Both the position numbers and the translations under genes were made by a program. A stretch of 63,526 bases of DNA, the filler included, from Globobulimina sp. (taxonomy: Eukaryota), in the NCBI GenBank assembly GCA_003354225.1. It is 21 parts of 21 records of this genome, joined end to end, with 100 filler letters (N's around TTAATTAATTAA, not from the genome) between each part and the next. Parts side by side here need not be neighbours in the genome. Positions count along the whole stretch, not along the records: positions 9,094 to 12,024 come from PIVH01004315.1; 20 more parts are not named here. One strand, written 5' to 3'. Positions 1 to 63,526 of this stretch are shown in pieces; within the stretch, counting starts at the first letter, position 1; every line of letters starts with the position of its first letter. The notes beneath the pieces are model-generated. The model ran no database searches and was not told the DNA's origin. It saw only the letters and a list, made by a program, of their open reading frames with translations.

Positions 1-2931
1 ATCATATTGAAAAGTGGTTTGCTTTGAGCAATGTATCGCATTCGTTGTGCAATAAATTCATCGATCGCTTATTTCCTACGTTGCAGCCAAATATATTCAA
101 TGACAAATCGTTATTTAATGACAAATTATTGCGAGTGTCCTCCATCTCGGGCACCAACACCAAACCCATACTCATTAAGAACTTAACGTATTTATTCGAA
201 TGTTTTCCTATTTTCTACGAATTGAGCATACAATTTATACTCAACATAAAACCCTCTGAAAAGCAAAAATATCAAATGTTACTGGAGTGCATTGTGGAGG
301 CAACGCCGCCAAATAATTTGGATTTGTCGCAATCGCGTAGGAAACGGAAAAAATCGCAGCAAATTGACAGTTTATGGATGGATTCGTACGCCGTTACGGA
401 TGAAGATGATGAGGACGATGAGGAGGAGGAGGATGAAGATGATGATATATCATTGAAAATGTACCATCCGTCGTATATTTTAGGTGCCAAAATGGCGTCT
501 GCGAGGGAGGTACATTCGCATCGAAAAATGTGCGAGGAAACACTGAAAAAATTCATTACTGCCAACAAGTTATGTTATTTATTTTTGATTAGTGCAAGGA
601 TTAATATTTGTTTTTGTTTCCAGATTTGATTTGTGTGTATTTTGTGAATCGTATTTGGAACATATTTCTGAGAAATCGACGAGAAAGGCAAAAAAAAACG
701 GATTGTCGTATTTAAAGAGCAACGCCAAACATTTGATCCTTGCGCAATATTTCATGTATAAAGAATGTAAGCGGACGCAGACACAAAATGAGATTATTGC
801 GTGGAAGTTGCAGTTAATGAAATCGCATGATATTATTACACAATCTTTTGTGCCGTTATCGCATCATTTTGGATTCGATAAAGTGTGCCAGTTATTGTAC
901 AATTTCCTATTATTATCCATCTATAACAGCAATATGACCCATTCCACTGAGACCAATATGAAAATTATTAATTTTAATGATATAATCAATGCAAATGAAC
1001 AGAAAAAGTCCTTTCAATCCATTCCTGTGAGTATGGATACATTGGATACTTTGTTTAATATTAATTTGCAATCAATGTCGTTGGAAAGATCGCACATTAA
1101 TTCTTATCTCATTTTAATTCAATTATTGTTAGAAAGAGGGCTGAAATTTGTATCGCAGTATAAAGATAATAATAATTTAGCATTATATGCGCTATATCCG
1201 TCTCGTAATGGTAGCGATTTAAACGAATTGCTGAATACAGCCATAAATATATCCAAATATTTCCCGCCCACTTCGTTGAATGTGAGCAGTATGAATGGCA
1301 TTGGGCAGAATGACGCCGTTATCATTGAGAAATATATGAATGAGCTATGCCATTTGGATGTATTTATGGAGATATTATTAATATTTACATTATTTTCCTG
1401 TATGAGTTTACCAGAGTTTATCAATGATTTGTTGCGATATCCGACCACTAAACACATGATTGATATGATTATCTTACAACAGTGGCAATTGCCTGCAGCG
1501 CAAAAGGAATCTGACATAAATTATGATAAACACAGCGAGATTTTGCAGAAATTTTGTTATCATTTTATTGCCAATGATGGTGACAATGACAGCAAAAATA
1601 CAAATAAAAGTAAGTCATCGTCACCCTCCAAACAATCAAAAAGTAAAAGCGTTGATGTTTTAAACGTAAATCAATGTAAAAATTTAAGCATTTTGATGTA
1701 TAAAGAGAGGTTATATAATTTACCGACGAATATCGTGAATAAATTGAAAGAATTTGAATCCTTATTTTCAATCAGTAAACATTTTTGGAAATATTATCTA
1801 AATAAAGAATTATTGGCCGATATATTATTACGATATAATTACAAAGATATCATTGTGTCGTATATTGCGCATATAAATAATGACAGCACCATCATTCATT
1901 TAGTAAATGAGCGCGTAAATGATCCAATTTTAATAATTCACGCTATATTTGCCATTATTTGTGGTGGTGTGCAGCATAAAAAATATTGGAAATGTTTATT
2001 TGAACTATTTACACGAATTCGAATTATGTTTAAACAGAAAAACATGTCTGAAATCATTATCCAATCCTTATTATTGCAAATAAATTCATTTAAAATGTAC
2101 CATGGGACTCACAGCCGCGAAATATTAGATTTCCCGCATTTGATTTTCAGCGCAGTTTGTCAGAAATCATTACCATTCATTGATTGCAATGCGATGAAGA
2201 TTCAATTATCATCGCATGCAAACAGTGAATATGCAAACATAAATGCCTGTAAATGGTTGTTTGATATCGCATTAATTACGCAAAACAATAATAATTTATT
2301 AATACAGCAATTAAATTCTATCATTACCTTATTAACACAACAAAAATATACACATTTGCATTTAAAATCATATATCAATTTTGCAGCCAAATGCATCGCA
2401 AATAATACTGACAATGAAGAGCTCGCACAGGAATTATATAAGTATGTAATTGTAATATGTGCGTCATTGTTGTCGTATCCATTGGCATTTGCAAAGTTAT
2501 TGCAAGAGAATAATATTGATATTGATATACAGCATATTGTCGAATATGGATTAAAAAAAGCAAAACAAACTATGTGCACATTAATGCAGCCCACCTCAAG
2601 CAGTGATAATTCGCTGTCATGGTCTTTGTTGAGTATAAATCAAACTAATTTTACATTGTTGGCTATCAAAGAAGCAGAGGGTGGAAATTATAAATGTCCC
2701 TTGAATGTAATCATTTGTATGTTGTATATCATTGGTTATTGTAAGAATGTGCAATGTATCGAATGGTTGGAATATATCATATCAAAAGAATTGAAATTAA
2801 AGATATTAATGGATAGCTGTACTAATAATCATTTACAAAAGAAAATACCACAAGAATTGAGATGGAAACTGCTATTAAGATATGATAATTTGCAGTTATA
2901 TTGTTTTATTTATAGGATATCCAATATACAG
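1..2931 (+). CDS. Large helical hypothetical protein, partial at both ends; intron 569-623
   Basis: ORFs 24-629 and 592-2979 join in frame through a 55-nt GT..CAG intron (…ANK|FDLCVF). It has an acidic tract; no family recognised. Confidence 0.7.
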
Positions 2932-3031
2932 NNNNNNNNNNNNNNNNNNNNNNNNNNNNNNNNNNNNNNNNNNNNTTAATTAATTAANNNNNNNNNNNNN
3001 NNNNNNNNNNNNNNNNNNNNNNNNNNNNNNN
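2932..3031. other. Artificial contig linker (44 N + TTAATTAATTAA + 44 N); first of 20 identical linkers
   Basis: The same 100-bp block recurs about every 3030 bp (5963, 8994, 12025, 15056, 18086, 21116, 24146, 27176, 30206, 33236, 36266, 39296, 42326, 45356, 48385, 51414, 54443, 57471, 60499). The 12-mer gives stops in all six frames, and contig lengths fall monotonically from 2931 to 2928. Confidence 0.99.
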
Positions 3032-3059
3032 ACAATCAGTTTCATCCGATGAGGATCCA

Positions 3060-4468
3060 ATGCCTGAATCCACTCCGTTTGCGAAACTGTTGACTAAATC
3101 ATCAAAATCCAATGGCTCTCATGATTTGCAACTTTTGATTGATAATATAGTATTAAATAACACCGTGTCCGAATTGAATGTAAATGATACAATGCCTGAA
3201 ACAATACCTTTTGGGAAACTTTCGACAAAACCATCGAAATCATGTGATTTACACCTTTTGATTGACAATTTAATATTAAATAATACTGTGTCTGCCCCGG
3301 GAAACAGCGAAGAGGATATGACTGTGACAGAAAACGGATACAAACGAATTTATAAAACATGTGACACAGAAAACGAATTCAAACGAACTTATTCATGTGA
3401 ATCAGTTGGAAGTTATGTTACCTGCACAATCAAGAAAATCAGCAAAAAAAAACATAACTCAAATATGCATATGTCTGATAATTTAGTGATCATGAAAGAA
3501 GCCATGATTTTAAAGCATTTAACAACTGATTATAAACTGACTGGTAATTATATCGTTAAATATGTTGATTATTTTGAGTCTGCAACACATTGTTATTTAG
3601 TAACAAAATATATGGATGGCATGGATTTAGCACAATTTATAAAGAAAGCACATAAATATCTGATTAACGGGCAATTGAAATCAAAAAAATATCAAACACG
3701 AATTAAATATATTATGTGGCAGCTGTCAGCTGTACTCCTTTGGTTACATAACGTTTATCATTGTATGTTATGTCTGTGTCTCTGTTATGGATTGCTAGAT
3801 TATGCAATCTGTTATGGAATATATCATATTTGTATACAGGTTGCCATTTAGATCTATGTCTGTCAAATATAATGATTAACAATGTAGGATTCATAGAGAA
3901 ATGTGATGGCTCAGTGCGTATTTATGGTGCAATGTCTGTTCAATTAATTGGTTTCAGCGCAGCGGAAATATTTAATACTGATTACTTAGAAACTGTGGCA
4001 TATTTTAAATGTACCAAACAACTGCAAAGTGGTACTGTGAATCATGAACGATTTAAAGCACCGGATGTGTTTTTTGACGAATGTTGCTATAATGCAAAAG
4101 CTGCCGATATGTGGTCTTTAGGAGTTATATTTTATGAGTGTATGACTGGAGAATCGCTTTTTAAACAACCAAAGAATAAATGCAGTTATTCTACAGTGAC
4201 CGGAAATAATTTGAAACAATGTTTGGTTGCAAATAATTTTTTCTCTAAATTTAAAAACGGATCGTTTTTGTTATTAAATAGTTTGTTACAATTTGATGAA
4301 AATAAAAGATTTACCGCTTTGAATATGGTTGAAAATAAATGGTTTTCCAAATATTATAACAAATATCAAGAAGAAATGAAGAAAAAAATAGTGTCTGATA
4401 GTAAACGTTTGGAAAATAACAGAGAAACTATGAACAATTTTCCATATTATAATTACTCGACATGTTAA
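3060..4468 (+). CDS. Divergent Ser/Thr protein kinase, probable pseudokinase; intron 3763-3839
   Basis: Splicing gives YHCCHLDLCLSNIM (catalytic loop). Also KAPDV and ADMWSLGVIFYECMTG. DFG is replaced by GFS and no Gly-rich loop is evident. The N-terminus carries a ~35-aa tandem duplication. Confidence 0.8.
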
Positions 4469-4786
4469 TTGATGGATTCAGGATATCTTTTCTATTTATT
4501 TTTTATTACACTCCCATTCGTTCGTATTTATATAATATAGTAGATTTATTATTTTTTGCCATATGTGCATGATATATCGTTCTCCTTGCGATATATCATT
4601 TCTCTTGCGTTAAATGATGAAAATTAGATGATTTGTTACTCAGGTGAGTTGTTTTTTGAAAATTAATCGAATAAAGCTGTCAATTATGTAATGTATAGTA
4701 AGTGTACGTTCCGCTATTAATTGAATGGTCATAATGATTACTCATAATAAAGAGAACTTTGATTGTTGATCGACGTGCGATATACA

Positions 4787-5356
4787 ATGGCAATTAAAAA
4801 GAAAGGTAAAAGTAAAAAAACTAAAAAAGGTAACAAAAAAGGGAAGAAAGACAGTTTTAACAAATGTAATAATTTATCAAAAGAAGAATTAATACAAAAA
4901 TGTATCTCTGAGCATATGGATATAATTGAGATGATGTATCATTTCATTTTAGGCCCTTTGAATAAAGCAGAGAAACAAAGAGAGGAATTATCCAAACTAA
5001 AATGCAAAGAAAACGATATAAGATACACTCCGAAAGCATCAATTCCGTTCCATAGATTCCAAACTATCATTGAAACAATGACAGATATTTCAGATGAAAA
5101 GTCAGAAGAAACAGTCGCAACAAAACAAAATAAATTTCAAAAAGAAAGTATAATGTTAGATGTATTTGAATGGTTTGATTTAAGTGGCCGAGGAGTTGTT
5201 TCTTATCAACAATTTGAGCAAAGAATGGGTGAATTTTTTTGTGAAGAAAATGCTTCCAAACCTAAAAAATCCAAAACAAAGACAAAGGCAAAAGGAAAAG
5301 GAAAAAAAGGAAAAAAAGTGAAAAAAAAGGGCGCTAAATCCAAGAAGAAAAAGTAA
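4787..5356 (+). CDS. Small EF-hand-like protein with Lys-rich termini
   Basis: VFEWFDLSGRGVVSYQQF resembles an EF-hand loop. Both ends are K/G-rich. ATG and stop are both inside the contig. Confidence 0.6.
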   Translation: MAIKKKGKSKKTKKGNKKGKKDSFNKCNNLSKEELIQKCISEHMDIIEMMYHFILGPLNKAEKQREELSKLKCKENDIRYTPKASIPFHRFQTIIETMTDISDEKSEETVATKQNKFQKESIMLDVFEWFDLSGRGVVSYQQFEQRMGEFFCEENASKPKKSKTKTKAKGKGKKGKKVKKKGAKSKKKK

Positions 5357-6457
5357 CATAACTATTCTGCCTCGGTGTGATTGGATTTTCTATGCAAACT
5401 CATACAAATTTGACACAGTCTTAATTGAGAATCGTATGCTAATATATACATAATAATAATATCCTGCACTGACAAGCCACGAATTAGTTCACTTACTTGA
5501 AAGGTTTTCACAGTTAACTTTTTTGGCAATGACCTAGTATTTGAAGTTAAAAACCACTCTAGCTAACCCAAAAACTTAGCTAATCATTGTGACGTGCAAT
5601 GTGTTGTATTTATTAAGTTGAATTTTGTCCCACTACTACTTGAAATGAAACGATACGAAACTAAGCCAAAAAAGTTAAATGTAGCATTTAGGAGGATTGG
5701 GATTGATTAAAATAACTGTTCCAATGAAAGTGAGAAAAACATGATCTAAGCGAATATCTTTTATTTCGCGAAATAGAATAAATTTATCATGGATTTAGTA
5801 CATTGAATTCACTCTCTCACAAACAACATAAAAGCAAACATTCAAACATGTTGCATTAAATAATCCAACGCTTGATTAAAACCAACACTATTTGTGTTTG
5901 CAATGGCATCAAAAGCCGCATCATATTCAAATCCCATACTGACCAATGTCTCAATCCATTCANNNNNNNNNNNNNNNNNNNNNNNNNNNNNNNNNNNNNN
6001 NNNNNNTTAATTAATTAANNNNNNNNNNNNNNNNNNNNNNNNNNNNNNNNNNNNNNNNNNNNAATGAGTTCATAGGTGATAGGAGAACTGGATTATAGCG
6101 TTGGTTTGAGATCTGTGTATGACATCTCGAAACAATAAAAAAAAAACGAAGTTCTGAACATTTCCAAAACTTCACAACTGTGTATAATGGATTGTTGGAA
6201 ACAAAAACGCAAACAAAAAAAAATGAATATATTTACTAAACCGTAACTGTTTTGTTTAGGCATATTCACAAAAAATAAAAATACAAAAAACGAATGGCTA
6301 CCACATAATATACATTGTTATAATTTTTTTATTGAGCATTATCCGCATACAATATAAAAATTAATATTATAAATTAACTGACACATTATATTTGAACATG
6401 GCTCCTTTATATAATCAAATAATTATAACAGCAATATACAAGGGTCACATCTGCATA

Positions 6458-8302
6458 TTAATTAAACGCAGAATCGAAATTAAATGTCGTTTCTGGCGAT
6501 TGATTGTATCGATTTTGCATACAAACAGACTGCGAATTATTCTCATATGGTGTGAATATTAACGGATCCACACTTTGTGACATATCATGAATGAATTCGA
6601 ACTGACACGAGAAGCCATCATCATTCACCACCGTGTCATCTATCACTGGCAATAATGTATCCATTGCAATTGGTGGTGATATCGATGGTGTCGGCAATGG
6701 CGGCAATGGTGGCTGCATCACTTGAATTGGTGCTGTTTGTACATGCATCTGCGGTGAGGGCACTGCTAAAGGTCTGTCATAATATACATGATGCGGTGGT
6801 GCTATTGGTGGTGGTTGATGCGGATATAATGGCGGAGGAAGAGCGTGCATCTGCATATTGTAATGCGTCCTACGTTGATTTATTATAAATTTTAAATGTT
6901 GTATCTCCTCACGTAATGCATCATTTTCTCTTCGAATATCTACTGCTTTTCTCAACATTGGCCTTACCATCGCACCAACATTGCCATTGTCAGGACCATA
7001 GGGAGCAAATGTCGGTGACATGGATATTGTTGATATAGTGGTACGGTCATCAGCGGCATGCATTGTATTCGTATTTGTGCAGTTTGTGCAATCCGAACAG
7101 AACTGGTTATTATAATTATACTCCTCGGAGACTAACGCATTTATAGCAGAAACATCTCCGATGGATTCCATATCAAATTCATTATTATTATTCATAGATT
7201 TGTGCTGTGTTTGACAATGTTTTCTTGCACAATTTGCTTTTTTCCTGATTCTGTGTTGCCGTTGCACTCTTTTTCTATAATTTGCTTTAGTTTCTCTCCC
7301 TTTTCTGTCTCGAAAACTATGCGTATTGGTACGCGTGGCTTGAAACTGTCGTTTTTTTCTTTTACGCGTACAATGAACGTCGAGCGAAGGTGGTGTATTG
7401 GAGGATGATGATATATTGCTAACCAGATCAATCTCATCCTCATCCTCATCGCTCTGCATATGATCCTCACCATCAATATCAACATGTTTTAACTCATCAA
7501 AATCGCCAAAATGAATATCATCCGCTAATATTAAATCATTTCCATTGAACGGTAGATTTAATAATGTGCACACTTTGCGTTTTTGTTGTAAATATTTTTG
7601 ATTTGTGTATCTTTTCCATTTAATAAAGAAATCCGCAGCAATAATATTTGATTTTTGCTCCTTTGTTTTTCGCGCAGCTTTAGCACATTGAATGAATTTA
7701 CCAACAGTTAATATCTTATGCAATTGCTGTAATTCAGTATGGATTCCCTGCGATTTTACTAATGTTCGATGGCGCATTAATGGCTTTGGTTTGGTGCGAT
7801 GGAATTTTATTTCTTCACTAAACAATGCGTTGGCAAATGATAAACAGAGCAAGTCTCTGACTTCGCGTCTCATGGCTTGGCAATCCATTGTAAATGAACA
7901 GTATTCGCATAAAAGTGCTAGAAACTATGTTATTTGTACATATTGTACATATACAACAGTTACATAGCTTACATAGCTTACACAAAAGGCACAGACAGTA
8001 AACAAATAATAAAATGTAAAATTAACTTGTCTGACTTTTTTAATGTAGGGCGCAAAAAAATAATCACCAGATATTTTCCACGAGGTCTGGTCTTGATGAT
8101 TTTTGGCCTTTTTTACAAATTTCTGGAAGGTGTCAATCAAAATTATTTCGCCATTTGCGTCTGCTTTTTTGCATTGTTTTATTTGAACGCCGTCCCATTT
8201 ATTTATTTGTATATTGGTTTGTTTTGCTGCGTTGTTTATGATCTCATCATCATCGATGAAATGCGGGGCATCTTTGCGTCTGGAAAGGCCTAAGTTTGTC
8301 AA
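6458..8302 (-). CDS. Hypothetical multi-exon protein with acidic, basic (NLS-like), coiled-coil and Pro-rich segments
   Basis: A 476-aa ORF plus upstream ORF 7925-8302 separated by intron-like AT-rich sequence. The 5' structure is unresolved. Confidence 0.5.
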
Positions 8303-9134
8303 TTCTTTTTCTGCCTACTTATGATTGTTGTGTTTGTTATGTGATAAATTATAAAAATAAATTCTAAACTTTATGGACGCAGTTCTTTATTCCTCCTCTT
8401 CTTTCACGTAAATGTTGGTTGATTCGCTCCTGTTGTTTATAGATTGGATGTTTTAACATGTTTTGCATAAAGATATGTGTATACAAATGTTAACTTCGGA
8501 TTCATATCTTGCTTTTTTATCAAATTGAGAATAATTTGGACAATATTTTAATACTTCACTTGATAAATGTGGTTCATATTCATATTGTGAATTCTTTTTT
8601 TGCTGTCGACGACGTGACATTGCGTATTGTATTGACATATGTGATCAGGATGATAAGAGCAAAAAATGAGAACAGATTAAGTGAAATGTAAATTTGAAGT
8701 TTGGAAATTCTACGAAAACCTTGACAGCAGTATAACATCTGGTACCTTTCGAAGGATTTAAAATATAAAATTCAAAAGCTCGTAACACAAAAAACAAATT
8801 CAGTTATCATGAATGAATGATAACTCTTAACGTATATATATCAAACACACTACAAAATTAAACAAAAAAGTAATCTACAAATACGAAAAAAAATAAAAAA
8901 GCAAATGCATTGGGGTTCATTTTGGTTAATCAAGTGTCATTTTATTTGGCCAAATTGGGGATTTTGCCCACAACATACAACCAAATTAACACANNNNNNN
9001 NNNNNNNNNNNNNNNNNNNNNNNNNNNNNNNNNNNNNTTAATTAATTAANNNNNNNNNNNNNNNNNNNNNNNNNNNNNNNNNNNNNNNNNNNNAATAAAT
9101 AGAGAATTTTTATGAAATTAAATATAAAAATAAA

Positions 9135-10286
9135 TTAATGTTTTTTATGTATCAATCTTGATATTGCTTGTTGATATTTATAATATATGTTTAATGTAAT
9201 TTTTTCTCTAACTTCAATAGGTAATAATTCCATGGCTCTATAAAGTATTTTGTTTATGATTTTTGTATTAATGAAAGTTTTTTGATATGTGCCATATTCA
9301 TTAATTTGTATTTTATTTTCATCGGGTTTCCACCATTTATTATTTAATAAATAAACCTTATTGTTGTTCATATATATTTTGATTTTTTCTTTTTTGTTTA
9401 CAATGTATTTATTTATTAATTGACTTCTTTGATCATAATCGATATGTTTGCACCTTCTGATATCATAAGAATTCCATTCATTGCAATTTATAAATGTCTC
9501 ACATACAATTTGTTTCATTGATAGATATTTTTCTTTATTATCATTAATAATAATGTATCTTTCTTGTAATGTTAGCATAATTCCATTGATATCTTGCTTA
9601 ATATTTGAGGATTTGCATACAAATGACCTGATTTTGTTTGACTCTCTTGTTGTTTCGTAATTTATTTTGTTTTCATCACCAATCGATATCGTCATGTCAC
9701 ACATTTCAACTTTTCTGTTTTCGATATCAATGTCCGTTTCAAAGTCAAATTGTGGATAAATTGTTGTAATGATAATATTTGCTTCAGTTTCTGTTAAAAT
9801 TGGATCTTTGGGGATGATGGTAATGTCATCCTTGTATCTTATCAATGCCTTGCAATTATTATCAATTATTTCATAATTCGTAATCTCGTGCACTCTCATT
9901 ACCAATGAACAGTTGTCATTTCCTGATTTGCTGCCTTGTACTTGCGAGTTAATTATTTTCTTCGTTGTGTCATTATAACTAAAATACGCATTGTCATAAA
10001 CGTGATTGGTGGCAGTATGGAATAAATTTACTTCTTCATCGGTTACATAGTTGGGTGGTAACAAGTGATTTTTTTCTGTTTCATACGATTTATGTACCAT
10101 ATCACCATCAATATGGTCGTACATTACGTTAATGTCCGAAATGAATATAATGTCATTCTCATTCAATATTAAATTATTGTTCAATTCATCTAATTTTATC
10201 ACAATGTCTCTAATGTCATCGCTTTCAAATGTTTTGTTTGGATGATAATGAATTAAGCCATAATTAATTTTTCTCGCCCCTTCCAA
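9135..10286 (-). mobile_element. Reverse transcriptase of a Penelope-like retroelement, 5'-truncated
   Basis: RT motifs in order: FISDINVMYDHI (A), SQVQGSKSG (B), LIRYKDDITII (C), VEMCDMTI (cf. LPFLDVxI), then FVCKSSNI (cf. the Penelope YLxxxSxHP region). Intronless and very AT-rich. Confidence 0.75.
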
Positions 10287-10315
10287 ACGGTTATAGGAAT
10301 TAAGCCATAATTAAT
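10250..10315 (+). repeat. 19-bp direct repeat GAATTAAGCCATAATTAAT at the 5' break of the RT ORF
   Basis: Copies at 10250-10268 and 10297-10315. AAACGGTTAT and AATAATTATTCCA are also duplicated within the next 100 bp. Confidence 0.85.
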
Positions 10316-10498
10316 AAAAAACTGCTTTTTTACTCAACAAACGGTTATCAATAATTATTCCAGTTTTTCAAGATTTCAATAATTATTCCAATTTCTACAA
10401 TTATTCAGAATCCAAATAGGTAAACCCTTTCGAAAATCGTAATATACATTATTGATTCTGAAAACAAGATTGTTTTAGCAATGTCAGAATAAGTCTGA

Positions 10499-12024
10499 TC
10501 AATCCGAGTCATCATTATCCGATTCGTCTGTCCATGTACAATCAGTTGGTTCTTCCCTTAAAACATCCAAATAGTCTTTTTCTAAGAAGCCTAAATTTTC
10601 CCTTGCCTCTGCAAATTCGCCTTCTGCCATTCCTTCAGCAACATACCAATGAACAAAGGCTCTTTGTGAGTACATTAAGTCATAACTCTTTAATATTCGC
10701 TCCCTCAAAAATCTAGACATCAATGTATTGTTTCCGATTGCTACGGCACTGCGTTCTGGCACTCCCATACAATCAGTATCCGATATGACTGCTTTGTGTT
10801 CATGCAATCCAATCCCAAACCAAGTTGGACTCCATTCTATTTATATTATATTCCATGACACCATGACACAAAAAAAGATCGTTAAATTATAAACATACCA
10901 ACAAACGTTACTTTTTTACCAACTGTCAATTGTTTCAATGCAATGTTGGCTTTGTCTCTTTCAACATTCCCTCGAAAATACGTAGAAATTGTCATATATT
11001 TATCTCGCTCAGCATCAAAATCCAAACATTCCACCATAAAATTATCCGCATCGAAAGCTTGTTTTGCAATGTCATAAACCGTAAACTTTGGACATCCGAC
11101 ATCATAAACGGAGTAAATTATATTCATCAAATCTTTATATAACAAACCATCGTAAAGATGTTCGCTTATTCTGTCATTAAAACTGCTTCTCACGAAACCA
11201 TCCACCAATATTCTTTTATTTTGCATGAATGTCTGTTTATTTATAATTGGAGCAATTGAAGTTGTCAGAAAATGTAATCTTGGAAAATCACAGCGAATTT
11301 CATTCAAATCGCGATTGAGCTCACTTTCGAATCTAATCCCTGCCGTACACGCACAAACTACTTTGGATATAATGTTATTCAAATCATCATAACTCGGAGT
11401 TGGAACATATAATTTCCCATTGCATATATCATATACTTTTCTGTTGTCGAACACAAACGACCACTCCGTATGATCCAGAAGCCAATGGGTTGCTAATAAA
11501 GCGTTATATGCTTCGACCTGACCCGTTGAATATCGATTGTTGAATGGATAAATATGGAAACCTAATTTTGATTTCTTCCGATAATCCACGGCAATTCTTT
11601 CCAATATTAAAGCGGCTAAACCTGAACCTGTGCCACCTCCGACTGCATTATTCATGACAAAACCTTGTAAATTGTCGCATTTATCCACCAATTTACGCAA
11701 TCTGTCATTGACTTTGCCGATGAGTTCTTTACCAACACTGTAATGGCCGCGAGCAAAGTTGTTTGCTGCATCCTCTTTTCCTGAAACTAAAAATTCTGTA
11801 TCAAAAATCTTTGAATATTTACTGTCAATAACATTATCAATGATATTCGCTTCTAAATCAACCATTAAATTGCGTGGAATGAATTTGCCGGATTCAGTTT
11901 CTTCATAAAAACATAGCAATGATCGGTTCGTGTCGTCTGCTATATTTCCTTCAGTGTCAATGGCATGCTCAGCGCAATATTGTCTCCATATAGTTTGTGC
12001 TAATGGAATGCCAGCGCAGCCAAC
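10499..12024 (-). CDS. TUBA: Divergent alpha-tubulin, 5'-partial; intron 10837-10898
   Basis: GKEDAANNFARGHY, GGGTGSG, FPRLHF, FVEWSPT (after splicing) and YSQRAFVHWYVAEGMAEGEFAEARENL are alpha-tubulin signatures. Confidence 0.93.
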
Positions 12025-12124
12025 NNNNNNNNNNNNNNNNNNNNNNNNNNNNNNNNNNNNNNNNNNNNTTAATTAATTAANNNNNNNNNNNNNNNNNNNN
12101 NNNNNNNNNNNNNNNNNNNNNNNN

Positions 12125-14696
12125 TACCGAACCGAGTTATGAATCACCTAAGGACGAAGGAGCAGCGCCCGAGGCGGCCGCGAATGACGACGACACCAAA
12201 AAAGTGGAATTCCCTGAATCCCGCAAACCTGATTTCACCGCAGACGCTGAAGACGCGAAACAAACCGAGAACTTCCAGTTCAACGCCGACATCGCGCAAT
12301 TAATGAGCTTAATTATCAACGCCGTCTACTCCAACAAAGAGATTTTCCTTCGCGAATTGATCAGTAATTGCAGTGACGCGTTGGACAAAATCCGTTATGA
12401 GTCCTTAAACGACAAAGAGGCCTTAGGCGCTGAGGCCAATTTGAAGATCGAGATCATCCCCGACCCGGCCTCGCGTACACTGACCATTCGCGATACGGGC
12501 ATTGGAATGACGAAGGAAGACTTGGTGAACAACCTAGGCACCATTGCACGCTCCGGAACCAAGCAGTTTATGGAGGCCATTGCCGCTGGCGCTGACATCT
12601 CCATGATTGGGCAGTTCGGTGTGGGCTTTTATAGTGGGTACTTGGTGTCTGATAAAGTGGTGGTGCGCAGTAAGCACAATGACGATGAACAATATGTATG
12701 GGAGTCCTCTGCCGGCGGCACTTTCACGGTCCGCCCTGACACGCATTCCCCTCATCAGTTGGTGCGAGGAACTGAGATCACGTTGTTGTTAAAAGAAGAC
12801 TGTGCCGGTTATTTGGAGGACAAAAAAGTGAAAGAAATTGTGAAGAAACACTCGCAATTTGTGTCGTTTCCAATTAGTTTATTTACCATTAAAGAAGAGG
12901 AAAAAGTATGTTTTTATATCTCATATCTGCGCTTTTGCGCTTTTTTTTTATGTGATTAATCAGCGAATGTTTTTATGATTTTTATGATTGTTTTTGTAAT
13001 TTCAGGAAATTGATGACAGCGACAGCGATGACGACGATGATGATGAGGAGGATGAGACTGCGGATAAAGATGAGGCTGAAGCCACTGTGGAGGTCGCCAA
13101 GAAGGAGAAGAAAGAGAAGAAGACAGAGACTGTCAAGAAACAAGAATGGGAATTGTTGAACAAACAGAAGCCGATTTGGACCAGAAACCCAAATGAAATC
13201 ACAAAAGAAGAATATTCCGCATTTTATAAGTCGATCAGCAACGATTGGGAGGATTTCTTAGCCATTAAACATTTCAGTGTTGAAGGACAATTAGGTATGC
13301 TTTTCTACACTTATTTTCAGTTTGAAACTGAATTTTTTTTGTTCATTTTCAGATTGAAATGATGTGTTTTGATAAAATTTCAGATTGAAACTATTTTTTT
13401 TGAGTTTCAAACTGGAAACGTTTTTGAGTTTGAGATCATATTTTTTTTTTTGCGTACACAGAATTCAGCGGATTATTATTTGTGCCAAAACGCGCACCAT
13501 TTGATATGTTTGAACCTTCGAAAAAGAAGAATAACATCAAATTATTTGTGCGTCGTGTGTTTATTATGGATGACTGCAAAGAATTAATCCCCGAATGGTT
13601 ATCCTTCATTCGTGGCGTCGTCGATTCTGAAGATTTGCCATTAAATATCTCGCGAGAGTCCTTACAGCAGAACAAAATCTTAAAATTGATTAAAAAGAAT
13701 TTAGTCAAGAAGTCGTTGGAAATGTTCGCGGAATTAGCTGAGAACAAAGATGATTATAAAACGTTTTATGAGCAATTTCATAAAAACATCAAATTAGGCA
13801 TCCATGAGGACAGCAAAAACCGCAAAAAAATCTCCGATTTATTGCGATATTCATCCACCAAAACCTCCGACAAAGAGATGGTATCACTCAAAGAATACGT
13901 GGCTCGCATGAAAGATGACCAAAAAGCCATTTATTACATCACCGGCGAAAGCAAAGCCGGCGTGGAAGCGTCGCCATTTTTGGAGGCCTTAAAAAAGCGC
14001 GATTTGGAGGTATTATTCTTAGTGGACCCCATTGACGAATATGCGGTGCAGCAATTACGCGACTATGACGGCAAGAAATTGCAATGTGTGACCAAGGAAG
14101 GACTGGATTTGGGTTTGACTGAGGATGAGAAGAAGAAGAAAGAGGACGAAAAGGCGTCGTTTGAAGGGCTCTGCAAGAAAATGAAGGAGATTTTGGGCGA
14201 TAAGGTGGAGAAAGTGATCACTTCGGACCGTATGGTGGAGTCTCCGTGCTCTTTGGTAACGGGCGAATATGGCTGGAGTGCCAATATGGAGCGCATTATG
14301 AAAGCACAAGCATTGCGCGACAGTTCGATGACGAGTTATATGGTCAGCAAGAAGACCATGGAAATCAATCCCAAACACGCCATTGTGTCGACGTTGAAGA
14401 CTCGGTTTACCACCGATCCCTCGGATAAGACCATTAAAGATTTGGTGTGGTTGTTGTTTGAAACCTCATTGTTAACCAGCGGGTTTTCGTTGGATGAGCC
14501 GGTTAAATTTGCCGGACGTATTCATAAATTGATCAAATTGGGTTTAGCCATATTTGAAGATGATGGCGATGAGTCTGAGGAGGATGATGATGATTTACCA
14601 GAGGAGGACAAAGAGGATGATGCTGAGGACGATGATGATGATGAAATGCCTACATTGGAAGAAGAGGATATTTCTGCCATGGAAGAAGTCGATTAA
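12125..14696 (+). CDS. HSP90: Cytosolic HSP90, 5'-partial; introns 12906-13005 and 13295-13461
   Basis: [56 protein letters not shown] and C-terminal MEEVD. Both introns restore the frame. Confidence 0.99.
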
Positions 14697-15155
14697 ATTG
14701 GTTTTAAATATAATTGACATGAATTTAGCTTTTTTTTTTGGTTTTATATTTATTGTAGTGTTTTTCGAAGAATATACTCGATAAATCTATCTATTTTAAA
14801 TTTGAATTAAAAGAATTACATTTTATTAAGTTAAAAGTTTAAAAATGAAACAAAAAAATCAAGCATTTTGCTTGATTAAACTGCTAATGAAATTGATACC
14901 TAGCTAGGTGTCGTTAATTGTTTTTGCAAGCTAGTCACTTCAATTATCTGAGAAACGCTTTGTAAATCCAGAAACTGTTTGCCATAGGTTTGTCTTGGGT
15001 TTGCAAATCGAGAACAAAGTCAAATTTATAATTGAATTTTCGGTATACAAAGGGTNNNNNNNNNNNNNNNNNNNNNNNNNNNNNNNNNNNNNNNNNNNNT
15101 TAATTAATTAANNNNNNNNNNNNNNNNNNNNNNNNNNNNNNNNNNNNNNNNNNNN

Positions 15156-17562
15156 AAAAAAAGTTAGAGTCGAAACAGAAAGGTAAGTCTTTTAATTTCG
15201 ATGACGTTAAATTGAAGGAAGCGTTGGCTGATAATGAGAGATTAAAACAATTACTACGCAACAAAGAGGACATAATACAGCAAATGGAGCATGATTTGAA
15301 GTGTCAGCATGACACAATCGATGACATAAACAGTACGTACAGCAAAAGTAGTAAACAGTTGGAAACAAATATTGCTGTTGGAAATGATACAATTGCTGAG
15401 TTGCAAGATGAAGTTATCAGATTAAGGGAGCAAATGAAGAATGATCGAGAGTTACAGGCCTCGTTTGCAACACACAAACAACAGTTATCTAATATGGTGA
15501 ATGAGTCAATGGCTGATCAGACCACAGCGACCGTGTCGGCTTTGACTGAATTACAGAAACAACAGGAACAGTTCTATCATTTTATGCAATCAATGCAGAG
15601 TAACATTGAAAAGATATACGACAAACAACATGAACATGACAAGGAATTTGTGGAATTAAAAAATAAGGAAATGACTGAGAATCATAATTATAATAACAGC
15701 CAAACAAATAAATATGAATATTTTAATGATGTCGATTTTGATAGCATGGATATGATGGAGTTCAACACAAAAGTGGACAGTATCAAACGTGGCAAAGATA
15801 GATTTTCTACAACATCGGACAGCAATATTGCTGCTGATACGTTGTTAGCTGCTTTGACACCAAAATCTAAAACAAAACAAGAAACGAATGGTATGCGTTT
15901 TTATAGGTTTTATATTTTATTTTGTTTTCAAAATTGTGTACCATCACAGAAGCAGAAACTAGCGATGATGAGTTTGGAAACGTTGTAAATTCGATGACAT
16001 CATATTTGCAACGAGCAAGAACAGAGCGGTTGGAGTCATTGGATGAGAAAAAGGAGGAACAGAGTCAACAGACAGAGTGTGAATTTATTAATAATTTAGT
16101 AACGAGTGTGAGTAAACAATCACAGCATACAGATGGTGGCACTGACACTGGCACTGGTTACAGCATTGGGAAATGTATAGACATATTGGACTCGAGTTAT
16201 TATTGGTACTCTGCGAAGATTGTCGATATTGACGGGTTTAGGAAAAATGCATTAAAAGTGCATTATGATGGATTTGATAATAAATGGGATGAATGGATAC
16301 CATTCAAGCAATTATTCCGCATTGCTGCGCATAAATCGAGGTCACAATCGTCAGAAACTAATAACAATGAGAACCGTGGCGTTCATGCATTGCTGGCGAC
16401 GAATTTTTCCAAATTAACGTCTGGGAAAGATTTGAGAGCAGCATTTGACATAAATAATGAGAAATTATTGACTGATGTTAATGTGCTGTTAGAAGGGTAT
16501 TTATATAAAAGAGGCACTTGGAATGACTGGAATAAGCATTGGTTTTGTTTGCGGAATAAAAATGATAGAATTAAGCTATTTTATTATGCGAATCGGAAGA
16601 AGGCCACCCGTAAAGCCCAGGGAGTCATTAGTTTGCGCAAAATAAGAAAAATTGTCACTGCTAATTACGGGCATACCCAGTTTTCATTTGATATCCATGA
16701 AAAGTTTGACTTTGCCACTGGAGTGTTTGGAACTTTTCATGTCAGAATGAAAGTGAATTGAAAGACTGGATCACTGTTTTAGAATGCTGCAAAAATGTGC
16801 CTTTGGATAGTATTGAACCAAATGTCAATGCAAATGATGTATTGACTGCGGTGTCGTTGTCTTCATTGCGCAGTATACGAAAACCAGTGTATTTTGAGAA
16901 ACAGCCATTGGAATTGTCAATATTGCATGCATTGAACTCCTTGTTTCAGGAGAAAAAGTATACAGTGCAAGATTTGGAAGTTGTTTGCCAGTCATTAGCA
17001 TTGAATAAATTTGTAAATCCGCACAAGTCTGTATTCCAAAAGAGTAGCTACGATGTGAATGTATTAAACTGTGCTACAAAATGCAAAGGTTGACGTACAA
17101 TGGTTTGATCGCAGGAAAACAGAAAAAGAATTAAATATTTTGAATCAAGAATGGTTAGTTCCGCAGGATAAATTTAAAGAATTTGTAGGATTTATTTTGA
17201 ATATGGCGCTAAAACAATCATTGTTTGTGAAACGAAGACATTGGTTAACAATTAAACGCATTGAACATATTTGGTACATGTTCGATTCGCGAGAAATAAA
17301 ACCAATAAAATATAAAACTGAAAATGAAATAAATGTGTTGCAAAAATGGCTTGTTGATGTATGTAGTAATAAAGATGCGCAGTTATTGATTTGTAGGAAA
17401 TTAAAAAATGTTCAACGTCAATCATCGAAAAGTATGAAGGTTTTGGGTTTGATGGATGCACCGAATGATAAAGCTAAAAAGCCACGGAAAAGAGGTTCAT
17501 CTGTTGGTGGAGCATTTGGTGCACTTAAAACGTCATTGTCTTTGAAGAGTTTTGGAGATTGA
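15156..17562 (+). CDS. Coiled-coil / Tudor(MBT-chromo-barrel)-like / PH / Josephin-domain protein; intron 15891-15949; two frame disruptions
   Basis: Tudor-like WYSAKIVD…VHYDGFDNKWDEWI. PH: EGYLYKRGTWNDWNKHWFCL…ELKDWITVL. Josephin: VYFEKQPLELSILHALNSL…NPHKS…YDVNVL…WFDRRK…RRHWLTIK…YMFDS. The frame changes near 16722 and 17067. Confidence 0.8.
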
Positions 17563-17639
17563 ATATATTATTTTGTGTGTGTGCGCTGTGCTATATATCA
17601 AATATGTTCTTAAGTTTTGAAGATTTTCTCTTATATTGG

Positions 17640-18047
17640 CTATAGTATGAGAAAGTTTTTACGAAATCTATAATAATGAGGACACGGAATTTCGGATTTG
17701 CTCATGGCAATCAATTCATTAAGTACATATGTTTTCCGTATGATCTCTTTATCTTTGAATTCATTAAGGAATTCTAGCCTATCCATCGGTTTCATATCTT
17801 GCGTGAAACATTGTTGAAAGAATTTGAACCGATTATATTTTTGTTTCATCATCATTTCACCAAAATTTTCTGATTCATACATCCATTGTCCGATAACATT
17901 AATTTCGAATATCTTATAATAGCCTAGTTCATAACAGTTATTATTTTCACGGTGCCAAATTTTGCCTAGTTCTTGCTTTGATTGCAGACCATGTCTGTTT
18001 ATCATTTGTCTGACAGATTGAACAAACGAGAGGCTTGCTGATGACAT
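17640..18047 (-). CDS. Hypothetical protein
   Basis: 135-aa ORF convergent with the Josephin gene; no motif recognised. Confidence 0.4.
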   Translation of the reverse strand: MSSASLSFVQSVRQMINRHGLQSKQELGKIWHRENNNCYELGYYKIFEINVIGQWMYESENFGEMMMKQKYNRFKFFQQCFTQDMKPMDRLEFLNEFKDKEIIRKTYVLNELIAMSKSEIPCPHYYRFRKNFLIL

Positions 18048-18185
18048 AGTAAGTTGTGTTGCGACTCTGTTTTTACTTCTGCAAANNNNNNNNNNNNNNN
18101 NNNNNNNNNNNNNNNNNNNNNNNNNNNNNTTAATTAATTAANNNNNNNNNNNNNNNNNNNNNNNNNNNNNNNNNNNNNNNNNNNN

Positions 18186-20780
18186 GATGGATATTCACAT
18201 ATTCGTTGATAAATAACACTATTATATAATATTGGTTTTTTTTCTGGAACATGCGTTGGATGAAGAAAGGCACCGCCTCCACCACTTACAATTAATGTTG
18301 CACCCACATTCGGCATACTATTAATTTTATTATAATCCGAAATATCACATTCTGATTGCGATCGTTTCAAATTTGATGTTGATTTTAGTGCTACCGGTAC
18401 CGGCATGCTATCATTGCTGTCATTATTCTTATTGGTACTTGACATCATATTGTATTTTAAACCGGATTGTATGGCAGATTCTGATTCATGTCTGGTATAA
18501 TTATGAATGTCGCCGGCTAAGCGTAACCGTAATCGGTCACTGCCAATAACATTATTAATTAAGTATTGCAGGTTTGAGCCATAGTTTTCATGTTCATGAT
18601 CATTTATTATCCAATCTGGCAAATGCGTCATTATTATTACACGTTCACTTCGATTTTCATCATCAAAATAAGTTTCCACGATTTTGGCAAAGTACTCAAA
18701 TTGTTTTGGATCAATATCACCGTTTAAGGCATAATCCGCCGCAAATATCCACCTAAAAATAATCAGTACATAGAAACATTTGTCAATGTTCAAAACAAAT
18801 ACTTACCAATTATGTGGCAGCGCAGTCACAAAATAACTCGATGTCTGTGGCAAATACCAGCCCCCCAACCAATTGCGACTACAGATAAATCTGCAAAATG
18901 TCTGTAAACCATCGTACCAATCATGATTGCCTGGTATTATTAAACAGGTTGGACCTGCGTAGGATTCTAAATCACCATTATCCGGCAACTCCGGTTTGCG
19001 ATATGATATTTCTGGGCATATATTCCCTGCTTTTAAATTATTAATAATATATTGTGGCGGACGCATTGCGTCTTCAAATACCCTGAAAAACTTTTGTTGA
19101 AAATTCAATGCTGTGGGTCCAGGATAGGATAAATCACCACCAATCAGTAACAATTTCGCGCGTTTTAGTGTTATATCATTGGTTCCAATTAAGTACGGCT
19201 GTGCTAATAACCTCGCAATCTCGTAACCAGAATGAAACCCATCACCACAATCAGCCATAAAATCAAACCATAATTCATTTTTATTTTGCAAATAACCAAA
19301 ACACGATGAATTGCATTGTTCATAATCTGTCAATGCTGATGGACTTCTATCTATATTCGAAAAGATAATACTTGAATTCGAGTTAGATTGCTCTATATTG
19401 GCATGTTCCATTGATGCAAAAGAAAGAGTATAATTTATTTTTGCTTTTTTTCGCTGCTGTTTTTTCTGTTTTTCGTCCCTATTCGTAATAGCTTTCAACG
19501 CATCCAATGACTTATTCAGTTCTCTCTTATCATAGCGATCCAAAAAGATGCCCAAAGCGATCACAATATCCAACAACACCCAGCCGGTACTCATAGCGAA
19601 CCAGGATACCATGGGATGAATGTTACGCGGCTCTGCAGAGTGCACAATGCGGCGAATAATGGTATGTTGAATCACAAGCGTTGCTTCATTTGTTTTTAAT
19701 TCATTTTCCAAAACCATATCAGTGTTCACATCAGATGACGGTGACCTTGTTGCCATCTCAGATGATGGCGATTTTGTTGCAATATTTGTTGGTGCTGCTT
19801 CAGTCACGATTTCAGTTTCGATATATTCAGTAAGTTGATTCAAATCAGATTCTGAAAAGAATATGAACCTCTCCTTAGAAGTGCCTTCAATGAGATAATT
19901 AACGCAAATTATAGTAACACCAGTTAACCACATGGTTAATACCGGTGGTATGTCGGTATAATTTTTGTTGCCAGTCCCAGACAATGCGACTGTTTGGAAT
20001 AACTTTTGGCAAAATATGACTGATCCATCCACTTGAAAGCCAACTGATTTTTCACTGAATATCTCGAAGGTATTGGCATTGCCGCAGGTCGCATATAAGG
20101 TGGAGCAGGCCAAGGAGATGAAGGCTGAGGATTGCAATATTTCAAATATGCGCTTTCGAATTCCAATGTGGAATACAAATATACGATTTAATATGAGACG
20201 GAATGTAGCATTTATTATGGAGACAGTGAACACTGTCAAAGCATAAAAATAAGGAAATAATGCTAAGGGTTCTTCGACTAAATAGTATAAAATAGGCAAA
20301 TGAGAGAGCATGGAAATGAACAACCAGCAGTATATGAAATAGACCAAAAACGAATATCCGGTAAACTCTTTGTTGCGGATATATCGCAGTTGATAGATTG
20401 GTGAGGAAAACAATAAAAATGAGATGAATAATATCAAGTATACTAATGATATGGTGGCGGTGGAGTGTTTTATTATTATTGTACTCAAATGATGTGGCGC
20501 GTTTTGAATGAGTGATTCAAAGAATTTCGATGTATTGGATGTATTGTCATTAATATTGTTTGTAAATTTAGCGTCAAGCTCTTCGAATTTAAATGATGTT
20601 GTCATAAATTGACAGAAATTATCATAAGATATGTCTGCATAACGAATCCAAACCAATAATGAAGATATGGTTAATAATGACAGTAAATCTGATCTGCGAA
20701 ACCACCATGGCAGTTTGATTGGGACTGCATGTGCTACAAATTTACGAACACGTGAAGGTGTATTTTTATTGCTTAACCCT
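18186..20780 (-). CDS. Multi-TM calcineurin-like metallophosphoesterase (family of plant At4g11800-type proteins); partial; intron 18753-18806
   Basis: WFDFMADCGDG, IGGDLSYP, IPGNHDWYDG, THLP, AGDIHNY and VSGGGGAFLHPTH motifs, preceded by several hydrophobic helices. Confidence 0.9.
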
Positions 20781-21215
20781 AACCTTAGACAAAGTTCTCT
20801 ATAGTATTTTGGAGCAATACCACCATCAAATGTCCATTGCCTTGCTCGCTGCTAGTATCCGTTACAGTATTACCAGTCATGCCGGCATCAGTGTGTATGT
20901 CAACAAAGTTCTTGACGTTTGACAACACGTCTTTGGGGAATTCCTTCCTATGTCCCACCGCATACTTGTAGAGTTCAAGGATATCCTTAGCATCACCTCG
21001 CACAGCTTGTGGTCCACGCCTCTTCTTGATCTGCATCGCCTGTAGACCGGGCTTGCTCTCAACGGATATTCCATTGTCCTTCAAGTCTTCAATATATCGC
21101 CCATGTGCCGCTTTGNNNNNNNNNNNNNNNNNNNNNNNNNNNNNNNNNNNNNNNNNNNNTTAATTAATTAANNNNNNNNNNNNNNNNNNNNNNNNNNNNN
21201 NNNNNNNNNNNNNNN

Positions 21216-21364
21216 AAGGAGCACCAAAAGGAGATGAAAACGGCCAACCAGGAATATGTAGTGATGGTGGTGATGGTGGATATGGGAGAATAAGAATAGA
21301 CACCGGGAATCTCAATAAAGTTGGCAATGTAGTACCAAATGTTGGATACACCGCAAAATATTAA
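21216..21364 (+). CDS. 3' end of a Gly-rich protein
   Basis: The frame reads GAPKGDENGQPGICSDGGDGGYGRIRID…AKY* from the contig edge. Confidence 0.45.
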
Positions 21365-21614
21365 ACTTTTTGTACACAGTTAATTATAGTAATTAATTTT
21401 CAAGTTAATTTTCAAGTTCATTCAAGGAATACAAAGGGTGGTACGTATAAATTAGTTGTGTGTAATATTGGTCAAGGTACAGAGGTACAGCTTTTATCAT
21501 ATAGGCCATTGTAGTCATGTATTTATATAACTACACATTTTATAATATCTTTACTACAAAAAAAAAGGAAAATCTTTTTTTGCAAAGTCAAATAGTCAAT
21601 CATCGCGCTTAAAA

Positions 21615-23592
21615 ATGTCGACACGAGACACAAGACGACCAAACAGCAGAAGAGTAAGGAAAAAGAGATCAACCACACTTGATCCATCCACAAATATTGG
21701 CCTTTATTCCTCTCTCTCATCGTCACCATCACGAAAACCATATAAAAAATTAAAACGTGATCATAAATCTGAGCGTGCCATCAAATCGAAATCGCCAAAC
21801 TATAAAAGCAAACACAAACATTCACGGCATAGAGCAGCCTCTGATGCGCCATTAAAAGCCGAATTAGCAGCAATTTCACTTAAATTAGATACAAAAAGAA
21901 GCAAGAAACGAAAAACGAAAAAATATAACTCACAAACACCTGTCAATGATTACTTTGATTCGTACCCATATGCCACAAACGGTGATTATAAAAAGGCCAA
22001 AAAATCGAGCATGACACCAAAAGTGTCATTGTCAACATCCATCCAAGAATCATTATTTTCGAGCGATGATGAATTGAATGACAATAATCATATAAATGAT
22101 GCACAGAATAATAACAACAGCAGCAACCTGAACGAAATTAGAATATTAACAAATTCACACTCAATAACCCAAGCAAGCAAAAATTTAAGTTTTGTACATA
22201 AAAAGCTAAAAAAAAAAATAAATTCCAACTTCTCCCAATTTCACGGCGCATTAAACGAGCAACAAAGCAAATTATTGGACGATTTAGAAACTTTCTACGC
22301 CGACAAACAAGGCGAAATCATATCGATTGAACGCAAATTATTTGAAAATGCTCGAAAATCTAAAAATATCAAAGAAAAAGAGTACGAATTTGATACAAAG
22401 ATTAATTTCGTTATCAATACAACAAAAATATTGTCTCAAATTGACAAATATGGCCTCATTGAAACCACTAAAAATGCCAAAAAAAATCCAATTGACAATG
22501 AAGTGGATGACTTAAAGAGCGATGAAGATGATGTCTGCGATGATGGTGACAATGAGACCGATACAATGGCCATGAAACAGCAATTCATTTTAAGTGAGAT
22601 CCAAAAGCAAACCATGAATAAATTGGATGTGGTGATATTAATGGAAAAAGAGGCTAAGAAAAAAGCGCAGCAAGCGGCCAAATTGACGCGTGAAGTGGAG
22701 GACGGATTGGCGTTCATTGCAGAGCGAAGGAAGATAATTGCCGATAAAATCGCCATTGCAACGCCAGAATTGGAGAAGGCGCGAGAAGCGGTGAGGGGCA
22801 TTGATCCAAAAGATATCAATGAGATAAAATCGCTTAAATCGCCACCGAGTGTTATTGAAAATGTTATTACTGCGACTGTTATGATTTTAGGTTTGTGGAA
22901 ACGGCATACATTTGTATGCTTTTTTGTACTTGAAATGTTTTCTATGTTTTCGCACTGCACTGCGCATTGTATATTTGTGCATTATTTGGTATACAAAGTG
23001 CTTCCGAATATGTACGTACTTGTTTTTTTTTTTTACTTTGATGTGCAGCGATTTTATGTAACTGCGTGCGTTGCGTATATATTTTTAGCTTTTTTGTATG
23101 TGTTAAGGTCATAAGATTGGGCAATGGCGAGATGTGCAAAAGGTGTTAAGTTATAAATTCAAGCCAGAATTACTAAATTTTGACACTTATACATTATCGC
23201 CGGCGACTCGCAAGGCAGTGTACAAGAAATATTTAGGAAGCTCAGATTTTAATTATTCGCGCGTTTATTCCGGAAGCAAAGTATGCGGCTCTTTGTTAAA
23301 TTGGGTACTTTCCCAAATTAAATATTCACGATTATTGGATGTTATTATCCCGTTAGAAAAAGAGGTAAAAAAATTGAAAAAACAAAGTAAAAAAAAAGAG
23401 AAATTGGCTAAACAATTAATGAAAATTGTAAACGAATTGGAAGAAAATATTAAATTATATACAAATCAATGCAATCAAATGATTGATCATATCATAAAAT
23501 CTACACATTACGAATTGCAACAATTTAGCGATAAATTACAACCATTAAACGATAAATTTAACCAATTATTAAGCAATAAGGTGCTTGACTGA
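21615..23592 (+). CDS. Stand-alone dynein heavy-chain stalk/microtubule-binding-domain protein (586 aa); intron 22891-23107
   Basis: The spliced C-terminal half (ATPELEKAREAVRGIDPKDINEIKSLKSPPSVIENVITATVMILGHKIGQWRDVQK…FNYSRVYSGSKVCGSLLNWVLSQIKY…IPLEKEV) matches the cytoplasmic dynein CC1-MTBD-CC2 region. No AAA motifs are present. Confidence 0.88.
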
Positions 23593-24245
23593 CGCACTCC
23601 ATTTTTCTCTCCCTCTTTTTCTTCTTTTCTCCTCTTTTTTTCATTGTCTTTTTTTTTATATTTTTATATATTTTTTTCTGTTTTTTTTTCTGTCTTTTTT
23701 TCTTGGGGTTTGGAACTATATTTTGTGTTTATTTTCTAGTGCTTTGTTGAATAAATGCCTGACACCGATGCAGTAACACTCGAGCAAAAAAAAGTGATGA
23801 TCGATCCGAAGATAAAACAGTTTTCAGTAAAAACTAAGTAAAAAAATTTTTAAGTTCATCCATGCGCCTTGCACTTAATTACATTTCCTCTCTTCTTTTT
23901 TGATGTTGTCTGATTTGATCATGCAATCCTTCCAATCCTCCAAATTTCCCTGGCATTCCACGCATATTATTCCCTAATAAAATGTACACATCATACCATA
24001 ATAAATCAACACAATGAATATATACTTAACTCAATTTCTCTTTGGCCGCATGCATTTGTTCAGGCGATAACTTTGTTTTTGCGCCATTTTTATTCAACGA
24101 ATTAAAAATTGGCCCTTCGCCCAAATCGCTAAACGGGGCGTTATTNNNNNNNNNNNNNNNNNNNNNNNNNNNNNNNNNNNNNNNNNNNNTTAATTAATTA
24201 ANNNNNNNNNNNNNNNNNNNNNNNNNNNNNNNNNNNNNNNNNNNN

Positions 24246-26398
24246 ATTATCCACTGTGAACTCAATACCATCTTTTAATTTTACTGTCTTTTTCTTGATA
24301 ACGAAACAATAACAACATATAAATAATACCGCCAATATCACAACTGTTAATATACAAATTGTAATAATTAAATATGTAATTGTTTGCTTTAACTCTTTAT
24401 GCTGTGAATTTATCCTTTTTATGCTTGTAATTTGTACATTACCGCCAGTTTCCTGTTCAATATTATCCTCTAAATTGTCATCCACCCTTTTTTCAGCTAA
24501 ATCAAGTTCTTGATCGGTTCCCACAATCCATATTATCAATATATTACCCATCGGTGTTACAGATATTTGTGTCGTATCCAGTCCTGTGGTATTTGCTACA
24601 ATTGCTATGAGATTAATTACATTAATCTCTATTGGATTGGTAATATTTATGATCACTTCGATTCCATCATCACCTGTCACCGAAACGTATACTAAATAAT
24701 GAAACAATAATAAACAAACATAACATAACGCGTACCTGTATTTGTTGGCTGTAGTGTTGGTCTCAAGGTTGGCCATATGGAGGGAGATAAAGTTGGCCTA
24801 TCTGTACCACCAATATTCGGGCATAATGCTGCTGACAATTTATTTGTTACCTTATTGTTCAGATTGGCGTACGTTAAACCTGCTGGAACCAACATAGCAT
24901 CGAATGCATTTTGAATGATGCAGTCATACTCTGCAATATCTGGTTGATTGGTAACATGATCAATTACAATAGGAATGACACGAATATTCCTCGATGCAAA
25001 CGCAGTTCGATACGGACATAACGGAATTTGGTGCGTGGCCGCAATGCGCGGATTATCATCAGTTATAATGACTAATATTTGTTGAGTGTTTGTGTTTGTG
25101 TTTCTGCGCTGAATCCTGTCGAATTGAGAAATAACTTCATCGAAAAGTGCTTCAAAATTTAAATATCCACTCTTCCAGGTAATGTTATCAAAAGCTGTGG
25201 TTATTTGTACCAGACTGTGATAAGCCATATTCAGTTCGGTGGTAACAGTGTCATCGAACGATATGATACCAACCCGTGATTGTTGAACATTTATATTACT
25301 GAAAACATCATTGGTAAACCAGTTTTGGATCGCACCTGATTCAGATTGATCGTTTCCTAATTCGCTATAAATACCAAATATGATATCTACTGCATCTCCA
25401 CTGGCACATGCTTTATAAACATAATTAAAAGCATATGAAAAACATGTTTGACTTTTTGTTTGTAACAGCATTTAAGTGTTGAAAACAGCGTAATTAATCT
25501 TCAATGTCACACTACACCGCGAACATAAAGTTTTATTAAGCTGTTTTCAATCAATCTGTACTGTACAAGTTTTCTGAGGAGCAGACAACATATGCAATAC
25601 GCATACAATGTTGTATTTATTGAAGAATGTGTCTTAACTGCATGAGGTATCCCATCCACATCCTGCAGCGAGGTGACATAGCGATGGATCTGAAACCTCA
25701 GAGCATGCCTTGTGGTCAATTGGGTCGCTAATAAGTGTAATAGTAGGAGCTGGTGTAGCGGATGCATTATGTGACGAGGAATCACTTTGATTTATTTTGT
25801 GACATGTTATGTTGATATCTGATATGGCTGCGAACTCTTGCAATCCCATACCAATCATTGTGAAGCCAATATCAAATGTTGTGTATGCACCGACTTGGAT
25901 ATATGGGGAATTTGAAAAAATATCAGGTGTGACTCCTAGAAGTTTACCATTGTTTGAGGTACATAGATCAGCTTTGTTGACCAGAATCGAATCGGTGATA
26001 TTGAAGTTTTTGAGATTGTTTGCATTTATGGCAGATTCGAATTTATTTGCATTGATATATACTACGCTTTTGTCTGCGTTTGCATCGTAATTACAGCCAA
26101 AATAAGCGTTGTATGCAATGGAAATATTTGATTTGTATTCACATTGAAATTTTCTATAGAAATAGCCGGCATACTGCAAAATAATAAATTCTTCATAATA
26201 GCCATGATAAGATCTGTGAGAACCAATAATTATTGGAGAGAGTACATCAGAAGGATATGACCAACCGATGACACCATTAATGTCAATTGCATAATCATCG
26301 CTCCATGTTTCACCGTCTGGTAATATGTGAATTTGTTGGGATTGGAGTATATTGATGAGGAAGATGGGGAATATGCTTGATATCGGCAATAACACCAT
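24246..26398 (-). CDS. Type I membrane protein with a vWA-like domain; introns 25411-25638 and ~24674-24735; 3'-partial
   Basis: Signal peptide, short Cys knot, then a vWA fold (VDIIFGI…SRVGIISF…ILVIITD) with a degenerate MIDAS, a PT stalk and a TM helix (TITYLIITICILTVVILAVLFICC). Confidence 0.75.
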
Positions 26399-26845
26399 GA
26401 TTTGTTTTATTTTGAATAAATTATTGTTATTCGTTACTGAAAAACAGTAAAACTGAAATGATCATGGCAGCAGATAGCACATTCTTTTTGACAATATTGT
26501 TGTTGGTTTTTAATAGTTTAGTTTAATGTGTACAAATATATATATATCATTAGTACGAATATTGTCCAAATGGTTGTTTAAATTAAATAGGAATAAAAGC
26601 CGATCAATTTGTCGATTGCAGGTCAATACAATGCAAACGATCCTATATAATCTGTGTGGACAATCAAAATTGTGATATAGACTGTGGTTTCTCTGACCAA
26701 GCCTGCCAATCATCCATCATAATTTGTCCAGAAAATGGACACTGCGCTGTTAACTGTGATACAAAAGAAGCATGTGATAAGGCGACTATTTATGCACAAA
26801 AATCAAATACATTGAGTCTATATTATGATTCTATTCATGATTGTC

Positions 26846-27175
26846 CTATTTACCACTCTTGATCATTTCCCACATCGCTTCATAGCGGTAGGCTTGCATA
26901 CCATGACTACCTAGTATTTCAAGTTCGTAGGCAATGACTTGATCCATGGGGATTTGTGGTGCTCGGTTTTTTCCTAACATCAAGCCGACTTGGATGTGTT
27001 TTCCACGCTTTCGCAAATTGGCAACTGAATTATAACAAGTTGTTGGATGCCCTAATGCATCGATTGAAACATGAGCCCCACCTTTTGTGACGTCGCGAAT
27101 GGCTTCGATCGTATGGGGAACGATCGTGCTATTTATTGTGGCCACTGCGCCCAGAGATTCGGCTAACTTAAGTTT
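26846..27175 (-). CDS. Fragment of a bacterial-type zinc-dependent alcohol dehydrogenase (MDR family)
   Basis: [12 protein letters not shown]…[11 protein letters not shown]…[12 protein letters not shown]…[13 protein letters not shown] is higher than the rest of the contig, and the ORF ends prematurely at …KSGK. Confidence 0.85.
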
Positions 27176-27275
27176 NNNNNNNNNNNNNNNNNNNNNNNNN
27201 NNNNNNNNNNNNNNNNNNNTTAATTAATTAANNNNNNNNNNNNNNNNNNNNNNNNNNNNNNNNNNNNNNNNNNNN

Positions 27276-27863
27276 CAAATAAAGCTTAGTTCCACTGATA
27301 TTTCAGATATTATCCAAAATGCAAAACAAGAAGGCGGTATGACAAATCCTTTGGTGATATGTATCTCAACACAGCAACATCAAACGGAATTAAATGATGA
27401 AAAACACTCTGAAATATCAATAATTGATGGTGGTACACATGAACATATAAAAGAGAAAGTTGATCAAACAGTGATGGACAAATTATATGACAATGATAGT
27501 AAATATGATGGATTTGTGGTAGTATTGTTGTGTTTTATACTAACAAATCAAGATAAAGTGTCACCAAAGTGTTTCTTTGATAGAACAGGACTACACAGAC
27601 ATGTGGATAAATTAAGAAAGGATATTGTGCATAGAATAAGTGAGAAACCAGTAATATTGCATTACAGTAAAGCTATAAAGTTATACCAGGATGGTAATGT
27701 ACGTGTACTTAGACCTGCACCGCAAATGGAACAATCAACTCCCAACGGAACATCAGTTTTATGGAATAAATATGTGAATCCAAATGCACAACAACATACT
27801 GATAAAATTGCAAATAATCCACCACCAAAACCAACAGTGAATGATACTCATGTAAATCAGTGA
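27276..27863 (+). CDS. Hypothetical protein, tandem paralog A (5'-partial)
   Basis: Colinear similarity to 28001-28871: IIDG, KYD(G/A), RH(V/I)(D/E)KL(R/K)KDIV, RP..QMEQS. Confidence 0.75.
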   Translation, partial: QIKLSSTDISDIIQNAKQEGGMTNPLVICISTQQHQTELNDEKHSEISIIDGGTHEHIKEKVDQTVMDKLYDNDSKYDGFVVVLLCFILTNQDKVSPKCFFDRTGLHRHVDKLRKDIVHRISEKPVILHYSKAIKLYQDGNVRVLRPAPQMEQSTPNGTSVLWNKYVNPNAQQHTDKIANNPPPKPTVNDTHVNQ

Positions 27864-28000
27864 ATGCTCAAATGGTTGTTTGGTCAATAGAGTTATGACT
27901 TTTTTCTTTGTCATGTGTGCCGGATTATAATATATAACGTTTTTCCGATGTTGTTTGAACAGTTTTTCATTTTCCAGAACTGAAGTGTTTGTTCAGTATA

Positions 28001-28871
28001 ATGGGTCAGACTTCAACCACTGCCCAACAGGAAAAAAAGGAAGCAAAGAAAATAATACCTGATAAGTTCAAAGATAAACTGGACGAGAGGCTGGAAGTTA
28101 TGACTGTTTTGTGTACAACAACAGAAAATTCATATTTTTAATATTAATATAACTCACATATCTAATGTAAGAATGCTGTTTTTGAGGAGAAAGATTTTAA
28201 ATTACTGAAACAAAATGCTTTGAAAGCACAAGGAACAAACAAGCCTTTGTTTGTTCTTATATCCACCAAAAAAAGTAATTATGCGAATGTGTTAAAAGAA
28301 GAAAAATCTGAAACATCAACCGATATTAAAATAATTGATGGAAAAACAAATAAAGAAATAAAGCAAGAATTAACTGATATACTCAACAAATTGAACCCAA
28401 AATACGACGCTATAATTATACTATTAATATGTGTGTGTTTTGTAGGAAGTGATGGAGTGATTAAATTTTTTTATCCTAAAGATGCAGAGCCGCGACATAT
28501 TGAAAAATTAAAAAAAGATATTGTGTATAGATTGGATGAAACAGCGGTCTTCTTTTATCCATGCAAAGCAGTTATTTTTTCTGATGATGCTATTTATCCA
28601 AAAAGGCCTTCTAATCAAATGGAGCAGAGGTAACTTTTAAATATATCATATCGACACATATAAAGCAAACAAATAACTGTTTATTATAAGCGAGCCAAAC
28701 AGTATGATTACATGGAAGAAATTTGAACCTAAAACGAAACATTTTTCAATGGCAAAAAAGGAAACAAAACCAGTCAAGGATCAAATGCAACAACTCAATA
28801 CCGATGATATTAAAGAGGAACAACAGACTGAGTGTGAGTGTAAGGAGGAAGAACAAAACGATAGTCAATAA
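28001..28871 (+). CDS. Hypothetical protein, tandem paralog B; introns 28097-28171 and 28630-28690; possible N-myristoylation (MGQTST)
   Basis: Both introns restore a frame that aligns with paralog A on either side of the splice sites. Confidence 0.75.
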
Positions 28872-29291
28872 ATATAAATAAATAAGTGTTTCTACCATTA
28901 GCCAACCAATCTTGTAATGTAGTAATACAGTATATATTGTACAGTTGAAATTTGTAAGTTGAATAAAAAACATAAGCCAATACGGTCATTGATAATTCTT
29001 GTCGCGCGCAGTAAGCCGCAGTTCCGATTGATAATGGTTTTCCTTCTTTGAAAATAATGTTTTTAACATTAATTAATATTCATTTACTAAGGTAGTCATG
29101 ACAGAATTGGAAGCCAGTTCAGTATATGTTGAACAATATTCTTTATACAATTCAATAACTATTAAACTACACCATCTACAGTAACTTGCAACCTCCCACC
29201 ACCAACACCTCATCAATGTGCATCAATTCCGATTTGCAATGACTCGGATATTACGGATTATCCAGGCAGTGGATTATGTTCAACATTAGAA

Positions 29292-30205
29292 ATGCACAGT
29301 TCATGTCTACCAGGTTTTATGTTTACTGATCCATGGGACATACGTTCATCCAGACCAATATCAACAGCGTCAATATCATCTATATCAGCCTTATCCGCAT
29401 CAACCATAACCAGAGCAACATTATCATTGCAAACGGAATGTTACAATGCCATACAAAATGCCTCATTACTTGATCAATGTCCAGATAAATGTTACCCATT
29501 CACTAAATCTTGCTGTCCTGGTTATTACTGCCCATTACTCAGAGCGTGTATGATTAAATGTACTGAGGTTGGCTCTTACTGTCCATCCTCAAATGAATTA
29601 TCGTCAATTTCAGATGGATGTTATCCATTAAAAACGCCGCAATTTGGTGCATCGATGGGTTGCGGCGGAGCGTCAGAACAAGAAACAATATGTCCACGCG
29701 GCTATTATTGCCCTTCGAGCCGTGAAATGCACATTTGTCCCCAACAACATTTCTGTCGAGCTGGTGATAACGCACCCACAAAATGTTCACCTTTAATGAA
29801 GTGTCCTTCTGGCACTGCTGACCCACAAATGTCTTATGTGGCAGTCATGTTATTATTGATTTTGATATTATATTTAGTTATAACTCTTAGTTATAAATCG
29901 ATTCGATATCTATTTTATGTTACTTTTGAAAGAATTTATGGTGAAACGTATGCTGAATGGTTCGAATCAAATCAAGATTCAAAATTAGTAAAATATTTAG
30001 GTGGAGTTCGGTTGTCATTGACTTCGCCCATTGCAAATAATAACTATTCTTCAGTTAAAAAGTCAATCAAAGCGGCGTTTGTATCCACGAACGAAGGAAA
30101 TATTACTGTTCAAATGGTTGATGTTAATAAAGAATTACCACAACAAATGACTGCCAAAACAGATGGAACTGATATTATTAATTTTGACGAAGAAGAAGAA
30201 TGTGC
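29292..30205 (+). CDS. Cys-rich extracellular N-terminal region plus first TM of an ABCG24/28-like half transporter (partial)
   Basis: CCPGYYCP…CMIKC…GSYCP…CGGA…CPRGYYCP…CPQQHFCRAG pattern followed by a TM helix. The ATPase domain is not within the contig. Confidence 0.65.
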
Positions 30206-30762
30206 NNNNNNNNNNNNNNNNNNNNNNNNNNNNNNNNNNNNNNNNNNNNTTAATTAATTAANNNNNNNNNNNNNNNNNNNNNNNNNNNNNNNNNNNNNNN
30301 NNNNNTGATTGGTTGCATTTTCAGATGATTTATGTGGATTTAATGGATTGTAATTCATGGATTGAACGTGGTTGTTTTTTGAGCTGTGATTTAACTTGTA
30401 ATAATAAAGCGGTGAGCTGGACATTTTGGTAAAGTTTTACTCTAAAAACTAAAAAACGATGCGCGTATATTAAAAACTAGTAGTAGCAGTACCAAAAATT
30501 AGGTACAAAATTCATTTCTGGAATTCGTATACAAATTCGTATACAAAATTGGTTTCTGAAAGAATAGTTAATAGAAAAAGTACTTCATTCATGAACGATA
30601 AGTTTAAACAGATGAGCAACAAAAATAAAAAATTAACAAAAAACATAAATATCAGCTGGATTGAATCTATATATAAATGTTCCAAACAGCTGTCGAGTCG
30701 TTAATTGCTGTGAGAATCTATATAAATTTTCAAACAGCAATCAACAAAATATATTAATTAAT

Positions 30763-32088
30763 TTACCATCTATGATACATTTGTTTTCTCTTTTTTTTGG
30801 TCGATCTGTTTTGAAAATGTTTCTTTTCATATTTCTTATTCATTAAATATTTTGTGCATTTTGTAGATTTTGGTAAATATTTATCAATATTATTCCTTTC
30901 TCGTTTTTCGTTTATCTGCAAATGCGATATTATGTCCATTAATCTTTGCGAATAAATTAATTTATTGCTCTTTTTTCGTTTCATCCAATTTCGTCTGAAA
31001 ACTCTGCATTTTCTTAACGTTTCATTCCAATCATATGCAGAGATCTGAAACATTGAATTTTGCATTACTTTTTCTTTAATATTTTTATATTTCGATCTCT
31101 TTTCCCATTCAATCCACAACATTGACATATCCTCATTCGACACATCTTCGTCCATTAATAATCGCACATTCATTGCAATCGCATCATATTTTTTAAATGT
31201 TTCCATAAATTACTTTATTTCATCAATAAATTGCTCCAATTTGAATAATGTTTTATTATTAAATGGGGTCCAAACTAAGCCAGCTGCGCTATTTCCAAAT
31301 TTATTCAATATTTTTAAAAATTCAGAGTGTGTACATTTCGTTTCAATTTCAATCACAATTCCATTCACATAACAATTTTGTATTTGCTTTGGATATTTCT
31401 TATGAACAAAATATGATTTCCCAATCTCATATTCATCAAAATATCCCAATTTACATCGTAATGAATGACATATTTTCTTCACATTATTTACATTCAATTT
31501 CGGTGAATCATAAATAAATGGTTCTCCATAAATTACTCGATATTTTGATAAATATGATTCAAAGATAACACATAAAATATCACTTGGAACATAAATATTA
31601 TATTCGTCAAATACAATGCTACGAAATACGTATTTTAAAACATGAATTGTTTCGATCTCAATGTTATGACAACTTTCATTATAAACTGTTTGCAACAAAT
31701 CGACTGATTTCCAAATACAAATTAAATTAATTTTAAATGATAATATTTGCCTATTCCAAATTGTCTCGATTTCAAAAATAAATGTTATATTTTGATGAAA
31801 TTCGTAATTATAAAATTCTGTGAGAATTCCATTTGCGATGAATTTTGAGTTGTTTTCAGAATTATAAATATTACGAATATGAAATGGATTATTTTCCTTC
31901 ATTTTAATTTGTTGTATTTCAATTTTTTGCTCCAACAAATTGTATGTAATCTCAATAAATCCATATATTCTGTAATTTTTGCTTGATGCCATCGAACATT
32001 TTACACTCAAAATCGTGTCATTTTCATTTTCCATTAGCATTTCATTTCGCGATTTGATGACCAATGCATGAGGTTTTACTATGCTCAT
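30763..32088 (-). CDS. Hypothetical protein interrupted by an in-frame TAA (31210-31212)
   Basis: Two ORFs in the same frame are separated by one stop codon (…DEIK*FMETF…). Confidence 0.5.
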
Positions 32089-32210
32089 TTTATGCGTTAA
32101 ACTAAATTCTCGATCAAAAGAAATGAATCAAAGCCTATTGCACTAAAAATCTAGTTGCATTCTAGCTTTTTTTTTTTAAACTGTATTTTGGCAATTATCA
32201 ATAACTAATA

Positions 32211-33235
32211 ATGTCGTCAGACCTAACTGTCTTCGGATATCGTGCCAAAGATGTAATTCATTCACATGCATCCTTCCAAAAGAACTTTATTTTAGGTGAA
32301 CATATGTGTAATGGCGCACAAGGTTCAATATATGCAACAGCACGAAATAAAGATAGATATCGAGAAAAGTTCTATTTAGTTACAAAAGAAATCGATATTA
32401 GCGGCGAATTTGCAGAAGAAAATCTTACAAAATCACTGCAGGAATTCATATTAATGCGTAAATTGAATATGATAAATATTTCCGGTTTGTCGTATGGTGC
32501 GAATAAGAATTCTTTATTATTAACAATGGAAATGTTGGAATATAGTTTGTCCGATGCCATATATTTTAATATCGATGACAATATCCATGACTTTAAATGT
32601 CTTCATTCAGACTACGGATTAAAATATTTAATCTTAGAAGTCACAGTTTTTCTACATTCCTTACATAATTTAGGTTTTCTTCATTTAGATATAAAACCGG
32701 ATAATATTATGTATAGAAACGGCACAAATGAAACGAACCTGTTCTATGGCAATGGCTTCAAAGTAATCGACCTTGGATTAGCCGAATACATTGCAAATAC
32801 AAATGGCCTTCGCAAATTGGATTGTTTTGTGGGTACAAAAGGTTATTCGTCGCCGGAGGTATATAACAATGAGGCAATTAATTATAAGACAGATATTTGG
32901 AGCTTGGCCGCCGTCATTTTATTTGCCGTGAATGGATATAATATATTTAATGATAAAGCAGACACTTTTAAATACGATCAGAATTTTCTTAATTCACATT
33001 TAATGAATTTATATTTAAGCAATAAAATTAATTTTAAATTATATGATTTATTGTCACAAATGTTCGAATATGATGCAGATAAAAGACCAAATGCTGCAAA
33101 TATACTAAGACATTCCTATTTTGATGGTGTTGTATTTGAAGGGAGCGATAATCAGTTTTATTGTAAAAAAAAAATTACAAACAATAAAGAAACAATTATT
33201 GGGAAGTTTGTGTTGTTGACACAAAAAATTACTGT
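32211..33235 (+). CDS. Ser/Thr protein kinase (3' end may be partial)
   Basis: GAQGSIY, VTK, HLDIKPDN, DLG, GTKGYSSPE, DIWSL. Confidence 0.9.
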
Positions 33236-33335
33236 NNNNNNNNNNNNNNNNNNNNNNNNNNNNNNNNNNNNNNNNNNNNTTAATTAATTAANNNNNNNNN
33301 NNNNNNNNNNNNNNNNNNNNNNNNNNNNNNNNNNN

Positions 33336-34260
33336 ATTATTTGATATCAACAAAATTAAACTGAGGTTACAAAAAACATTGAAAGGAAATGGAAAGTGTC
33401 GACTCAAATGCTGAACACTGCAGAATTTGTTATGAATCTGAGCAGCCAATGCTTGCTCCGTGTTATGTTCTGGTGATTTGAAATTTGTGACAGAAAATGT
33501 TTAAATCAATACAGTGCAATCAATATTTCTCATCCATCATTTACACAATGCAACACTTGCAAGTTTTGTCCACAAATATCCACCGCATTTATCCAGTTTG
33601 TATATATCATGAAAATTGAAAACAATATGGTTAATAATTGTTGCAGATCACCAAAAGCAATTTATAGATTCAAAGTTGCTGTTGATATTTTTAAACTTAT
33701 ATCCTGTGGGCTAACCACTGTATCAATAATTGCTGCATTTTACATTATTCACCAGGAAGTGAGTTAGCTGCATACAAATCATTACAATGGTCCATCGCAG
33801 TTGTTTTTATGATTGGGTGTTTTTGCTATAATTCATGGTTGTGCACACGTACTATGTTCAGAGAAGGATTGTTGTGATTGTAGTGGCGATCATGATTCTG
33901 ATTGTTATGTATGCCCTGTTGGAGATTGTGGTGGCTGTGATCGGGGTGGTGGTGATGCAGACGGCGGCTATGTGGTTGGATTTATTTTAGCTGCGATTGG
34001 GATTGTATTGGTTGTAATTGGTATTGTTTATAGTTTAATAGTTGGTGCAGCCTTATTTTGTAATATGTCAGCAAAGCATGATGCAAAATTAATGACAAGG
34101 TACGTATGTTCGATTGCATATTTATCGAGTTAGCTGATTATTGCATCGTTGTGAAAGATTTACAGAGGTATTCAAAAGAGAAAATATTAACAATGCAATC
34201 AGAGGAACAGAATCCAAGTATGCCAGTAACAGAAGACAACAAACCAAAAGAATGCAAAAC
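33336..34260 (+). pseudogene. RING-CH (MARCH-like) E3 ligase with TM helices, multiply frameshifted
   Basis: CRICYE…LAPCxCSGDLKFVxRKCL…FTQCNTCKF can be read only by crossing 1-nt gaps at ~33464 and ~33490. A Cys/Gly-rich loop and TM segments follow. Confidence 0.75.
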
Positions 34261-36262
34261 AATCACTGTAATGTACGTAATTTTATGTATGCGCGGAAAA
34301 TAACCCGCATCATAGAACAGATTCAAATATGTACACAGAAATTCAATGATAAATGGATGTAAATAAAGCAATAACTGTATATGTATACCGATACCATGAT
34401 GGCACTTTTTATTGATAGTTTTAAACACAAACCGGAGCAAATGGGGGCTAATGGGGTCATTTATTGTATGTACCGCATTGGCATAATGTTCATCATCACA
34501 AATCAATCGCGGATTATGCATTTGATTGGCCTTTAAAATATCCGTAGAGATATTATGCATAATATGTGTACAGGGATATATGTTATCATTCAAAGGGATA
34601 TTCTTAAAACGGAGTCGCGGCAAAGCGTCATATTTAATGTGTTGTATATGGCGATGACAGAACTTCCGCGCAAACAGATTAGCTTTGATGTGGTTATCAT
34701 GGACAAAAGAGGTCGTATTTGTGTCAAGATCAATATGTGTGAGATATGGAATACATTGCTTACGCGATCCGGTTTTACCTATTTTGCGCAAATAACGCAT
34801 AGATTGATATATATCGCGTTGTCCCGAAATGGTTAAGTTAATATTCTGTCGCAGTTTGCGTTTCTTTGCCTGAGTACACAAAGCAGTCAGTATATTTTTC
34901 TGTTGTTTATATAATGCAAATTTGTCATCTTTTGATTGTTTATTAAGAAGAGAGCATTGCAACCAATCACGTTTCAAGAGGCGAAGCGCATCACTTTTAT
35001 CAATGATCTCTCGCGTACACCAAACCTGGCGATATTTATATTTACGCTTTGCAATGCTCCCAATATACTTACCAGCATTTCTATGAATAATGCAATAAAA
35101 AGTATGCGCAAAGTCATCTAATTGAGCACGTGTGGGACTGTGGAGTGATTGGATGCGAATCTGTAATTGTTTTAATTCATAAATGGCATTGATTTGATAC
35201 AAATAGATATTGATTGGGCGCTGAAAACGATAATTAACATTGTCTGCATTGTACATTTTATCGTCGGACACATTTGTATATGATACCTTACATTCACGTA
35301 CTGCAAAAATCGAAAACAAAGCATAATGATCAGAAATGGAGGAACGATTATTTCGAAGATCAACACAATTTATCACATAATTTTCATGCGAAAGCAACAG
35401 TTTATCAGATACCAAATGAAGATCCAACACATTGCCTTTAAAATGAGTTGGTATGCGCTTCATATTGACAATGGATAAATGCTTTTGATTAATGAACTCA
35501 TTCAGCCATTTAAATTCAAGACGATCCAATGTGCGATATCGATGAAAGTCCAAACGAGAGAATAATTCATTATGTATATTAAAATCACCGCTAATTATAA
35601 AGGATTTTATGTTGCGATCAGTTTGAATTAAGGTATGGTTGAACCATTTCTTTTGTTTATAGTGTTTTAATATGTTATCCATAGTATATTTCAGGATTTT
35701 AATGTCAGGCACAATGAGATTACGGCTCGATGAACGATAATAAGAAGCAAATAATACAGTTTGGTCAAATAACGTATTGGGCTGAGGATGTATGGCCACC
35801 CAAACTGAGAAATGAGTATTTTCTTTCTGTAATAATTGCGTATCCACAAAAGTACCAATAATATGTTGTTGCTGCTGATCAGTTATAGTTATAACATCTA
35901 CATACTCCTCCAATGCATTTTTAATATAAATAACGTTTTTAAGAAATAGCCGGTGTACCAGATTTAGTATGAAAATAGCCGGTAATCTCCGGGGGTTTCA
36001 AATATGTTTGATAATGGATGTGAACCTCTTGTAACGAAATAAGTGTCTGTTCCAGTTCATTAACAATATCTTGCAATGCGTCCATTTTAGCACAATTGAA
36101 GTCACCTTTGCCAGTGTGACTAAATAATCCATTAACATTCAAAGATAATACAGTCAATGAAGATTGATAATAATCATCATCAATATGACGCAAAATCATG
36201 TCACTATCGATTATATTCGGATTTATATGGCGAGATCGCCGTTGTTGCATATTATGAGTCAT
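34260..36262 (-). mobile_element. Non-LTR retrotransposon (LINE) ORF2 fragment: APE endonuclease plus pre-RT region
   Basis: LSLNVNGL, ISLQEVH, SYYR, ISGDFNIH, PTH…VLDL and SDH endonuclease motifs, then W-basic linker and GYFPRIHK just before the RT core. One +1 frame break at ~35938. Confidence 0.88.
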
Positions 36263-36405
36263 CGGNNNNNNNNNNNNNNNNNNNNNNNNNNNNNNNNNNN
36301 NNNNNNNNNTTAATTAATTAANNNNNNNNNNNNNNNNNNNNNNNNNNNNNNNNNNNNNNNNNNNNTAATATCACATTTCCGCCTAATGATTTCACCCAAA
36401 ATACC

Positions 36406-38521
36406 ATGACAACATTCAACAACTTACGACACAGTCTCGATAAATTAGCATCACTCTCTTCCACCATCCACTACAGAACAAAACCAGATATCGATCCTAT
36501 TTGTGTTCTCCCAGATTATGACTTTGATTTTCATTTTATGCCAAATTTTTATTGTCCATCAATGGACGCAAACCTATATTGTGACAAACAACAACAACTA
36601 CAATATTTGCAACAATTTTATAGTTCAACAAATGGTGACAATTGGTTCAATAATAAGGGCTGGCTAAGCAATACCACGTATTGTCAATGGCATGGTATAT
36701 ATTGTTGTAATACGTCATATCCTCACTATCAAACATGTATTAATATGATTTGGTTGGATAATAACAACTTAAATGGACCATTGCCGCCATGGCCAAATTC
36801 CACTGTGTTCACAGTTTTCAGTGCGTCATATAATAATTTAAGCGGAAGCATACCTAATTATCATGAAAGTGTCCCGAATTTATCATTATTTGCCATCAAC
36901 GCAGATGAGCCAGAATTGGGATTTATGTCTGGCGGATTCCCCGAGTTTCCTAAATCAAATTGTACCGCTTTATTCGATACACATAATCAGCCAAATATCG
37001 GCGGAACTATCCCTGAATGGAACGAACCATTGCAATATATTTTGCTTCTTTTTTTGAGCCAAAATAATTTAATGGGAACTTTACCATCATGGAGTAAATG
37101 GATATGGCCAAATAAAATTTCATTAGAACGGGATAACGGGAAATTGAGTGGCACCATACCTGAGTTTACAAACGCAAAATGTCCAACTTTAGATAAATTG
37201 TATTTGTATGATTTAGGATTAACAGGTATTCAAATATGTGCACAGTACTTTACATAATAATTCACAGAACTTCTTGATGAACAACACTTGACATTTAATC
37301 AAAACAGGATCAGTGCCCATGTTACCGCCTCAAACAATAGATCCAAAGCATGGAGTCTCCATATTTCTGCATGGGAATAAATTCACAGGCGAATTTCCAT
37401 GGGACTCGCTGAATCGTGTCAGTTTTCTGACTTTGAATGATAATGAATTTGTTGGGGAAATCGAGTTGGAACATTTGAAGCATTTAATTGCAATCAATAT
37501 CACCAACAACAAATTCAATGGAATGTTCCCATGTTTAATGGACAACAATCGATTGCATTTAATTGACGCGCGATTTAACAAGTTTTCGTCTATAGCCACT
37601 GCTAAAGATTTAAAGTGTGAGTCATGGCCAGATGCTCCGTACACAAATATATATGAAAGAGGTCTTGGAATTGTATCATTTGCCCCTAAAAATGAGGTGA
37701 TGGATTATTTAATTACTCCCTTATTAATGGGAATTGTATTATTCATCACTTATTTGTTTGGAATCATATATATTTCCTGCAAACGAGGTCATGCGTTATA
37801 TATTTCAATTAAAGACTACAAAGATTACAAAACAAAGAATTCCAAAGAGCAAATATTGTACATTATGCAACAAAGTATTCTGTTTCTATTCGTATTATGT
37901 ATAATTGGTATATTCCTCGCAGTATTTTATAAAAAAGGCGCCAATTTTGTTACTTGTGGCTATGACAGTTTGCAAGCGACATTAACTTATTTAGGCACAC
38001 AGAATGAATTAGGATACGATGATTGGACTCATTTATCACTGGCCTGTTTTGCTGTATATTCAATGATATGCACTTCGTTTGTGGCAAGATTGAGATATTT
38101 AACACAATGGTTTGGGGAAAATGATCCTTTGCAACATGAGAAAGAAGATATTTTATTAGAACATAGTATTAATGAAAGAAGCAATATTCAAAATGACAGC
38201 ATCTCTGAAAATGGCAGTGATGTTTTGAATGTCACATTGTCTCAAAATGCAGGTTTTTGCGGCTATATTAAATTGTGGATGAAATGTACACTTTATTTGA
38301 CCATATTGGTAATGCCTATGTTTGCATATAATGCGTATCATTCGATTCCCAATACGTACACAAAAATAGCATTTATGAATAGCACGACTTTTAAATATTT
38401 TGTGTGGTATTTTTTACCGTCAATATTAGCAGTTGCTAAATTCTTCGGTATTCCTTTGATGATCGATGATGTGTTGGATTTGTTGAGACAAATTGGAGTC
38501 AAACGATATCAACATATATAG
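36406..38521 (+). CDS. LRR-containing multi-pass membrane (receptor-like) protein; intron 37226-37307
   Basis: LRRNT cap (FYSSTNGDNW…YCQWHGIYC), plant-type LxxNNLxGxLP repeats, then several TM helices. Confidence 0.85.
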
Positions 38522-38794
38522 AGGGGGCAACACAGTAGCATTGCGGGTCGATAGACCCAGAGGCAAGAAGCCCAGAAGCAAGAAGTAAGGAGACAAGAAG
38601 AACAGCGGCAAGAACCTTGGAGGCTGTAAGCATAAAAAAAAACATTTTAGGTTTTCTTCAGAACTTCAAAGTTTCTATGCTTTTCTTGGAAAATGTTTCT
38701 ATAATTATCTGCAAAACAATTTAAAATAATAAAAAACATACAAGTCATTCAAAACAAATGTCTTGTATATTTTCATACTGACAAAAATTATATT

Positions 38795-39283
38795 TTATAA
38801 ATCTATATCATCAACAACCATATCATCATTTTCTTGTATCATTACTTCTTCTTCATTTTCATCTAGCCAAATAATCCAACATTTGTTGCAAAAAAAAACA
38901 TCACATGGATCTATGTTTCCTTCTTGACAAATACTCATGCAACCATAGCAATTTTCCTTTGATTTTGATAAAGAACCACTTCTGAAAGCTTTACAAACAT
39001 CTTGTATTGATATATATACATCTTTCACAACGTTCCAACAATTACATCTATATTGAAAATATTGACAACAAGTAAAAGATATACTTGAAGCATTCATATA
39101 ACTTTTACATTGTTCAATTGGATGATTTAAATCAATCCTATAATTACTAAAATTTGGACATGAACTCCAATATTTAGAAAGAAAAAAATTTTCAAAATAT
39201 TGAAGCCTTTTATCTTTCCCCATTTGTTCCATGAAAGAAGATACTTTTGTGCAGGAAAATATTTTATCTACACCGTTTATCAA
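38795..39283 (-). CDS. Hypothetical protein with C-terminal CxxC…CxxC (possible Zn finger), 5'-partial
   Basis: CYGC…CNKC followed by an acidic tail. Confidence 0.4.
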   Translation of the reverse strand: MINGVDKIFSCTKVSSFMEQMGKDKRLQYFENFFLSKYWSSCPNFSNYRIDLNHPIEQCKSYMNASSISFTCCQYFQYRCNCWNVVKDVYISIQDVCKAFRSGSLSKSKENCYGCMSICQEGNIDPCDVFFCNKCWIIWLDENEEEVMIQENDDMVVDDIDL

Positions 39284-40177
39284 TACTAAATCTTCNNNNN
39301 NNNNNNNNNNNNNNNNNNNNNNNNNNNNNNNNNNNNNNNTTAATTAATTAANNNNNNNNNNNNNNNNNNNNNNNNNNNNNNNNNNNNNNNNNNNNATAAG
39401 TGTGAGATTATTGTGTCTTAATCTCTCCCTCGCAGATATCAGCCCTGCTTCAATGAAGGTAAATAAGTATCCATCAACTGATCAATTTTTTGTTTTGAAT
39501 CTTTTGAGATTTTTTGTTTTGAAAAAATTGATTAGGCATTTTTGCTTTATCGTAAAAATGCCTATTGATCCCTGTCATTTTCATATTTTCCACTCCAAAA
39601 ATCAGTCGTTTCAACACATTCCAGAGCAAAATCAAAATCAAAACATCCAGATAAGAATATATCAATATATGAATAATATGATCGAGGTTTATTTAATAAC
39701 CGTAATATGGTAGCGTTTGTTGAGTGCTGTGGTAGATTCATTTTGGTGCTAGTTCCGATTGCTGGACTGGTTTCGAATGAAAAACCATAATAGTTTACGA
39801 TATATTCCAAAAGATGTTCTGACTTTGTACATGTTCTGGATTTGCAATTAAGCCCAAGATAAAGTTATAACAAATACAGAACAAACCTATAGCAAACCGT
39901 TTCTGGATTTGCAAAGCGTTTCTCAGATAATTGGTTATCTTTTGAAATATATGGTTGACCCATAGTATAATATTTCACTGATTACAAACTCAATAATCAA
40001 CACATGCAATGTTCAATACGTACGTAAACAGCAAATATTGAATACAAATAAAATAAAATTAAATTACCCACAAACTAAAAAAAACACATAACAGCAAACA
40101 CAAACTAAAAACACATAACATAAATAATTATAAGTAAACCACAAAATAAAAAATAAAAAACATAAAAACAAGCCAGG

Positions 40178-41864
40178 TCAATGATGATTTCTTGTCTTAG
40201 TCTTTGACTGTACTCTTTTCCTTAATTGTTGCGAATATTTAAATCTTTTTTTCAAATCCTTTTTATTCGATTCATCAATTTGTTGAACTGTAAATATTTG
40301 TTTATTACCGTTTTTATCTTGGTATAAAATGATAGATTTTAAATCTTGAAATATTAATTTCGAAGAATCTGCAAAATTTACTTGCGTCGTATCATTTGTT
40401 AAGCAAAATAGCATCGCATTTTTTTCTTTTAGATATTTTCCAACATAAACCTTATCCTCGTTGTTATTTATAAATGTAGATTTTTTTGATAATTTGTCTT
40501 GGATTTTTTCAATTTCTAAGTTATTTGCTTCAGATTTTTTCCATAAATAATCGGTAAAATATTGTAATAGTTTTACTTTTTTAGCAATCTCACTTGGAAA
40601 GTTAGTAAATGAACAATATGTAATATTATTTTTAGCGTCAATATATGTCACACTATCCTTATTACGATGCAATGTCATTTTTGTTGAATCATTAAAATAA
40701 ATTCCGGTAAATCCATTACTTAAAATGTAACCAACTCCGTATTTTTTTGAGTAATCGCAATGTTTCACCACAAAAATAGAATCATTGTTTTTTGTGATTG
40801 CTGTACATGTTTTTTTTGATGGCAACCCATCAAATTCATTATAAATGTTAACGTTTATTTTTGGTTGGTTGCTAAATGCGTTTATATTCATTTTATTTTC
40901 AAATGGTTTCCTATCTAAAATAGACAATGGTAATTGTTTAGGAATACATGTTTTTGTGAAAAAGTCATGTTCTTCAATTTCAGATAGATTTGGTCTTTGC
41001 GACGGATCAATATTTAATATTTTTGATACTAAATCTTTTGCAGAAAATGATATATTTGTTTCGGGATTACTTGGCCATTTATAATTTATTTTTTTTATTC
41101 GCCGATACGTTTCTTGAATATTTCTCGTTTCAAATGGTGGCTTTCCAGTTAATAATGTAAACTGTATACAAATGTTGCGTTTTATTGACAAAATATAAAG
41201 AGAATATTAATAAACATACCATAATCACACCCAATGACCAAATATCCACTTCATACGAATGTCCTTGACCTAATCTTTTTTGATTTAGCACTTCCGGTGC
41301 AATATAATTTGGAGTGCCGCAGATTGTGGTTTTCCGAGCACCGGAATGTTCGACGAGTGTTGCTAGCCCAAAATCACATATTTTAAGAGTTAAGTTTTTA
41401 TCCAATAATAGATTCCCTAATTTTAAGTCTCTGTGAATCACATTTTGTTTATGCAAAAACGTAACACCATTTAGGAGTTGTTTCATAAAATATCGTACTT
41501 CACGTTCGGTTAAGGTGTGTCTGGTACGAATTAATTCCATCAAACTTTGATTAGTACACATTTCTAATATTAAATACACATTATGTTCATCATCAAAATA
41601 TCTTTCAAAGGTTACAATATTATCATGCTTATCGAATGATCGATGTAATCTTATTTCTGAGATTAATTTTTGTTGATGTTCCTTGCGTTTCAATATTGAT
41701 TTATTTATTACCTTACATGCATATAATTTGCGTGAATCTACTGATTCCACACTGTAGACACTTGCAAATCCACCGACACCCAAACGACGTCCAGTTAAAT
41801 ATTTTTTAATATGATTGTGATATTTACAACAAATAATTGCTGGCGGGGCTTGTTTCATTTTCAT
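40178..41864 (-). CDS. PLK1: Polo-like kinase; intron 41162-41219
   Basis: GVGGFASVY, HRDLKLGN, DFG, TICGTPNYIAPE and GHSYEVDIWS, plus two polo boxes (DYSKKYGVGYILSNG…FNDSTKM; TTQVNFADSSKL). Confidence 0.96.
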
Positions 41865-41953
41865 TTGTAAACATCAAGAAACGGAATTAGTATCTTATAA
41901 CAACAACGAACGGATCAACTGAAACAGGTTTTGGAAAACTTTTTTCTTTCAGC

Positions 41954-42325
41954 ATGGGTTCCTTTAAAATGTTGAAAAATATTTTTTGCATATTGTCTAT
42001 TGTTATTGCCACTTATATCACAATAGCATCTACAACAGAATTAGAGGCATCTGAATTTCACAGAGATCAAACACGTAAACTTTTAATTGAAACAATAACA
42101 TCAAATATTCCATCAGACAAATATATATTCACTGCAACCATTATAAGCAAATCACAAGCATTCATTTCACAGTCATCGCATGTTTTGCATCAAGAACGAC
42201 GCGACACAATCGCTCTCGCATTATTACAATATCTCAAACAACATGCGCATACATCTGAAATTCAGGAAATAACAATCGATTTACTACCAACAGGGTATCT
42301 GTTACAAAACACTTATTATCTAATT
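41954..42325 (+). CDS. Secreted or membrane protein, 3'-partial
   Basis: N-terminal hydrophobic signal; the ORF is open to the contig end. Confidence 0.5.
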
Positions 42326-45300
42326 NNNNNNNNNNNNNNNNNNNNNNNNNNNNNNNNNNNNNNNNNNNNTTAATTAATTAANNNNNNNNNNNNNNNNNNN
42401 NNNNNNNNNNNNNNNNNNNNNNNNNTGTTGGTCTAGTATCCTTCCTTTTCCATGGTTCCATTTTTATGGTTATTAATATCCTTCCTTTTTGGTGGTACGA
42501 AATATTAAAGGACTATCTCTGCGCGCAAGCGCATTTTGCACTAAAGAATACATATAATATGTTTTAGTTTTGTTATAATATACATTCCTTCTTGTGCGAT
42601 CATAGCAACTCCAACTTTCAGCGGCGAGTGAATCTACATAATGTACATTGGGATGGTTGGAAATTGGAACATTTCTTGTTATACTGTATGAATTCAAATT
42701 TTGACATCAAGGCGACGCCGGATTACATACTTGTTTCCAGTAATAATGCTTTACTATGGATTAAGTATGAAAACTACACCGTTTTTTAAACCATATCATG
42801 TTTACTTTAAAAGCATCCCATAATTTTGATTCAATGGACAGTGTCACAATCACCATCCGTGTTGACTTTTAGAACAAAATGTGTTGCTTTACTTTTTTAC
42901 CGTTTTACCCGACTGTAGTTATGTACGTACAGTACATACATACATACACCAAGTATATGATGACATTTTATATTTGTATGTTTAGTTTTAATGAATGATG
43001 TGTACGACTCCAGAGTATGGAATCATTATTGAATTTGTGTACATACAGTACACGCATCACTATCACCTGTCACACACATAAGTAATTTTTTTGGACCTCT
43101 AATCGATGTATGTGCTGTATCTGTATGTAAATGTTGTACACCACATTTAATATGTGCATACTGCACACATTTTGCTTTGTATATATGTATGTATATGTAT
43201 GTATGTGTACCTTCTACTGATAAAATGGACTACTGGTAAAAAATTTATCTTGTTTTTCTACTATTTGTGCGATACCACAAAAAAAGCAGGGGTAGTAAAT
43301 CCCTCTAAGTTTACTTACAGTATATTGTACATGAATTACTGTATTGTATACAGTACTGTTAGTATTTAAATTTTTGTAGCATCAAAGTCCGACGTTAAAA
43401 TGACGAGTTCTGTTGATACTGCCAGCGAGTTAGAAATATATTGTCCTCTGCAAATGGAAAGCGACGAACCTGCACCGACAATGAACACTAGACAGACAAG
43501 ACCGGAAAATGTTGCAGGACAAAATGGCGGTGACAATAAAGAAAATGAACCAACATGTCCAAAAGAAAATGTCCAAACTCATGAACCTTTTCTGCCGAAA
43601 CTAAAACGACCAGTTCTGAGGACATATGACCATCCGTTCAGAGCAGAAGCAAGACATTGTGAAATAGAGCTGGCAAAGGTGATGTTACATTATTTTCCAT
43701 AAAAAACTTTTTATTAAACATGACTTGATTTTCCCAAATTTAAACCAAAATTATTTCCTGTTGTAGATCACTGTAAATCGTCGGACACAACATATTAATA
43801 AACTGATGTTCAAACAAGCATCGCCGCCATACATTAGACGTTGTCCAAAAGAGGAAGAAAAGTTGTAAATGTTGGAGGTCAGCACAAATGACGTTACAAG
43901 AATAACATCGAGCAAGCAGAGTCAAATAGTACAATATGTATGTGTACATACAAATACAGTTTGTATCTGATCTGATGACGTTATACAAATAACATCACAA
44001 AAAGTATTATTTAGTTGTTGTACTGTATTTTGTTTCATTTTTAATCACAAATATTATATGGTGCAGTTGTACAATATTCAGTGTAGTTACTGTCTTATTT
44101 TTATTTTACTTTTTACAATATTATGTATTTATAAATTGTGTAAACTACATACCAGCTGTCTTTCCCTATGTAAATATGACAATAGGTACGTAGGTACTGT
44201 ACTGTATGCATACATAAACACTGGTACACTTTTAATTTTCTGTATTATATTGATTTTGAATCTAATCTAATGTTATATATCTAATCGAATAAATTTTGAA
44301 TGAAGTTCCTAGTACTTCCTGACTTACTCTTTTGTTGTTCGTTCAAAATCCTCATACCTTTACTTTTCTTTATAGATTTTCGTGAAGAGTTTTATGCACA
44401 AAAGCGTAACGCGTAGAATATGTTATAATACTGTAATGTCATTATCATCACGACTTTTTCTAATTTGTGCTAGGACAACAAAAATCCGTCCCCTCACTTT
44501 CCATTGGTGCGGTTTGTCGTGTGCGTGTGCAGTCCAGTGGTAGTTTAAAATTTGGCTCTTTTTAATTAAAACGTATTATTCTGTAAACAAAATGTTTGGC
44601 TCTGGTCACACTAATCGATGTGCTCCTATGAAATTAACTCTATGTAAGTTTTGGTTGGTTTATGATTGATGTCCGTTTATTTTGTCCACACCATACACAG
44701 TTATGTATCGTAAAAGTGTTAATAGCTAGTCGAGAATAATTTTTCGTGAAAAAAATAGTATACCAACGTGTTCCTCGTGAAATTCGGCTCTAGAGGCATA
44801 TCTTTATATAACAACTCAAAATTTAATTTGCATTACTATCCAGTCAATGTCATATAGTCATGTTTATATCAGATTGCAATTTTTGAGCATATAAAAATAT
44901 GCCGAAATTGTGATCAGAAAAATGTCTTTAATCTTAATGTCATAAGTTAACATTCAGTCATGAGTCGCCGGTAATCATGGCTTGCGCGACAGCGCACGGC
45001 CATAATATGGTTGAGTTCGGCCAATGCACATTTTTCGTGGTTCTTTCTTTTCTCTTGAACTCGGTTAGAGTTGAGATGAAATGAAAAGTTGTTGTAGTTA
45101 TTGGTCATGGCCCATAGCCTAAGCATACAAAGTTTCATCGCGATCGAAGCATTCGTTCGAAAGTTAGATTCATTATAGACTCTTTCAAATTTTCATCTAC
45201 TTATTTATTTATTTATTTCCTTCCTTCCTTCCATCCGCGCGAGATCTCATGTTTCTAGTGGTCGGACGGCTCTGAAAGTTAGTCCTACCCTAGGGTTTTC

Positions 45301-45964
45301 GGGTATAACTAAGGGAACCATGGAGTTCGTTTTTTCGAATTCCGACCGGAAGTGANNNNNNNNNNNNNNNNNNNNNNNNNNNNNNNNNNNNNNNNNNNNT
45401 TAATTAATTAANNNNNNNNNNNNNNNNNNNNNNNNNNNNNNNNNNNNNNNNNNNNAGATGTTTTAACATTTGTTTAACAGATTTTTTATTTGTTTTATTT
45501 GCTATCCAGAATTCTTTTTGTTGCAATAATATTTTGTTTAACTCATTGGGTGAGAATTGCAATTGTGTACTGCCAAAAAATATTCTTAATTCACTTTCAA
45601 GTTTTTTAAATGCAGTATAATATTCACGCCATAATTCAGAATTAGGATTGTTGATACATTTTGCCAATTTTTGATGCAATTTAAAAGTTTCACGAAGCCA
45701 TGCCATCAGCGGAAAAAAAATGTTTTTTTAGTGGAGTATATTTAGAATTTGTTGGGAAAAACTTGCCGCAGTCAATTGAGAACACAGTTGCAAGATCACC
45801 AGTGTTCATAAATTGGCTATTTAATTTTTGGATAATGCCAATTAATATCTGTTTTAATTTGAATTGAAAAAGAAAATTATTTCCGATGTAACAGAATAAA
45901 CAGATTGTAAAACATTGTGTGATAAGTTAAAGCTGTGCGAGTTTGTTATTGTGTAAATCAGAGG

Positions 45965-46565
45965 TTATTGGCTACTGTTATTAAACCTCATTTTTTTATT
46001 TGGTGGTACATTCCTATTATTATTATCCCAGATATCATTTCTATTCATATCCGTATTATTCACATGATTCGTATCCCAATTATTAAACATTGCAAATGTT
46101 CGTTTCCCCGTTAAATTATTCTTATTATTCTTATCATTTGTACTGTGTTGATTTTGTAGCATTCCATTCCTTACTCTGAACATACAATGTCATCGCATAA
46201 AATAATTACAAATGTTAATCTAAATCAAATCATTCAAATGCAACACTTAACATTGGTGCTGATAAATTTCCAGACATGCATTTCCATTGAACATTATTCA
46301 CAGAAAATGGTTCATTGTTATTATTATACGCATTATTTGAATACGATATAAATAAATGACATGCAACGTTCTTTTTTGTATCTAATTTCTCTAAGATCCA
46401 TACTTTCTGTTTGTAACAAGCGCCGTAGCCTTGATTTATTGTCTGCATTTTCTCAAAGATTTTATGTTTATTGTTAGTATGCTCGTAAACTTGCGGATTA
46501 TTTGATGTTCGATAATAGGTTCCATTACATTCACGTTCACCACATTCTGATACAATTAATGGCAT
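45965..46565 (-). CDS. Hypothetical protein (probably two exons)
   Basis: Adjacent ORFs 46230-46565 and 45965-46183, with an Asn-rich tail and NLS-like PPNKKMRF. Splice sites are not resolved. Confidence 0.45.
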
Positions 46566-46715
46566 ATTGCGATTTATCTGAATATTTGAATGGAAATGTC
46601 TCTTATTTCTTGTATTGATTTTATAAAAAACTTTCTATAAAACTTGACCGAAATCACAAAGCAAAAAGAACAATAACAACACTACCCACTAAAACACCCA
46701 TTAACACAAAAAACG

Positions 46716-48384
46716 ATGGCCGCAGACTCAAAGAAAGAGAGCCAACGTATCATAGGCCGCTGGACCATAGGCGCCACATTAGGCAAAGGCGGCTATTCAT
46801 GGGTCAAACGAGGACAAGACATTAAAACCGGCAAAATCGTAGCCTTAAAATTCATGGAAAAAGCCGACGTTTCGTGGGTCAAAGAGCAAGCAAAACAGGT
46901 CGAGACTGAAATCGAAGCGCTTAAAAATATCCGCCATCAAAACGTGATGAAATTATACGCCTACAATTTAAACGCACAGTATCCATTAGCTCAAGATACC
47001 GATAAAGACGCCCAATCGCAACCGGATGGCCATTCAAAGGCGAAGGATGGCCAGAAATACATCGATACCATCTTATTAGTGTTGGAATACGCACCGGGCG
47101 GCGAGTTATTCGATATCTTATATTACACCTCGGCGCTCAAAGAGACTGTGGCTCGCACCTATTTCAAGCAAGTCGTCAGCGGATTGGAAGCGTGCCACAA
47201 CGCCAATGTGGTGCACCGAGACTTGAAGCCACAGAATTTGTTACTCGACGCCAAGTATAACTTGAAAATCACCGACTTTGGCTTATCCAAAATCATCCAA
47301 TCCGACGCCGACGCCATAATGAAAACGACCTATGTCGGGACGCGGGGGTACCAGGCGCCCGAATTGCTACTTAACCAGAAATACGACTTAAAATGCGACA
47401 TTTTCAGCGTCGGCGTGATTTTATTCATCTTAATGGCTGGCTGTTGAGTACTGCATATTTTTTTATTTATTTGTTGCAATCTGAAAGCTGCACATTTTAT
47501 AATACGAAAAATCTACAGATCCGCCCTTCGAGCAAGCAACGAAAAGCGACAAATGGTTCAAACCGTTGATCAAAGGAAATATCGATAAATTCTGGAAAGC
47601 GCATCAAAAATCGCCCATTGCTCAGATCCCAGAGGCCAAGGATTTGTTGACTCGGATGTTGTGCTTCGACCCCAAGCGCCGCATTGATATGAACGGCATT
47701 AAGAGCCATCAATGGATGCAAGGCCCCACGTTGAAGCAGAAGGAGTTGATCACAGAGATCCGGGATCGGCATCGCAAGGCAGAGAAGAAACGCAGACAGG
47801 ATGTGCGTAAAATGAATGATTTGGCCCAATCGTTGAATCCAAATAAGCCAATCCCCGGCATTGAAAAGGCGAAATTGAAGCTGTTCCCGCTCGGATTGGT
47901 CGAGTGTATGTTCGGCGAAGCTTATACGTATTTGGAGCAGAAACAGAAATGGTATGATTTGTACAATATGTTAGAAGAAGCCATTACGGGTAAAGGCAAA
48001 GGTTCCGCTGAGTTCAATTTCGAGAAAGGCATCGTATGTAACTTGCATTCCATGCATACGCAAATTCGCACATTTTCTTTTTTGTTGGAGATAAAATGAA
48101 TATGTGTGCAAGGATGGGGATATATATATTTTTTTTGTTGTTGATGTACAGTTGGAATGTGAAATGAGTGTAATTCGCAATGCGACGGCGGAAGAAGAGA
48201 AAGAGCAAAAAACGGCGCAAGATACGATTAAATTTAGCATAGAAATCTGTGAATCGCGGGTCTGGAAAGGCAGGTTTTCCGAATTAGAGAAATCCGAAGA
48301 GATTATGGAGAATAATGAACATGAGATATATATCGTGCGTATCACGCGCAGTGAAGGGGATACGTTGCTTTTTAATAAATTGAA
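46716..48384 (+). CDS. CAMK-group (SNF1/CIPK-like) Ser/Thr kinase; introns 47443-47518 and 48034-48151; 3'-partial
   Basis: LGKGGYSWV, VALK, HRDLKPQN, DFG, GTRGYQAPE; spliced AGYPPF; possible KA1-like tail (IVRITRSEGDTLLF). Confidence 0.93.
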
Positions 48385-48645
48385 NNNNNNNNNNNNNNNN
48401 NNNNNNNNNNNNNNNNNNNNNNNNNNNNTTAATTAATTAANNNNNNNNNNNNNNNNNNNNNNNNNNNNNNNNNNNNNNNNNNNNACTGTAATGTGCTGCT
48501 TTCTATTCTATTTGCCAGTTTTTCTAACCTTCTGCTTTTGGACATTCTTCTTAAGTAAGGATTAATTTACTGCCTTTTGGTAAAATACGTTTAGATAACT
48601 AGTAAAGTTAAAAACCACAAGAAACGAAAATACAAAAATGTCACT

Positions 48646-49942
48646 TTAAATTTTGCCAATTATTATTCGTGTTTCATAATATCCAGGATACATTTCAAGA
48701 ATTTCTTCATCTTTATCGAAATAATTTGAATTAAATAATAAGGGATTCTTAATATATTTTGGAGGATTGGCATCATGAACATGTAAACATTGATTATATT
48801 TATTATATCCCCATAAATAATATTTGTTATCCGCTGTTTTTATAATATTATGATGTCCTCCACATTTAATATCAATAATTGTTTGCTTTTTTAATGTTTC
48901 ATTTGGTTGTGGTAAATATACAGATTTAGTTGAACCATTGCCACATTGATACACTGCATTCATTCCAAAACAATATATCTTATTTATGTATTAAAATGTA
49001 TCTGTAAAAATAAATAAACACAAAAAGATCAAAACTTTGTTATTTAATGATAATAATAAATTATGTGCTTCACCACAACATATTTTACCAATTTTAATAT
49101 TGTTTTGAATAAAATATTGTATTCTTGTTGGTGAATATCTATTATTATCATCTCCATGACCTAACCTACCATATTTACCATGTCCCCACGACCAAACACC
49201 ATAATTATCATCAATTGCTAAGGTATGAGAACCTCCACAATATATATCCTTAAATTTTATTTTTATTTGAATTTCTTGAATATTTGGTGATGATACAATA
49301 TCTTTACCTAATCCACAACCGGTACCCGCAATATATACTTTACCATTTGTTGTTAAAAAGGTTGTACAACACGTTGATGTGGCTACTTTTTGAATCGATA
49401 ATGGTGTATTAATTAGTGTCCATTTATTATTTATTATTATATTCATTTGTTTCTAAACCAAATTGATTCTCATTATTCCATCCGACCGCATATAATTTAT
49501 CCTCATTTGAAATACAAAATGAATGATGTGATCCATTTGGTGCTGAAAATACATTTTTTATTTTCATATCTTTCATTTGATGCCATATATTAATATTATT
49601 ATAATGTCCAACACCTAATACACCCTTTTTATTATAGCCACAACATTCATACGTTTTATCGTCAAATAAAATATAGGCTGCTACGCAGTTACCACAAGTA
49701 ACAATATTTTTTATTTCTTTTTTAAATGTTTTTATTTTTGTGATTGTTTTAATATCTTTATTTCCTCCATTTCCTTGCTGTCCACATCTGTTTTGACCAA
49801 TAGAATATAGCAGCAATAGAAAATAATAATGGAATGTATGGATGATACTAATAATATCTGTATGGATGTATTGAGTCCTGTATTTTCTAACGTATCCACT
49901 TACTAATAATTGTGACCTGCTTTTCCTGACAGGACGGTTCAT
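48646..49942 (-). CDS. RCC1-repeat protein; intron 48979-49035; frameshift near 49430
   Basis: IYCGGSHTLAID…VWSWGHGKYGRLGHGD, ICCGEAHNLLL and IKCGGHHNII RCC1 blades. Confidence 0.88.
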
Positions 49943-50311
49943 TTTTAATTCCTAATTAGTTAAAGATGGTAAAAATCTTAATTCTGAATAATGAACGTTA
50001 ACACCAATCTAGATTTTCATGAACAAAGCAGGAAACCCTAGCTCGTGCTGCAGTGTTGGTACGTTGTGAGACTCTGAAACGCCTTTCGAAGTTGGAATAA
50101 TTTGTATTTTTAGTCAAAACAAATGTGGGAATTTCATCTTTTTTTTGCAATATTTCTTCAGAATCCAAAATAATGGGTAAACCCTTTCGAAAAACGCCGT
50201 AATACTGATACCTCTTTGAATCTCATAATGAGATGAGATTATCATTGTGTTATATTAATTTATACGCAGTTTAGCATAAAAATACAAAACAAAAACATGA
50301 ATTAACACATT

Positions 50312-50932
50312 TCAATCCAATGTACCCTTTCCTTGCAACCATGCATACAATTTTGGCACAGAATTATCAAATTCAGCATTGTAATATGTTCCGGCCACTA
50401 AAGCTCCCAAATTATTATCCTTAACAAATTTCCTTGCTTTCCAACGTGCTCTTCCTTCGCCATTTCCTCCTCCACCAATTAATTTTTTTTGTTTGCAATT
50501 CTTTGCATCAATCTCTCCATTGCATTGTTCATAAATCAACCAAACATATCGATGTAATCCAGTATTTGGAGGTGGCCCCATCCAACATATTCAATTATTG
50601 TATCCCCACCTTCTTCGATATTCATGTTTTACTCTATCCCTAGCATCGGGATCTGTTAATATTACCGCATAATATTTATCTTCGTCACAGCCATCAAATG
50701 ATAAAGTGGTCGGCATCCATTTAAATTGCGTTGGAGTCACTGTTTCACCCATTTTTGATATGTACAATCCCGAAAATTCAACATTTAATGTTTGTTGCGG
50801 TTCTACATCGACAACATCTGGGATGATTTCATCAGATTTAAATGTTATTTTTTGCGTCTCATTGGCATTGACACTTTGTAATGACAATGAAGTTGCTTGC
50901 AATTGGCCTACTATGTGTGACAAACGAAGCAT
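50312..50932 (-). pseudogene. PEBP/RKIP-family protein with an internal deletion and a 1-nt frameshift
   Basis: IIPDVVD, ILTDPDA, HEYR and GPPPNTGLHRYVWLIYEQ are present. The HWxxxNI segment is missing and YVG(S)GPP is broken. Confidence 0.85.
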
Positions 50933-51513
50933 CTAAATATTTTGCAAGTTGCTGAGGTTTTTTTAAAATGTTTTGTAAAATTATTACTGTACTATTATTC
51001 AAATGACTTGGTCAAACTATAGAGCTTTTCAAGGCGATTGCAGCTGTAGATAGACAAGAAAACATTAAAGCCAATTTTAACCTTTTTAAATTAAATTTTA
51101 TTTTAATTTACACAATGTACAGTACAAATATTGACATTAACTGCTTCCGTTCCGATGAGGAAGACAATGATTTAAGTCTGACGTAAAATTAATAAAACTA
51201 TGTACAACATATTAATTATAAGTAATTAAATAAGTAATTAAATAATTCATTCATTTCTGCAATGTTACAGCAGCTAAAGGAGTACTAGCAGCCACTGGTT
51301 TAATTACAGAAGATAAGAGAAGATTGTGTCAATCGCGTCTAATAACAATAGGTTGCCGCCTCTGTTTCTGCACCAATTACCCTCGCCATGGGCATTGAGA
51401 AGAAGAAGGAAAANNNNNNNNNNNNNNNNNNNNNNNNNNNNNNNNNNNNNNNNNNNNTTAATTAATTAANNNNNNNNNNNNNNNNNNNNNNNNNNNNNNN
51501 NNNNNNNNNNNNN

Positions 51514-51833
51514 ATATTGAATGTGGAATTCAGATTGTTACCGTTCGAATTCTGCTCAACCTTCAGCTCAACCCGTTCGGCCCAGCTGGTCCCATCCTCG
51601 TAATCGATGTCCACGCGCCCGTACACGGTTCGCGGTTCCCAGTCGCCCTGTGTGGTGACCGAAAGACGCAGCATCGCTTCCTTGCCAGAGATGACGGACG
51701 CCCTGCCCGGTTCGACTGCTTCACCGTTCGACATGAGGGTGATCTTGGTGCCCTGGTAAATGGCGATGTCATAAAGCCATTCGGATTCATGAAGCATAAC
51801 CAGCAGCTGATCGATATTATATCGAAAGAACAA
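51514..51833 (-). CDS. Bacterial-like, GC-rich protein fragment at the contig edge
   Basis: GC is markedly higher than in the flanking DNA. IAIYQGTKITLM…VISGKEAMLRLSV recalls N-terminal domains of myxobacterial secreted metallopeptidases (from memory, unverified). Confidence 0.5.
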
Positions 51834-51848
51834 AGCTTCGTTGCTAAA

Positions 51849-52263
51849 GTGTTGGCTATTGCTAATTCTCCAATTTACGGCCTCCTATTATCTCTTCTTT
51901 CCATTAATTAAATTATAATAGGTGCAGATTTTGAATACATTGGGTGTTTCGCAGACAATGACATCCGGGCATTACGATATGATGTACTGGATTCAAATGG
52001 TTATAATCCTAAATCATGTTTTATTGCATGTCGTGAGTATCGATATTTTGCATTACAAAATGGTTCACAATGTTTTTGCGACAATGATTTTAATCAATGC
52101 ATCAAATATGGCGAATCAACAAAGTGTCAAAACAAAAGAGGTGGAAATTGGGCAAATTCATTATATATTTCATTATCTCATTACACATTATCCAACAACC
52201 AAAGCAATCACACATATCATGGTAGAAAACTCCACCAAATCCAGCAAAGTTTCGTACATTAAT
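51849..52263 (+). CDS. WSC carbohydrate-binding domain exon (missed by the ORF track)
   Basis: The frame reads FEYIGCFADNDIRAL…CFIACREYRYFALQNGSQCFCDN…YG…C…GGNWANSLY. An in-frame TAA at 51909-51911 interrupts a signal-peptide-like leader. Confidence 0.8.
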
Positions 52264-52344
52264 TAATATCCAAATCAATATAATTAAAAAATATAAGTGC
52301 ACTTTATTCCGCAATAACAAAACATACAGACGCACCCTATACAT

Positions 52345-54442
52345 TATGCACATCCATCGGCAATGATAACAAAACATGTTACATTGACGCTATGTCCATT
52401 GTTGAAGCCATTATTTGTGATCCCCATTATCCAAATTGCATTATAAATTGTACAAAATACGGATGTTCTGGGATTACAACATTGCACTGTCCGTCTACAA
52501 TTTGCCAAAGCTGTATCGTTGAGCCTGGATATATCACACAAGGTTTGTGGTCACCAGATACCTTCGTATAACATCTTTGTTTATATATATAAAAAAAGGA
52601 TTAACTATCGAAGGGCACAATTGTCAGTTGTTACAAATTGATTCCGCTGCAACGTTGCAAAATTGCATCATTAACGCGCCCGGCAACGGTGGTAGTTTGA
52701 TAATCCATACTCGGGAAGACTCGGGAGGGAACCCCCGCACTCTGCCTCTGGAAGCCCCGCAATTTGAGTCAAACAGCATTTATTCATCAAACAATGGATC
52801 GGGAACTGCGGATATAATATTTCATATGCATTGGACTGTGGTGGTAAAGAATACAGTCATTGATGCGAGCTATGTTCGAGGAGATTTAAATTTTACTTGC
52901 CATGCTAGCGCGGGATATGCGTACTGTGTTGGTACAAATATTACGTGTGGGGGGCAGGCGCACTGCAATATTAATTGTATGGCCACTTATGAGTGGCGAT
53001 GGACTGGTTGTGCAGATATGACTGTGTATGCCATGAATTCATCTGTGGTGAACTGGCAGTGCGAGGAAAGTATCCTGAAATCATGTAACAACTCGAAAAT
53101 AACATGTGGCGATCCCGCGAATCTTCATTATTCAACACTGGAATGGACCTCCGGCTTTGGTTGGTATTATGGATCAGCAGATTGTGTCAAAAGTTGAGTG
53201 CAAATCTTAATTCATTCCATCAAATATCAATATCAATCATTTGATCTACAGATTGGACGGGAATACCACCCATAACCTGCAAATTTACCACATCTGACAC
53301 CTGTATCATTGTTCGTGATACGTACTCAGAACGAGATTTAGTATGCGATGCTGCGTATGCAAATTGTCAGATATCTGTAGCTGGCCCGGATGTACACGGT
53401 TGGGACAGCGATTTTTATTTCTTCATTAAATGTCCAGCAAACATGTGCGATTCCTGCAAGATTTATTGTGACGAATCAAATGCCTGCAATTATGCGGTAG
53501 TACTCGGTTACGAGTGTAAAATATTAGAAATAACGGTTCGGTCCGGATTTTAGCATTTTATGCAAATTTGGGCTCCAGCAAATGGTGGGGAATTGCTGGT
53601 GTATGTACAGTATGACGCATATGATTTTGGATCGAATGGACTGGACTACAGTGCTATAAATGCGGTGCCAGGCACAAAAAATATGATCCTTAACTTTGAG
53701 CAATGTGTATCTTGTGAGATGAACACGATTAACGGTACGCATGTTTCAGATACTATGGCTGTATCATGTGGTCTTTACGGATTTTGTGCACTGAGTACTA
53801 TAATATGTCCAAATGATGCTATTTGTAATATCGATTGTACAGCAAATGGATTTGGCTGTGCGTTATTAACAGTCGACGCTGTCGAAGGCACACATGATGT
53901 GGAATGGATATGCAATGATGATGCTGAGTGGAGCTGTCGCGGTGCAATCTTAAATTGTTATATTGGAACAGCTCATTGGAGGTATACTTATACCAGTAAT
54001 GGATCAGAATGGCATTTAGATGGTTTATGTGTAGATCCACCATCTCGAGCACCCACTGCAGCGCCTACAATACCTTCGATTGCGCCAACTACTGCACCTT
54101 CATCCGCGCCAACACTCCTTCCCACACAACCTTCATTGTCACCAACTGTTCAACCAACCACAGCACCAACATCGGCACCAACTGCTTCGCCATTGAATTT
54201 TCATCAACAGATTGGAATTGAAGATGAAAACACATATTATGTGATTCTCAGTGGCTCAGTCCTTGCGTTTGTGTTGTTTTTGAGTGCTTTGATTTGGTGT
54301 ATATATTATTATAAATATAAACCTTTGAAAGAGAGGAAAGCCAAAACAATCACTGTTCGCAATGCGTGCGTTTTATGCATTGCCATTCGTGATTATGAAT
54401 GTGATGAAAACGTAGAGTCTGAAACAATGGTTGATGGCTATT
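52345..54442 (+). CDS. Cys-rich repeat surface protein with PT stalk, TM helix and start of a cytosolic domain; multi-exon; partial
   Basis: Repeated CxIxC…C units, APTAAPT…PTASP stalk, TM (YYVILSGSVLAFVLFLSALIWCIYYY), then NACVLCIAIRDY. Confidence 0.75.
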
Positions 54443-54542
54443 NNNNNNNNNNNNNNNNNNNNNNNNNNNNNNNNNNNNNNNNNNNNTTAATTAATTAANN
54501 NNNNNNNNNNNNNNNNNNNNNNNNNNNNNNNNNNNNNNNNNN

Positions 54543-54932
54543 TATCTAAAACTGACAGGATTTATCGGAACTTTTACATCCTTCGTATCCACATTTTATG
54601 TCTTATATTTAATGAAACATACTCCCTCTACAATGGAAATGATAATAAATGGCAAAATATCTGAATTTCCCAACAAAAATATAATATTTAATAAAATAAT
54701 GGCCATGGCATTAATATTAGCATCATTTATATGGTGCATTATTGGTTGGGATCTGGTGAATAAATTAAATTTTAATGGATGTTCGCATGAATTAATAACA
54801 CAAACAATTTTAGGATGGACTGTTGTACAAATTATATTAATGATTTGTGCTTTATCTTCGAGGTTAGTAAAGATTAAAAAAGTAGTTGATTCTGAAGCTG
54901 ATGTGGATGATGAAGAGGGAAGTGTTAAATAA
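54543..54932 (+). CDS. 3' part of a small multi-TM protein
   Basis: Hydrophobic helices (ILASFIWCIIGW; ILGWTVVQIILMIC). Confidence 0.5.
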   Translation, partial: YLKLTGFIGTFTSFVSTFYVLYLMKHTPSTMEMIINGKISEFPNKNIIFNKIMAMALILASFIWCIIGWDLVNKLNFNGCSHELITQTILGWTVVQIILMICALSSRLVKIKKVVDSEADVDDEEGSVK

Positions 54933-55073
54933 CAAATATGTATGATGTTATTTTTTATTGTATATCAGTGACAGCACGTTTCCTTTGCGTTTCTTCCCTC
55001 ATATCTTGTAAACGCAGCTCCACAGCAAACTTTTTTCGGCTATTTTCCACGTTAGCTTTTGTTCATTTGAATA

Positions 55074-56538
55074 ATGGATGTTAAATACTTGGATTGGGTT
55101 ATTGAATCATCGCAGTTCATTATTGTGTCAGCGTTATTTATTTTTCACATTTACAGAAGTTCCGCAGTTGCCAAAAATAAAAGAGAAGCGGCTGTCGAAT
55201 CAGATTTATGTGGATTTATTCAATTACGTCATGTATCATACCTAGTATTATTTGTTTATTTCCTTAAAGCATTATTTAATTTAAGTAAATCAGCCATTGA
55301 TGGAACGACAGATATTGACTACAATCATAATCGATGCGTATTATTTCAAAAAATCGATGCAACATTAGGCATAATCGCACGTCTCTTTATTCATTTATTT
55401 GTAGCAATGAGATCAAGATTCGGCTCAACGATTCCAACCATATGGCATAAAATTGGTTTAATGCTTATTTTATCCGATATTGGATTAATATTAATGCCGT
55501 GGATGATTCACCATTCTGTAAATGCAATATACGCGAATAATATTTGTGTCGTTATATCATATAATAAAATATTGCTTTGTTGGGTGTTATTTTCTGATTT
55601 TTTTATCGGCATTTATTGTTTATTTGTATTTGTATTGCCACTAAAAGCCGTATTAAAATGGGAGCGAAAAACTGTGTCACCAACGACCACCGCTACACCA
55701 ACGCGAACCTCCGTCGCTTCATTCTCGCCATCCACACAAACGCAAACACATAGACATAGATACAGCCATAGCAGAGAAATTAAGGAAATTCGCAGAGTTC
55801 GCTCGTTGACAGAAACGGTGCATAAAATAGTGTTATTTAGCAGTATTATGATAATATCATCACTCGTAATTATTAGCATTGCATTTGTTTTGAGTCTAAG
55901 TCACTTCGATAATGCCATTGTGTTATGTATGTTAAAAATCTGCGCATTTTTGTCTATTTTGTAATATTAACTATTTAAATACAGCTTTATTACCGCCGAT
56001 TGACAACATATTAAACTCCTGGTGCATTATATTGCAATTTGCAGATATTAGCAGTGATGCATTGTTTGGCAGAACAATTATATCATTTTTTCAATGTAAT
56101 TACTGTACTATGCAATGTTGGTGTTGTTTATGCAAAAGTACAGCAAATCAGGATAATGACAATAATGATATTAATCCTAATAATAATGTCAACAATGCTA
56201 ATAATCACAGGCTGAGCATACCGGTACCGGTATGTGAATGGCCAGGCACTCCAACAATGACAAGTTATAAACACAAGCCATCGTTTGCGAGCACATTAAG
56301 CCACATAAATTTAAGTATGACAGTGTTGCATCAAACTAAAATGGACCGAAAACCATCAGTATCAAACGGGCCTGGTATTGCCGATAAGACTGATTATAAT
56401 AACAAAGCCATTACTGATTCAAAAGCCGTTGTTGTTGTTGAGGAAGACAACGGAATGGATGATAATAAATTTAACAGTCATATTTTGTTGGCGTTGACTC
56501 CCGCTCCGTCCATGAATGGCCATGAATATCTCGATTAA
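55074..56538 (+). CDS. Seven-TM (GPCR-like) protein; intron 55927-55984
   Basis: About seven hydrophobic helices, Cys before TM3 and in the second extracellular loop, spliced TM7 LLPPIDNILNSWCIILQF, and a Cys-rich (palmitoylation-like) tail. Confidence 0.7.
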
Positions 56539-56547
56539 AAGAAATCC

Positions 56548-56614
56548 AATGGAGCTCTTTCAACATTGTAATGGAGCTCTTTTAACGAAAAAATGGTAAT
56601 GGAGCTTTTTGAAC
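56548..56614 (+). repeat. Three direct copies of AATGGAGCTYTTTNAAC immediately 3' of the 7TM stop codon
   Basis: Copies begin at about 56548, 56570 and 56598. Confidence 0.8.
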
Positions 56615-57570
56615 AATTTTTTTTGATTTAATATAGTTTTGTATACCTACCACGTATACCTGTTCAGATTGTAAATTGGATGAATTCTGACAATATGCCA
56701 TCTGAATTGAGTTATATTTTTGTTTGAAGCTCATTCTTTTTGTTAATATTCTTTTTTTTGTTGTGTTGAACTGATTCGATTTTATGCGTCTGTGTGTTTT
56801 TTGTTTGTCACGCGAGTTATATTTGTATTTTCTATAATATGTTTCATTTTTTTTTCAGTCATTATCGTTATTTTTATATATTTGTTATAAAATATGTTAA
56901 ATTTTATCTTTATATTATATACTATTATTGTTTAAAAAGCTAAAATTGGGTGTCCCGGCTTTTGAATCTCAAAGCAAGGCTGTAGCAGTTTCAAATTCTG
57001 ACTTCAAATTGTCTGATCGTTTTATTTGTAAAGTCAGTAAATCCCTTTTCAAGTCAGTAAATTTGAAAATGCTGCAGCCTTGCTACCAAGAACAAAAAAC
57101 AGTTCATATGAGTAAACATCACGAGGATGTTCCAGCAATCCATGAGACTGAAATAGGACTTTATTTAACTACTGAGTTGATATTAGCAAAAAACATTAAA
57201 AGACGAAGATCCGATCATAAATAATGACTGTTCTTCCCGTTACTATTGTTATATAGCAACATAGATCCGTTCGATGTTCCAGATAAAATCCAGAAATTCT
57301 TTTCCAGATAATAATTTTTATGATTTTTATGTTTTTTATTTTTACCTTTCTTCTTCTGTATGTTATTGTTATTGTTGTCATTACCATTCGTTGACGATAT
57401 TTTCACATCAAATTCATTAAAACTCAATTCCATATCATCATCACTAAAATGGTCCTCATGGTCATCACAANNNNNNNNNNNNNNNNNNNNNNNNNNNNNN
57501 NNNNNNNNNNNNNNTTAATTAATTAANNNNNNNNNNNNNNNNNNNNNNNNNNNNNNNNNNNNNNNNNNNN

Positions 57571-58706
57571 GGCAGATCAATATGACAATTATCAAAACAT
57601 TTGGCCCATTGTTTGAGTTTTCTTCTCATATCGAGACATCTTAATTGCAATACTTCCTCATTCGCAGTTCCTGCACAATACAAAATATCCGGACACTGAT
57701 CGTAACTCCACACTATCGGTTCATTACTAAAATGAAAATCACTGTCATTCGGATCAGTTTCATACACGTAATTCCATCGATTATTTACAAAATTATATTT
57801 AATTACATCACCAATCTCAGACACGAGATACATTTTATTTTCATTATGCATATGAGACATATTCCATTTTAAATTATATGGTTGAAAGTGTTCACTTTTA
57901 CACTGAACCGGTTGAATATGTGTCCATTTATTTTCATACAAGTCATAGATTGTAAATTGTAAATCAAAATCATAGATTGTAGAAGAATAAGATACAGCTT
58001 TTGCAACAGCAAACAACGCATCTTTGCCTTCCAAATATGTCATAATCCATTTACTATGTTCCTGTGTGGATATTTGTTGAATGAATGTAAGTTTTGCATC
58101 GATGTCTTGCAATTTAAGCCGATATATATCCATGTCAAGGACTGCAATGATACCCCAATATGGTCCGCAATAAAACCAGTTATCAAACAGTAAATGACTT
58201 GTATTTGGTGAGAATGATTGATATGTGTTGCTATTATCTTTAACGTTTTTGTATATATTATCAGATTCAAACATATATAACATATTGAATATTTTTGTTT
58301 TATTGTATGCCGTTTTGCGCGTCAGAATGGCATCATATTTTGTGTTGGGTTTAATATGGTTGATGTTTAATAATTGTTTGAGTTGGCTTGAATTGATCGA
58401 ATCGGATAGGTTTGGAATATGACATGAAATATCAAAATATTGCTGACTCGCACCGGAGTTATATGAATGTAATTCAATTACATTTTTGTTGAATTGGGGA
58501 TTGTTTGGCGAGGTTACATTCAATACATGAAATGCAGCGTAATTGTTAATGAATATCAACTTTGAAATAAAGTAAAATTGATAGCATATTTGACAAATGT
58601 CGTTTGGTGGTGATGATGTTTCGTGTATTTCACGTAGAAAACCGTGTGTTAATAACTCACATTTATTTATTAATTTTGATTCAGACTTACTTTCTTTGTT
58701 TCCCAT
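57571..58706 (-). CDS. Degenerate Kelch/beta-propeller protein with MGNKES myristoylation-like start; 3'-partial
   Basis: IYDLYENKW and KYNFVNNRW blade ends, plus the N-terminal LLTHGFLR…PPNDICQICYQFY module. Confidence 0.65.
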
Positions 58707-58884
58707 GTAAGTTTATGTATATAACTGTTTTTGAGTCGAACTATCTTTGAGCATGCTTTGTAAAGCATCATGAAGAATCGTAGTAAATCTACGGTCACCA
58801 CATATACCGTCAGTGACACTAATCAGACACATAAAACTACAGTTACTACACCAATGTTCAGACCTCCAGTCATCTTTCAACACC

Positions 58885-60229
58885 ATGCAATCTATGCGAA
58901 AATTTGGTCTATGGAGTGCATTCACTTCCACAATTGAATGGGTATCTCCTTTTGTTGCGGGTACAGTAAAAACAGCGTGGAATGTAGCGAAATCTGTTGG
59001 TGATTAAGTATTTGAAAATGTATCAACTGACGAACCACCAACTCACTCTACGACAGCAACTAAAGAAACAGAATCAACAACAAATACTGAGGATCAGTAT
59101 CCATTACCAACTTTCAATGGGTTTTCAACCAAACATATTAATATTGCTATAATTGGTGACTCTGGAAATGGTAAAAGTTCGTTTGTCAATTCATATTTGG
59201 ATATGGAACAAAATGATAACAACAGAGCAAAAACAGGATTCGTAGAAACGACAGGTTAAAAAACAAAGTGATTCAGACAATCTCCGTTTTATATTATAAT
59301 TAATTTTATTTGTATTGCACCTATGCACAGCTATTGAACCTAATGATGTGAAATATTTTGAATGGTTTCCAGACGCTTCTCCAACAAACAATGTAGTGCG
59401 ATTTTGGGATTTGCCGGGATGTGGTACAAACCAATATAAATTTGCTGGGTATACACAAAAAATGGGATTAAGACATTTTGATATGTGCATTATTATCACA
59501 TCTCAGAGATTCACAGAACATGATGACAAGTTAGCAGTGCAGCTACATGCATTCGACGTTCCTATTTATTTGATTCGATCTAAGTTTGATACTGATTTGA
59601 CCAATCATTGTCATGATAATAATATTGAATATGGAACATTAACTGAAGAAGAACAAGGACAAATTATTAAAGATATGCGGTCGACATTAAAGAATGATAT
59701 TCATCGGGCATTGCCGAAATCAGTTTCGATGATCAAAGATAAATTTTATATTTTATCATCTCGTACAAAAGGATTAACAATTGAGGATTGGCTAAGATTA
59801 CAAAAAAATATAACTATTGAATTAATGAATCATCGTAAAGTAGACAAAGCATTTAAAGAACGAGTGTTAGATTTTTGGAGTGATGTATCAGGAAAATTGA
59901 AAGCCGGAGGACTTGCATTCAAAGAGGCAATGAATAGAATGAGAGAAAAAGAGTCAAAAAATGATATTAATGATTTGGATAAAAGAATAGAGTCAGAAAA
60001 GGTGGTTTGTGATGAAGCCAATTCAGCAGCAGATGTTGTAGAATTTTTAAAGAAGTTAAGTTTGGAAAAATATTCCGCTGCATTTGCTGAAGCTGCTATT
60101 TATGATATGGATGATTTGAATGCATTGGAACAAGAAGATTTGGAAGATATGGGTATGAAGTTAGCGGATAGAAAGAAAATATTGAAAGGAAAAAGCAAAA
60201 GCAAATTAAAGTCAGATTTTTATAAATAA
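58885..60229 (+). CDS. IRG/p47 (IIGP-family) GTPase with C-terminal SAM domain; intron 59255-59330; in-frame TAA at 59005-59007
   Basis: G1 IAIIGDSGNGKSSFVN, G2 AKTGFVETT, G3 FWDLPGCG, SQRFTEHD, G4 IRSKFDTDL. SAM: VVEFLKKLSLEKYSAAF…LEDMGMKLADRKKIL. Confidence 0.88.
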
Positions 60230-60598
60230 TAATGACATACGTTTATTGTAATCTATACTGGTATTACTATATTACTATTATTACTAACTTACTAACGATT
60301 TATATGTCATTTTTGTTTCCAAATAGGAGATACGTTGTTGCCTCAGTCATTTCCATCATTTCTGAACCAACCACTGTGACTAAGATTAAAACCAGCTTAA
60401 ATGAATGATTTTGTCCTTGACTTGCATTAAAAGCTCCGACGACAAATAAATAAGGGAAGAAACGTTGCTGATCTCACTTTTAAATCAATCATACACAANN
60501 NNNNNNNNNNNNNNNNNNNNNNNNNNNNNNNNNNNNNNNNNNTTAATTAATTAANNNNNNNNNNNNNNNNNNNNNNNNNNNNNNNNNNNNNNNNNNNN

Positions 60599-61564
60599 AC
60601 AATTACAACTGCAAAACCACTCTGACACAAAAAATATTGTATCAAGTGTTGCAAATAACATTCCAACCAAAGTTAACAAAATCAACGCAATTCCAAATCC
60701 AAACAAATCAAAACTTGTTTCACCAACACTACATTGTAAAGGTGATAAATATTGTCTTACTACAAGCAATGATGTAACATAATCAAATATATCAAACACA
60801 TACAAACCAATAACAGCCAGGAACTTAATTTTACTCATTTTTGACGTCTTATGTATAGTGTTTTGGATCTCTGATGAATAACTGCTTACATTTTGTCGTA
60901 AGGTGTTATTTTTCAACCCAATATGTACTGCGTAACTAATTGTCAACAACACACAAATTACTGCACTGCATAAGACAACAACTAAAATCACCATTTTATC
61001 GTTTTCAAACTGAGTACCTGGAAATTCTATAGATATTGGTGCGGTTGTTGTTGTTTTTGGTGATGTAGTTGGTAACATGTACATTGTTGTGGTTGTATCG
61101 TCTGTAATGTTTCTGCACTTTTCAACTAATAAGGAATAATCACCTGCAGCATCGTTCCGACCTGCAATTTTGATATAATATGTATTTGGTGCGAGCTTGA
61201 TATTGCTCCAACGTTCACTGCACGATGATGTACCGTTATTTTTTCGACAGGAACACTTTGTGCAAGTTGAGCTGCTCATAATATTGCTATCAGCATATGT
61301 TATTGATGCATCATCACAAGTTCCTGCTCCCACCATGTAAGATATGTGATCACTGTACATAGAGATTTCCGTATCATAGTTGGAATTGCATGTAGTTAAC
61401 GTGATGAATTGCGAATATTCCACTGTAAAGGAATAATATGCGGAAATAACAGTTGCGTTGGTTGATCCGTTTTTCACTTGACCGCATGTTATAGGACCCA
61501 GATGTGTCTTTTGTGTGGATGAAGGAGAATAACAGAACAACAAACAAAGCCAGAAAATTGTCAT
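60599..61564 (-). CDS. Membrane protein with signal peptide, PPC-like beta-domain, Thr-rich stalk and multiple TMs; 3'-partial
   Basis: MTIFWLCLL leader; TLTTCNSNYDT…TYYIKIAG…GDYSL; TTTT stalk; at least 3 TM helices. Confidence 0.65.
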
Positions 61565-61617
61565 GGTCAGAGAGTGTGGCACTGAGTCAAAAAAAAAACA
61601 AAAGAGCAAATAAAATC

Positions 61618-63231
61618 ATGGGCGGATGTTGTAATCAAGAGACCGTTTCTCAACAGACAACACCAAACACAATACCAAGGGTACAAGTGCATGACCAATA
61701 CATTGCAGTGGATGATATTGTTGACGACAATGAAGCAGTGGATGATACTGTTGATGACAATGAAGAAAGCTGGGATCACTATGAGGCATTGAACTTATCA
61801 GATAAAGATGAAGGAGCTCTAGCCGATGATGAAGCAATTGTATCCTTACTTATACCAAGACATAAATTGGAGGTACAATGCCATACTAAATCGAAATGCC
61901 ATTCCTAATTTTACCAATGATGTGTACACAGACTGCAGCCTCTGTTATTGATATATTAATGAGCTTACAAACCAACGCCGCCGACCCCGTCGATACCGAT
62001 CAAAAAGTTAACGAGAATGACAAAGATATATCCGACGTTTAGTTGATTCCAAATACATATATTTAAATATTTAATTAAATGCGGTATTCCATAAAAGAAA
62101 CAGAATGAAAAGGTAGAAGACCAGACGCAAGACTCGAAAACAGACGAACATAAAGTCAGTGAGCAGCAAAAAGTAAACGTAGAAATGGAAAACATGGAGA
62201 AAATAACAATCGAAGCAGAACATGTACATTCATGGTTAAGTTAAGTAGAATATATATATAATAATTAATTTTTCCGTCATATTTAATAATTAATTATAGA
62301 AATTGACAGCAACAACAAATATGCTGTGGAGACGTTACGATCGCAGTTGGCGTCATTATTAACGATACGGTCACAAAGTTATAAAAAAAAGTTGAAAGAG
62401 GTTTATCAGGAGACCTATGATGTGACGTTAATAAGAGACATAAAAGCGGTGATTAGCCATAGCAAAGGATATGCGACCACAATGGATATAATTTCGGGTT
62501 TATTAATGAGTGCTGCTCACTATGACAGTGCATTGATTATTGAATGTATTACGAAAATGGATATTTTAGCCGTGGGAGATATTATATGTTGTCGTTCGAT
62601 CCAACAATTAAAAGAATTATGTGTTGTTTATAAAGAAATTTATAAATATGATATTAAAGCACGTTTAAAAGCAATTGCGCAAAATGAGAAAAAAAAAACA
62701 TTGCTTACAGCAATCGATGCTATTTTTGATTTGGAAAAACAGCAGAAAGAGAATGTTGATATGGATGCCATTGAGAAAGATTTGAATTTCTTATTAAATA
62801 CGAAAAAGTTTAAAGATAATAATAAAGAAAGATTGGTTATGATTTTTATGGCAAATCGTGGCAAATATATACAAATTTTAAATGAGAAATTTGAAGCAAA
62901 ATCAAAGGATGATTTAGTAAGATTTATTGATAAGAAATTAGGAAACAAATCAAGTGTTGGTTATTTTTGTAAAATACGTATTTTGTATGTGTTGGATAGT
63001 GCTGATTATTATGCTCAAAAGATTAGAAAATTAGGTAAAAATGAAAAGAAAATTGCAAATATTTTTATACAACGAATGGAAATCGATTTGGGTCAAATAA
63101 AAAAAGTATGGATGGTGAAAAAATATGGTGATGGAAAGGATTTGAAACAATGGATTACTCAAAAAATATCTGCATCAAATAGCTTGTATTTTTTACAAAA
63201 AATGTTGGATAATTGCCGTAATTTGGCATGA
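61618..63231 (+). CDS. Divergent annexin with acidic N-terminal extension and MGGCC acylation motif; multi-exon
   Basis: Annexin-repeat pattern: LTIRSQSYKKKLKEVYQETY…LIRDI; IICCRSIQQLKELCVVYKEIY; IFIQRMEIDLGQIKKVW…YG..KDLKQWI. The upstream exon junctions are only approximately resolved. Confidence 0.75.
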
Positions 63232-63526
63232 ATGTATATAAAGCCAACTAACCTCCTTTAATTTTAATTTGTAATTATACTTTTTAAAATCGCCACTCAT
63301 TTTACAATTTTTTGAAGTGACAGAATTTCAAAGATGACAAACAATGGCATTACGCACCAAGCATTTTTATCATATTATTCGTTTCGTTTTAATGTATACG
63401 AAAAGAAATGGATCACATTAAATGAAAATGGCGTATTATTAATATATGACCGAAAGAAAAGTAATAAAATTAAAAAGCAAATTGATTTGAATGAATTTAA
63501 AGACATAAATAGATTGAAGAATACAA

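Follow-up and report, generated by a model that had tools for sequence, protein, structure and literature searches.

The alpha-tubulin gene described here lies on one contig (9094..12024) of the window, the whole 63,526-nucleotide stretch of Globobulimina sp. DNA that was analysed. The window joins 21 unrelated contigs of 2928-2931 bp each through linkers of the form N44-TTAATTAATTAA-N44, and represents no single locus. The gene is encoded on the minus strand in two exons (Table 1), with about nine N-terminal codons lost at the contig end (12024). The minus-strand frame 12024..10899 is open over 375 codons, and in it ...RLHFLTTSIAPII is followed by 53 residues (NKQTF...GCPKF, 11083..11241) and then by TVYDIAKQAF.... 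The second exon covers the region from S9 to H12 and ends in an acidic tail, ...TDESDNDDSD; its product aligns to the C-terminal part of two collected tubulins, P0009 (67% identity) and P0005 (62%). The two exons together hold 487 open codons with a correct splice. The gene is intact except for the contig cut, in keeping with the first-pass annotation, which had counted the insert residues as in frame.

Table 1. Features of the insert-bearing alpha-tubulin gene (positions along the window; residues numbered in the encoded protein, P0001).
Feature	Position	Strand	Description
Exon A	10899..12024	-	375 codons and base 1 of a split GAA (Glu) codon; 5'-cut by the contig end
Exon A content	10899..12024	-	GTPase domain, intermediate domain and insert
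M-loop insert	11083..11241	-	53 codons, N262..F314 of P0001; about 10 residues in canonical alpha-tubulin
Insert block 1, KRILVDGFVR (K270..R279)	11188..11217	-	Within predicted helix 1 of the hairpin
Insert variable linker (S280..L294)	11143..11187	-	From the alignment of insert-bearing sequences
Insert block 2, LYKDLMNIIYSVYD (L295..D308)	11101..11142	-	Amphipathic; predicted helix 2
Intron, 62 nt, GT..AG	10837..10898	-	Interrupts the Glu codon of ...KKVTFV-E-WSPTWF...
Exon B	10499..10836	-	Last 2 bases of the split Glu codon, 111 codons and stop (10501..10499)

We compared the gene with contigs from four of eight listed public runs, those giving the spliced form not being recorded as RNA (their kind is '?' or guessed). 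The intron is skipped, with 10836 joined to 10899, in contigs of X5 (side 209), X1 (255) and X3 (49). X5 record 27 (1079 nt, 12 differences) spans 10628-10836 and 10899-11768, with exactly the 62-nt intron missing and zero differences within the insert; X1 record 1 (1095 nt, ~93% identical) and X3 record 14 have the same joint and no indel, and X4 record 19 is the unspliced form, with 0 differences. No joint inside 10899..11768 occurs in any of the four runs compared. Contigs without the adjacent intron (X5, X1, X3) run unbroken through the insert, which argues against the splicing-out that the first-pass annotation had named as a refutation. We conclude that the insert is not an intron.

The encoded protein is an alpha-tubulin, as had been claimed: P0001 carries the Pfam domains Tubulin (PF00091, 2.2e-49, 168.8 bits against a cut-off of 33) and Tubulin_C (PF03953, 2.5e-12, 47.5 bits against a cut-off of 26.6), phmmer finds 170 PDB matches for it (E <= 0.001), whose top 60 are alpha chains without exception (E 1.9e-83 to 4e-77), and its closest proteins in a 5.8-billion set are tubulin alpha wherever named. 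GGGTGSG, the nucleotide-binding signature of the T4 loop, forms residues 129-135, of which G129, G130, G131, G133, S134 and G135 are invariant in the alignment, and the H11-H12 segment is retained. The T7/H8 residues Asp251 and Glu254 serve to complete the next beta subunit's active site. DLNE of P0001 faces D251-I-T-E254 of chain 6u42, so that the equivalents of both residues are kept, as they are in the insert-bearing relative P0003; Glu254 is replaced by Thr in P0009 and by Asp in P0087, and the insert-bearing subfamily is therefore not uniform at this longitudinal catalytic site. Cys replaces Gln in the VGQAG motif of P0001, and just 143 of the 191 columns that are at least 90% conserved in insert-less alpha2-type tubulins are retained.

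The M-loop of P0001 is not of canonical length, with 53 residues against about 10 in solved alpha chains and in insert-less alpha2-type tubulins. Against the PDB, phmmer matches P0001 in two stretches, query 1-264 and 314-375, which correspond to alpha-tubulin residues 9-277/279 and 284/286-342/344; 49 query residues thus oppose 6 in the solved chains, giving a net insertion of about 43. This alignment and the P0009 model place the site exactly in the S7-H9 M-loop, where the first-pass annotation had put an insertion of this size; its count of 53 in-frame residues in place of about 10 also stands, and only its coordinates, 11085..11245, were off by 2-4 bases (correctly 11083..11241). The spacing from PRLHF to [DG]KY, measured in the 142 tubulins having both landmarks, is 45 residues in 125, 42 in 10, 46 in 3 and 29 in 1; a long spacing is found only in P0001 (88), P0009 (81) and P0087 (86).

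The insert motifs are present in 6 of the 155 proteins collected. At this site, homologous inserts of 46-59 residues also occur in a further five public sequences (P0003, P0009, P0087, P0123 and P0124), relatives of the kind the earlier reading had in view. P0003, whose source label is Bolivina argentea, is 69% identical to P0001 and has an insert of 59 residues; P0009 (489 aa) and P0087 (491 aa) are full-length with inserts of 46 and 51 residues, P0009 sharing 53-55% identity with P0001; and P0123 (E 4.9e-10) and P0124 (E 2e-7) are fragments, found among 1.84 billion representatives with a 67-residue insert query. Among relatives that carry a name, the closest bear the labels Bolivina argentea, Nonionella stella and Globobulimina turgida. 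Searching with a profile built from the six insert-bearers brought up no further example among the best 120 of 6802, and scans of JGI metagenome contigs with the 67-residue insert (351 pattern matches) and with a four-row insert alignment (284 matches) each gave 0 confirmed.

Phylogeny places these sequences together. In a quick IQ-TREE analysis (35 rows, 450 of 705 columns used, the insert columns left out because they are filled in fewer than 50% of rows), the four long insert-bearing sequences (P0001, P0003, P0009, P0087) form one clade (SH-aLRT 99), which nests inside the foraminiferal alpha2-type tubulins of a tree built without the reference alpha2 sequences of PMC5455982 and with an inferred alpha2 label on P0005, P0007 and P0011. 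Thirty-three rows, P0001 nested among them, split at SH-aLRT 100 from two alpha1-like outgroup rows, P0048 and P0071, which resemble assembly chimeras. On its side of the clade P0001 has diverged furthest: its end branch measures 0.59, that of P0003 0.14. Like foraminiferal alpha2-type tubulins, P0001 has HWLLDH, KVNDRLRKLVD.CDN.QGF, a shorter H1-S2 loop and the DFDAE.DKY spacing. Unlike the alpha2-type sequences collected, whose M-loop tip has 10 residues, the subfamily has 46-59, and its four long members have in common the change of DNEA to DNR[KQ] and an extra residue in YPFNN. Tree and shared motifs thus group P0001 with the foraminiferal alpha2-type tubulins, and the earlier description of a divergent foraminiferal paralog is upheld.

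Retarian alpha2-tubulin is described, in the part of Krabberod et al. 2017 (PMC5455982) available to us, as a divergent paralogue, found in Foraminifera and Radiolaria, whose lateral (M-loop, H12) and longitudinal surfaces are under relaxed conservation; that part distinguishes two foraminiferal alpha2 groups, one of which may equal the insert-bearing clade, and mentions no insertion. A literature search gave no description of an M-loop insertion in any retarian alpha-tubulin, and the available part of PMC13371060 holds nothing relevant to one. P0001 belongs to a small, apparently undescribed subfamily of foraminiferal alpha2-type alpha-tubulins.

Two blocks of the insert follow family patterns. 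Block 1 reads K-[RK]-h-L-[VI]-D-G-[FY]-V-R, with K270, L273, V278 and R279 invariant in all six sequences, and block 2 reads L-Y-x-D-[LIV]-M-N-[IM]-I-Y-[SC]-V-Y-D, with a hydrophobic moment of 0.56. P0003 has 6 extra residues in the linker, which is shortened in P0009 and P0087; the differences in insert length among relatives are whole codons. Judged by sequence identity, the insert is conserved to about the same degree as the remaining protein (insert versus rest: P0001-P0003, 37/53 and 188/266; P0001-P0009, 21/45 and 182/324; P0009-P0087, 24/44 and 256/439).

The first-pass annotation had further matched the insert to a recurring module. A tblastn search with the insert across the whole window (E <= 100) returns only the insert itself, the next best hit having E = 0.26, and Pfam gives nothing at E <= 1 for the insert alone. 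We rejected an internal tubulin duplication, for which the H7-like YDDLNNIISKV was compared with YKDLMNIIYSV, because local alignment scores were no better than those of shuffles: out of 1000 shuffles, 281 for P0001, 776 for P0009, 279 for P0087 and 942 for P0003 scored at least as high as the insert did against the rest of the protein. With no Pfam match, no detectable tubulin origin and no second copy in the window, the link to a recurring module is unsupported. Elsewhere in the window, one exact 6-mer match occurs at 54814, with no shared frame of interest. The insert query against 1.84 billion proteins returned only tubulin fragments and three repeat proteins (P0125, P0126 and P0127). The ankyrin-like P0125 was rejected as a relative: its E of 1.2e-5 is summed over 6 repeat stretches, its Ank_5 score is under the cut-off, and the hhalign probability is 3.5%; P0126 and P0127 are multi-stretch repeat matches of the same kind. 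The ESM Atlas, queried with P0009 residues 262-332, gave only tubulin C-terminal fragments, driven by the flanks.

The fold of the insert was predicted with AF2. The model of the exon A product of the P0001 gene is unusable (mean pLDDT 49.2), and the fold is therefore predicted from the 53-55% identical relative P0009, where the hairpin is of only moderate confidence (pLDDT 65-87). The P0009 model as a whole has a mean pLDDT of 85.2 and a pTM of 0.88, and in Foldseek it matches alpha-tubulin chains at a target-normalised TM of 0.92-0.96 (50 rows listed). It places S7 at 266-272, helices at 277-295 and 302-312, and H9 at 323-330; the insert is thus predicted to form a two-helix hairpin between S7 and H9 on a normal alpha-tubulin core. 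Predicted helix 1 includes the conserved Asp-Gly, a pair that is unusual within a helix.

The microtubule wall is closed by a side-to-side bond formed through the M-loop, which is for that reason among the most constrained parts of tubulin. In a subfamily of foraminiferal alpha2-type tubulins a conserved module of 46-59 residues replaces the tip of this S7-H9 loop. We propose that the insert-bearing protein would still bind GTP, pair with beta-tubulin and enter polymers. Lateral contacts pair the M-loop with H1-S2/H2-S3 surfaces (PMC11156431, in the part available), and we infer, in line with one suggestion of the first-pass annotation, that the insert affects them: the M-loop side would be unable to make the canonical bond, which reaches into the adjoining protofilament's H1-S2/H2-S3 pocket, and the hairpin would instead make a different, bulkier lateral or luminal bridge. 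Such a bridge may alter the spacing of protofilaments, their number or their stability, for instance in specialised reticulopodial microtubules or in helical-filament or paracrystal forms. Because a conserved module of about 50 residues stands in place of the side-to-side bonding loop, the protein probably forms a tubulin lattice of an unusual kind or tunes one. The account as a whole, a polymer-competent subfamily with an M-loop module whose hairpin remodels the lateral contact, we rate as somewhat better than an even bet. A bolder form of it is a tentative possibility on the unlikely side: the hairpin would be a built-in strut between protofilaments, in effect an intrinsic microtubule inner protein within tubulin itself, that sets a non-canonical foraminiferal lattice. 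That lattice might be a storage polymer of helical filaments or paracrystals, or have an unusual protofilament number, and it would be an isotype-specific M-loop module, not accessory proteins, that encodes the geometry of the polymer.

Foraminiferal microtubules convert reversibly to helical filaments and assemble unusually fast. Because its lateral surface appears re-engineered, the insert isotype is a concrete candidate for part of this behaviour. A spliced, conserved subfamily with a module of about 50 residues, predicted to be structured, in the M-loop would amount to a natural experiment on rebuilding the lateral bond, and the patterns K[RK]hL[VI]DG[FY]VR and LYxD[LIV]MN[IM]IY[SC]VYD offer a simple marker for surveying retarian transcriptomes. 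For helical filaments the insert-bearing alpha subfamily is a candidate only. The first-pass annotation had these filaments lacking normal lateral contacts; PMC4990898, in the part available, has it otherwise, with longitudinal contacts thought lost and lateral contacts maintained, and its modelling used a conventional alpha-tubulin, 82% identical to bovine. The foraminiferal beta2-tubulin treated there, and in Habura 2005 and Hou 2013 as cited in PMC5455982, resembles P0001 in being a lineage-specific change at the lateral contact, in that case linked to an alternative polymer, but it consists of substitutions in beta-tubulin, unlike the alpha insert of P0001. Also reminiscent are the Tetrahymena beta-like tubulins BLT1 and BLT4, which the available part of PMC3382179 describes as expressed and isotype-specific, with heavily substituted M-loop and H3 lateral surfaces, and proposes to change lateral-contact elasticity and protofilament number in particular arrays. 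These proteins are beta-like, and their M-loop change comprises substitutions and one inserted Ser283, in contrast to the module of about 50 residues in P0001.

The bulky structured element that the model places at the lateral bond site could also block lateral association, making P0001 a non-polymerising or lattice-terminating tubulin in place of a regular lattice subunit: one that caps sheet edges or protofilament sides, limits protofilament number or sequesters its beta-tubulin partner. An end, edge or non-dynamic role would fit P0009 and P0087, which are without an equivalent of Glu254, the residue that promotes hydrolysis of GTP by the following dimer. P0001 and P0003, however, retain both D251 and E254, the kept H11-H12 outer surface suggests exposure on a polymer wall, and block 2, being almost fully conserved, points to a specific contact over a plain steric block; we regard this alternative as unlikely. 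Somewhat less likely still, in our judgement, is the second suggestion of the first-pass annotation, that the hairpin is shown from the wall of a near-canonical lattice as a docking module, recruiting a MAP, a motor adaptor or a luminal protein. Two strongly conserved blocks with a length-variable linker are typical of a small binding element, but the M-loop is located between protofilaments, towards the lumen, which makes it a poor site for cytoplasmic partners; no like module was found elsewhere by Pfam (E <= 1) or in the 1.84-billion search, whose yield was tubulin fragments and the three repeat proteins, and tblastn found no second copy in the window.

A decaying, functionless paralogue, a transcribed pseudogene whose M-loop was broken by junk in a genome with many alpha2 copies, is improbable. 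Redundancy is plausible, since PMC5455982, in its available part, reports 25 alpha2 copies in one foraminifer. The end branch of P0001 is long, several otherwise conserved residues are lost, and among the differences listed against the ~93% transcript variant (58 others exist besides) 19 codons are non-synonymous and 14 synonymous over the whole gene, with 6 and 2, respectively, in the insert. All 6 of those non-synonymous insert codons fall within the first 25 insert residues, and among the same listed differences block 2 has no non-synonymous change. Against decay stand the open codons running through two exons with a correct splice, the kept GTP motif, T7/H8 residues and H11-H12, insert blocks that stay conserved across six sequences drawn from several sources, every length change being in frame, and conservation of the insert equal to that of the core. 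Scarcely credible, lastly, is the reading of the 159 nt as an in-frame or retained intron or an annotation artefact with a normal mature M-loop: the gene does have a short intron of comparable size (62 nt), and GT and AG dinucleotides occur within the insert, but none of the four runs joins inside the first exon's covered range whereas the true intron is skipped in three, excising the insert would take the M-loop along, and the insert is 70% identical in protein sequence to that of P0003, with length changes in whole codons.

The gene on the contig spanning positions 9094..12024 encodes an alpha-tubulin, as the first-pass annotation had proposed: its product (P0001) matches the Pfam tubulin GTPase (2.2e-49) and C-terminal (2.5e-12) domains, and the best 60 of its 170 PDB matches are all alpha-tubulins (top E 1.9e-83). 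Roughly nine N-terminal codons are cut off by the contig end. The 53 in-frame M-loop residues reported in the same annotation also stand, with its boundaries within 2-4 bases of ours. Alignments to PDB chains are interrupted precisely at the M-loop, query residues 1-264 corresponding to PDB residues 9-277/279 and 314-375 to 284/286-342/344, leaving 49 residues against 6. Among 142 fetched tubulins with both landmarks, a PRLHF-to-DKY spacing of 81-88 occurs only in P0001 and two relatives, P0009 and P0087; in the remainder it is 45 (n=125), 42 (n=10), 46 (n=3) or 29 (n=1).

Features of the tubulin contig and the contig that follows it in the window
Feature	Position	Strand	Description
Exon A frame	12024 to 10899	-	open, 375 codons
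M-loop insert	11083..11241 (N262..F314)	-	53 residues, between APII and TVYDIAKQAF
Intron	10898..10837	-	62 nt, GT..AG, interrupts a GAA codon
Frame after intron	stop 10501..10499	-	111 codons, by translation
Asn/Ile/Lys-rich open frame	9135..10310	-	391 codons, downstream of the tubulin gene
Cytosolic HSP90 gene	12126..14696	+	intron(s) present, C-terminus MEEVD

On the sequences compared, the M-loop insert is a family feature, with homologous inserts in P0003, P0009, P0087, P0123 and P0124. The closest protein in a 5.8-billion-cluster collection is P0003 (69% identity), a 337-residue fragment labelled Bolivina argentea whose version of this insert is six residues longer in the middle. A HMMER scan of the 67-residue insert region against 1.84 billion representatives (E <= 0.001) returned five proteins: two tubulin fragments, P0123 (4.9e-10) and P0124 (2e-7), which extend from S7 into the insert, and three repeat proteins, which we rejected as relatives of the insert. 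P0009 (489 aa) and P0087 (491 aa), picked out through the tree, have inserts of 46 and 51 residues. All members share block 1, K-[RK]-h-L-[VI]-D-G-[FY]-V-R, and block 2, L-Y-x-D-[LIV]-M-N-[IM]-I-Y-[SC]-V-Y-D, joined by a linker of variable length. A profile search with six insert-bearing sequences yielded no further member among the best 120 of 6802 hits, and no insert was confirmed in either of two JGI metagenome contig scans.

The HWLLDH motif common to divergent foraminiferal alpha-tubulins occurs in 119 of 132 proteins, its named carriers being labelled Nonionella stella and Globobulimina turgida; from the parts of the paper covered, we equate these with the retarian alpha2-tubulins described by Krabberod et al. 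2017 (PMC5455982). In a quick IQ-TREE analysis of 35 tubulins (450 of 705 columns; the sequences of PMC5455982 itself not among the rows), from which the insert columns were dropped because only four rows fill them, the window protein groups first with P0003 (SH-aLRT 97), and the two are joined by P0009 and P0087 (SH-aLRT 99). This clade is nested among alpha2-type rows and split from two alpha1-like rows (SH-aLRT 100). Long-branch attraction is possible, since three of its four rows have long branches; the shared insert, an extra residue at YPFNN (absent from P0003) and the change of DNEA to DNR[KQ] argue independently for one origin. Some other fetched tubulins look composite: transcript-derived P0119 is canonical alpha1-like over its first ~95 residues, including a long H1-S2 loop, and alpha2-type after, and is probably an assembly chimera, while the alpha1-like P0048, P0071 and P0004 appear duplicated or chimeric.

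Full-text literature searches turned up no report of a retarian alpha-tubulin with an insertion in its M-loop. The main-text parts of PMC5455982 covered here describe a variable alpha2 M-loop and two foraminiferal alpha2 groups and mention no insertion; the supplementary alignments may show one. The closest analogue, from the covered portion of PMC3382179, is Tetrahymena BLT1/BLT4, whose M-loops are substituted and carry a single-residue insertion, in contrast to the 53 residues here.

The structure predicted for the window's exon-A product had low confidence (mean pLDDT 49.2) and was set aside. Full-length P0009, modelled from 136 aligned sequences, reached mean pLDDT 85.2 and pTM 0.88, with target-normalised Foldseek TM-scores of 0.92-0.96 to alpha-tubulin chains among the matches listed. 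In this model S7 (266-272) leads into a helix bearing block 1 (277-295), a short loop, a helix formed by block 2 (302-312) and then a normal H9 (323-330); confidence within the insert is moderate (block means 65-87). The window equivalent of block 2 is amphipathic (hydrophobic moment 0.56). Pfam gave no match to the insert at E <= 1. Derivation from tubulin itself was rejected, the likeness being no better than that of shuffles (281 of 1000 reach the window protein's score), as was kinship with P0125, an ankyrin-like repeat protein (profile comparison probability 3.5%).

In the microtubule wall the M-loop is situated towards the lumen, so that the predicted hairpin would either push in between protofilaments or extend into the luminal space. 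Lateral contacts form where the M-loop engages the H1-S2/H2-S3 surfaces of the adjacent protofilament (PMC11156431, covered in part), a pocket that a two-helix module about five times the normal loop length would not fill in the same way. The window protein keeps GGGTGSG at the nucleotide site, the equivalents of Asp251 and Glu254 in T7/H8, and the outer H11-H12 surface, a segment that is well conserved; for this reason it most likely still dimerises and polymerises, making a new lateral or luminal bridge. It had been suggested that foraminiferal helical filaments lack normal lateral contacts; PMC4990898, in the part covered, gives the reverse emphasis: it is the longitudinal contacts that are believed to be lost, the lateral ones persisting.

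A lattice-terminating or non-polymerising role is the first alternative to such a bridge. The Glu254 equivalent is lost in P0009 and P0087 and kept in the window copy and P0003. In P0009 and P0087, T7/H8 is rewritten (SFGGDMMSTF and DDIINFDDIQ versus alpha2-type ELNVDLNEF). The insert could also be a docking module. The first-pass annotation's view that it matches a recurring module is unsupported, as the window holds no second copy.

A decaying paralogue would be a further reading. The window copy keeps only 143 of 191 columns at least 90% conserved in insert-less relatives, Cys replaces Gln of VGQAG, and its branch is long. Against this reading, conservation of the insert is nearly equal to that of the rest of the protein: 37/53 versus 188/266 between the window protein and P0003, 21/45 versus 182/324 with P0009, and 24/44 versus 256/439 between P0009 and P0087. 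Compared with a ~93% identical variant, the listed differences (partial counts) comprise 19 non-synonymous and 14 synonymous codons, with six non-synonymous codons in the first 25 insert residues and none in the last 28.

The weakest alternative, a mis-read intron, fails on contigs in which the 62-nt intron is missing and the insert retained: the insert is coding sequence. We compared Logan contigs of four of eight listed public sequencing runs with window positions 10400..12024. X4 record 19 spans 10628-11405, intron included, without differences, and is the genomic form. X5 record 27 (1079 nt, 12 differences) passes directly from 10836 to 10899, leaving out precisely the 62-nt intron, and continues to 11768 with neither joint nor indel; over 10899-11272 its only two listed differences are synonymous and outside the insert. 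X1 (a 1095-nt contig) and X3 have the same joint and no indel in the ~93% identical variant, and contigs of all four runs lack a joint inside the insert. X5, X1 and X3 represent three studies, none on record as RNA, so a spliced transcript is supported by the intron-less joint itself. The second intron-less, insert-bearing copy, seen in both X1 and X3, points to two or more closely related paralogues or alleles; one of these two runs shares its organism code with X4.

The window strings together 21 contigs, each of 2928-2931 bp and ordered from longest to shortest, separated by N44-TTAATTAATTAA-N44 linkers; it is a concatenation, not a continuous locus, and gene adjacency across segments is artificial. 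Its tubulin contig carries the sole tubulin, tblastn with two tubulin queries finding no second one in the window. The 391-codon frame, which shares the tubulin gene's contig and strand, matches no Pfam family (E <= 0.01); it could be a gene specific to the lineage or an open frame that arose by chance in AT-rich DNA. HSP90 and other genes on neighbouring contigs are uninformative on linkage because the segments are separate joined contigs; the HSP90 gene on the next contig matches Pfam HSP90 (3.1e-177) over 13434..14696 and HATPase_c over 12126..12959.

Follow-up and report, generated by a model that had tools for sequence, protein, structure and literature searches.

The SOCS or VHL box of Elongin BC-cullin receptors is similar in size to the module described here and has the same order of a helix, a linker and a proline-capped helix. 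The F-box is held by a site that is formed by helices 5-8 of Skp1 (PMC12101541). A poxviral F-box retains Skp1 binding when it is shortened to its first helix (PMC4353913), and the truncated F-box/PRANC domain of poxviruses (PF09372, e.g., in cowpox CP77) resembles our module in being reduced towards the first helix of the F-box. PRANC domains lie C-terminal to ankyrin repeats and use the Skp1 of the host, whereas the module has a helix of its own upstream, is cellular, and goes together with remodelled SKP1 paralogs. We describe this module, a conserved helix-loop-helix present on many unrelated interaction domains of a foraminiferan, which is probably a docking box for foraminifer-specific SKP1 paralogs and takes over the role of an F-box although its layout differs. 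Our literature search, which left most subscription papers outside its scope, turned up neither the module nor SKP1 paralogs of foraminifera.

Module Copies in the Window

The window (the whole stretch of DNA analysed, 63,526 nucleotides with spacers) joins 21 unrelated contigs of about 2.93 kb each from the Globobulimina sp. assembly GCA_003354225.1 (70.2 Mb, 48,370 contigs). The original prediction had pointed to four copies of a recurrent module, and all four peptides were confirmed in open frames on the minus strand at the positions predicted. The features, with the evidence in brackets, are as follows.

58563..58670, minus strand: N-terminal module copy in a divergent Kelch-type propeller protein, used as co-fold input (55.9 bits; AlphaFold2)
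57571..58706, minus strand: Kelch-type propeller gene with the module, its 3' end running off the contig (open frame; hhalign)
49820..49924, minus strand: N-terminal module copy in an RCC1-repeat protein (40.7 bits)
48649..49942, minus strand: RCC1-repeat gene in three open-frame pieces, 49430-49951, 48994-49452 and 48649-48990 (Pfam RCC1 and WD40_RLD on all three)
11089..11217, minus strand: 43-residue insertion in the presumed M-loop region of a divergent alpha-tubulin, containing a proline-less module copy with its core at 11104-11211 (15.9 bits; alignment gap in other tubulins)
10499..12024, minus strand: divergent alpha-tubulin gene, its 5' end cut by the contig end, with a 62-base GT-AG intron at 10837-10898 (Pfam Tubulin and Tubulin_C)
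31543..31656, minus strand: fourth flagged copy, membership unsupported (-5.7 bits)

The scores are those of a two-block profile of 110 rows, from which the window copies and one row within the test sample were left out. None of the 146,451 positions of the reversed-peptide control scored as high as the Kelch, the RCC1 or the tubulin copy, and these three stand as members. The fourth is at chance level (17 of the control positions reach its score, and about 1.5 such positions are expected by chance in the window), and Pfam found no match in the 305-residue frame that holds it. The Kelch label has support: the window's protein had no Pfam match, yet hhalign aligned it with Pfam-labelled Kelch relatives at 98.7% over 319 columns, the shared module being included in these columns.

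The consensus reads [EK]LLVxG[YF]IR, a linker of 5-14 residues, and IPx[DES]IIxLCxx[FY]Y, with G in 111, R in 111 and P in 109 of 114 aligned copies (L032, with a stop in range, was left out of the first alignment). Past the second helix, conservation stops at FY in the 114-row alignment. AlphaFold2 modelled a 46-residue piece around the Kelch copy (58551-58688) as two helices, residues 2-22 and 29-45, with many exposed hydrophobic positions (pLDDT 81.5). That the module is unnamed in Pfam, as had been supposed possible, agrees with the absence of any significant Pfam match among the 114 members. PDB sequence searches with the module profiles gave chance-level matches only (E 0.095 or worse). 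Foldseek with the 46-residue model returned nothing at E 0.001 and the best VIA-align match was at the level of generic helix pairs (Z 5.7, rmsd 1.6, 45 aligned); these fold searches exclude no family. Short unnamed clusters of the ESM Atlas reached scores of 0.93-0.95, with recognition too low to be reliable, and none of the named matches was usable.

Family Size, Distribution and Partner Domains

The original prediction had spoken of a very large, lineage-expanded family and had suggested counting profile hits against a control, and the counts are clearly in its favour. Across the genome, a strict DNA pattern of the first half had 382 matches (reversed control: 49) and a pattern of the second half 74 (reversed control: 5). 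Among 30 loci found by the first-half pattern and read by eye, the second half was present in 24 and weak in 2, and in 4 the frame ended first. A sample of 60 unselected contigs, picked by number, covers 470,791 bases and 621 open frames, of which 9 scored at least 15 bits. This scales to about 1,340 copies in the genome (614-2,548), a rough figure because the sampled contigs are long ones. Roughly, about a thousand proteins are tagged by the module in this foraminiferan. A single RCC1 subfamily accounts for many of them: all 150 own-genome candidates that were scored matched its first 57 residues, with 57-100% identity.

Searched with a 10-sequence profile, public data yielded 342 clusters (50% identity) at E 0.001 or better. 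A full module copy was present in 146 of the 150 listed matches, and the other four, which are low-complexity repeats, were left out. The species-labelled relatives (14 of 30 proteins checked) were all foraminiferal, from Ammonia, Globobulimina, Bolivina, Elphidium and Nonionella. A word-based protein search with the module recovered only 2 of 8,000 scored candidates.

Among 85 public matches of at least 150 residues, there are 71 in which the module begins in the first 60 residues of the protein. A domain scan of the 88 longer ones of the 150 public matches found 12 Kelch, 6 SPRY, 4 TLDc and 1 RCC1-like protein, 8 proteins with other families (among them E2, Ras, RasGEF and Pumilio) and 57 with none. 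Further partners in the own genome are AAA ATPase, myosin head, F5/8 domain and DnaJ zinc finger; some copies there lie near the C-terminus behind Kelch repeats, and a few proteins carry tandem copies. The shuffling onto propellers and into tubulin that had been proposed is thus seen both in the partner domains and in the 43-residue tubulin insert.

Such a distribution might also arise if a mobile exon or DNA element spread the module passively, its carriers having no protein partner in common. Odd internal sites in two different tubulins and a subfamily with at least 150 near-identical starts would fit passive spread. We nevertheless find it scarcely credible, because the module is conserved at the amino-acid level with varied codons and linkers of variable length, a codon diversity that largely refutes it, and because it is kept across the 342 clusters.

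Comparison with Described Boxes and Helix Pairs

Of the described elements, the F-box is the one that the module resembles in several respects. The second helix of the module is like F-box helix 1 and, like it, proline-capped (hhalign P 8.6e-4 over 17 columns, a weak match with a probability of 24%; 7% with the larger alignment; L113 and L137 were left out of the F-box alignment for their stops). Conversely, 6 of 26 F-boxes scored above the 99th percentile of the null on the second block of the module. As with F-boxes, the module mostly stands N-terminal to Kelch, SPRY or RCC1 domains, and it is modelled on the C-terminal helices of SKP1, which are the F-box site (PMC12101541). There are also clear differences. 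The module lacks helices 2-3 after the proline helix, where the F-boxes of the genome run on to VCKxW, it has an extra conserved GYIR helix upstream, joined by a variable linker, and it can be C-terminal or inserted. The Pfam F-box models (PF00646/PF12937) were absent from the families shown for 10 members and for 114 members with a cut-off of E 10 (for the 114 members, the best 25 of 44 families, the rest being single weak matches), and they matched none of the 88 whole proteins at E 0.001. Ordinary F-boxes occur separately in the genome, with at least 57 matches.

The likeness to F-box and SOCS modules in the original prediction is supported for F-box helix 1, with no support for SOCS. The SOCS_box model had no match at E 0.1 in the genome, the assembly of which is incomplete, and was not among the families listed for the 114 members. 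None of the five Skp1_POZ matches read as Elongin C by eye in this fragmented assembly. The module also differs from the SOCS/VHL box in being mostly N-terminal.

PKA RIIa/Dpy-30 and LisH domains likewise consist of two short helices and match the register of the module loosely. The module might be a self-dimerising helix pair of one of these types that works independently of any ligase, either by joining propeller and SPRY proteins into dimers or as a dock for amphipathic helices. Both halves fall in register with one own-genome RIIa domain over 24 columns (P about 0.1, probability 0.6%, with one clean reference sequence; a three-row RIIa alignment was misaligned and left out of the profile comparison), LisH_TPL matched one of the 114 members at E 0.03, and tandem copies and exposed hydrophobic positions would suit a dimer. 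On the other hand, hhalign stayed below 1% for both types (for LisH 0.7%, with 7 LisH-like rows from the genome as reference), the 7 LisH and 7 RIIa matches in the genome include no module copy, and self-dimerisation leaves the co-fold and the SKP1 fusions described below unexplained, so that we judge it unlikely.

Divergent SKP1 Paralogs as Candidate Partners

The genome holds canonical SKP1 plus divergent SKP1 paralogs. By eye, its five Skp1_POZ matches comprised four SKP1-like proteins and one BTB protein. When 25 SKP1 domains were placed in a tree, with midpoint rooting used only to draw it, a canonical group (support 100/97) separated from two divergent groups (100/98 and 98/95). The paralog L103 matched PF03931 (E 2.7e-8) but not PF01466, the canonical C-terminal helix 7-8 region, and matched 33 sequences of solved Skp1 distantly (best E 1.4e-12). 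Relatives of L103 reach 95-100% identity, and 118 of the 130 listed share a rebuilt, near-invariant C-terminal segment that replaces canonical helices 7-8 after the last shared helix. The BTB part is retained in L103, and so is the AANYMD segment, which we take to be the cullin-contacting region; a literature search on cullin-binding mutants of Skp1 found no match.

One pair, L103 residues 24-178 and the Kelch copy of the window, was co-folded alignment-free with three controls. The score was 0.68 (0.65, 0.69 and 0.68) against 0.00 for the best control, with at least 91% of the contacts in common between runs and a partner pLDDT of 67-71. In a microbial calibration, 51 of 78 solved pairs attained the mark for a pass, as did 2 of 108 mismatched ones. 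Among eukaryotic pairs, those attaining it were 39 of the 65 solved ones that lack a like complex (71 of 105 when all solved pairs are counted) and 2 of 126 unrelated ones. A pass does not discriminate among members of the SKP1 family, and it may stem from likeness rather than binding, because Skp1-F-box complexes have already been solved. In the model, the lowest-error contacts join L12, L13, G16, F17 and R19 of the module with SKP1 residues 149-171, the invariant Gly and Arg lying near I164, I165 and E168 of the rebuilt helix. All 12 of the most conserved module positions lie inside the modelled interface, and its 28 residues are 84-100% conserved over 101 sequences, a conservation that is partly circular because the interface takes in 23 of 40 module residues. 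The rebuilt paralogs are, on this model, most likely the partners of the module.

The reading that we favour, and the most likely one given the modelled complex, is that the module tags the receptors of an SCF-like ligase system which is specific to the lineage and runs in parallel with the ordinary one. The second helix, IPxDIIxLCxxFY, would sit on SKP1 residues 123-150, which are largely conserved with canonical SKP1, and would replace F-box helix 1 there; this placement is taken from residue lists, because the named contact pairs cover the first helix only. The first helix, LLVxGYIR, which has no F-box counterpart upstream, would grip the rebuilt paralog helix at residues 149-171. The paralog would then recruit one of the cullins of the genome, in which seven cullin C-termini were found, and ubiquitylation would follow, as SKP1 elsewhere suggests. 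Substrates would be selected by the attached Kelch, SPRY, RCC1 or TLDc domain, and tagged housekeeping folds (tubulin, AAA ATPase, E2, myosin) might be baits for the partners of those proteins.

The same contacts bear on whether the module binds canonical SKP1 as well or instead, in which case it would be a shortened kind of F-box that serves the ordinary SCF, and the paralogs would be no separate channel. Canonical SKP1 has the same residue at 8 of the 12 modelled contacts in residues 123-150, F-boxes reduced to helix 1 can bind ordinary Skp1 (PMC4353913), foraminiferal F-boxes often read IP.D, and close cousins of a true partner also pass the co-fold. However, the lowest-error contacts use residues that are changed in canonical SKP1 (9 of 11 differ from the canonical copy of the genome, e.g., L156/K, I164/R and E168/Q), and the fusions with SKP1 are confined to the divergent clades, albeit in small numbers; binding to canonical SKP1 seems to us improbable.

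It is also conceivable that the module docks on the paralogs but that these act as a cullin-free hub or chaperone which stabilises or localises the tagged proteins. The distance of L103 from solved Skp1 chains, the many partners outside the classic substrate receptors (myosin head, RasGEF, Ras, tubulin) and the SCF-independent roles reported for SKP1 in other organisms would be consistent with such a hub. The retained BTB part and AANYMD segment, where the cullin contact would lie, and the typical receptor domains of most named partners argue against it, and we consider a cullin-free role quite improbable.

The receptor-tag reading would give a very large unannotated class of foraminiferal proteins a concrete candidate partner. 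It refines the original prediction of a cullin-adaptor box, of which the proposed co-fold with a Skp1-family protein passes in the model for L103 and the Kelch copy and the Elongin B/C-SOCS half found no support. What appears to be new is a candidate partner for a putative SCF-type receptor tag that falls outside the F-box family by Pfam match and by helices 2-3. If this is true, the handshake between SKP1 and its box, regarded as fixed across eukaryotes, would be open to change in both partners and could give rise to a channel that runs parallel to the first. More tentatively, the module and its paralogs may form a second, orthogonal SCF-like system: dedicated SKP1 paralogs would read a box that canonical SKP1 does not read, there would be about a thousand receptors, far above the number of detected F-boxes, and tagged tubulin and other core baits would direct their normal partners, among them the unusual microtubule subunits of foraminifera, into degradation.

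Fusions of the Module with SKP1

Fused parts often mark interaction partners. The paralog search of the genome matched 18 contigs, and of the 14 SKP1-family loci that were read, 7 have the module directly upstream of the SKP1 domain, 6 of them at 10 bits or more (background: 8 of 345 unselected long frames). The scores are 10.9 bits in L216, 22.6 in L220, 14.7 in L222, 16.3 in L223, 15.7 in L226 and 28.1 in L224, where the copy runs across an inferred 68-base GT-AG intron; the seventh, L219 (-2.5 bits), was called by alignment only. Profile comparison of the fusion copies gave 90%. Fusions occur in both divergent SKP1 clades and in neither of the two canonical copies, and the public protein P0264 has the same order of module and SKP1 (19.4 bits). 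The locus L225, at first suspected to be a further fusion, scored -6.3 bits, and its alignment is that of ordinary SKP1. When viral sequences were scanned with the paralog, two loci came up, with the module in neither (frames of at least 90 residues).

The fusions are not independent, because five have one leader in common and may represent one event; when they are collapsed, the enrichment has a P of about 0.02 (two events) or 0.002 (three events). Since the module is promiscuous and fuses to many unrelated folds, some fusion with SKP1 could also be due to chance. The leader-sharing copies are without the proline and may not bind SKP1.

The Module in Tubulins

In the window's alpha-tubulin and its paralog L043, 43 extra residues lie between the strand ending in PRLHF and the following helix, where 11 other tubulins are gapped over 42-45 columns. 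By tubulin anatomy, this site would be the M-loop. The copy scores by its first block alone (17.4 bits); the second block, in which the proline is missing, has -1.6, and an HMM trained on public matches only did not detect the copy. Without the proline, it may not bind SKP1. The pN/pS of the insert against L043 is 0.40, compared with 0.38 in the downstream and 0.21 in the upstream flank (few sites). One contig in each of four public runs (at most three samples from three studies, with the run type unrecorded or guessed) skips the 62-base GT-AG intron and crosses the insert gap-free, and the insert is probably exonic. No RNA dataset was listed as holding the tubulin stretch, a word-based protein search with the insert region found no relatives among 47 candidates, and the AlphaFold2 model of the window's tubulin was unusable (pLDDT 38.9).

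Alpha2 and beta2 tubulins that are specific to Retaria and whose lateral contacts are altered have been described (PMC5455982); where that paper uses the word insertion, three times, other proteins are meant. A box in the lateral-contact loop of alpha-tubulin would tie protein turnover to these aberrant Retaria tubulins (PMC5455982). The beta-like tubulin L062 also carries a module copy (21.2 by the second block), and because this copy occupies another site, tubulins acquired the module at least twice.

Module copies on tubulins and other folds

Divergent tubulin paralogs are numerous in this genome (L042-L071; one 172-residue tubulin stretch gave 49 matches), and a beta-like member carries the module, a candidate SKP1-docking tag, within its C-terminal domain, a second position for it among the tubulins. 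In the alignment of the insert-bearing alpha-tubulin (window:10885-12024) and L043, its paralog with the same insertion, the GGGTGSG motif is unbroken; in both sequences three residues are missing immediately before PRLHF. The module was found with the following partners, the RasGEF protein having two copies.

L062:1807-1923, module copy in the C-terminal domain of a beta-like tubulin
L033:31-1056, module N-terminal to a Vps4-like AAA domain
L035:1261-2882, further module copy directly downstream of a G-alpha frame
P0103, module fused to an E2 enzyme
P0051, module fused to a Ras-family GTPase
P0006, module fused to a RasGEF
L073, module fused to the end of a myosin head

The module copy and the adjoining G-alpha frame may belong to one gene. 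By eye, the Walker motifs of the Vps4-like domain appear degenerate.

SKP1 fusions, viral contigs and cullin

The module is also fused to SKP1-family domains, and SKP1-like proteins are encoded on two contigs of the viral collection, one of them canonical and the other long-branched (tree of 25 SKP1 domains); no module was found near these two genes in frames of at least 90 residues.

L216, L219, L220, L222, L223, L224, L226, module-SKP1 fusion genes
L229:2659-3306, SKP1-like protein, viral collection
L230:2746-3336, SKP1-like protein, viral collection
L120:1090-1704, cullin C-terminus, then in frame an apparent ubiquitin-like domain (judged by eye)

Two of the fusion genes (L219, L220) open with a SAM domain and another (L224) with a UBA domain.

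Other genes in the window

12126-14693, Hsp90, ordinary gene
15907-16758, Tudor-knot and PH protein, ordinary gene
18188-20851, multi-pass membrane protein
21546-23589, dynein-stalk-like fragment after a long low-complexity region, ordinary gene
26849-27175, fragment of a zinc-binding dehydrogenase where a contig ends
34141-36265, endonuclease of non-LTR retrotransposon type (Exo_endo_phos_2)
40181-41873, Polo-like kinase, ordinary gene
58716-60226, GTPase of the interferon-inducible type (IIGP), SAM domain at its C-terminus
62290-63228, annexin, ordinary gene

The end of the membrane protein resembles a calcineurin-like phosphoesterase by eye; Pfam gave no match at E 0.001 for the scanned frame. 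The dehydrogenase fragment, which has no relation to the adjacent genes, is possibly foreign or chimeric. The IIGP-type GTPase gene adjoins the Kelch gene, whose product carries the module at its N-terminus, in divergent orientation.

Follow-up and report, generated by a model that had tools for sequence, protein, structure and literature searches.

A motor-less dynein stalk protein in Globobulimina and its relatives in other foraminifera

A two-exon gene of Globobulimina sp. encodes a 586-aa protein in which a basic disordered N-terminus and a coiled coil precede a full dynein stalk of cytoplasmic dynein-1 type, the last ~269 aa comprising the first stalk strand (CC1), a 124-aa microtubule-binding domain (MTBD), and the second strand (CC2). 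This motor-less structural reading had been put forward in an earlier note on the same DNA, and we find the arrangement conserved in other foraminifera; that these genes form a real motor-less family we consider close to certain. The stalk is known as an inseparable part of the motor, placed between the AAA4 and AAA5 modules of a chain of >4000 aa, and the ATPase ring sets affinity via coiled-coil registry. Supplementary gene lists aside, we found no description in print of a motor-less dynein stalk protein, and the recurrence across foraminifera of a stalk joined to a basic, disordered N-terminal half suggests a type of non-motor microtubule protein that has yet to be described. We infer that a non-motor microtubule binder or cross-bridge is its likeliest role, and the combined reading, a non-motor microtubule-associated protein that acts as an antiparallel dimeric cross-bridge, has in our estimate a probability of about 0.55.

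Gene model and relatives in foraminifera

The window, meaning the whole stretch of DNA analysed (63,526 nucleotides, filler included), consists of ~2.93-kb contigs chained by N44-TTAATTAATTAA-N44 linkers, so the gene's own contig is only 21216-24145. All parts of the gene lie on the + strand. The start codon at 21615 is the first ATG downstream of an in-frame stop; exon 1 (21615-22890) holds codons 1-425 and the first base of codon 426, and a 217-nt phase 1 intron with GT..AG borders (22891-23107) separates it from exon 2 (23108-23592), which includes the TGA stop at 23590-23592 and whose C-terminal end is the same in three full-length homologues (P0003, P0004, and P0008). Translation of this model yields a spliced coding sequence of 1761 nt with a single, terminal stop. 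Ahead of the ATG, a contig of run X3 (record 10) that matches 21583-22380 defines a 5′ untranslated region at 21583-21614, which is a minimum only, because contigs cannot fix the true transcript start. A further 21 unmatched letters lie 5′ of this match, for which a spliced leader or a further 5′ exon was considered.

Contigs from four public runs (X1, X3, X6, and X8) tile exon 1, and in three of the four runs (X3, X6, and X8, from three studies, whose kinds are unstated or guessed) they contain a joint that skips 217 letters with GT..AG borders (cut +2), which is exactly the predicted intron. The homologues read continuously across the same point (...VMILG|H...), and P0004 retains an in-frame insert exactly there. 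The claim of a complete gene, with its ATG, GT-AG intron, TGA, and 586 codons, is thus borne out by both the sequence and the spliced contigs. X1 contigs read straight through the intron; one X1 joint, from 22897 to 23123 with GA..GC borders and intervening letters that are not known, was rejected as splicing, and we attribute it to an allele or paralogue whose intron does not align. Coverage by the X3, X6, and X8 contigs is missing at 21412-21509, 22980-23077, and 23666-23763, which was not used as evidence. The suggestion that the gene is flanked by non-coding DNA inside its contig does not hold: the 3′ end of a + strand ORF extends to 21364 on the upstream side, and the 3′ end of a convergent - strand gene lies on the other. 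Neither flanking partial ORF matched a Pfam family, and a second copy of the gene was looked for within the window and not found.

Related proteins of the same design, 547-726 aa in length, occur in Ammonia, Elphidium, Nonionella, and Bolivina, and Globobulimina itself has a 207-aa record of the stalk-only kind that the earlier note had suggested seeking in foraminiferan and radiolarian proteomes. The design was common to all seven matches of the first search wherever the sequence was complete, a profile search added further members within the 547-726 aa range, and each of the 11 relatives with a name belongs to one of five foraminiferal genera. The family comprises several paralogous subfamilies, with several paralogues per foraminiferal species. 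In a tree of 127 rows, built without labelled dynein-2 and axonemal outgroups, the 20 family rows and three other short or AAA-less rows fell on one side of a branch with SH-aLRT 98.

Given that the contig is just 2.93 kb long and sits in a chain of short contigs, we asked how well the gene could be explained as a heavy-chain fragment or pseudogene, or as a chimeric assembly of an unrelated N-terminal half and a stalk exon. We give this explanation almost no credence. The chimeric join that the earlier note had itself named as a danger is countered by contigs from several runs that tile across the spliced junction as well as CC1 and the N-terminal half, and full-length homologues from four other genera share the N-terminus and the same succession of parts, with a common C-terminus wherever the sequence is complete. 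A search among longer proteins (1100-3140 aa) gave one match at E <= 1e-10 with 31% identity, which is weak evidence against longer fused forms. In the blastp comparison with heavy chains, the 586-aa protein was only ~29% identical to any motor stalk, compared to 45-69% for true heavy-chain fragments. Variation is also mostly synonymous: in a ~95%-alike variant, 20 of the 32 listed differences were synonymous, against 20% expected by chance, and 11 of 12 replacements fell before codon 227.

Stalk and microtubule-binding domain

CC1 (aa 318-383; 22566-22763) and CC2 (aa 508-586; 23353-23589), the latter forming the C-terminal end of the protein, were delimited by Pfam family PF12777 together with helix prediction, with phmmer matches for the former and the end of the stalk match for the latter; the intron-interrupted MTBD between them (aa 384-507; 22764-23352) was delimited by P384 and P507, by alignment to mouse dynein, and by comparison of a model with the solved stalk 5AYH. 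Scanned as separate exons rather than spliced, the protein matched PF12777 at 22.0 bits on exon 1 (profile 44-129, residues 339-425) and at 20.6 bits on exon 2 (profile 155-267), relative to a gathering cut-off of 24 bits, and the two matches are collinear. All five unsplit homologues scored above the cut-off (25.7-51 bits), and nine further relatives scored 28.3-62 bits. By contrast with the stalk family, AAA families in Pfam went unmatched in the window exons at E <= 1, in the five full-length homologues at E <= 0.01, and in the nine further relatives, including P0035, at E <= 0.001. The Walker A pattern GxxxxGK[ST] is likewise absent from the protein, and 586 aa leave no room for a six-AAA+ ring. 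The Pfam comparison that had been proposed, run here by exon and on homologues, thus recovers the stalk family and no motor domains, in agreement with the expectation that Walker motifs would be lacking.

The spliced protein aligned to its best motor heavy chain by blastp at 28.6% identity across the stalk only, with the match confined to residues 3091-3341 of 4152, and in every family member of full length no more than 16 residues follow the stalk match. Searches with phmmer also matched dynein stalks. Against solved structures, P0003 matched cytoplasmic dynein-1 stalks best (95 bits, E 5e-26, one gap), followed by dynein-2 at 66 bits and axonemal dyneins at 55 bits or less; by score, the stalk would appear closest in origin to cytoplasmic dynein-1.

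Structure prediction, another of the checks that the earlier note had recommended, was performed on P0003, which is 59.5% identical to the Globobulimina protein. A first fold from nine sequences left the MTBD at pLDDT <50 and was replaced by one based on a 65-row alignment, in which AlphaFold gave pLDDT 84-98 for each ten-residue block from 361 to 620 and 78-97 for the C-terminal helix (526-627). Superposed on 5AYH ("the entire dynein stalk region"), this model reached a target TM of 0.90 with an rmsd of 2.0 A over 249 columns, to be read with the knowledge that the alignment included motor stalk fragments and that solved stalks sit in the predictor's training data. Together with the matches to PF12777 on both exons, this confirms the assignment of the C-terminal ~250 aa to CC1, MTBD, and CC2.

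Residues that shape the domain are conserved to a similar degree in the family and in motors. The two prolines said to bracket the MTBD, P384 (ATPEL) and P507 (IIPLEKEV), do align with those flanking the mouse domain, being present in 20 of 20 and 18 of 20 family rows, respectively, and in all 43 motor heavy chains, and the KSPP motif aligns with the invariant motor PP (20/20 and 43/43). Mouse positions 3285, 3311, 3312, 3333, and 3393 are identical in all 20 family rows and all 43 motors, and positions 3388 and 3409, invariant in the 43 motors, are kept in 19 and 18 of the 20 family rows. The PP, two W, and G of the MTBD are invariant, as they are in motors, and the length of 124 aa recurs in 17 of the 20 rows.

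The contact surface presents a different pattern. The position of mouse R3342, which we take to be a tubulin contact residue, is basic in none of the 20 family rows and in 41 of 43 motors. Contacts with tubulin have been reported for K3298, K3299, and R3382 of mouse dynein-1 (PMC4987762, PMC6629372). Among these, the K3298 position is basic in 0/20 family rows versus 41/43 motors and the R3382 position in 5/20 versus 41/43, while the K3299 position, basic in all 43 motors, holds K in nine family rows and P in 11. At the K3298, K3299, R3342, and R3382 positions, which in mouse lie on H1, H3, and H6, the 586-aa protein itself has D, P, S, and S. That K3298, R3342, and R3382 are mostly replaced counts against a simple model of the same foot with the same grip, and an invariant Arg at the mouse 3379 position, lacking in motors, has appeared in all 20 family rows. 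These two changes, together with a report that foraminiferal microtubules turn into helical filaments (PMC4990898), could indicate that the fold was kept while its target changed, such that the basic, remodelled MTBD would have a partner different from the canonical dynein site on the microtubule lattice, for instance foraminiferal tubulin in its helical-filament form, free tubulin, or some other acidic polymer. We nevertheless judge a changed target rather unlikely. Other basic surface residues are retained (R3306 in 20/20, K3385 in 19/20, and a basic residue at R3334 in 18/20), as are the MTBD length and all of the fold residues. Moreover, K3299 (9/20) and K3382 (5/20) are kept in the more DHC-like subfamilies, which makes the loss of contacts gradual, a pattern that suits a relaxation of coupling better than the gain of a new ligand. 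Compensating basic residues exist in the family MTBD, whose median net charge is +7 compared to 0 in the 43 motors. We think it somewhat more likely than not that the protein binds microtubules.

N-terminal half and predicted dimer

The N-terminal half begins with a basic Ser/Lys/Arg-rich disordered region (aa 1-180; 21615-22154), identified by its charge, by low pLDDT (<50 in both P0003 models), and by conserved motifs. Residues 1-190 carry a net charge of +24, with a pI of 10.3 and 24% S+T, and the long helix that follows completes the picture of an S/K/R-rich half with a coiled coil that had been drawn from the sequence at the outset. Motifs conserved in the alignment (A1) include KSKSP, SQTP, SMTPKVSLS, and SSDDELN, as well as TLDP after the N-terminal basic cluster; nuclear localisation signals would be an equally good explanation for the basic clusters of this region. 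A helical module (22155-22460), mapped from the P0003 model, comprises a long helix (aa 181-247), corresponding to P0003 helix 217-283 with pLDDT 84-94, and a back-folding segment (aa 254-282). It is joined to CC1 by an acidic disordered linker (aa 283-317; 22461-22565), recognised by composition, alignment, and pLDDT (<50), which differs in length between homologues and reaches a net charge of -8 and 53% D+E in residues 301-317.

No Pfam family matched the helical module in the scan of the exons, and P0003 residues 1-340 used as a query returned only family members (three matches including itself). In a protein atlas an unnamed eukaryotic cluster scored 0.91 against the module, and ARA70, SPATS2-like, and B-box clusters scored <0.9, all of which we treat as leads only. 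Predicted as a homodimer, P0003 205-335 gave an ipSAE of 0.68, compared to 0.02 for the best of three controls; the prediction was run without an alignment, and the score expresses the model's own confidence only. For calibration, 21 of 30 proteins solved as pairs of the same chain attained this ipSAE, as did 0 of 23 solved as single chains, and in eukaryotes the counts were 17 of 29 pairs and 0 of 30 single chains. The predicted contacts are antiparallel (246:246, 260:234, and 271:223), with contact agreement between runs of at least 92% and partner pLDDT of at least 76. The module at aa 181-282 is accordingly a predicted antiparallel homodimerisation domain.

Proposed role and comparison with known systems

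The retained fold residues, an MTBD charge of ~+7, and the predicted antiparallel dimer together favour a non-motor binder or cross-bridge. As a non-motor microtubule-associated protein, it would use the stalk hairpin as a rigid ~10-nm spacer, with the strongly basic MTBD serving as a foot that grips passively. Two copies of the protein may pair antiparallel through the helix at aa 181-247, and such pairing would produce a bipolar dimer with a stalk and MTBD at either end on flexible acidic linkers, while two basic, probably phospho-regulated N-terminal tails could strengthen attachment by electrostatic attraction to the acidic tails of tubulin. The dimer might in this way bridge or bundle adjacent microtubules, as in reticulopodial bundles, without using ATP. 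Microtubule bundles have been described in foraminiferal reticulopodia (PMC2111848), and the tie to reticulopodial microtubule dynamics is only contextual. Work as a dimeric cross-bridge is a tentative proposal to which we give somewhat less than even odds.

A role in transport regulation was also considered, in which the static foot would act as a roadblock or decoy at the dynein/kinesin site, or would tether a cargo bound by the N-terminal half. The stalk derives from cytoplasmic dynein-1, whose binding site could be shared, the conserved N-terminal motifs could serve docking or phosphorylation, and organelle transport in these cells is reported to be fast and bidirectional (PMC13371060). 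Set against this, the changes in contact residues weigh against tight competition for an identical site, no cargo-binding domain was recognisable in Pfam, the protein atlas, or the search with the N-terminal half, and the predicted bipolar dimer suits bridging more than blocking, and we regard such a role as improbable.

Compared with known systems, the closest likeness to the proposed microtubule binder is the cytoplasmic dynein-1 stalk (PF12777 "MT"; 3WUQ, 5AYH, 3ERR, 6RZB), with which it shares the antiparallel CC1/CC2 hairpin, the six-helix MTBD tip, an MTBD of similar length (124 versus 125-126 aa), and the conserved residues, namely the PP turn, two Trp, one Gly, and the prolines on either side of the domain. 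It differs in lacking the AAA1-6 ring, the linker, the tail, and the C-terminal domain, in a stalk identity of only about 25-35%, in the replacement of K3298, R3342, and R3382, and in an MTBD net charge near +7 rather than near 0. Proteins of the PRC1/Ase1/MAP65 type, which cross-link microtubules passively, have a dimerisation rod, folded microtubule-binding domains at the ends, and basic disordered regions that add affinity and bear phosphorylation sites. Only this proposed logic is shared: the binding domain here is dynein-derived, and there is no sequence relationship, Pfam giving only PF12777 and a weak match to Itf52_C (E 0.15, exon 1). The resemblance to TRIM-like antiparallel coiled-coil dimers is geometric only, hinted at by the predicted dimer and by a feature-score lead of 0.83 to the B-box cluster, with the zf-B_box and RING families, which in TRIM-like proteins come ahead of the coiled coil, absent in the Pfam scan. 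Engineered stalk/MTBD constructs fused to seryl-tRNA synthetase (SRS; e.g. 3ERR and SRS-DYNC1H1 3260-3427), made for studies of dynein binding, are likewise motor-free and anchored at the coiled-coil base, and are reported to bind microtubules in vitro (PMC6629372). These are laboratory chimeras with registry fixed by fusion, whereas the present gene is natural and has a full-length stalk whose base is free at CC2, the C-terminus, and continues into the acidic linker at CC1.

A natural, conserved, and expanded family with a whole stalk and no engine shows this module evolving as a building block in its own right, whether for microtubule binding or for another target, and it offers a natural experiment on the registry and affinity of a stalk without its ring. 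The family is also a testable candidate among the proteins that organise the highly dynamic microtubule bundles in reticulopodia. For annotation, it carries the warning that a PF12777 match in these genomes does not imply a dynein motor. A more far-reaching scenario, which we offer as speculation and think unlikely to hold as a whole, is that foraminifera took a registry-sensitive stalk and foot from cytoplasmic dynein and expanded them into an ATP-independent linker toolkit, whose grip would depend on load via CC1/CC2 sliding as in the motor, giving passive tension-sensing cross-bridges tuned to divergent tubulin and helical-filament transitions. The members of such a toolkit would be the bipolar dimers, a tandem-MTBD protein, and a 1965-aa protein with its stalk near the N-terminus.

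Gene model and dynein stalk identity

On the + strand, the gene starts at an ATG (21615), the first past an in-frame stop, and comprises exon 1 (21615-22890), a 217-nt phase 1 GT..AG intron (22891-23107), and exon 2 (23108-23592), which ends in a TGA stop (23590-23592). Joined by coordinates, the exons give a spliced CDS of 1761 nt encoding 586 aa with a single stop at the end, and the ATG, intron, stop, and length proposed in an earlier note were all reproduced from the sequence. Contigs of four public sequencing runs were aligned to the piece 21216-24145; in three of the runs (X3, X6, and X8, from three studies) they have a junction that removes precisely the intron ('skips 217, GT..AG, cut +2'); those of X1 continue through 22891-23107. 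Because the kinds of runs are not on record, we take these joints as the spliced form in independent data and not as formal RNA proof. Homologs derived from transcriptomes cross the exon junction uninterrupted (…VMILG|H…), and homologs P0004 (Nonionella stella) and P0005 are two forms of one protein, with a 19-aa Cys-rich in-frame insert in P0004 at the window's intron position. This insert looks like an intron retained in the transcript and shows conservation of the intron position.

The protein belongs to the PF12777 domain family (MT), the microtubule-binding stalk of the dynein motor. When the exons were scanned separately with Pfam, residues 339-425 of exon 1 matched profile positions 44-129 (22.0 bits) and residues 17-130 of exon 2 matched positions 155-267 (20.6 bits). 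These partial matches are collinear, and only the splitting of the domain by the intron keeps them just short of the 24-bit cut-off. All five unsplit homologs scanned exceed this cut-off (25.7-51 bits), and none of the five has a match to an AAA family at E ≤ 0.01. A search of the window protein for the Walker A pattern found none, in agreement with the earlier claim that Walker motifs are absent. Since the AAA ring that defines a dynein heavy chain is absent, the window protein is not one.

The closest full-length homolog, P0003 (59.5% identical), was modeled in place of the window protein. Compared with all PDB sequences, it best matches the cytoplasmic dynein-1 stalk (5AYH/3WUQ; 95 bits, E 5e-26, one gap over 217 residues), followed by Dictyostelium (85 bits) and yeast (77 bits) cytoplasmic dynein, with dynein-2 (66 bits) and axonemal dyneins (≤55 bits) lower; where long proteins near the top of the profile search carry a name, they are likewise cytoplasmic dynein heavy chains. 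Its AlphaFold model, built from a 65-row alignment, has block-mean pLDDT of 84-98 over residues 361-620 and superposes on 5AYH ('the entire dynein stalk region') with a target-normalized TM of 0.90 and an rmsd of 2.0 Å over 249 columns, a fit to be read knowing that the predictor's training data include solved stalks and that the alignment included motor fragments. From the alignment to the solved stalk and the P0003 model, CC1 spans aa 318-383 of the window protein, the 124-aa MTBD aa 384-507, between P384 and P507, and CC2 aa 508-586, the C-terminal end of the protein; the CC1-MTBD-CC2 order with two bracketing prolines, first noticed from the sequence, is thereby confirmed.

A motor-less family in foraminifera

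Data on relatives came from public protein and read collections. A first homology search returned seven proteins (39-59% identical, 330-692 aa), all with PF12777. When 1.84 billion representatives were searched with a profile, 1943 matched at E ≤ 0.001, the best of them being more family members of 547-726 aa that match from the N-terminal region through the end. Members share an N-terminal basic cluster with TLDP directly after it and a number of short motifs that contain Ser/Thr-Pro, then a long helix, a conserved YEFD…QQI…YG segment, and an acidic linker of variable length, after which comes the stalk, with identical C-terminal residues in the complete ones. Stalk-only proteins thus occur elsewhere in foraminifera, as the earlier note had suggested checking: all 11 source-named relatives are foraminiferal, from Ammonia sp., Elphidium margaritaceum (2), Nonionella stella (4), Bolivina argentea (3), and Globobulimina turgida (1).

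The gene could instead be read as a fragment, a pseudogene, or a chimera. The spliced protein aligns to the best motor heavy chain at 28.6% identity and over the stalk only (3091-3341 of 4152). In the same set, identity is higher (45-69%) for genuine heavy-chain fragments, whose alignments also extend past the stalk. An HMM of the stalk, made from 11 family rows, scores the family at 206-450 bits versus ≤193 bits for motors, and the stalk ends ≤16 residues from the C-terminus in every full-length member. Runs X6 and X8 carry a ~95%-alike variant of the gene, with 32 differences listed and 45 further ones beyond those; among the differences listed, 20 of 32 are synonymous versus 20% expected, and all but one of the 12 replacements precede codon 227. 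Both of the variant's 6-nt insertions are in-frame. The shared full-length design, the family-specific stalk, and the mostly synonymous variation contradict the fragment, pseudogene, or chimera reading, and the claim of a complete motor-less gene joining a basic N-terminus to a stalk is supported, with a layout shared by foraminiferal homologs. These data show how the gene is built, which domain it encodes, that it is conserved, and that no motor is present.

We also inferred a maximum-likelihood tree, in a quick run, from 127 stalk regions; 15 redundant rows on a list, for the most part cluster-mates or fragments of retained rows, and all rows matching <180 HMM positions had been dropped first. 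One branch (SH-aLRT 98) separates 20 family rows together with P0034, P0035, and P0124 from the other 104 rows; as the tree has no labeled outgroup, it shows family cohesion and not a date of origin.

Several relatives depart from this layout. P0027 (Bolivina argentea, 604 aa) has two MTBD copies, and in both P0027 and P0030 (347 aa) an insert breaks up the MTBD, whose coiled-coil flanks are short, a motor-less design unlike that in the window. P0035 (Nonionella stella, 1965 aa) has a family-like stalk at residues 173-454, and its remaining ~1500 residues match no AAA domain or other Pfam family. P0020, P0021, and P0162 (Elphidium margaritaceum and unnamed) form a subfamily in which a further conserved domain of ~90 aa, without a Pfam match at E ≤ 0.001, precedes the basic region at the N-terminus.

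Contact residues, predicted dimer, and putative function

We compared MTBD residues between 20 family rows and 43 full-length motors, numbered by mouse dynein-1 through the P0003-PDB alignment and checked on residues named in passages of two papers: E3289, K3298, E3378, and R3382 (PMC4987762) and K3299 (PMC6629372). The residues that define the fold do not vary in either set. The two sets differ at positions reported to contact tubulin: a basic residue at K3298 is found in 0/20 family rows versus 41/43 motors, at K3299 in 9/20 (all K; the other 11 have Pro) versus 43/43, and at R3382 in 5/20 versus 41/43. At R3342, which we take to be a contact residue, the counts are 0/20 and 41/43. R3306, R3334, and K3385 are retained in the family, which also has an invariant new Arg at position 3379, and the median net charge of the MTBD is +7 versus 0 in motors. 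E3289 is Lys in 10 of the 20 family rows; this change is described in a passage of PMC4987762 as giving longer dynein runs. Our reading of these substitutions is that coupling helix H1 may have been released from its motor role and that binding may have moved to general electrostatics; the target of the MTBD may also have changed. The P0020/P0021/P0162 subfamily is more motor-like, with K at positions 3299 and 3382.

The N-terminal half has no Pfam family and no relatives beyond the family, and a protein atlas gave weak leads only. The basic disordered N-terminus described earlier is borne out: aa 1-190 carry a net charge of +24 (pI 10.3), are Ser/Thr-rich, and contain four S/T-P sites, and the P0003 counterpart (residues 1-209) is predicted to be disordered. 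By mapping from the P0003 model, aa 181-247 form one long confident helix, followed by a short back-folding segment. Homodimer prediction for two copies of P0003 205-335, run without an alignment, gave an ipSAE of 0.68 versus 0.02 for the best of three controls; the ipSAE mark is attained by 21/30 proteins solved as one-chain pairs and 0/23 solved as single chains (in eukaryotes, 17/29 versus 0/30). Runs agreed in at least 92% of contacts with partner pLDDT of at least 76, and the closest predicted contacts (246:246, 260:234, and 271:223) describe an antiparallel pair. The prediction supports a putative bipolar dimer with one stalk per end.

A non-motor microtubule function, as put forward in the earlier note, is plausible. 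The proposed protein is passive and microtubule-associated, and four parts of it would have a role: a stalk acting as a rigid spacer of about 10 nm, given that CC1 is 66 residues long; the MTBD as the foot; an antiparallel helix pair that would make the molecule bipolar; and acidic linkers that would supply reach, together with basic tails that could add affinity and offer a site for regulation. Such a protein could bridge or bundle microtubules, and PMC2111848 describes reticulopodial microtubules as occurring in bundles. We infer microtubule binding, dimerization, bridging, and regulation as putative steps. At most, its mode of action might resemble that of engineered fusions of the stalk-MTBD or that of PRC1/Ase1-type passive cross-linkers, to which it is unrelated in sequence. 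Literature searches on Reticulomyxa dynein and genome, PF12777, and the foraminiferal dynein MTBD yielded no description of such a protein; by these searches, the joining of a full stalk to a conserved N-terminal half and the expansion in foraminifera are new.

Surroundings of the gene

The 63.5-kb window is not one chromosome piece but consists of 21 contigs, each ~2.93 kb long and with slowly falling sizes; the contigs are joined by linkers (N44-TTAATTAATTAA-N44), and therefore genes on either side of a linker are not genomic neighbors. The stalk gene lies inside its own contig (21216-24145), as had been stated, but its flanks are not simply non-coding: the Gly-rich 3′ end of a + strand ORF, open at the contig start, occupies 21216-21364, and on the right (23776-24145) the contig holds the end of a convergent gene on the - strand. 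Pfam found no family in either. Contigs of several runs cover the upstream ORF and part from the window sequence after about 21398. Immediately ahead of 23776, an X3 contig has adapter letters and a run of T, which is what a - strand poly(A) end should look like. X6 and X8 contigs skip 57 nt with non-canonical ends (23976-24032) in the convergent gene, which may be an in-frame indel between strains and not an intron. On the adjoining contig, a 682-aa open frame (18803-20851, - strand), unrelated to the stalk gene, has several hydrophobic stretches and a C-terminal part that resembles, by eye only, a metallophosphoesterase motif.

Follow-up and report, generated by a model that had tools for sequence, protein, structure and literature searches.

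A gene of a probable foraminiferan relative joins an IRG-type G domain to a SAM domain and is interrupted by an in-frame TAA in the window copy

The window analysed here, a mosaic of 63,526 nucleotides assembled from 21 pieces of the Globobulimina sp. genome, almost certainly contains a gene that joins an IRG-type G domain to a C-terminal SAM domain, at positions 58885-60229 of the plus strand, on which all of its features lie. This nuclear gene has 423 codons in two exons, separated by a single 76-nt GT..AG intron, and its product spans 422 codon positions. The copy carries an in-frame TAA at codon 41.

Gene structure and the IRG-type G domain

Exon 1 (58885..59254, 370 nt) covers the N-terminal segment and a linker of low complexity, then the P-loop (G1) and switch I; exon 2 (59331..60229, 899 nt with the stop) runs from G3 to G5, continues through two helices and a hinge into the SAM domain and ends with the terminal TAA at 60227..60229, which is followed by TAA and TGA. 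The first ATG is at 58885 and another follows in frame at 58894, which may be the actual start; four nucleotides of the first ATG region are missing from a contig of sequencing run X2 (record 7), from a related organism. The intron (59255..59330, phase 1) has a GC content of 0.26 vs 0.36 and 0.32 in the exons, and the two verified introns read GTTAAA..CACAG and GTATGT..ACAG at their ends. The 76 nt are also missing from the X2 contig, and a contig of run X3 (record 12, likewise from a related organism) joins 59255 to 59332, both being single contigs of low depth (2.3 to 4) whose RNA status is a tool's guess. As exactly 76 nt are skipped in X3, the intron boundaries are backed by evidence from outside the window, in agreement with the initial sequence-only reading, which had taken the intron for spliceosomal and the gene for a nuclear one.

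Both exons match the IIGP profile of Pfam (PF05049) above its curated cut-off of 24 bits, exon 1 at 3.3e-9 (36.8 bits, profile positions 31-74, residues 80-123) and exon 2 at 1.7e-18 (67.3 bits, profile positions 83-187), matches which are far beyond chance. IIGP, and not a generic GTPase model, is the best profile: MMR_HSR1 (0.084, 13.4 bits) and AIG1 (0.088, 12.5 bits) remain below their cut-offs on exon 1 and have no match on exon 2, and Dynamin_N appears at 0.054 on exon 1 only. A profile search against NCBIfam brought no model near its cut-off, and the best Protein Atlas score of exon 2 (0.82, to bacterial MMR_HSR1 clusters) is under the level that counts. In solved structures, all significant G-domain matches of the window protein, whether by sequence or by fold, are to mouse IRGs. 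Among them are, from PDB sequence searches, all 13 G-domain matches of exon 2 (Irga6, also known as IIGP1, Irgb6, Irgb10 and Iigp1c/GM4951, at 5e-11 to 2e-8) and the best nine matches of exon 1. For the AlphaFold2 model of exon 2 (mean pLDDT 87.8), IRGs occupy the matches listed by Foldseek through rank 37, overlapping by some 140-170 columns at roughly 4 A, and SAM domains come next; for P0004, a full-length relative described below, they hold all the matches listed to rank 33, the first mitofusin being found at rank 35.

At the level of motifs, G1 GxxxxGKS, the switch I Thr, G3 DxxG and G4 xKxD are all present in IRG spacing, and the individual words picked out by the sequence-only reading are in place: the GKS-type P-loop GDSGNGKS (59155..59178), switch I TGFVETT (59233..59253), WDLPG with its DLPG at 59408..59419, RFTEHDDKLA, and RSKFDTDL with its SKFD at 59579..59590. 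The alignments to Irga6 are free of gaps, pairing residues 82-123 with Irga6 67-108 and exon 2 with Irga6 113-194. Ten positions of the Irga6 catalytic interface are alignable (Lys196 lies beyond the alignment and outside this count), the roles of these residues in GTP-dependent dimerisation and hydrolysis being those given in PMC3042988. Seven are identical, namely the counterparts of Thr102, Gly103, Glu106 and Thr108 within the ungapped switch I and those of Arg159, Asp164 and Asn191; two are conservatively changed (Glu77 to Asp, Ser132 to Thr) and one differs (Lys161 to Thr).

The protein shares with mouse GKS-type IRGs the GKS P-loop, the motif spacing and seven interface counterparts, but departs from them elsewhere. 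The G4 word is SKFD and not the TKVD of Irga6, and the residue after DxxG, at the place of Ras Gln61, is Cys and not the Ile of those IRGs; the MG myristoylation start is absent, an amphipathic or hydrophobic N-terminal segment with a long linker being found instead. The IIGP match is confined to profile positions 31-187 of 375, with positions 1-30 and 188-375 unmatched, and the canonical p47 architecture of N- and C-terminal helical domains is lacking. Ahead of the SAM domain the model contains only two helices (exon-2 residues 146-167 and 172-221), and these helices and the SAM stand in place of the C-terminal helical domain. As p47 IRGs are defined by the helical domains that are missing here, the product cannot be counted as a canonical IRG, only as a protein with an IRG-type G domain; the original label of IRG/p47 GTPase is thus kept for the G domain and given up for p47.

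The N-terminus, the SAM domain and the relatives of the protein

The N-terminal 40 codons (58885..59004) encode a weakly hydrophobic segment (Kyte-Doolittle 19-residue maximum 0.93) that was fairly worded as amphipathic-looking, the helical moment reaching 0.48 over residues 27-44, and a Thr/Ser-rich linker follows. Hydrophobic N-termini are found at the same place in the relatives P0004, P0031, P0034 and P0045. Judged from hydropathy and helical moment the segment is likely a membrane-binding element, membrane binding being less than assured because the hydrophobicity is weak.

On the C-terminal side, a predicted helix of 50 residues (59846..59995, exon-2 residues 172-221 in the AlphaFold2 model) connects the G domain to the SAM domain, which in the model is preceded by a hinge predicted to be flexible. 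A coiled-coil reading of this helix was discarded, with no clear heptad pattern and no more than 7 of 14 a/d positions being hydrophobic. The SAM domain that had been read at the C-terminus (60020..60223, exon-2 residues 230-297) is recognised by Pfam, by the model and by Foldseek: over exon-2 residues 230-285 SAM_1 gives 4.7e-11 (43.3 bits, cut-off 23) and SAM_2 7.1e-9 (36.1 bits, cut-off 20.5), and the model builds a bundle of five helices at pLDDT 85-95. The same five-helix fold is that of the SAMs of Caskin-1/2, ANKS3/ANKS6, ANKS4B, BICC1, Eph receptors and SARM1. A sequence search retrieves Caskin-2 at 4.1e-5, identity to the ANKS6 SAM is 36%, and self-associating or pairing SAMs superpose with rmsd values of 1.1 to 1.3 A over 57-59 columns (ANKS6, 1.2 A over 59; ANKS4B, 1.1 A over 57). 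Whereas those SAMs are attached to ankyrin, kinase or TIR modules, here the SAM is joined to a GTPase.

The nearest relatives are five environmental proteins among 1.84 billion representatives, one of them alone below 1e-30. In a tree of 146 G segments the window protein groups with P0003, P0004, P0007, P0010 and P0025 (SH-aLRT 99), in a small distinct clade of IRG-type GTPases seen so far only in environmental contigs besides the window. Two of the five relatives have a Pfam-significant SAM and so the IIGP+SAM arrangement: P0003 (333 aa, 49-50% identical), an N-terminally mis-called fragment, and P0004 (494 aa, 38% identical), whose one open frame has an N-terminus of the MG-hydrophobic kind and which differs by an additional low-confidence tail of about 110 residues. 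Far from being common, the fusion occurs in 2 of 149 IIGP-positive top representatives, of which 74 were scanned singly (two with a SAM) and 75 further matches through a custom SAM profile (none); among the top 150 matches this profile picked out a SAM in no more than three proteins, P0003, P0004 and P0069, the last of which is SAM-only. Sub-threshold signals in P0010 (SAM_1, 0.015) and in P0025 and P0155 (SAM_Ste50p, 0.014) did not grow into a demonstrated SAM when the C-termini of these three proteins were compared with three clear SAMs by hhalign (E 0.018, probability 2.6%).

Wider searches added little to this picture. A word-based homologue search matched one of 925 candidates; scanning metagenomes with the clade alignment gave 55 pattern matches, none of them confirmed, and with a degenerate P-loop pattern no match. 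Within the window, tblastn found no second copy, and Rfam and tRNA scans returned no matches. The literature covered, which left subscription journals aside, yielded no treatment of protist IRG-type GTPases or of the IIGP+SAM architecture. As to the host, an HSP90-family gene of the window is 91-92% identical to proteins in 90% clusters with the foraminifera Bolivina, Nonionella and Bulimina (EukProt), a single marker located on a different piece of the 21-piece mosaic; on this marker the protist origin assumed at the outset is borne out, and the AT-rich host is probably related to foraminifera.

The in-frame TAA at codon 41

The interrupting TAA (59005..59007) lies within the linker that leads from the N-terminal segment to the G domain. 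The sequence-only reading had singled it out for verification, and it recurs without a differing letter in a contig (58700-59324) that was assembled independently from run X1, the run in which the sequence is best represented and possibly the sample from which the window was assembled. In the X2 contig 12 nt are missing at the site, and from the sequence around this gap the codon is deduced to be TAT, with the frame kept. Because the TAA stands in X1, and X2 reads TAT in an open frame at the 12-nt indel, the window copy is most likely a null allele or a very young pseudogene in a family that otherwise functions, and we consider it probable that this copy does not function.

The X2 contig differs from the window by indels of 12, 15 and 15 nt within the coding region and of 10 and 4 nt upstream, and may represent a divergent paralogue, since five codons of switch I, K-T-G-F-V, are missing from it. 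Changed codons are mostly non-synonymous with respect to X2 (18 of 26, and all 8 of those among the first 40 codons) and in 6 of 12 cases with respect to X3, a pattern compatible with relaxed constraint and equally with fast adaptive change.

A ciliate-type code in which TAA specifies a residue is out, given that the gene itself ends in TAA and that TAA, the commonest terminator, closes 10 of the 16 ORFs of 250 codons or more in the window. The same two facts about TAA speak against read-through, one of the ways in which the gene could be intact and a full-length protein made, the other being removal of the codon with a small unannotated intron such as an in-frame GT..AG one of 57 nt at 59000-59056. 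The 381 codons 3' of the TAA are indeed open with every G motif intact, a script counted 25 in-frame GT..AG pairs whose removal would take the TAA with it and keep the frame open, and the 57-nt candidate contains a branch-like CTGAC word. The X2 contig, however, is devoid of the 76-nt intron but keeps the 59000-59056 region minus 12 nt; the GC content of the candidate (0.39) is like that of the exons and unlike that of the true intron, and its donor GTGATT and its acceptor are unlike the ends of the two verified introns. A 57-nt intron over the TAA is not supported by these observations, and we regard an intact gene as improbable.

Possible modes of action

Mouse IRG-type GTPases break open parasite vacuoles, and foraminifera-like cells engulf prey and often retain symbionts or plastids. 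By analogy with the mouse proteins we infer both a mechanism and a cellular target for the intact members of the family. The N-terminus would anchor the protein on a membrane, GTP binding would lead to head-to-head dimerisation of G domains and trans-activated hydrolysis as in Irga6, and the SAM would provide a second, nucleotide-independent contact with itself or with another SAM protein; molecules with two valences could thereby assemble into a lattice at the membrane of a target, e.g. a phagosome, a prey vacuole or a symbiont vacuole. Irga6-like dimerisation is proposed because the counterparts of Thr102, Gly103, Glu106, Thr108, Arg159, Asp164 and Asn191 are conserved, and we would rather expect it than not; nevertheless, the Irga6 mechanism may not transfer, as the N- and C-terminal helical domains are missing. 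SAM domains can also be monomeric or heterotypic, and the chances that this one self-associates appear evenly balanced. Taken as a whole, an IRG-type G+SAM gene with an Irga6-like membrane mechanism in an interrupted copy is the best explanation that we can offer, to which we would give an even chance. A role in defence or one directed at vacuoles is plausible but doubtful.

It can alternatively be argued that the family consists of housekeeping GTPases of membrane dynamics that tether membranes, help fusion or fission or shape organelles in the manner of atlastins and mitofusins, with the N-terminal anchor, G-domain dimerisation in trans and the SAM as a scaffold all serving a large endomembrane and pseudopodial system instead of defence. 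Anchor, G domain and long helix do follow the layout of a membrane-tethering GTPase, alike in its membrane anchor, dimerising G domain and helical stalk, and mitofusins come next after IRGs in the structural matches of P0004 (rank 35 onwards, 1.6e-8); besides, the window offers no link to other defence genes, the weak P-loop-level matches of PADLOC being noise only. Such a gene should be widespread and conserved, yet the clade is tiny with its five relatives, it evolves fast at the protein level and the window copy is interrupted. IRGs are also far nearer by sequence, mitofusins and atlastins standing at 10-15% identity and mitofusins being absent from the PDB sequence searches; a dynamin-superfamily tether, with a large G domain, dynamin-type insertions and a helical-bundle stalk, is not indicated, Dynamin_N reaching only 0.054 on exon 1 and mitofusins ranking under all IRGs, and the anchor of the window protein is N-terminal. 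This housekeeping function is on balance unlikely. Very unlikely, in our judgement, is a signalling role in which the G domain would be a nucleotide-controlled switch and the SAM would recruit a SAM-bearing kinase or scaffold with no membrane remodelling: the nearest SAMs by sequence and fold do include heterotypic pairs (ANKS6 with ANKS3, ANKS4B, SHIP2 with EphA2), but no candidate partner came to light, and the conserved Irga6-type interface favours hydrolysis activated by homodimers, as is usual for assembly GTPases but not for classical switches.

To our knowledge, IRG proteins have been studied almost solely as interferon-induced vertebrate resistance factors, and the mouse members are induced by interferon, whereas the organism of the window is a protist devoid of it. 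The origin question, which passages of a 2005 survey leave obscure with IRGs missing in invertebrates (PMC1297648), would be carried well beyond animals if a rhizarian-like protist has a clearly IRG-type G domain whose catalytic dimer interface is conserved. With just a G domain, a stalk and a SAM, the protein would likewise be a minimal natural variant in which to ask what a G-domain dimer needs to act on membranes, and the gene is a candidate for vacuole control in foraminifera-like cells. It is tempting to go further and to imagine a rhizarian IRG-like system for cell-autonomous membrane attack or vacuole policing, independent of interferon, in which SAM polymerisation would replace the helical domain and which would control prey, kleptoplasts and endosymbionts, the interrupted copy being a snapshot of birth-and-death evolution; we hold this extended proposal to be improbable as well.

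The value of the finding is tempered by a window copy that is probably dead and by IRG-type domains already labelled in public dinoflagellate and fungal records, which are non-vertebrate too. These are proteins of Symbiodinium sp. CCMP2592 ('Iigp1', CAE7839817.1), Durusdinium and Biecheleria, and an 'IRG-type G domain-containing protein' of the fungus Rhodonia placenta. In our tree the dinoflagellates fall into a separate group of 90 rows and the fungus into one of 7 rows (SH-aLRT 97 for each), and, unlike the window protein, none of them was found to have a SAM. The dinoflagellate proteins nonetheless share its layout, with a hydrophobic N-terminus, a linker and a YPxP-like word ahead of G1.

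Domain make-up of the GTPase and its departure from p47 IRGs

Reading of the stretch 58300-60900 and listing of its ORFs defined a plus-strand gene that starts with an ATG at 58885 (a second in-frame ATG lies at 58894), carries a 76-nt GT..AG intron in phase 1 (59255-59330) and ends exon 2 with a TAA at 60227-60229, followed by TAA TGA. Introns are short in this genome (60 nt in the polo-like kinase gene), and the GC content of this one is 0.26 versus 0.36 and 0.32 in the exons. Joined by coordinates in a script, the exons give 423 codons with stops solely at codons 41 (TAA, 59005-59007) and 423. The two translations, P0001 for exon 1 (123 aa, with X at the TAA) and P0002 for exon 2 (298 aa, unaltered), were analysed apart in all searches. 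IIGP (PF05049) was the top-ranked Pfam model for both, matching P0001 80-123 at profile positions 31-74 (3.3e-9, 36.8 bits) and P0002 17-127 at positions 83-187 (1.7e-18, 67.3 bits) against a cut-off of 24 bits, whereas generic GTPase models reached only 0.08-0.09 on P0001 and did not match P0002. In the NCBIfam scan no model came close to its cut-off. Among solved-structure sequences, all 13 G-domain matches of P0002 were IRGs (Irga6, Irgb10, Irgb6/TGTP2 and Iigp1c; 5e-11 to 2e-8), as were the top nine matches of P0001; the remaining three matches of P0002 were SAM domains, in line with SAM_1 (4.7e-11) and SAM_2 (7.1e-9) hits at P0002 230-285. Thus, both the IRG-type GTPase and the C-terminal SAM domain proposed by the sequence-only reading were recovered.

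An AlphaFold2 model of P0002, built with 56 aligned sequences (mean pLDDT 87.8), shows the remainder of the G domain, two helices (146-167 and, 50 residues long, 172-221), a hinge of low confidence (221-229) and a SAM domain of five helices (230-297, pLDDT 85-95). Among the matches listed by Foldseek, all down to rank 37 were IRGs (1.2e-4 to 1.2e-2, with about 140-170 columns superposed at roughly 4 A), followed by SAM domains, with ANKS4B superposing at 1.1 A over 57 columns and the ANKS6 SAM at 1.2 A over 59 columns with 36% identity. No clear heptad pattern was found in the long helix, where even the best register has hydrophobic residues at just 7 of 14 a/d positions.

The G domain aligns without gaps to mouse Irga6, a GKS-type IRG (P0001 82-123 with Irga6 67-108; P0002 13-94 with Irga6 113-194). 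According to Pawlowski et al. (2011, PMC3042988), the Irga6 catalytic interface comprises Glu77, Thr102, Gly103, Glu106, Thr108, Ser132, Arg159, Lys161, Asp164, Asn191 and Lys196, hydrolysis activation depending essentially on Glu106. Lys196 lies outside the alignment; at the other ten sites the window protein has, in that order, Asp, Thr, Gly, Glu, Thr, Thr, Arg, Thr, Asp and Asn, that is, seven identical residues, two conservative changes and one difference. Its P-loop is of the GKS type, a Cys directly follows DLPG, and its G4 motif reads SKFD as opposed to TKVD in Irga6. The G domain of p47 IRGs is flanked by helical domains, but the IIGP match covers only positions 31-187 out of 375 and the interval between G domain and SAM holds about 85 residues with two helices; therefore, the flanking p47 helical domains are absent. 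The protein is an IRG-type G-domain protein rather than a canonical IRG, so that of the earlier p47/IRG assignment the G domain stands and the architecture does not.

The amphipathic-looking N-terminus of the same reading does contain an amphipathic stretch (moment 0.48), residues 1-40 being weakly hydrophobic (19-residue maximum 0.93). Relatives are clearly hydrophobic at this position (P0031 2.38, P0045 1.86, P0034 1.55, P0004 1.40), and there the hydrophobic N-terminus is followed by a linker and then a YPxP-like word ahead of G1.

A small clade of IRG-type G-domain proteins

IRGs have reportedly been extended to cephalochordates by Li and colleagues in 2009. Bekpen et al. (2005, PMC1297648) describe them as known from bony fish upward and 'missing in the invertebrates', the relatives in C. 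elegans and cyanobacteria being no more than doubtful. Our literature search, covering sources other than subscription journals, turned up no publication dealing with IRG-type GTPases in protists or with the IIGP+SAM architecture; IRG-type domain labels already stand in public records of dinoflagellates and a fungus.

A word-based search returned P0003 (333 aa, 49% identical, IIGP+SAM) as sole match among 925 candidates. HMMER with P0002 against 1.84 billion representatives gave 1032 matches at 1e-3, 171 at 1e-10 and one at 1e-30, the best 150 of which were examined further. Pfam found IIGP in 74 of the first 75 (threshold 1e-5), the exception being the multi-SAM protein P0069, and in all of the next 75. 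Many proteins of the first set carry two or three G domains in tandem, and one is an IIGP+RING protein (P0050); IIGP+SAM is rare there, occurring in two proteins (P0003 and P0004). In the next 75, which contain 46 families, the 25 most frequent ones do not include SAM, the rarest of these 25 having two members each, and an iterated custom SAM profile run over the best 150 detected the domain in P0003, P0004 and P0069 only. Each SAM match contributes 20-40 bits, and match 150 still scores 59 bits; from this we infer that any further IIGP+SAM protein of the library would have appeared among these 150.

The five nearest relatives come from contigs 1.7-2.5 kb long in the ENA, JGI/IMG and Logan collections. 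Cluster members of the matches include vertebrates (turtles, a monitor lizard and a fish, with tandem forms), the fungus Rhodonia placenta ('IRG-type G domain-containing protein') and the dinoflagellates Symbiodinium ('Iigp1'), Durusdinium and Biecheleria. A quick IQ-TREE phylogeny used 146 G segments, as four of the 150 were shorter than 120 residues and were left out. In it, the window protein formed a six-row clade with P0003, P0004, P0007, P0010 and P0025 (SH-aLRT 99), apart from the groups containing vertebrates (42 rows, 95), dinoflagellates (90 rows, 97) and the fungus (7 rows, 97). SAM scores in P0010 (0.015) and P0025/P0155 (0.014) fell below threshold and hhalign did not confirm them; SAM is thus demonstrated for half of the clade (three of six members, including the window protein). 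New here are this distinct small clade of IRG-type G-domain proteins, a SAM fusion replacing the IRG helical domain, and a member of the GTPase-SAM clade in a rhizarian-like genome. Their significance is lowered by the interrupted reading frame and by the putative character of any function.

The premature TAA and the state of the window copy

Sequencing run X1 (organism A), which may be the sample behind the window, contains all sampled words of 58700-60400, and its contigs cover this interval without a differing letter, including the TAA at 59005 whose presence in reads had been in question; the stop therefore cannot be put down to the assembly of the window alone. Runs X2 and X3, from another study (organisms B and C), contain 8% and 5% of these words, and their evidence consists of single contigs at depth 2.3 to 4 known through difference tables. 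X3 record 12 joins 59255 to 59332, skipping exactly 76 nt, and X2 record 7, 594 nt long, follows the stretch from 58735 to 59229 and picks it up again at 59327, with six other letters between, so the intron is missing there too. These forms represent either spliced RNA or intron-less DNA copies, the RNA status of the runs being guessed; RNA and DNA alike, they mark the exon boundaries and bear out the spliceosomal intron claimed earlier.

The X2 contig keeps 59000-59056 minus 12 nt at 59006 and with G59002A, from which an open frame is deduced, with AAT TAT standing where the window has GAT TAA and four further codons, as judged from difference tables, not contig letters. Elsewhere the X2 contig differs by two 15-nt indels, one in switch I and one at 59370, and by indels of 10 and 4 nt that lie upstream of the first ATG or at it; within the coding region the lengths are multiples of three, outside it they are not. 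Our conclusion is that the TAA is a lesion specific to this lineage, sited at the 12-nt indel. As the remaining 381 codons are intact, the window copy is probably, though by no means surely, a null allele or young pseudogene. Among the listed differences classed by script (eight others lie outside this classing), 18 of 26 changed codons are non-synonymous in X2, including all eight in the first 40 codons, mostly conservative, and 6 of 12 in X3; this pattern would fit fast evolution of the protein as well as relaxed constraint, and counts this small do not separate the two. The X2 contig lacks the five switch I codons K-T-G-F-V (59230-59244), although the Glu counterpart is still there, and may represent a paralogue whose switch I is altered. 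X1 contigs break at 59295-59324 and 59938-59967 with alternative loose ends at both, which suggests a second, diverged copy or allele that has only parts of the gene in common with this one.

Neighbouring genes and the probable host

The window is composed of 21 pieces, each 2928-2931 nt long, joined by 20 identical artificial 100-nt spacers (44 N, TTAATTAATTAA, 44 N; 2932-3031, 5963-6062, ... 60499-60598), so neighbourhood across spacers should not be assumed; piece ends cut genes. The GTPase gene lies entirely inside piece 57571-60498, together with a divergently oriented minus-strand ORF 178 nt upstream (57573-58706) and, 3' of the GTPase gene, the tail of a convergent membrane-protein ORF. 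The upstream ORF, its C-terminus cut by the spacer, begins with MGNKES, a possible N-myristoylation site by its sequence; it had no Pfam match at 1e-3, and its Atlas leads pointed to Kelch-repeat clusters, at 0.85-0.88 only.

Other pieces encode tubulin, an HSP90-family protein, polo-like and other kinases, annexin, VWA and a non-LTR retrotransposon. The HSP90-family gene (12144-14693, plus strand, at least three exons) is 91-92% identical to marine metatranscriptome and JGI proteins, and the 90% clusters of two matches include EukProt Bolivina argentea, Nonionella stella and Bulimina marginata, all three foraminifera. Against a foraminiferal EukProt protein of 820 aa the HSP90-family gene shows 84-91% identity, and that length suggests the ER (GRP94-type) paralogue. 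By this one marker the host would probably be a foraminifer-like rhizarian; such transcriptomes can carry contaminants. A minus-strand tubulin-family ORF (10885-11919; Tubulin 8.7e-44, Tubulin_C 1.7e-12), with a moderate Pfam score, may be a divergent tubulin. The retrotransposon copy (34141-35913, minus strand) has a 591-aa endonuclease-reverse transcriptase ORF (Exo_endo_phos_2 4.9e-9). The polo-like kinase gene (40181-41864, minus strand) encodes Pkinase and two POLO boxes, and its single 60-nt GTATGT..ACAG intron is a useful reference for the splice signals of this genome.
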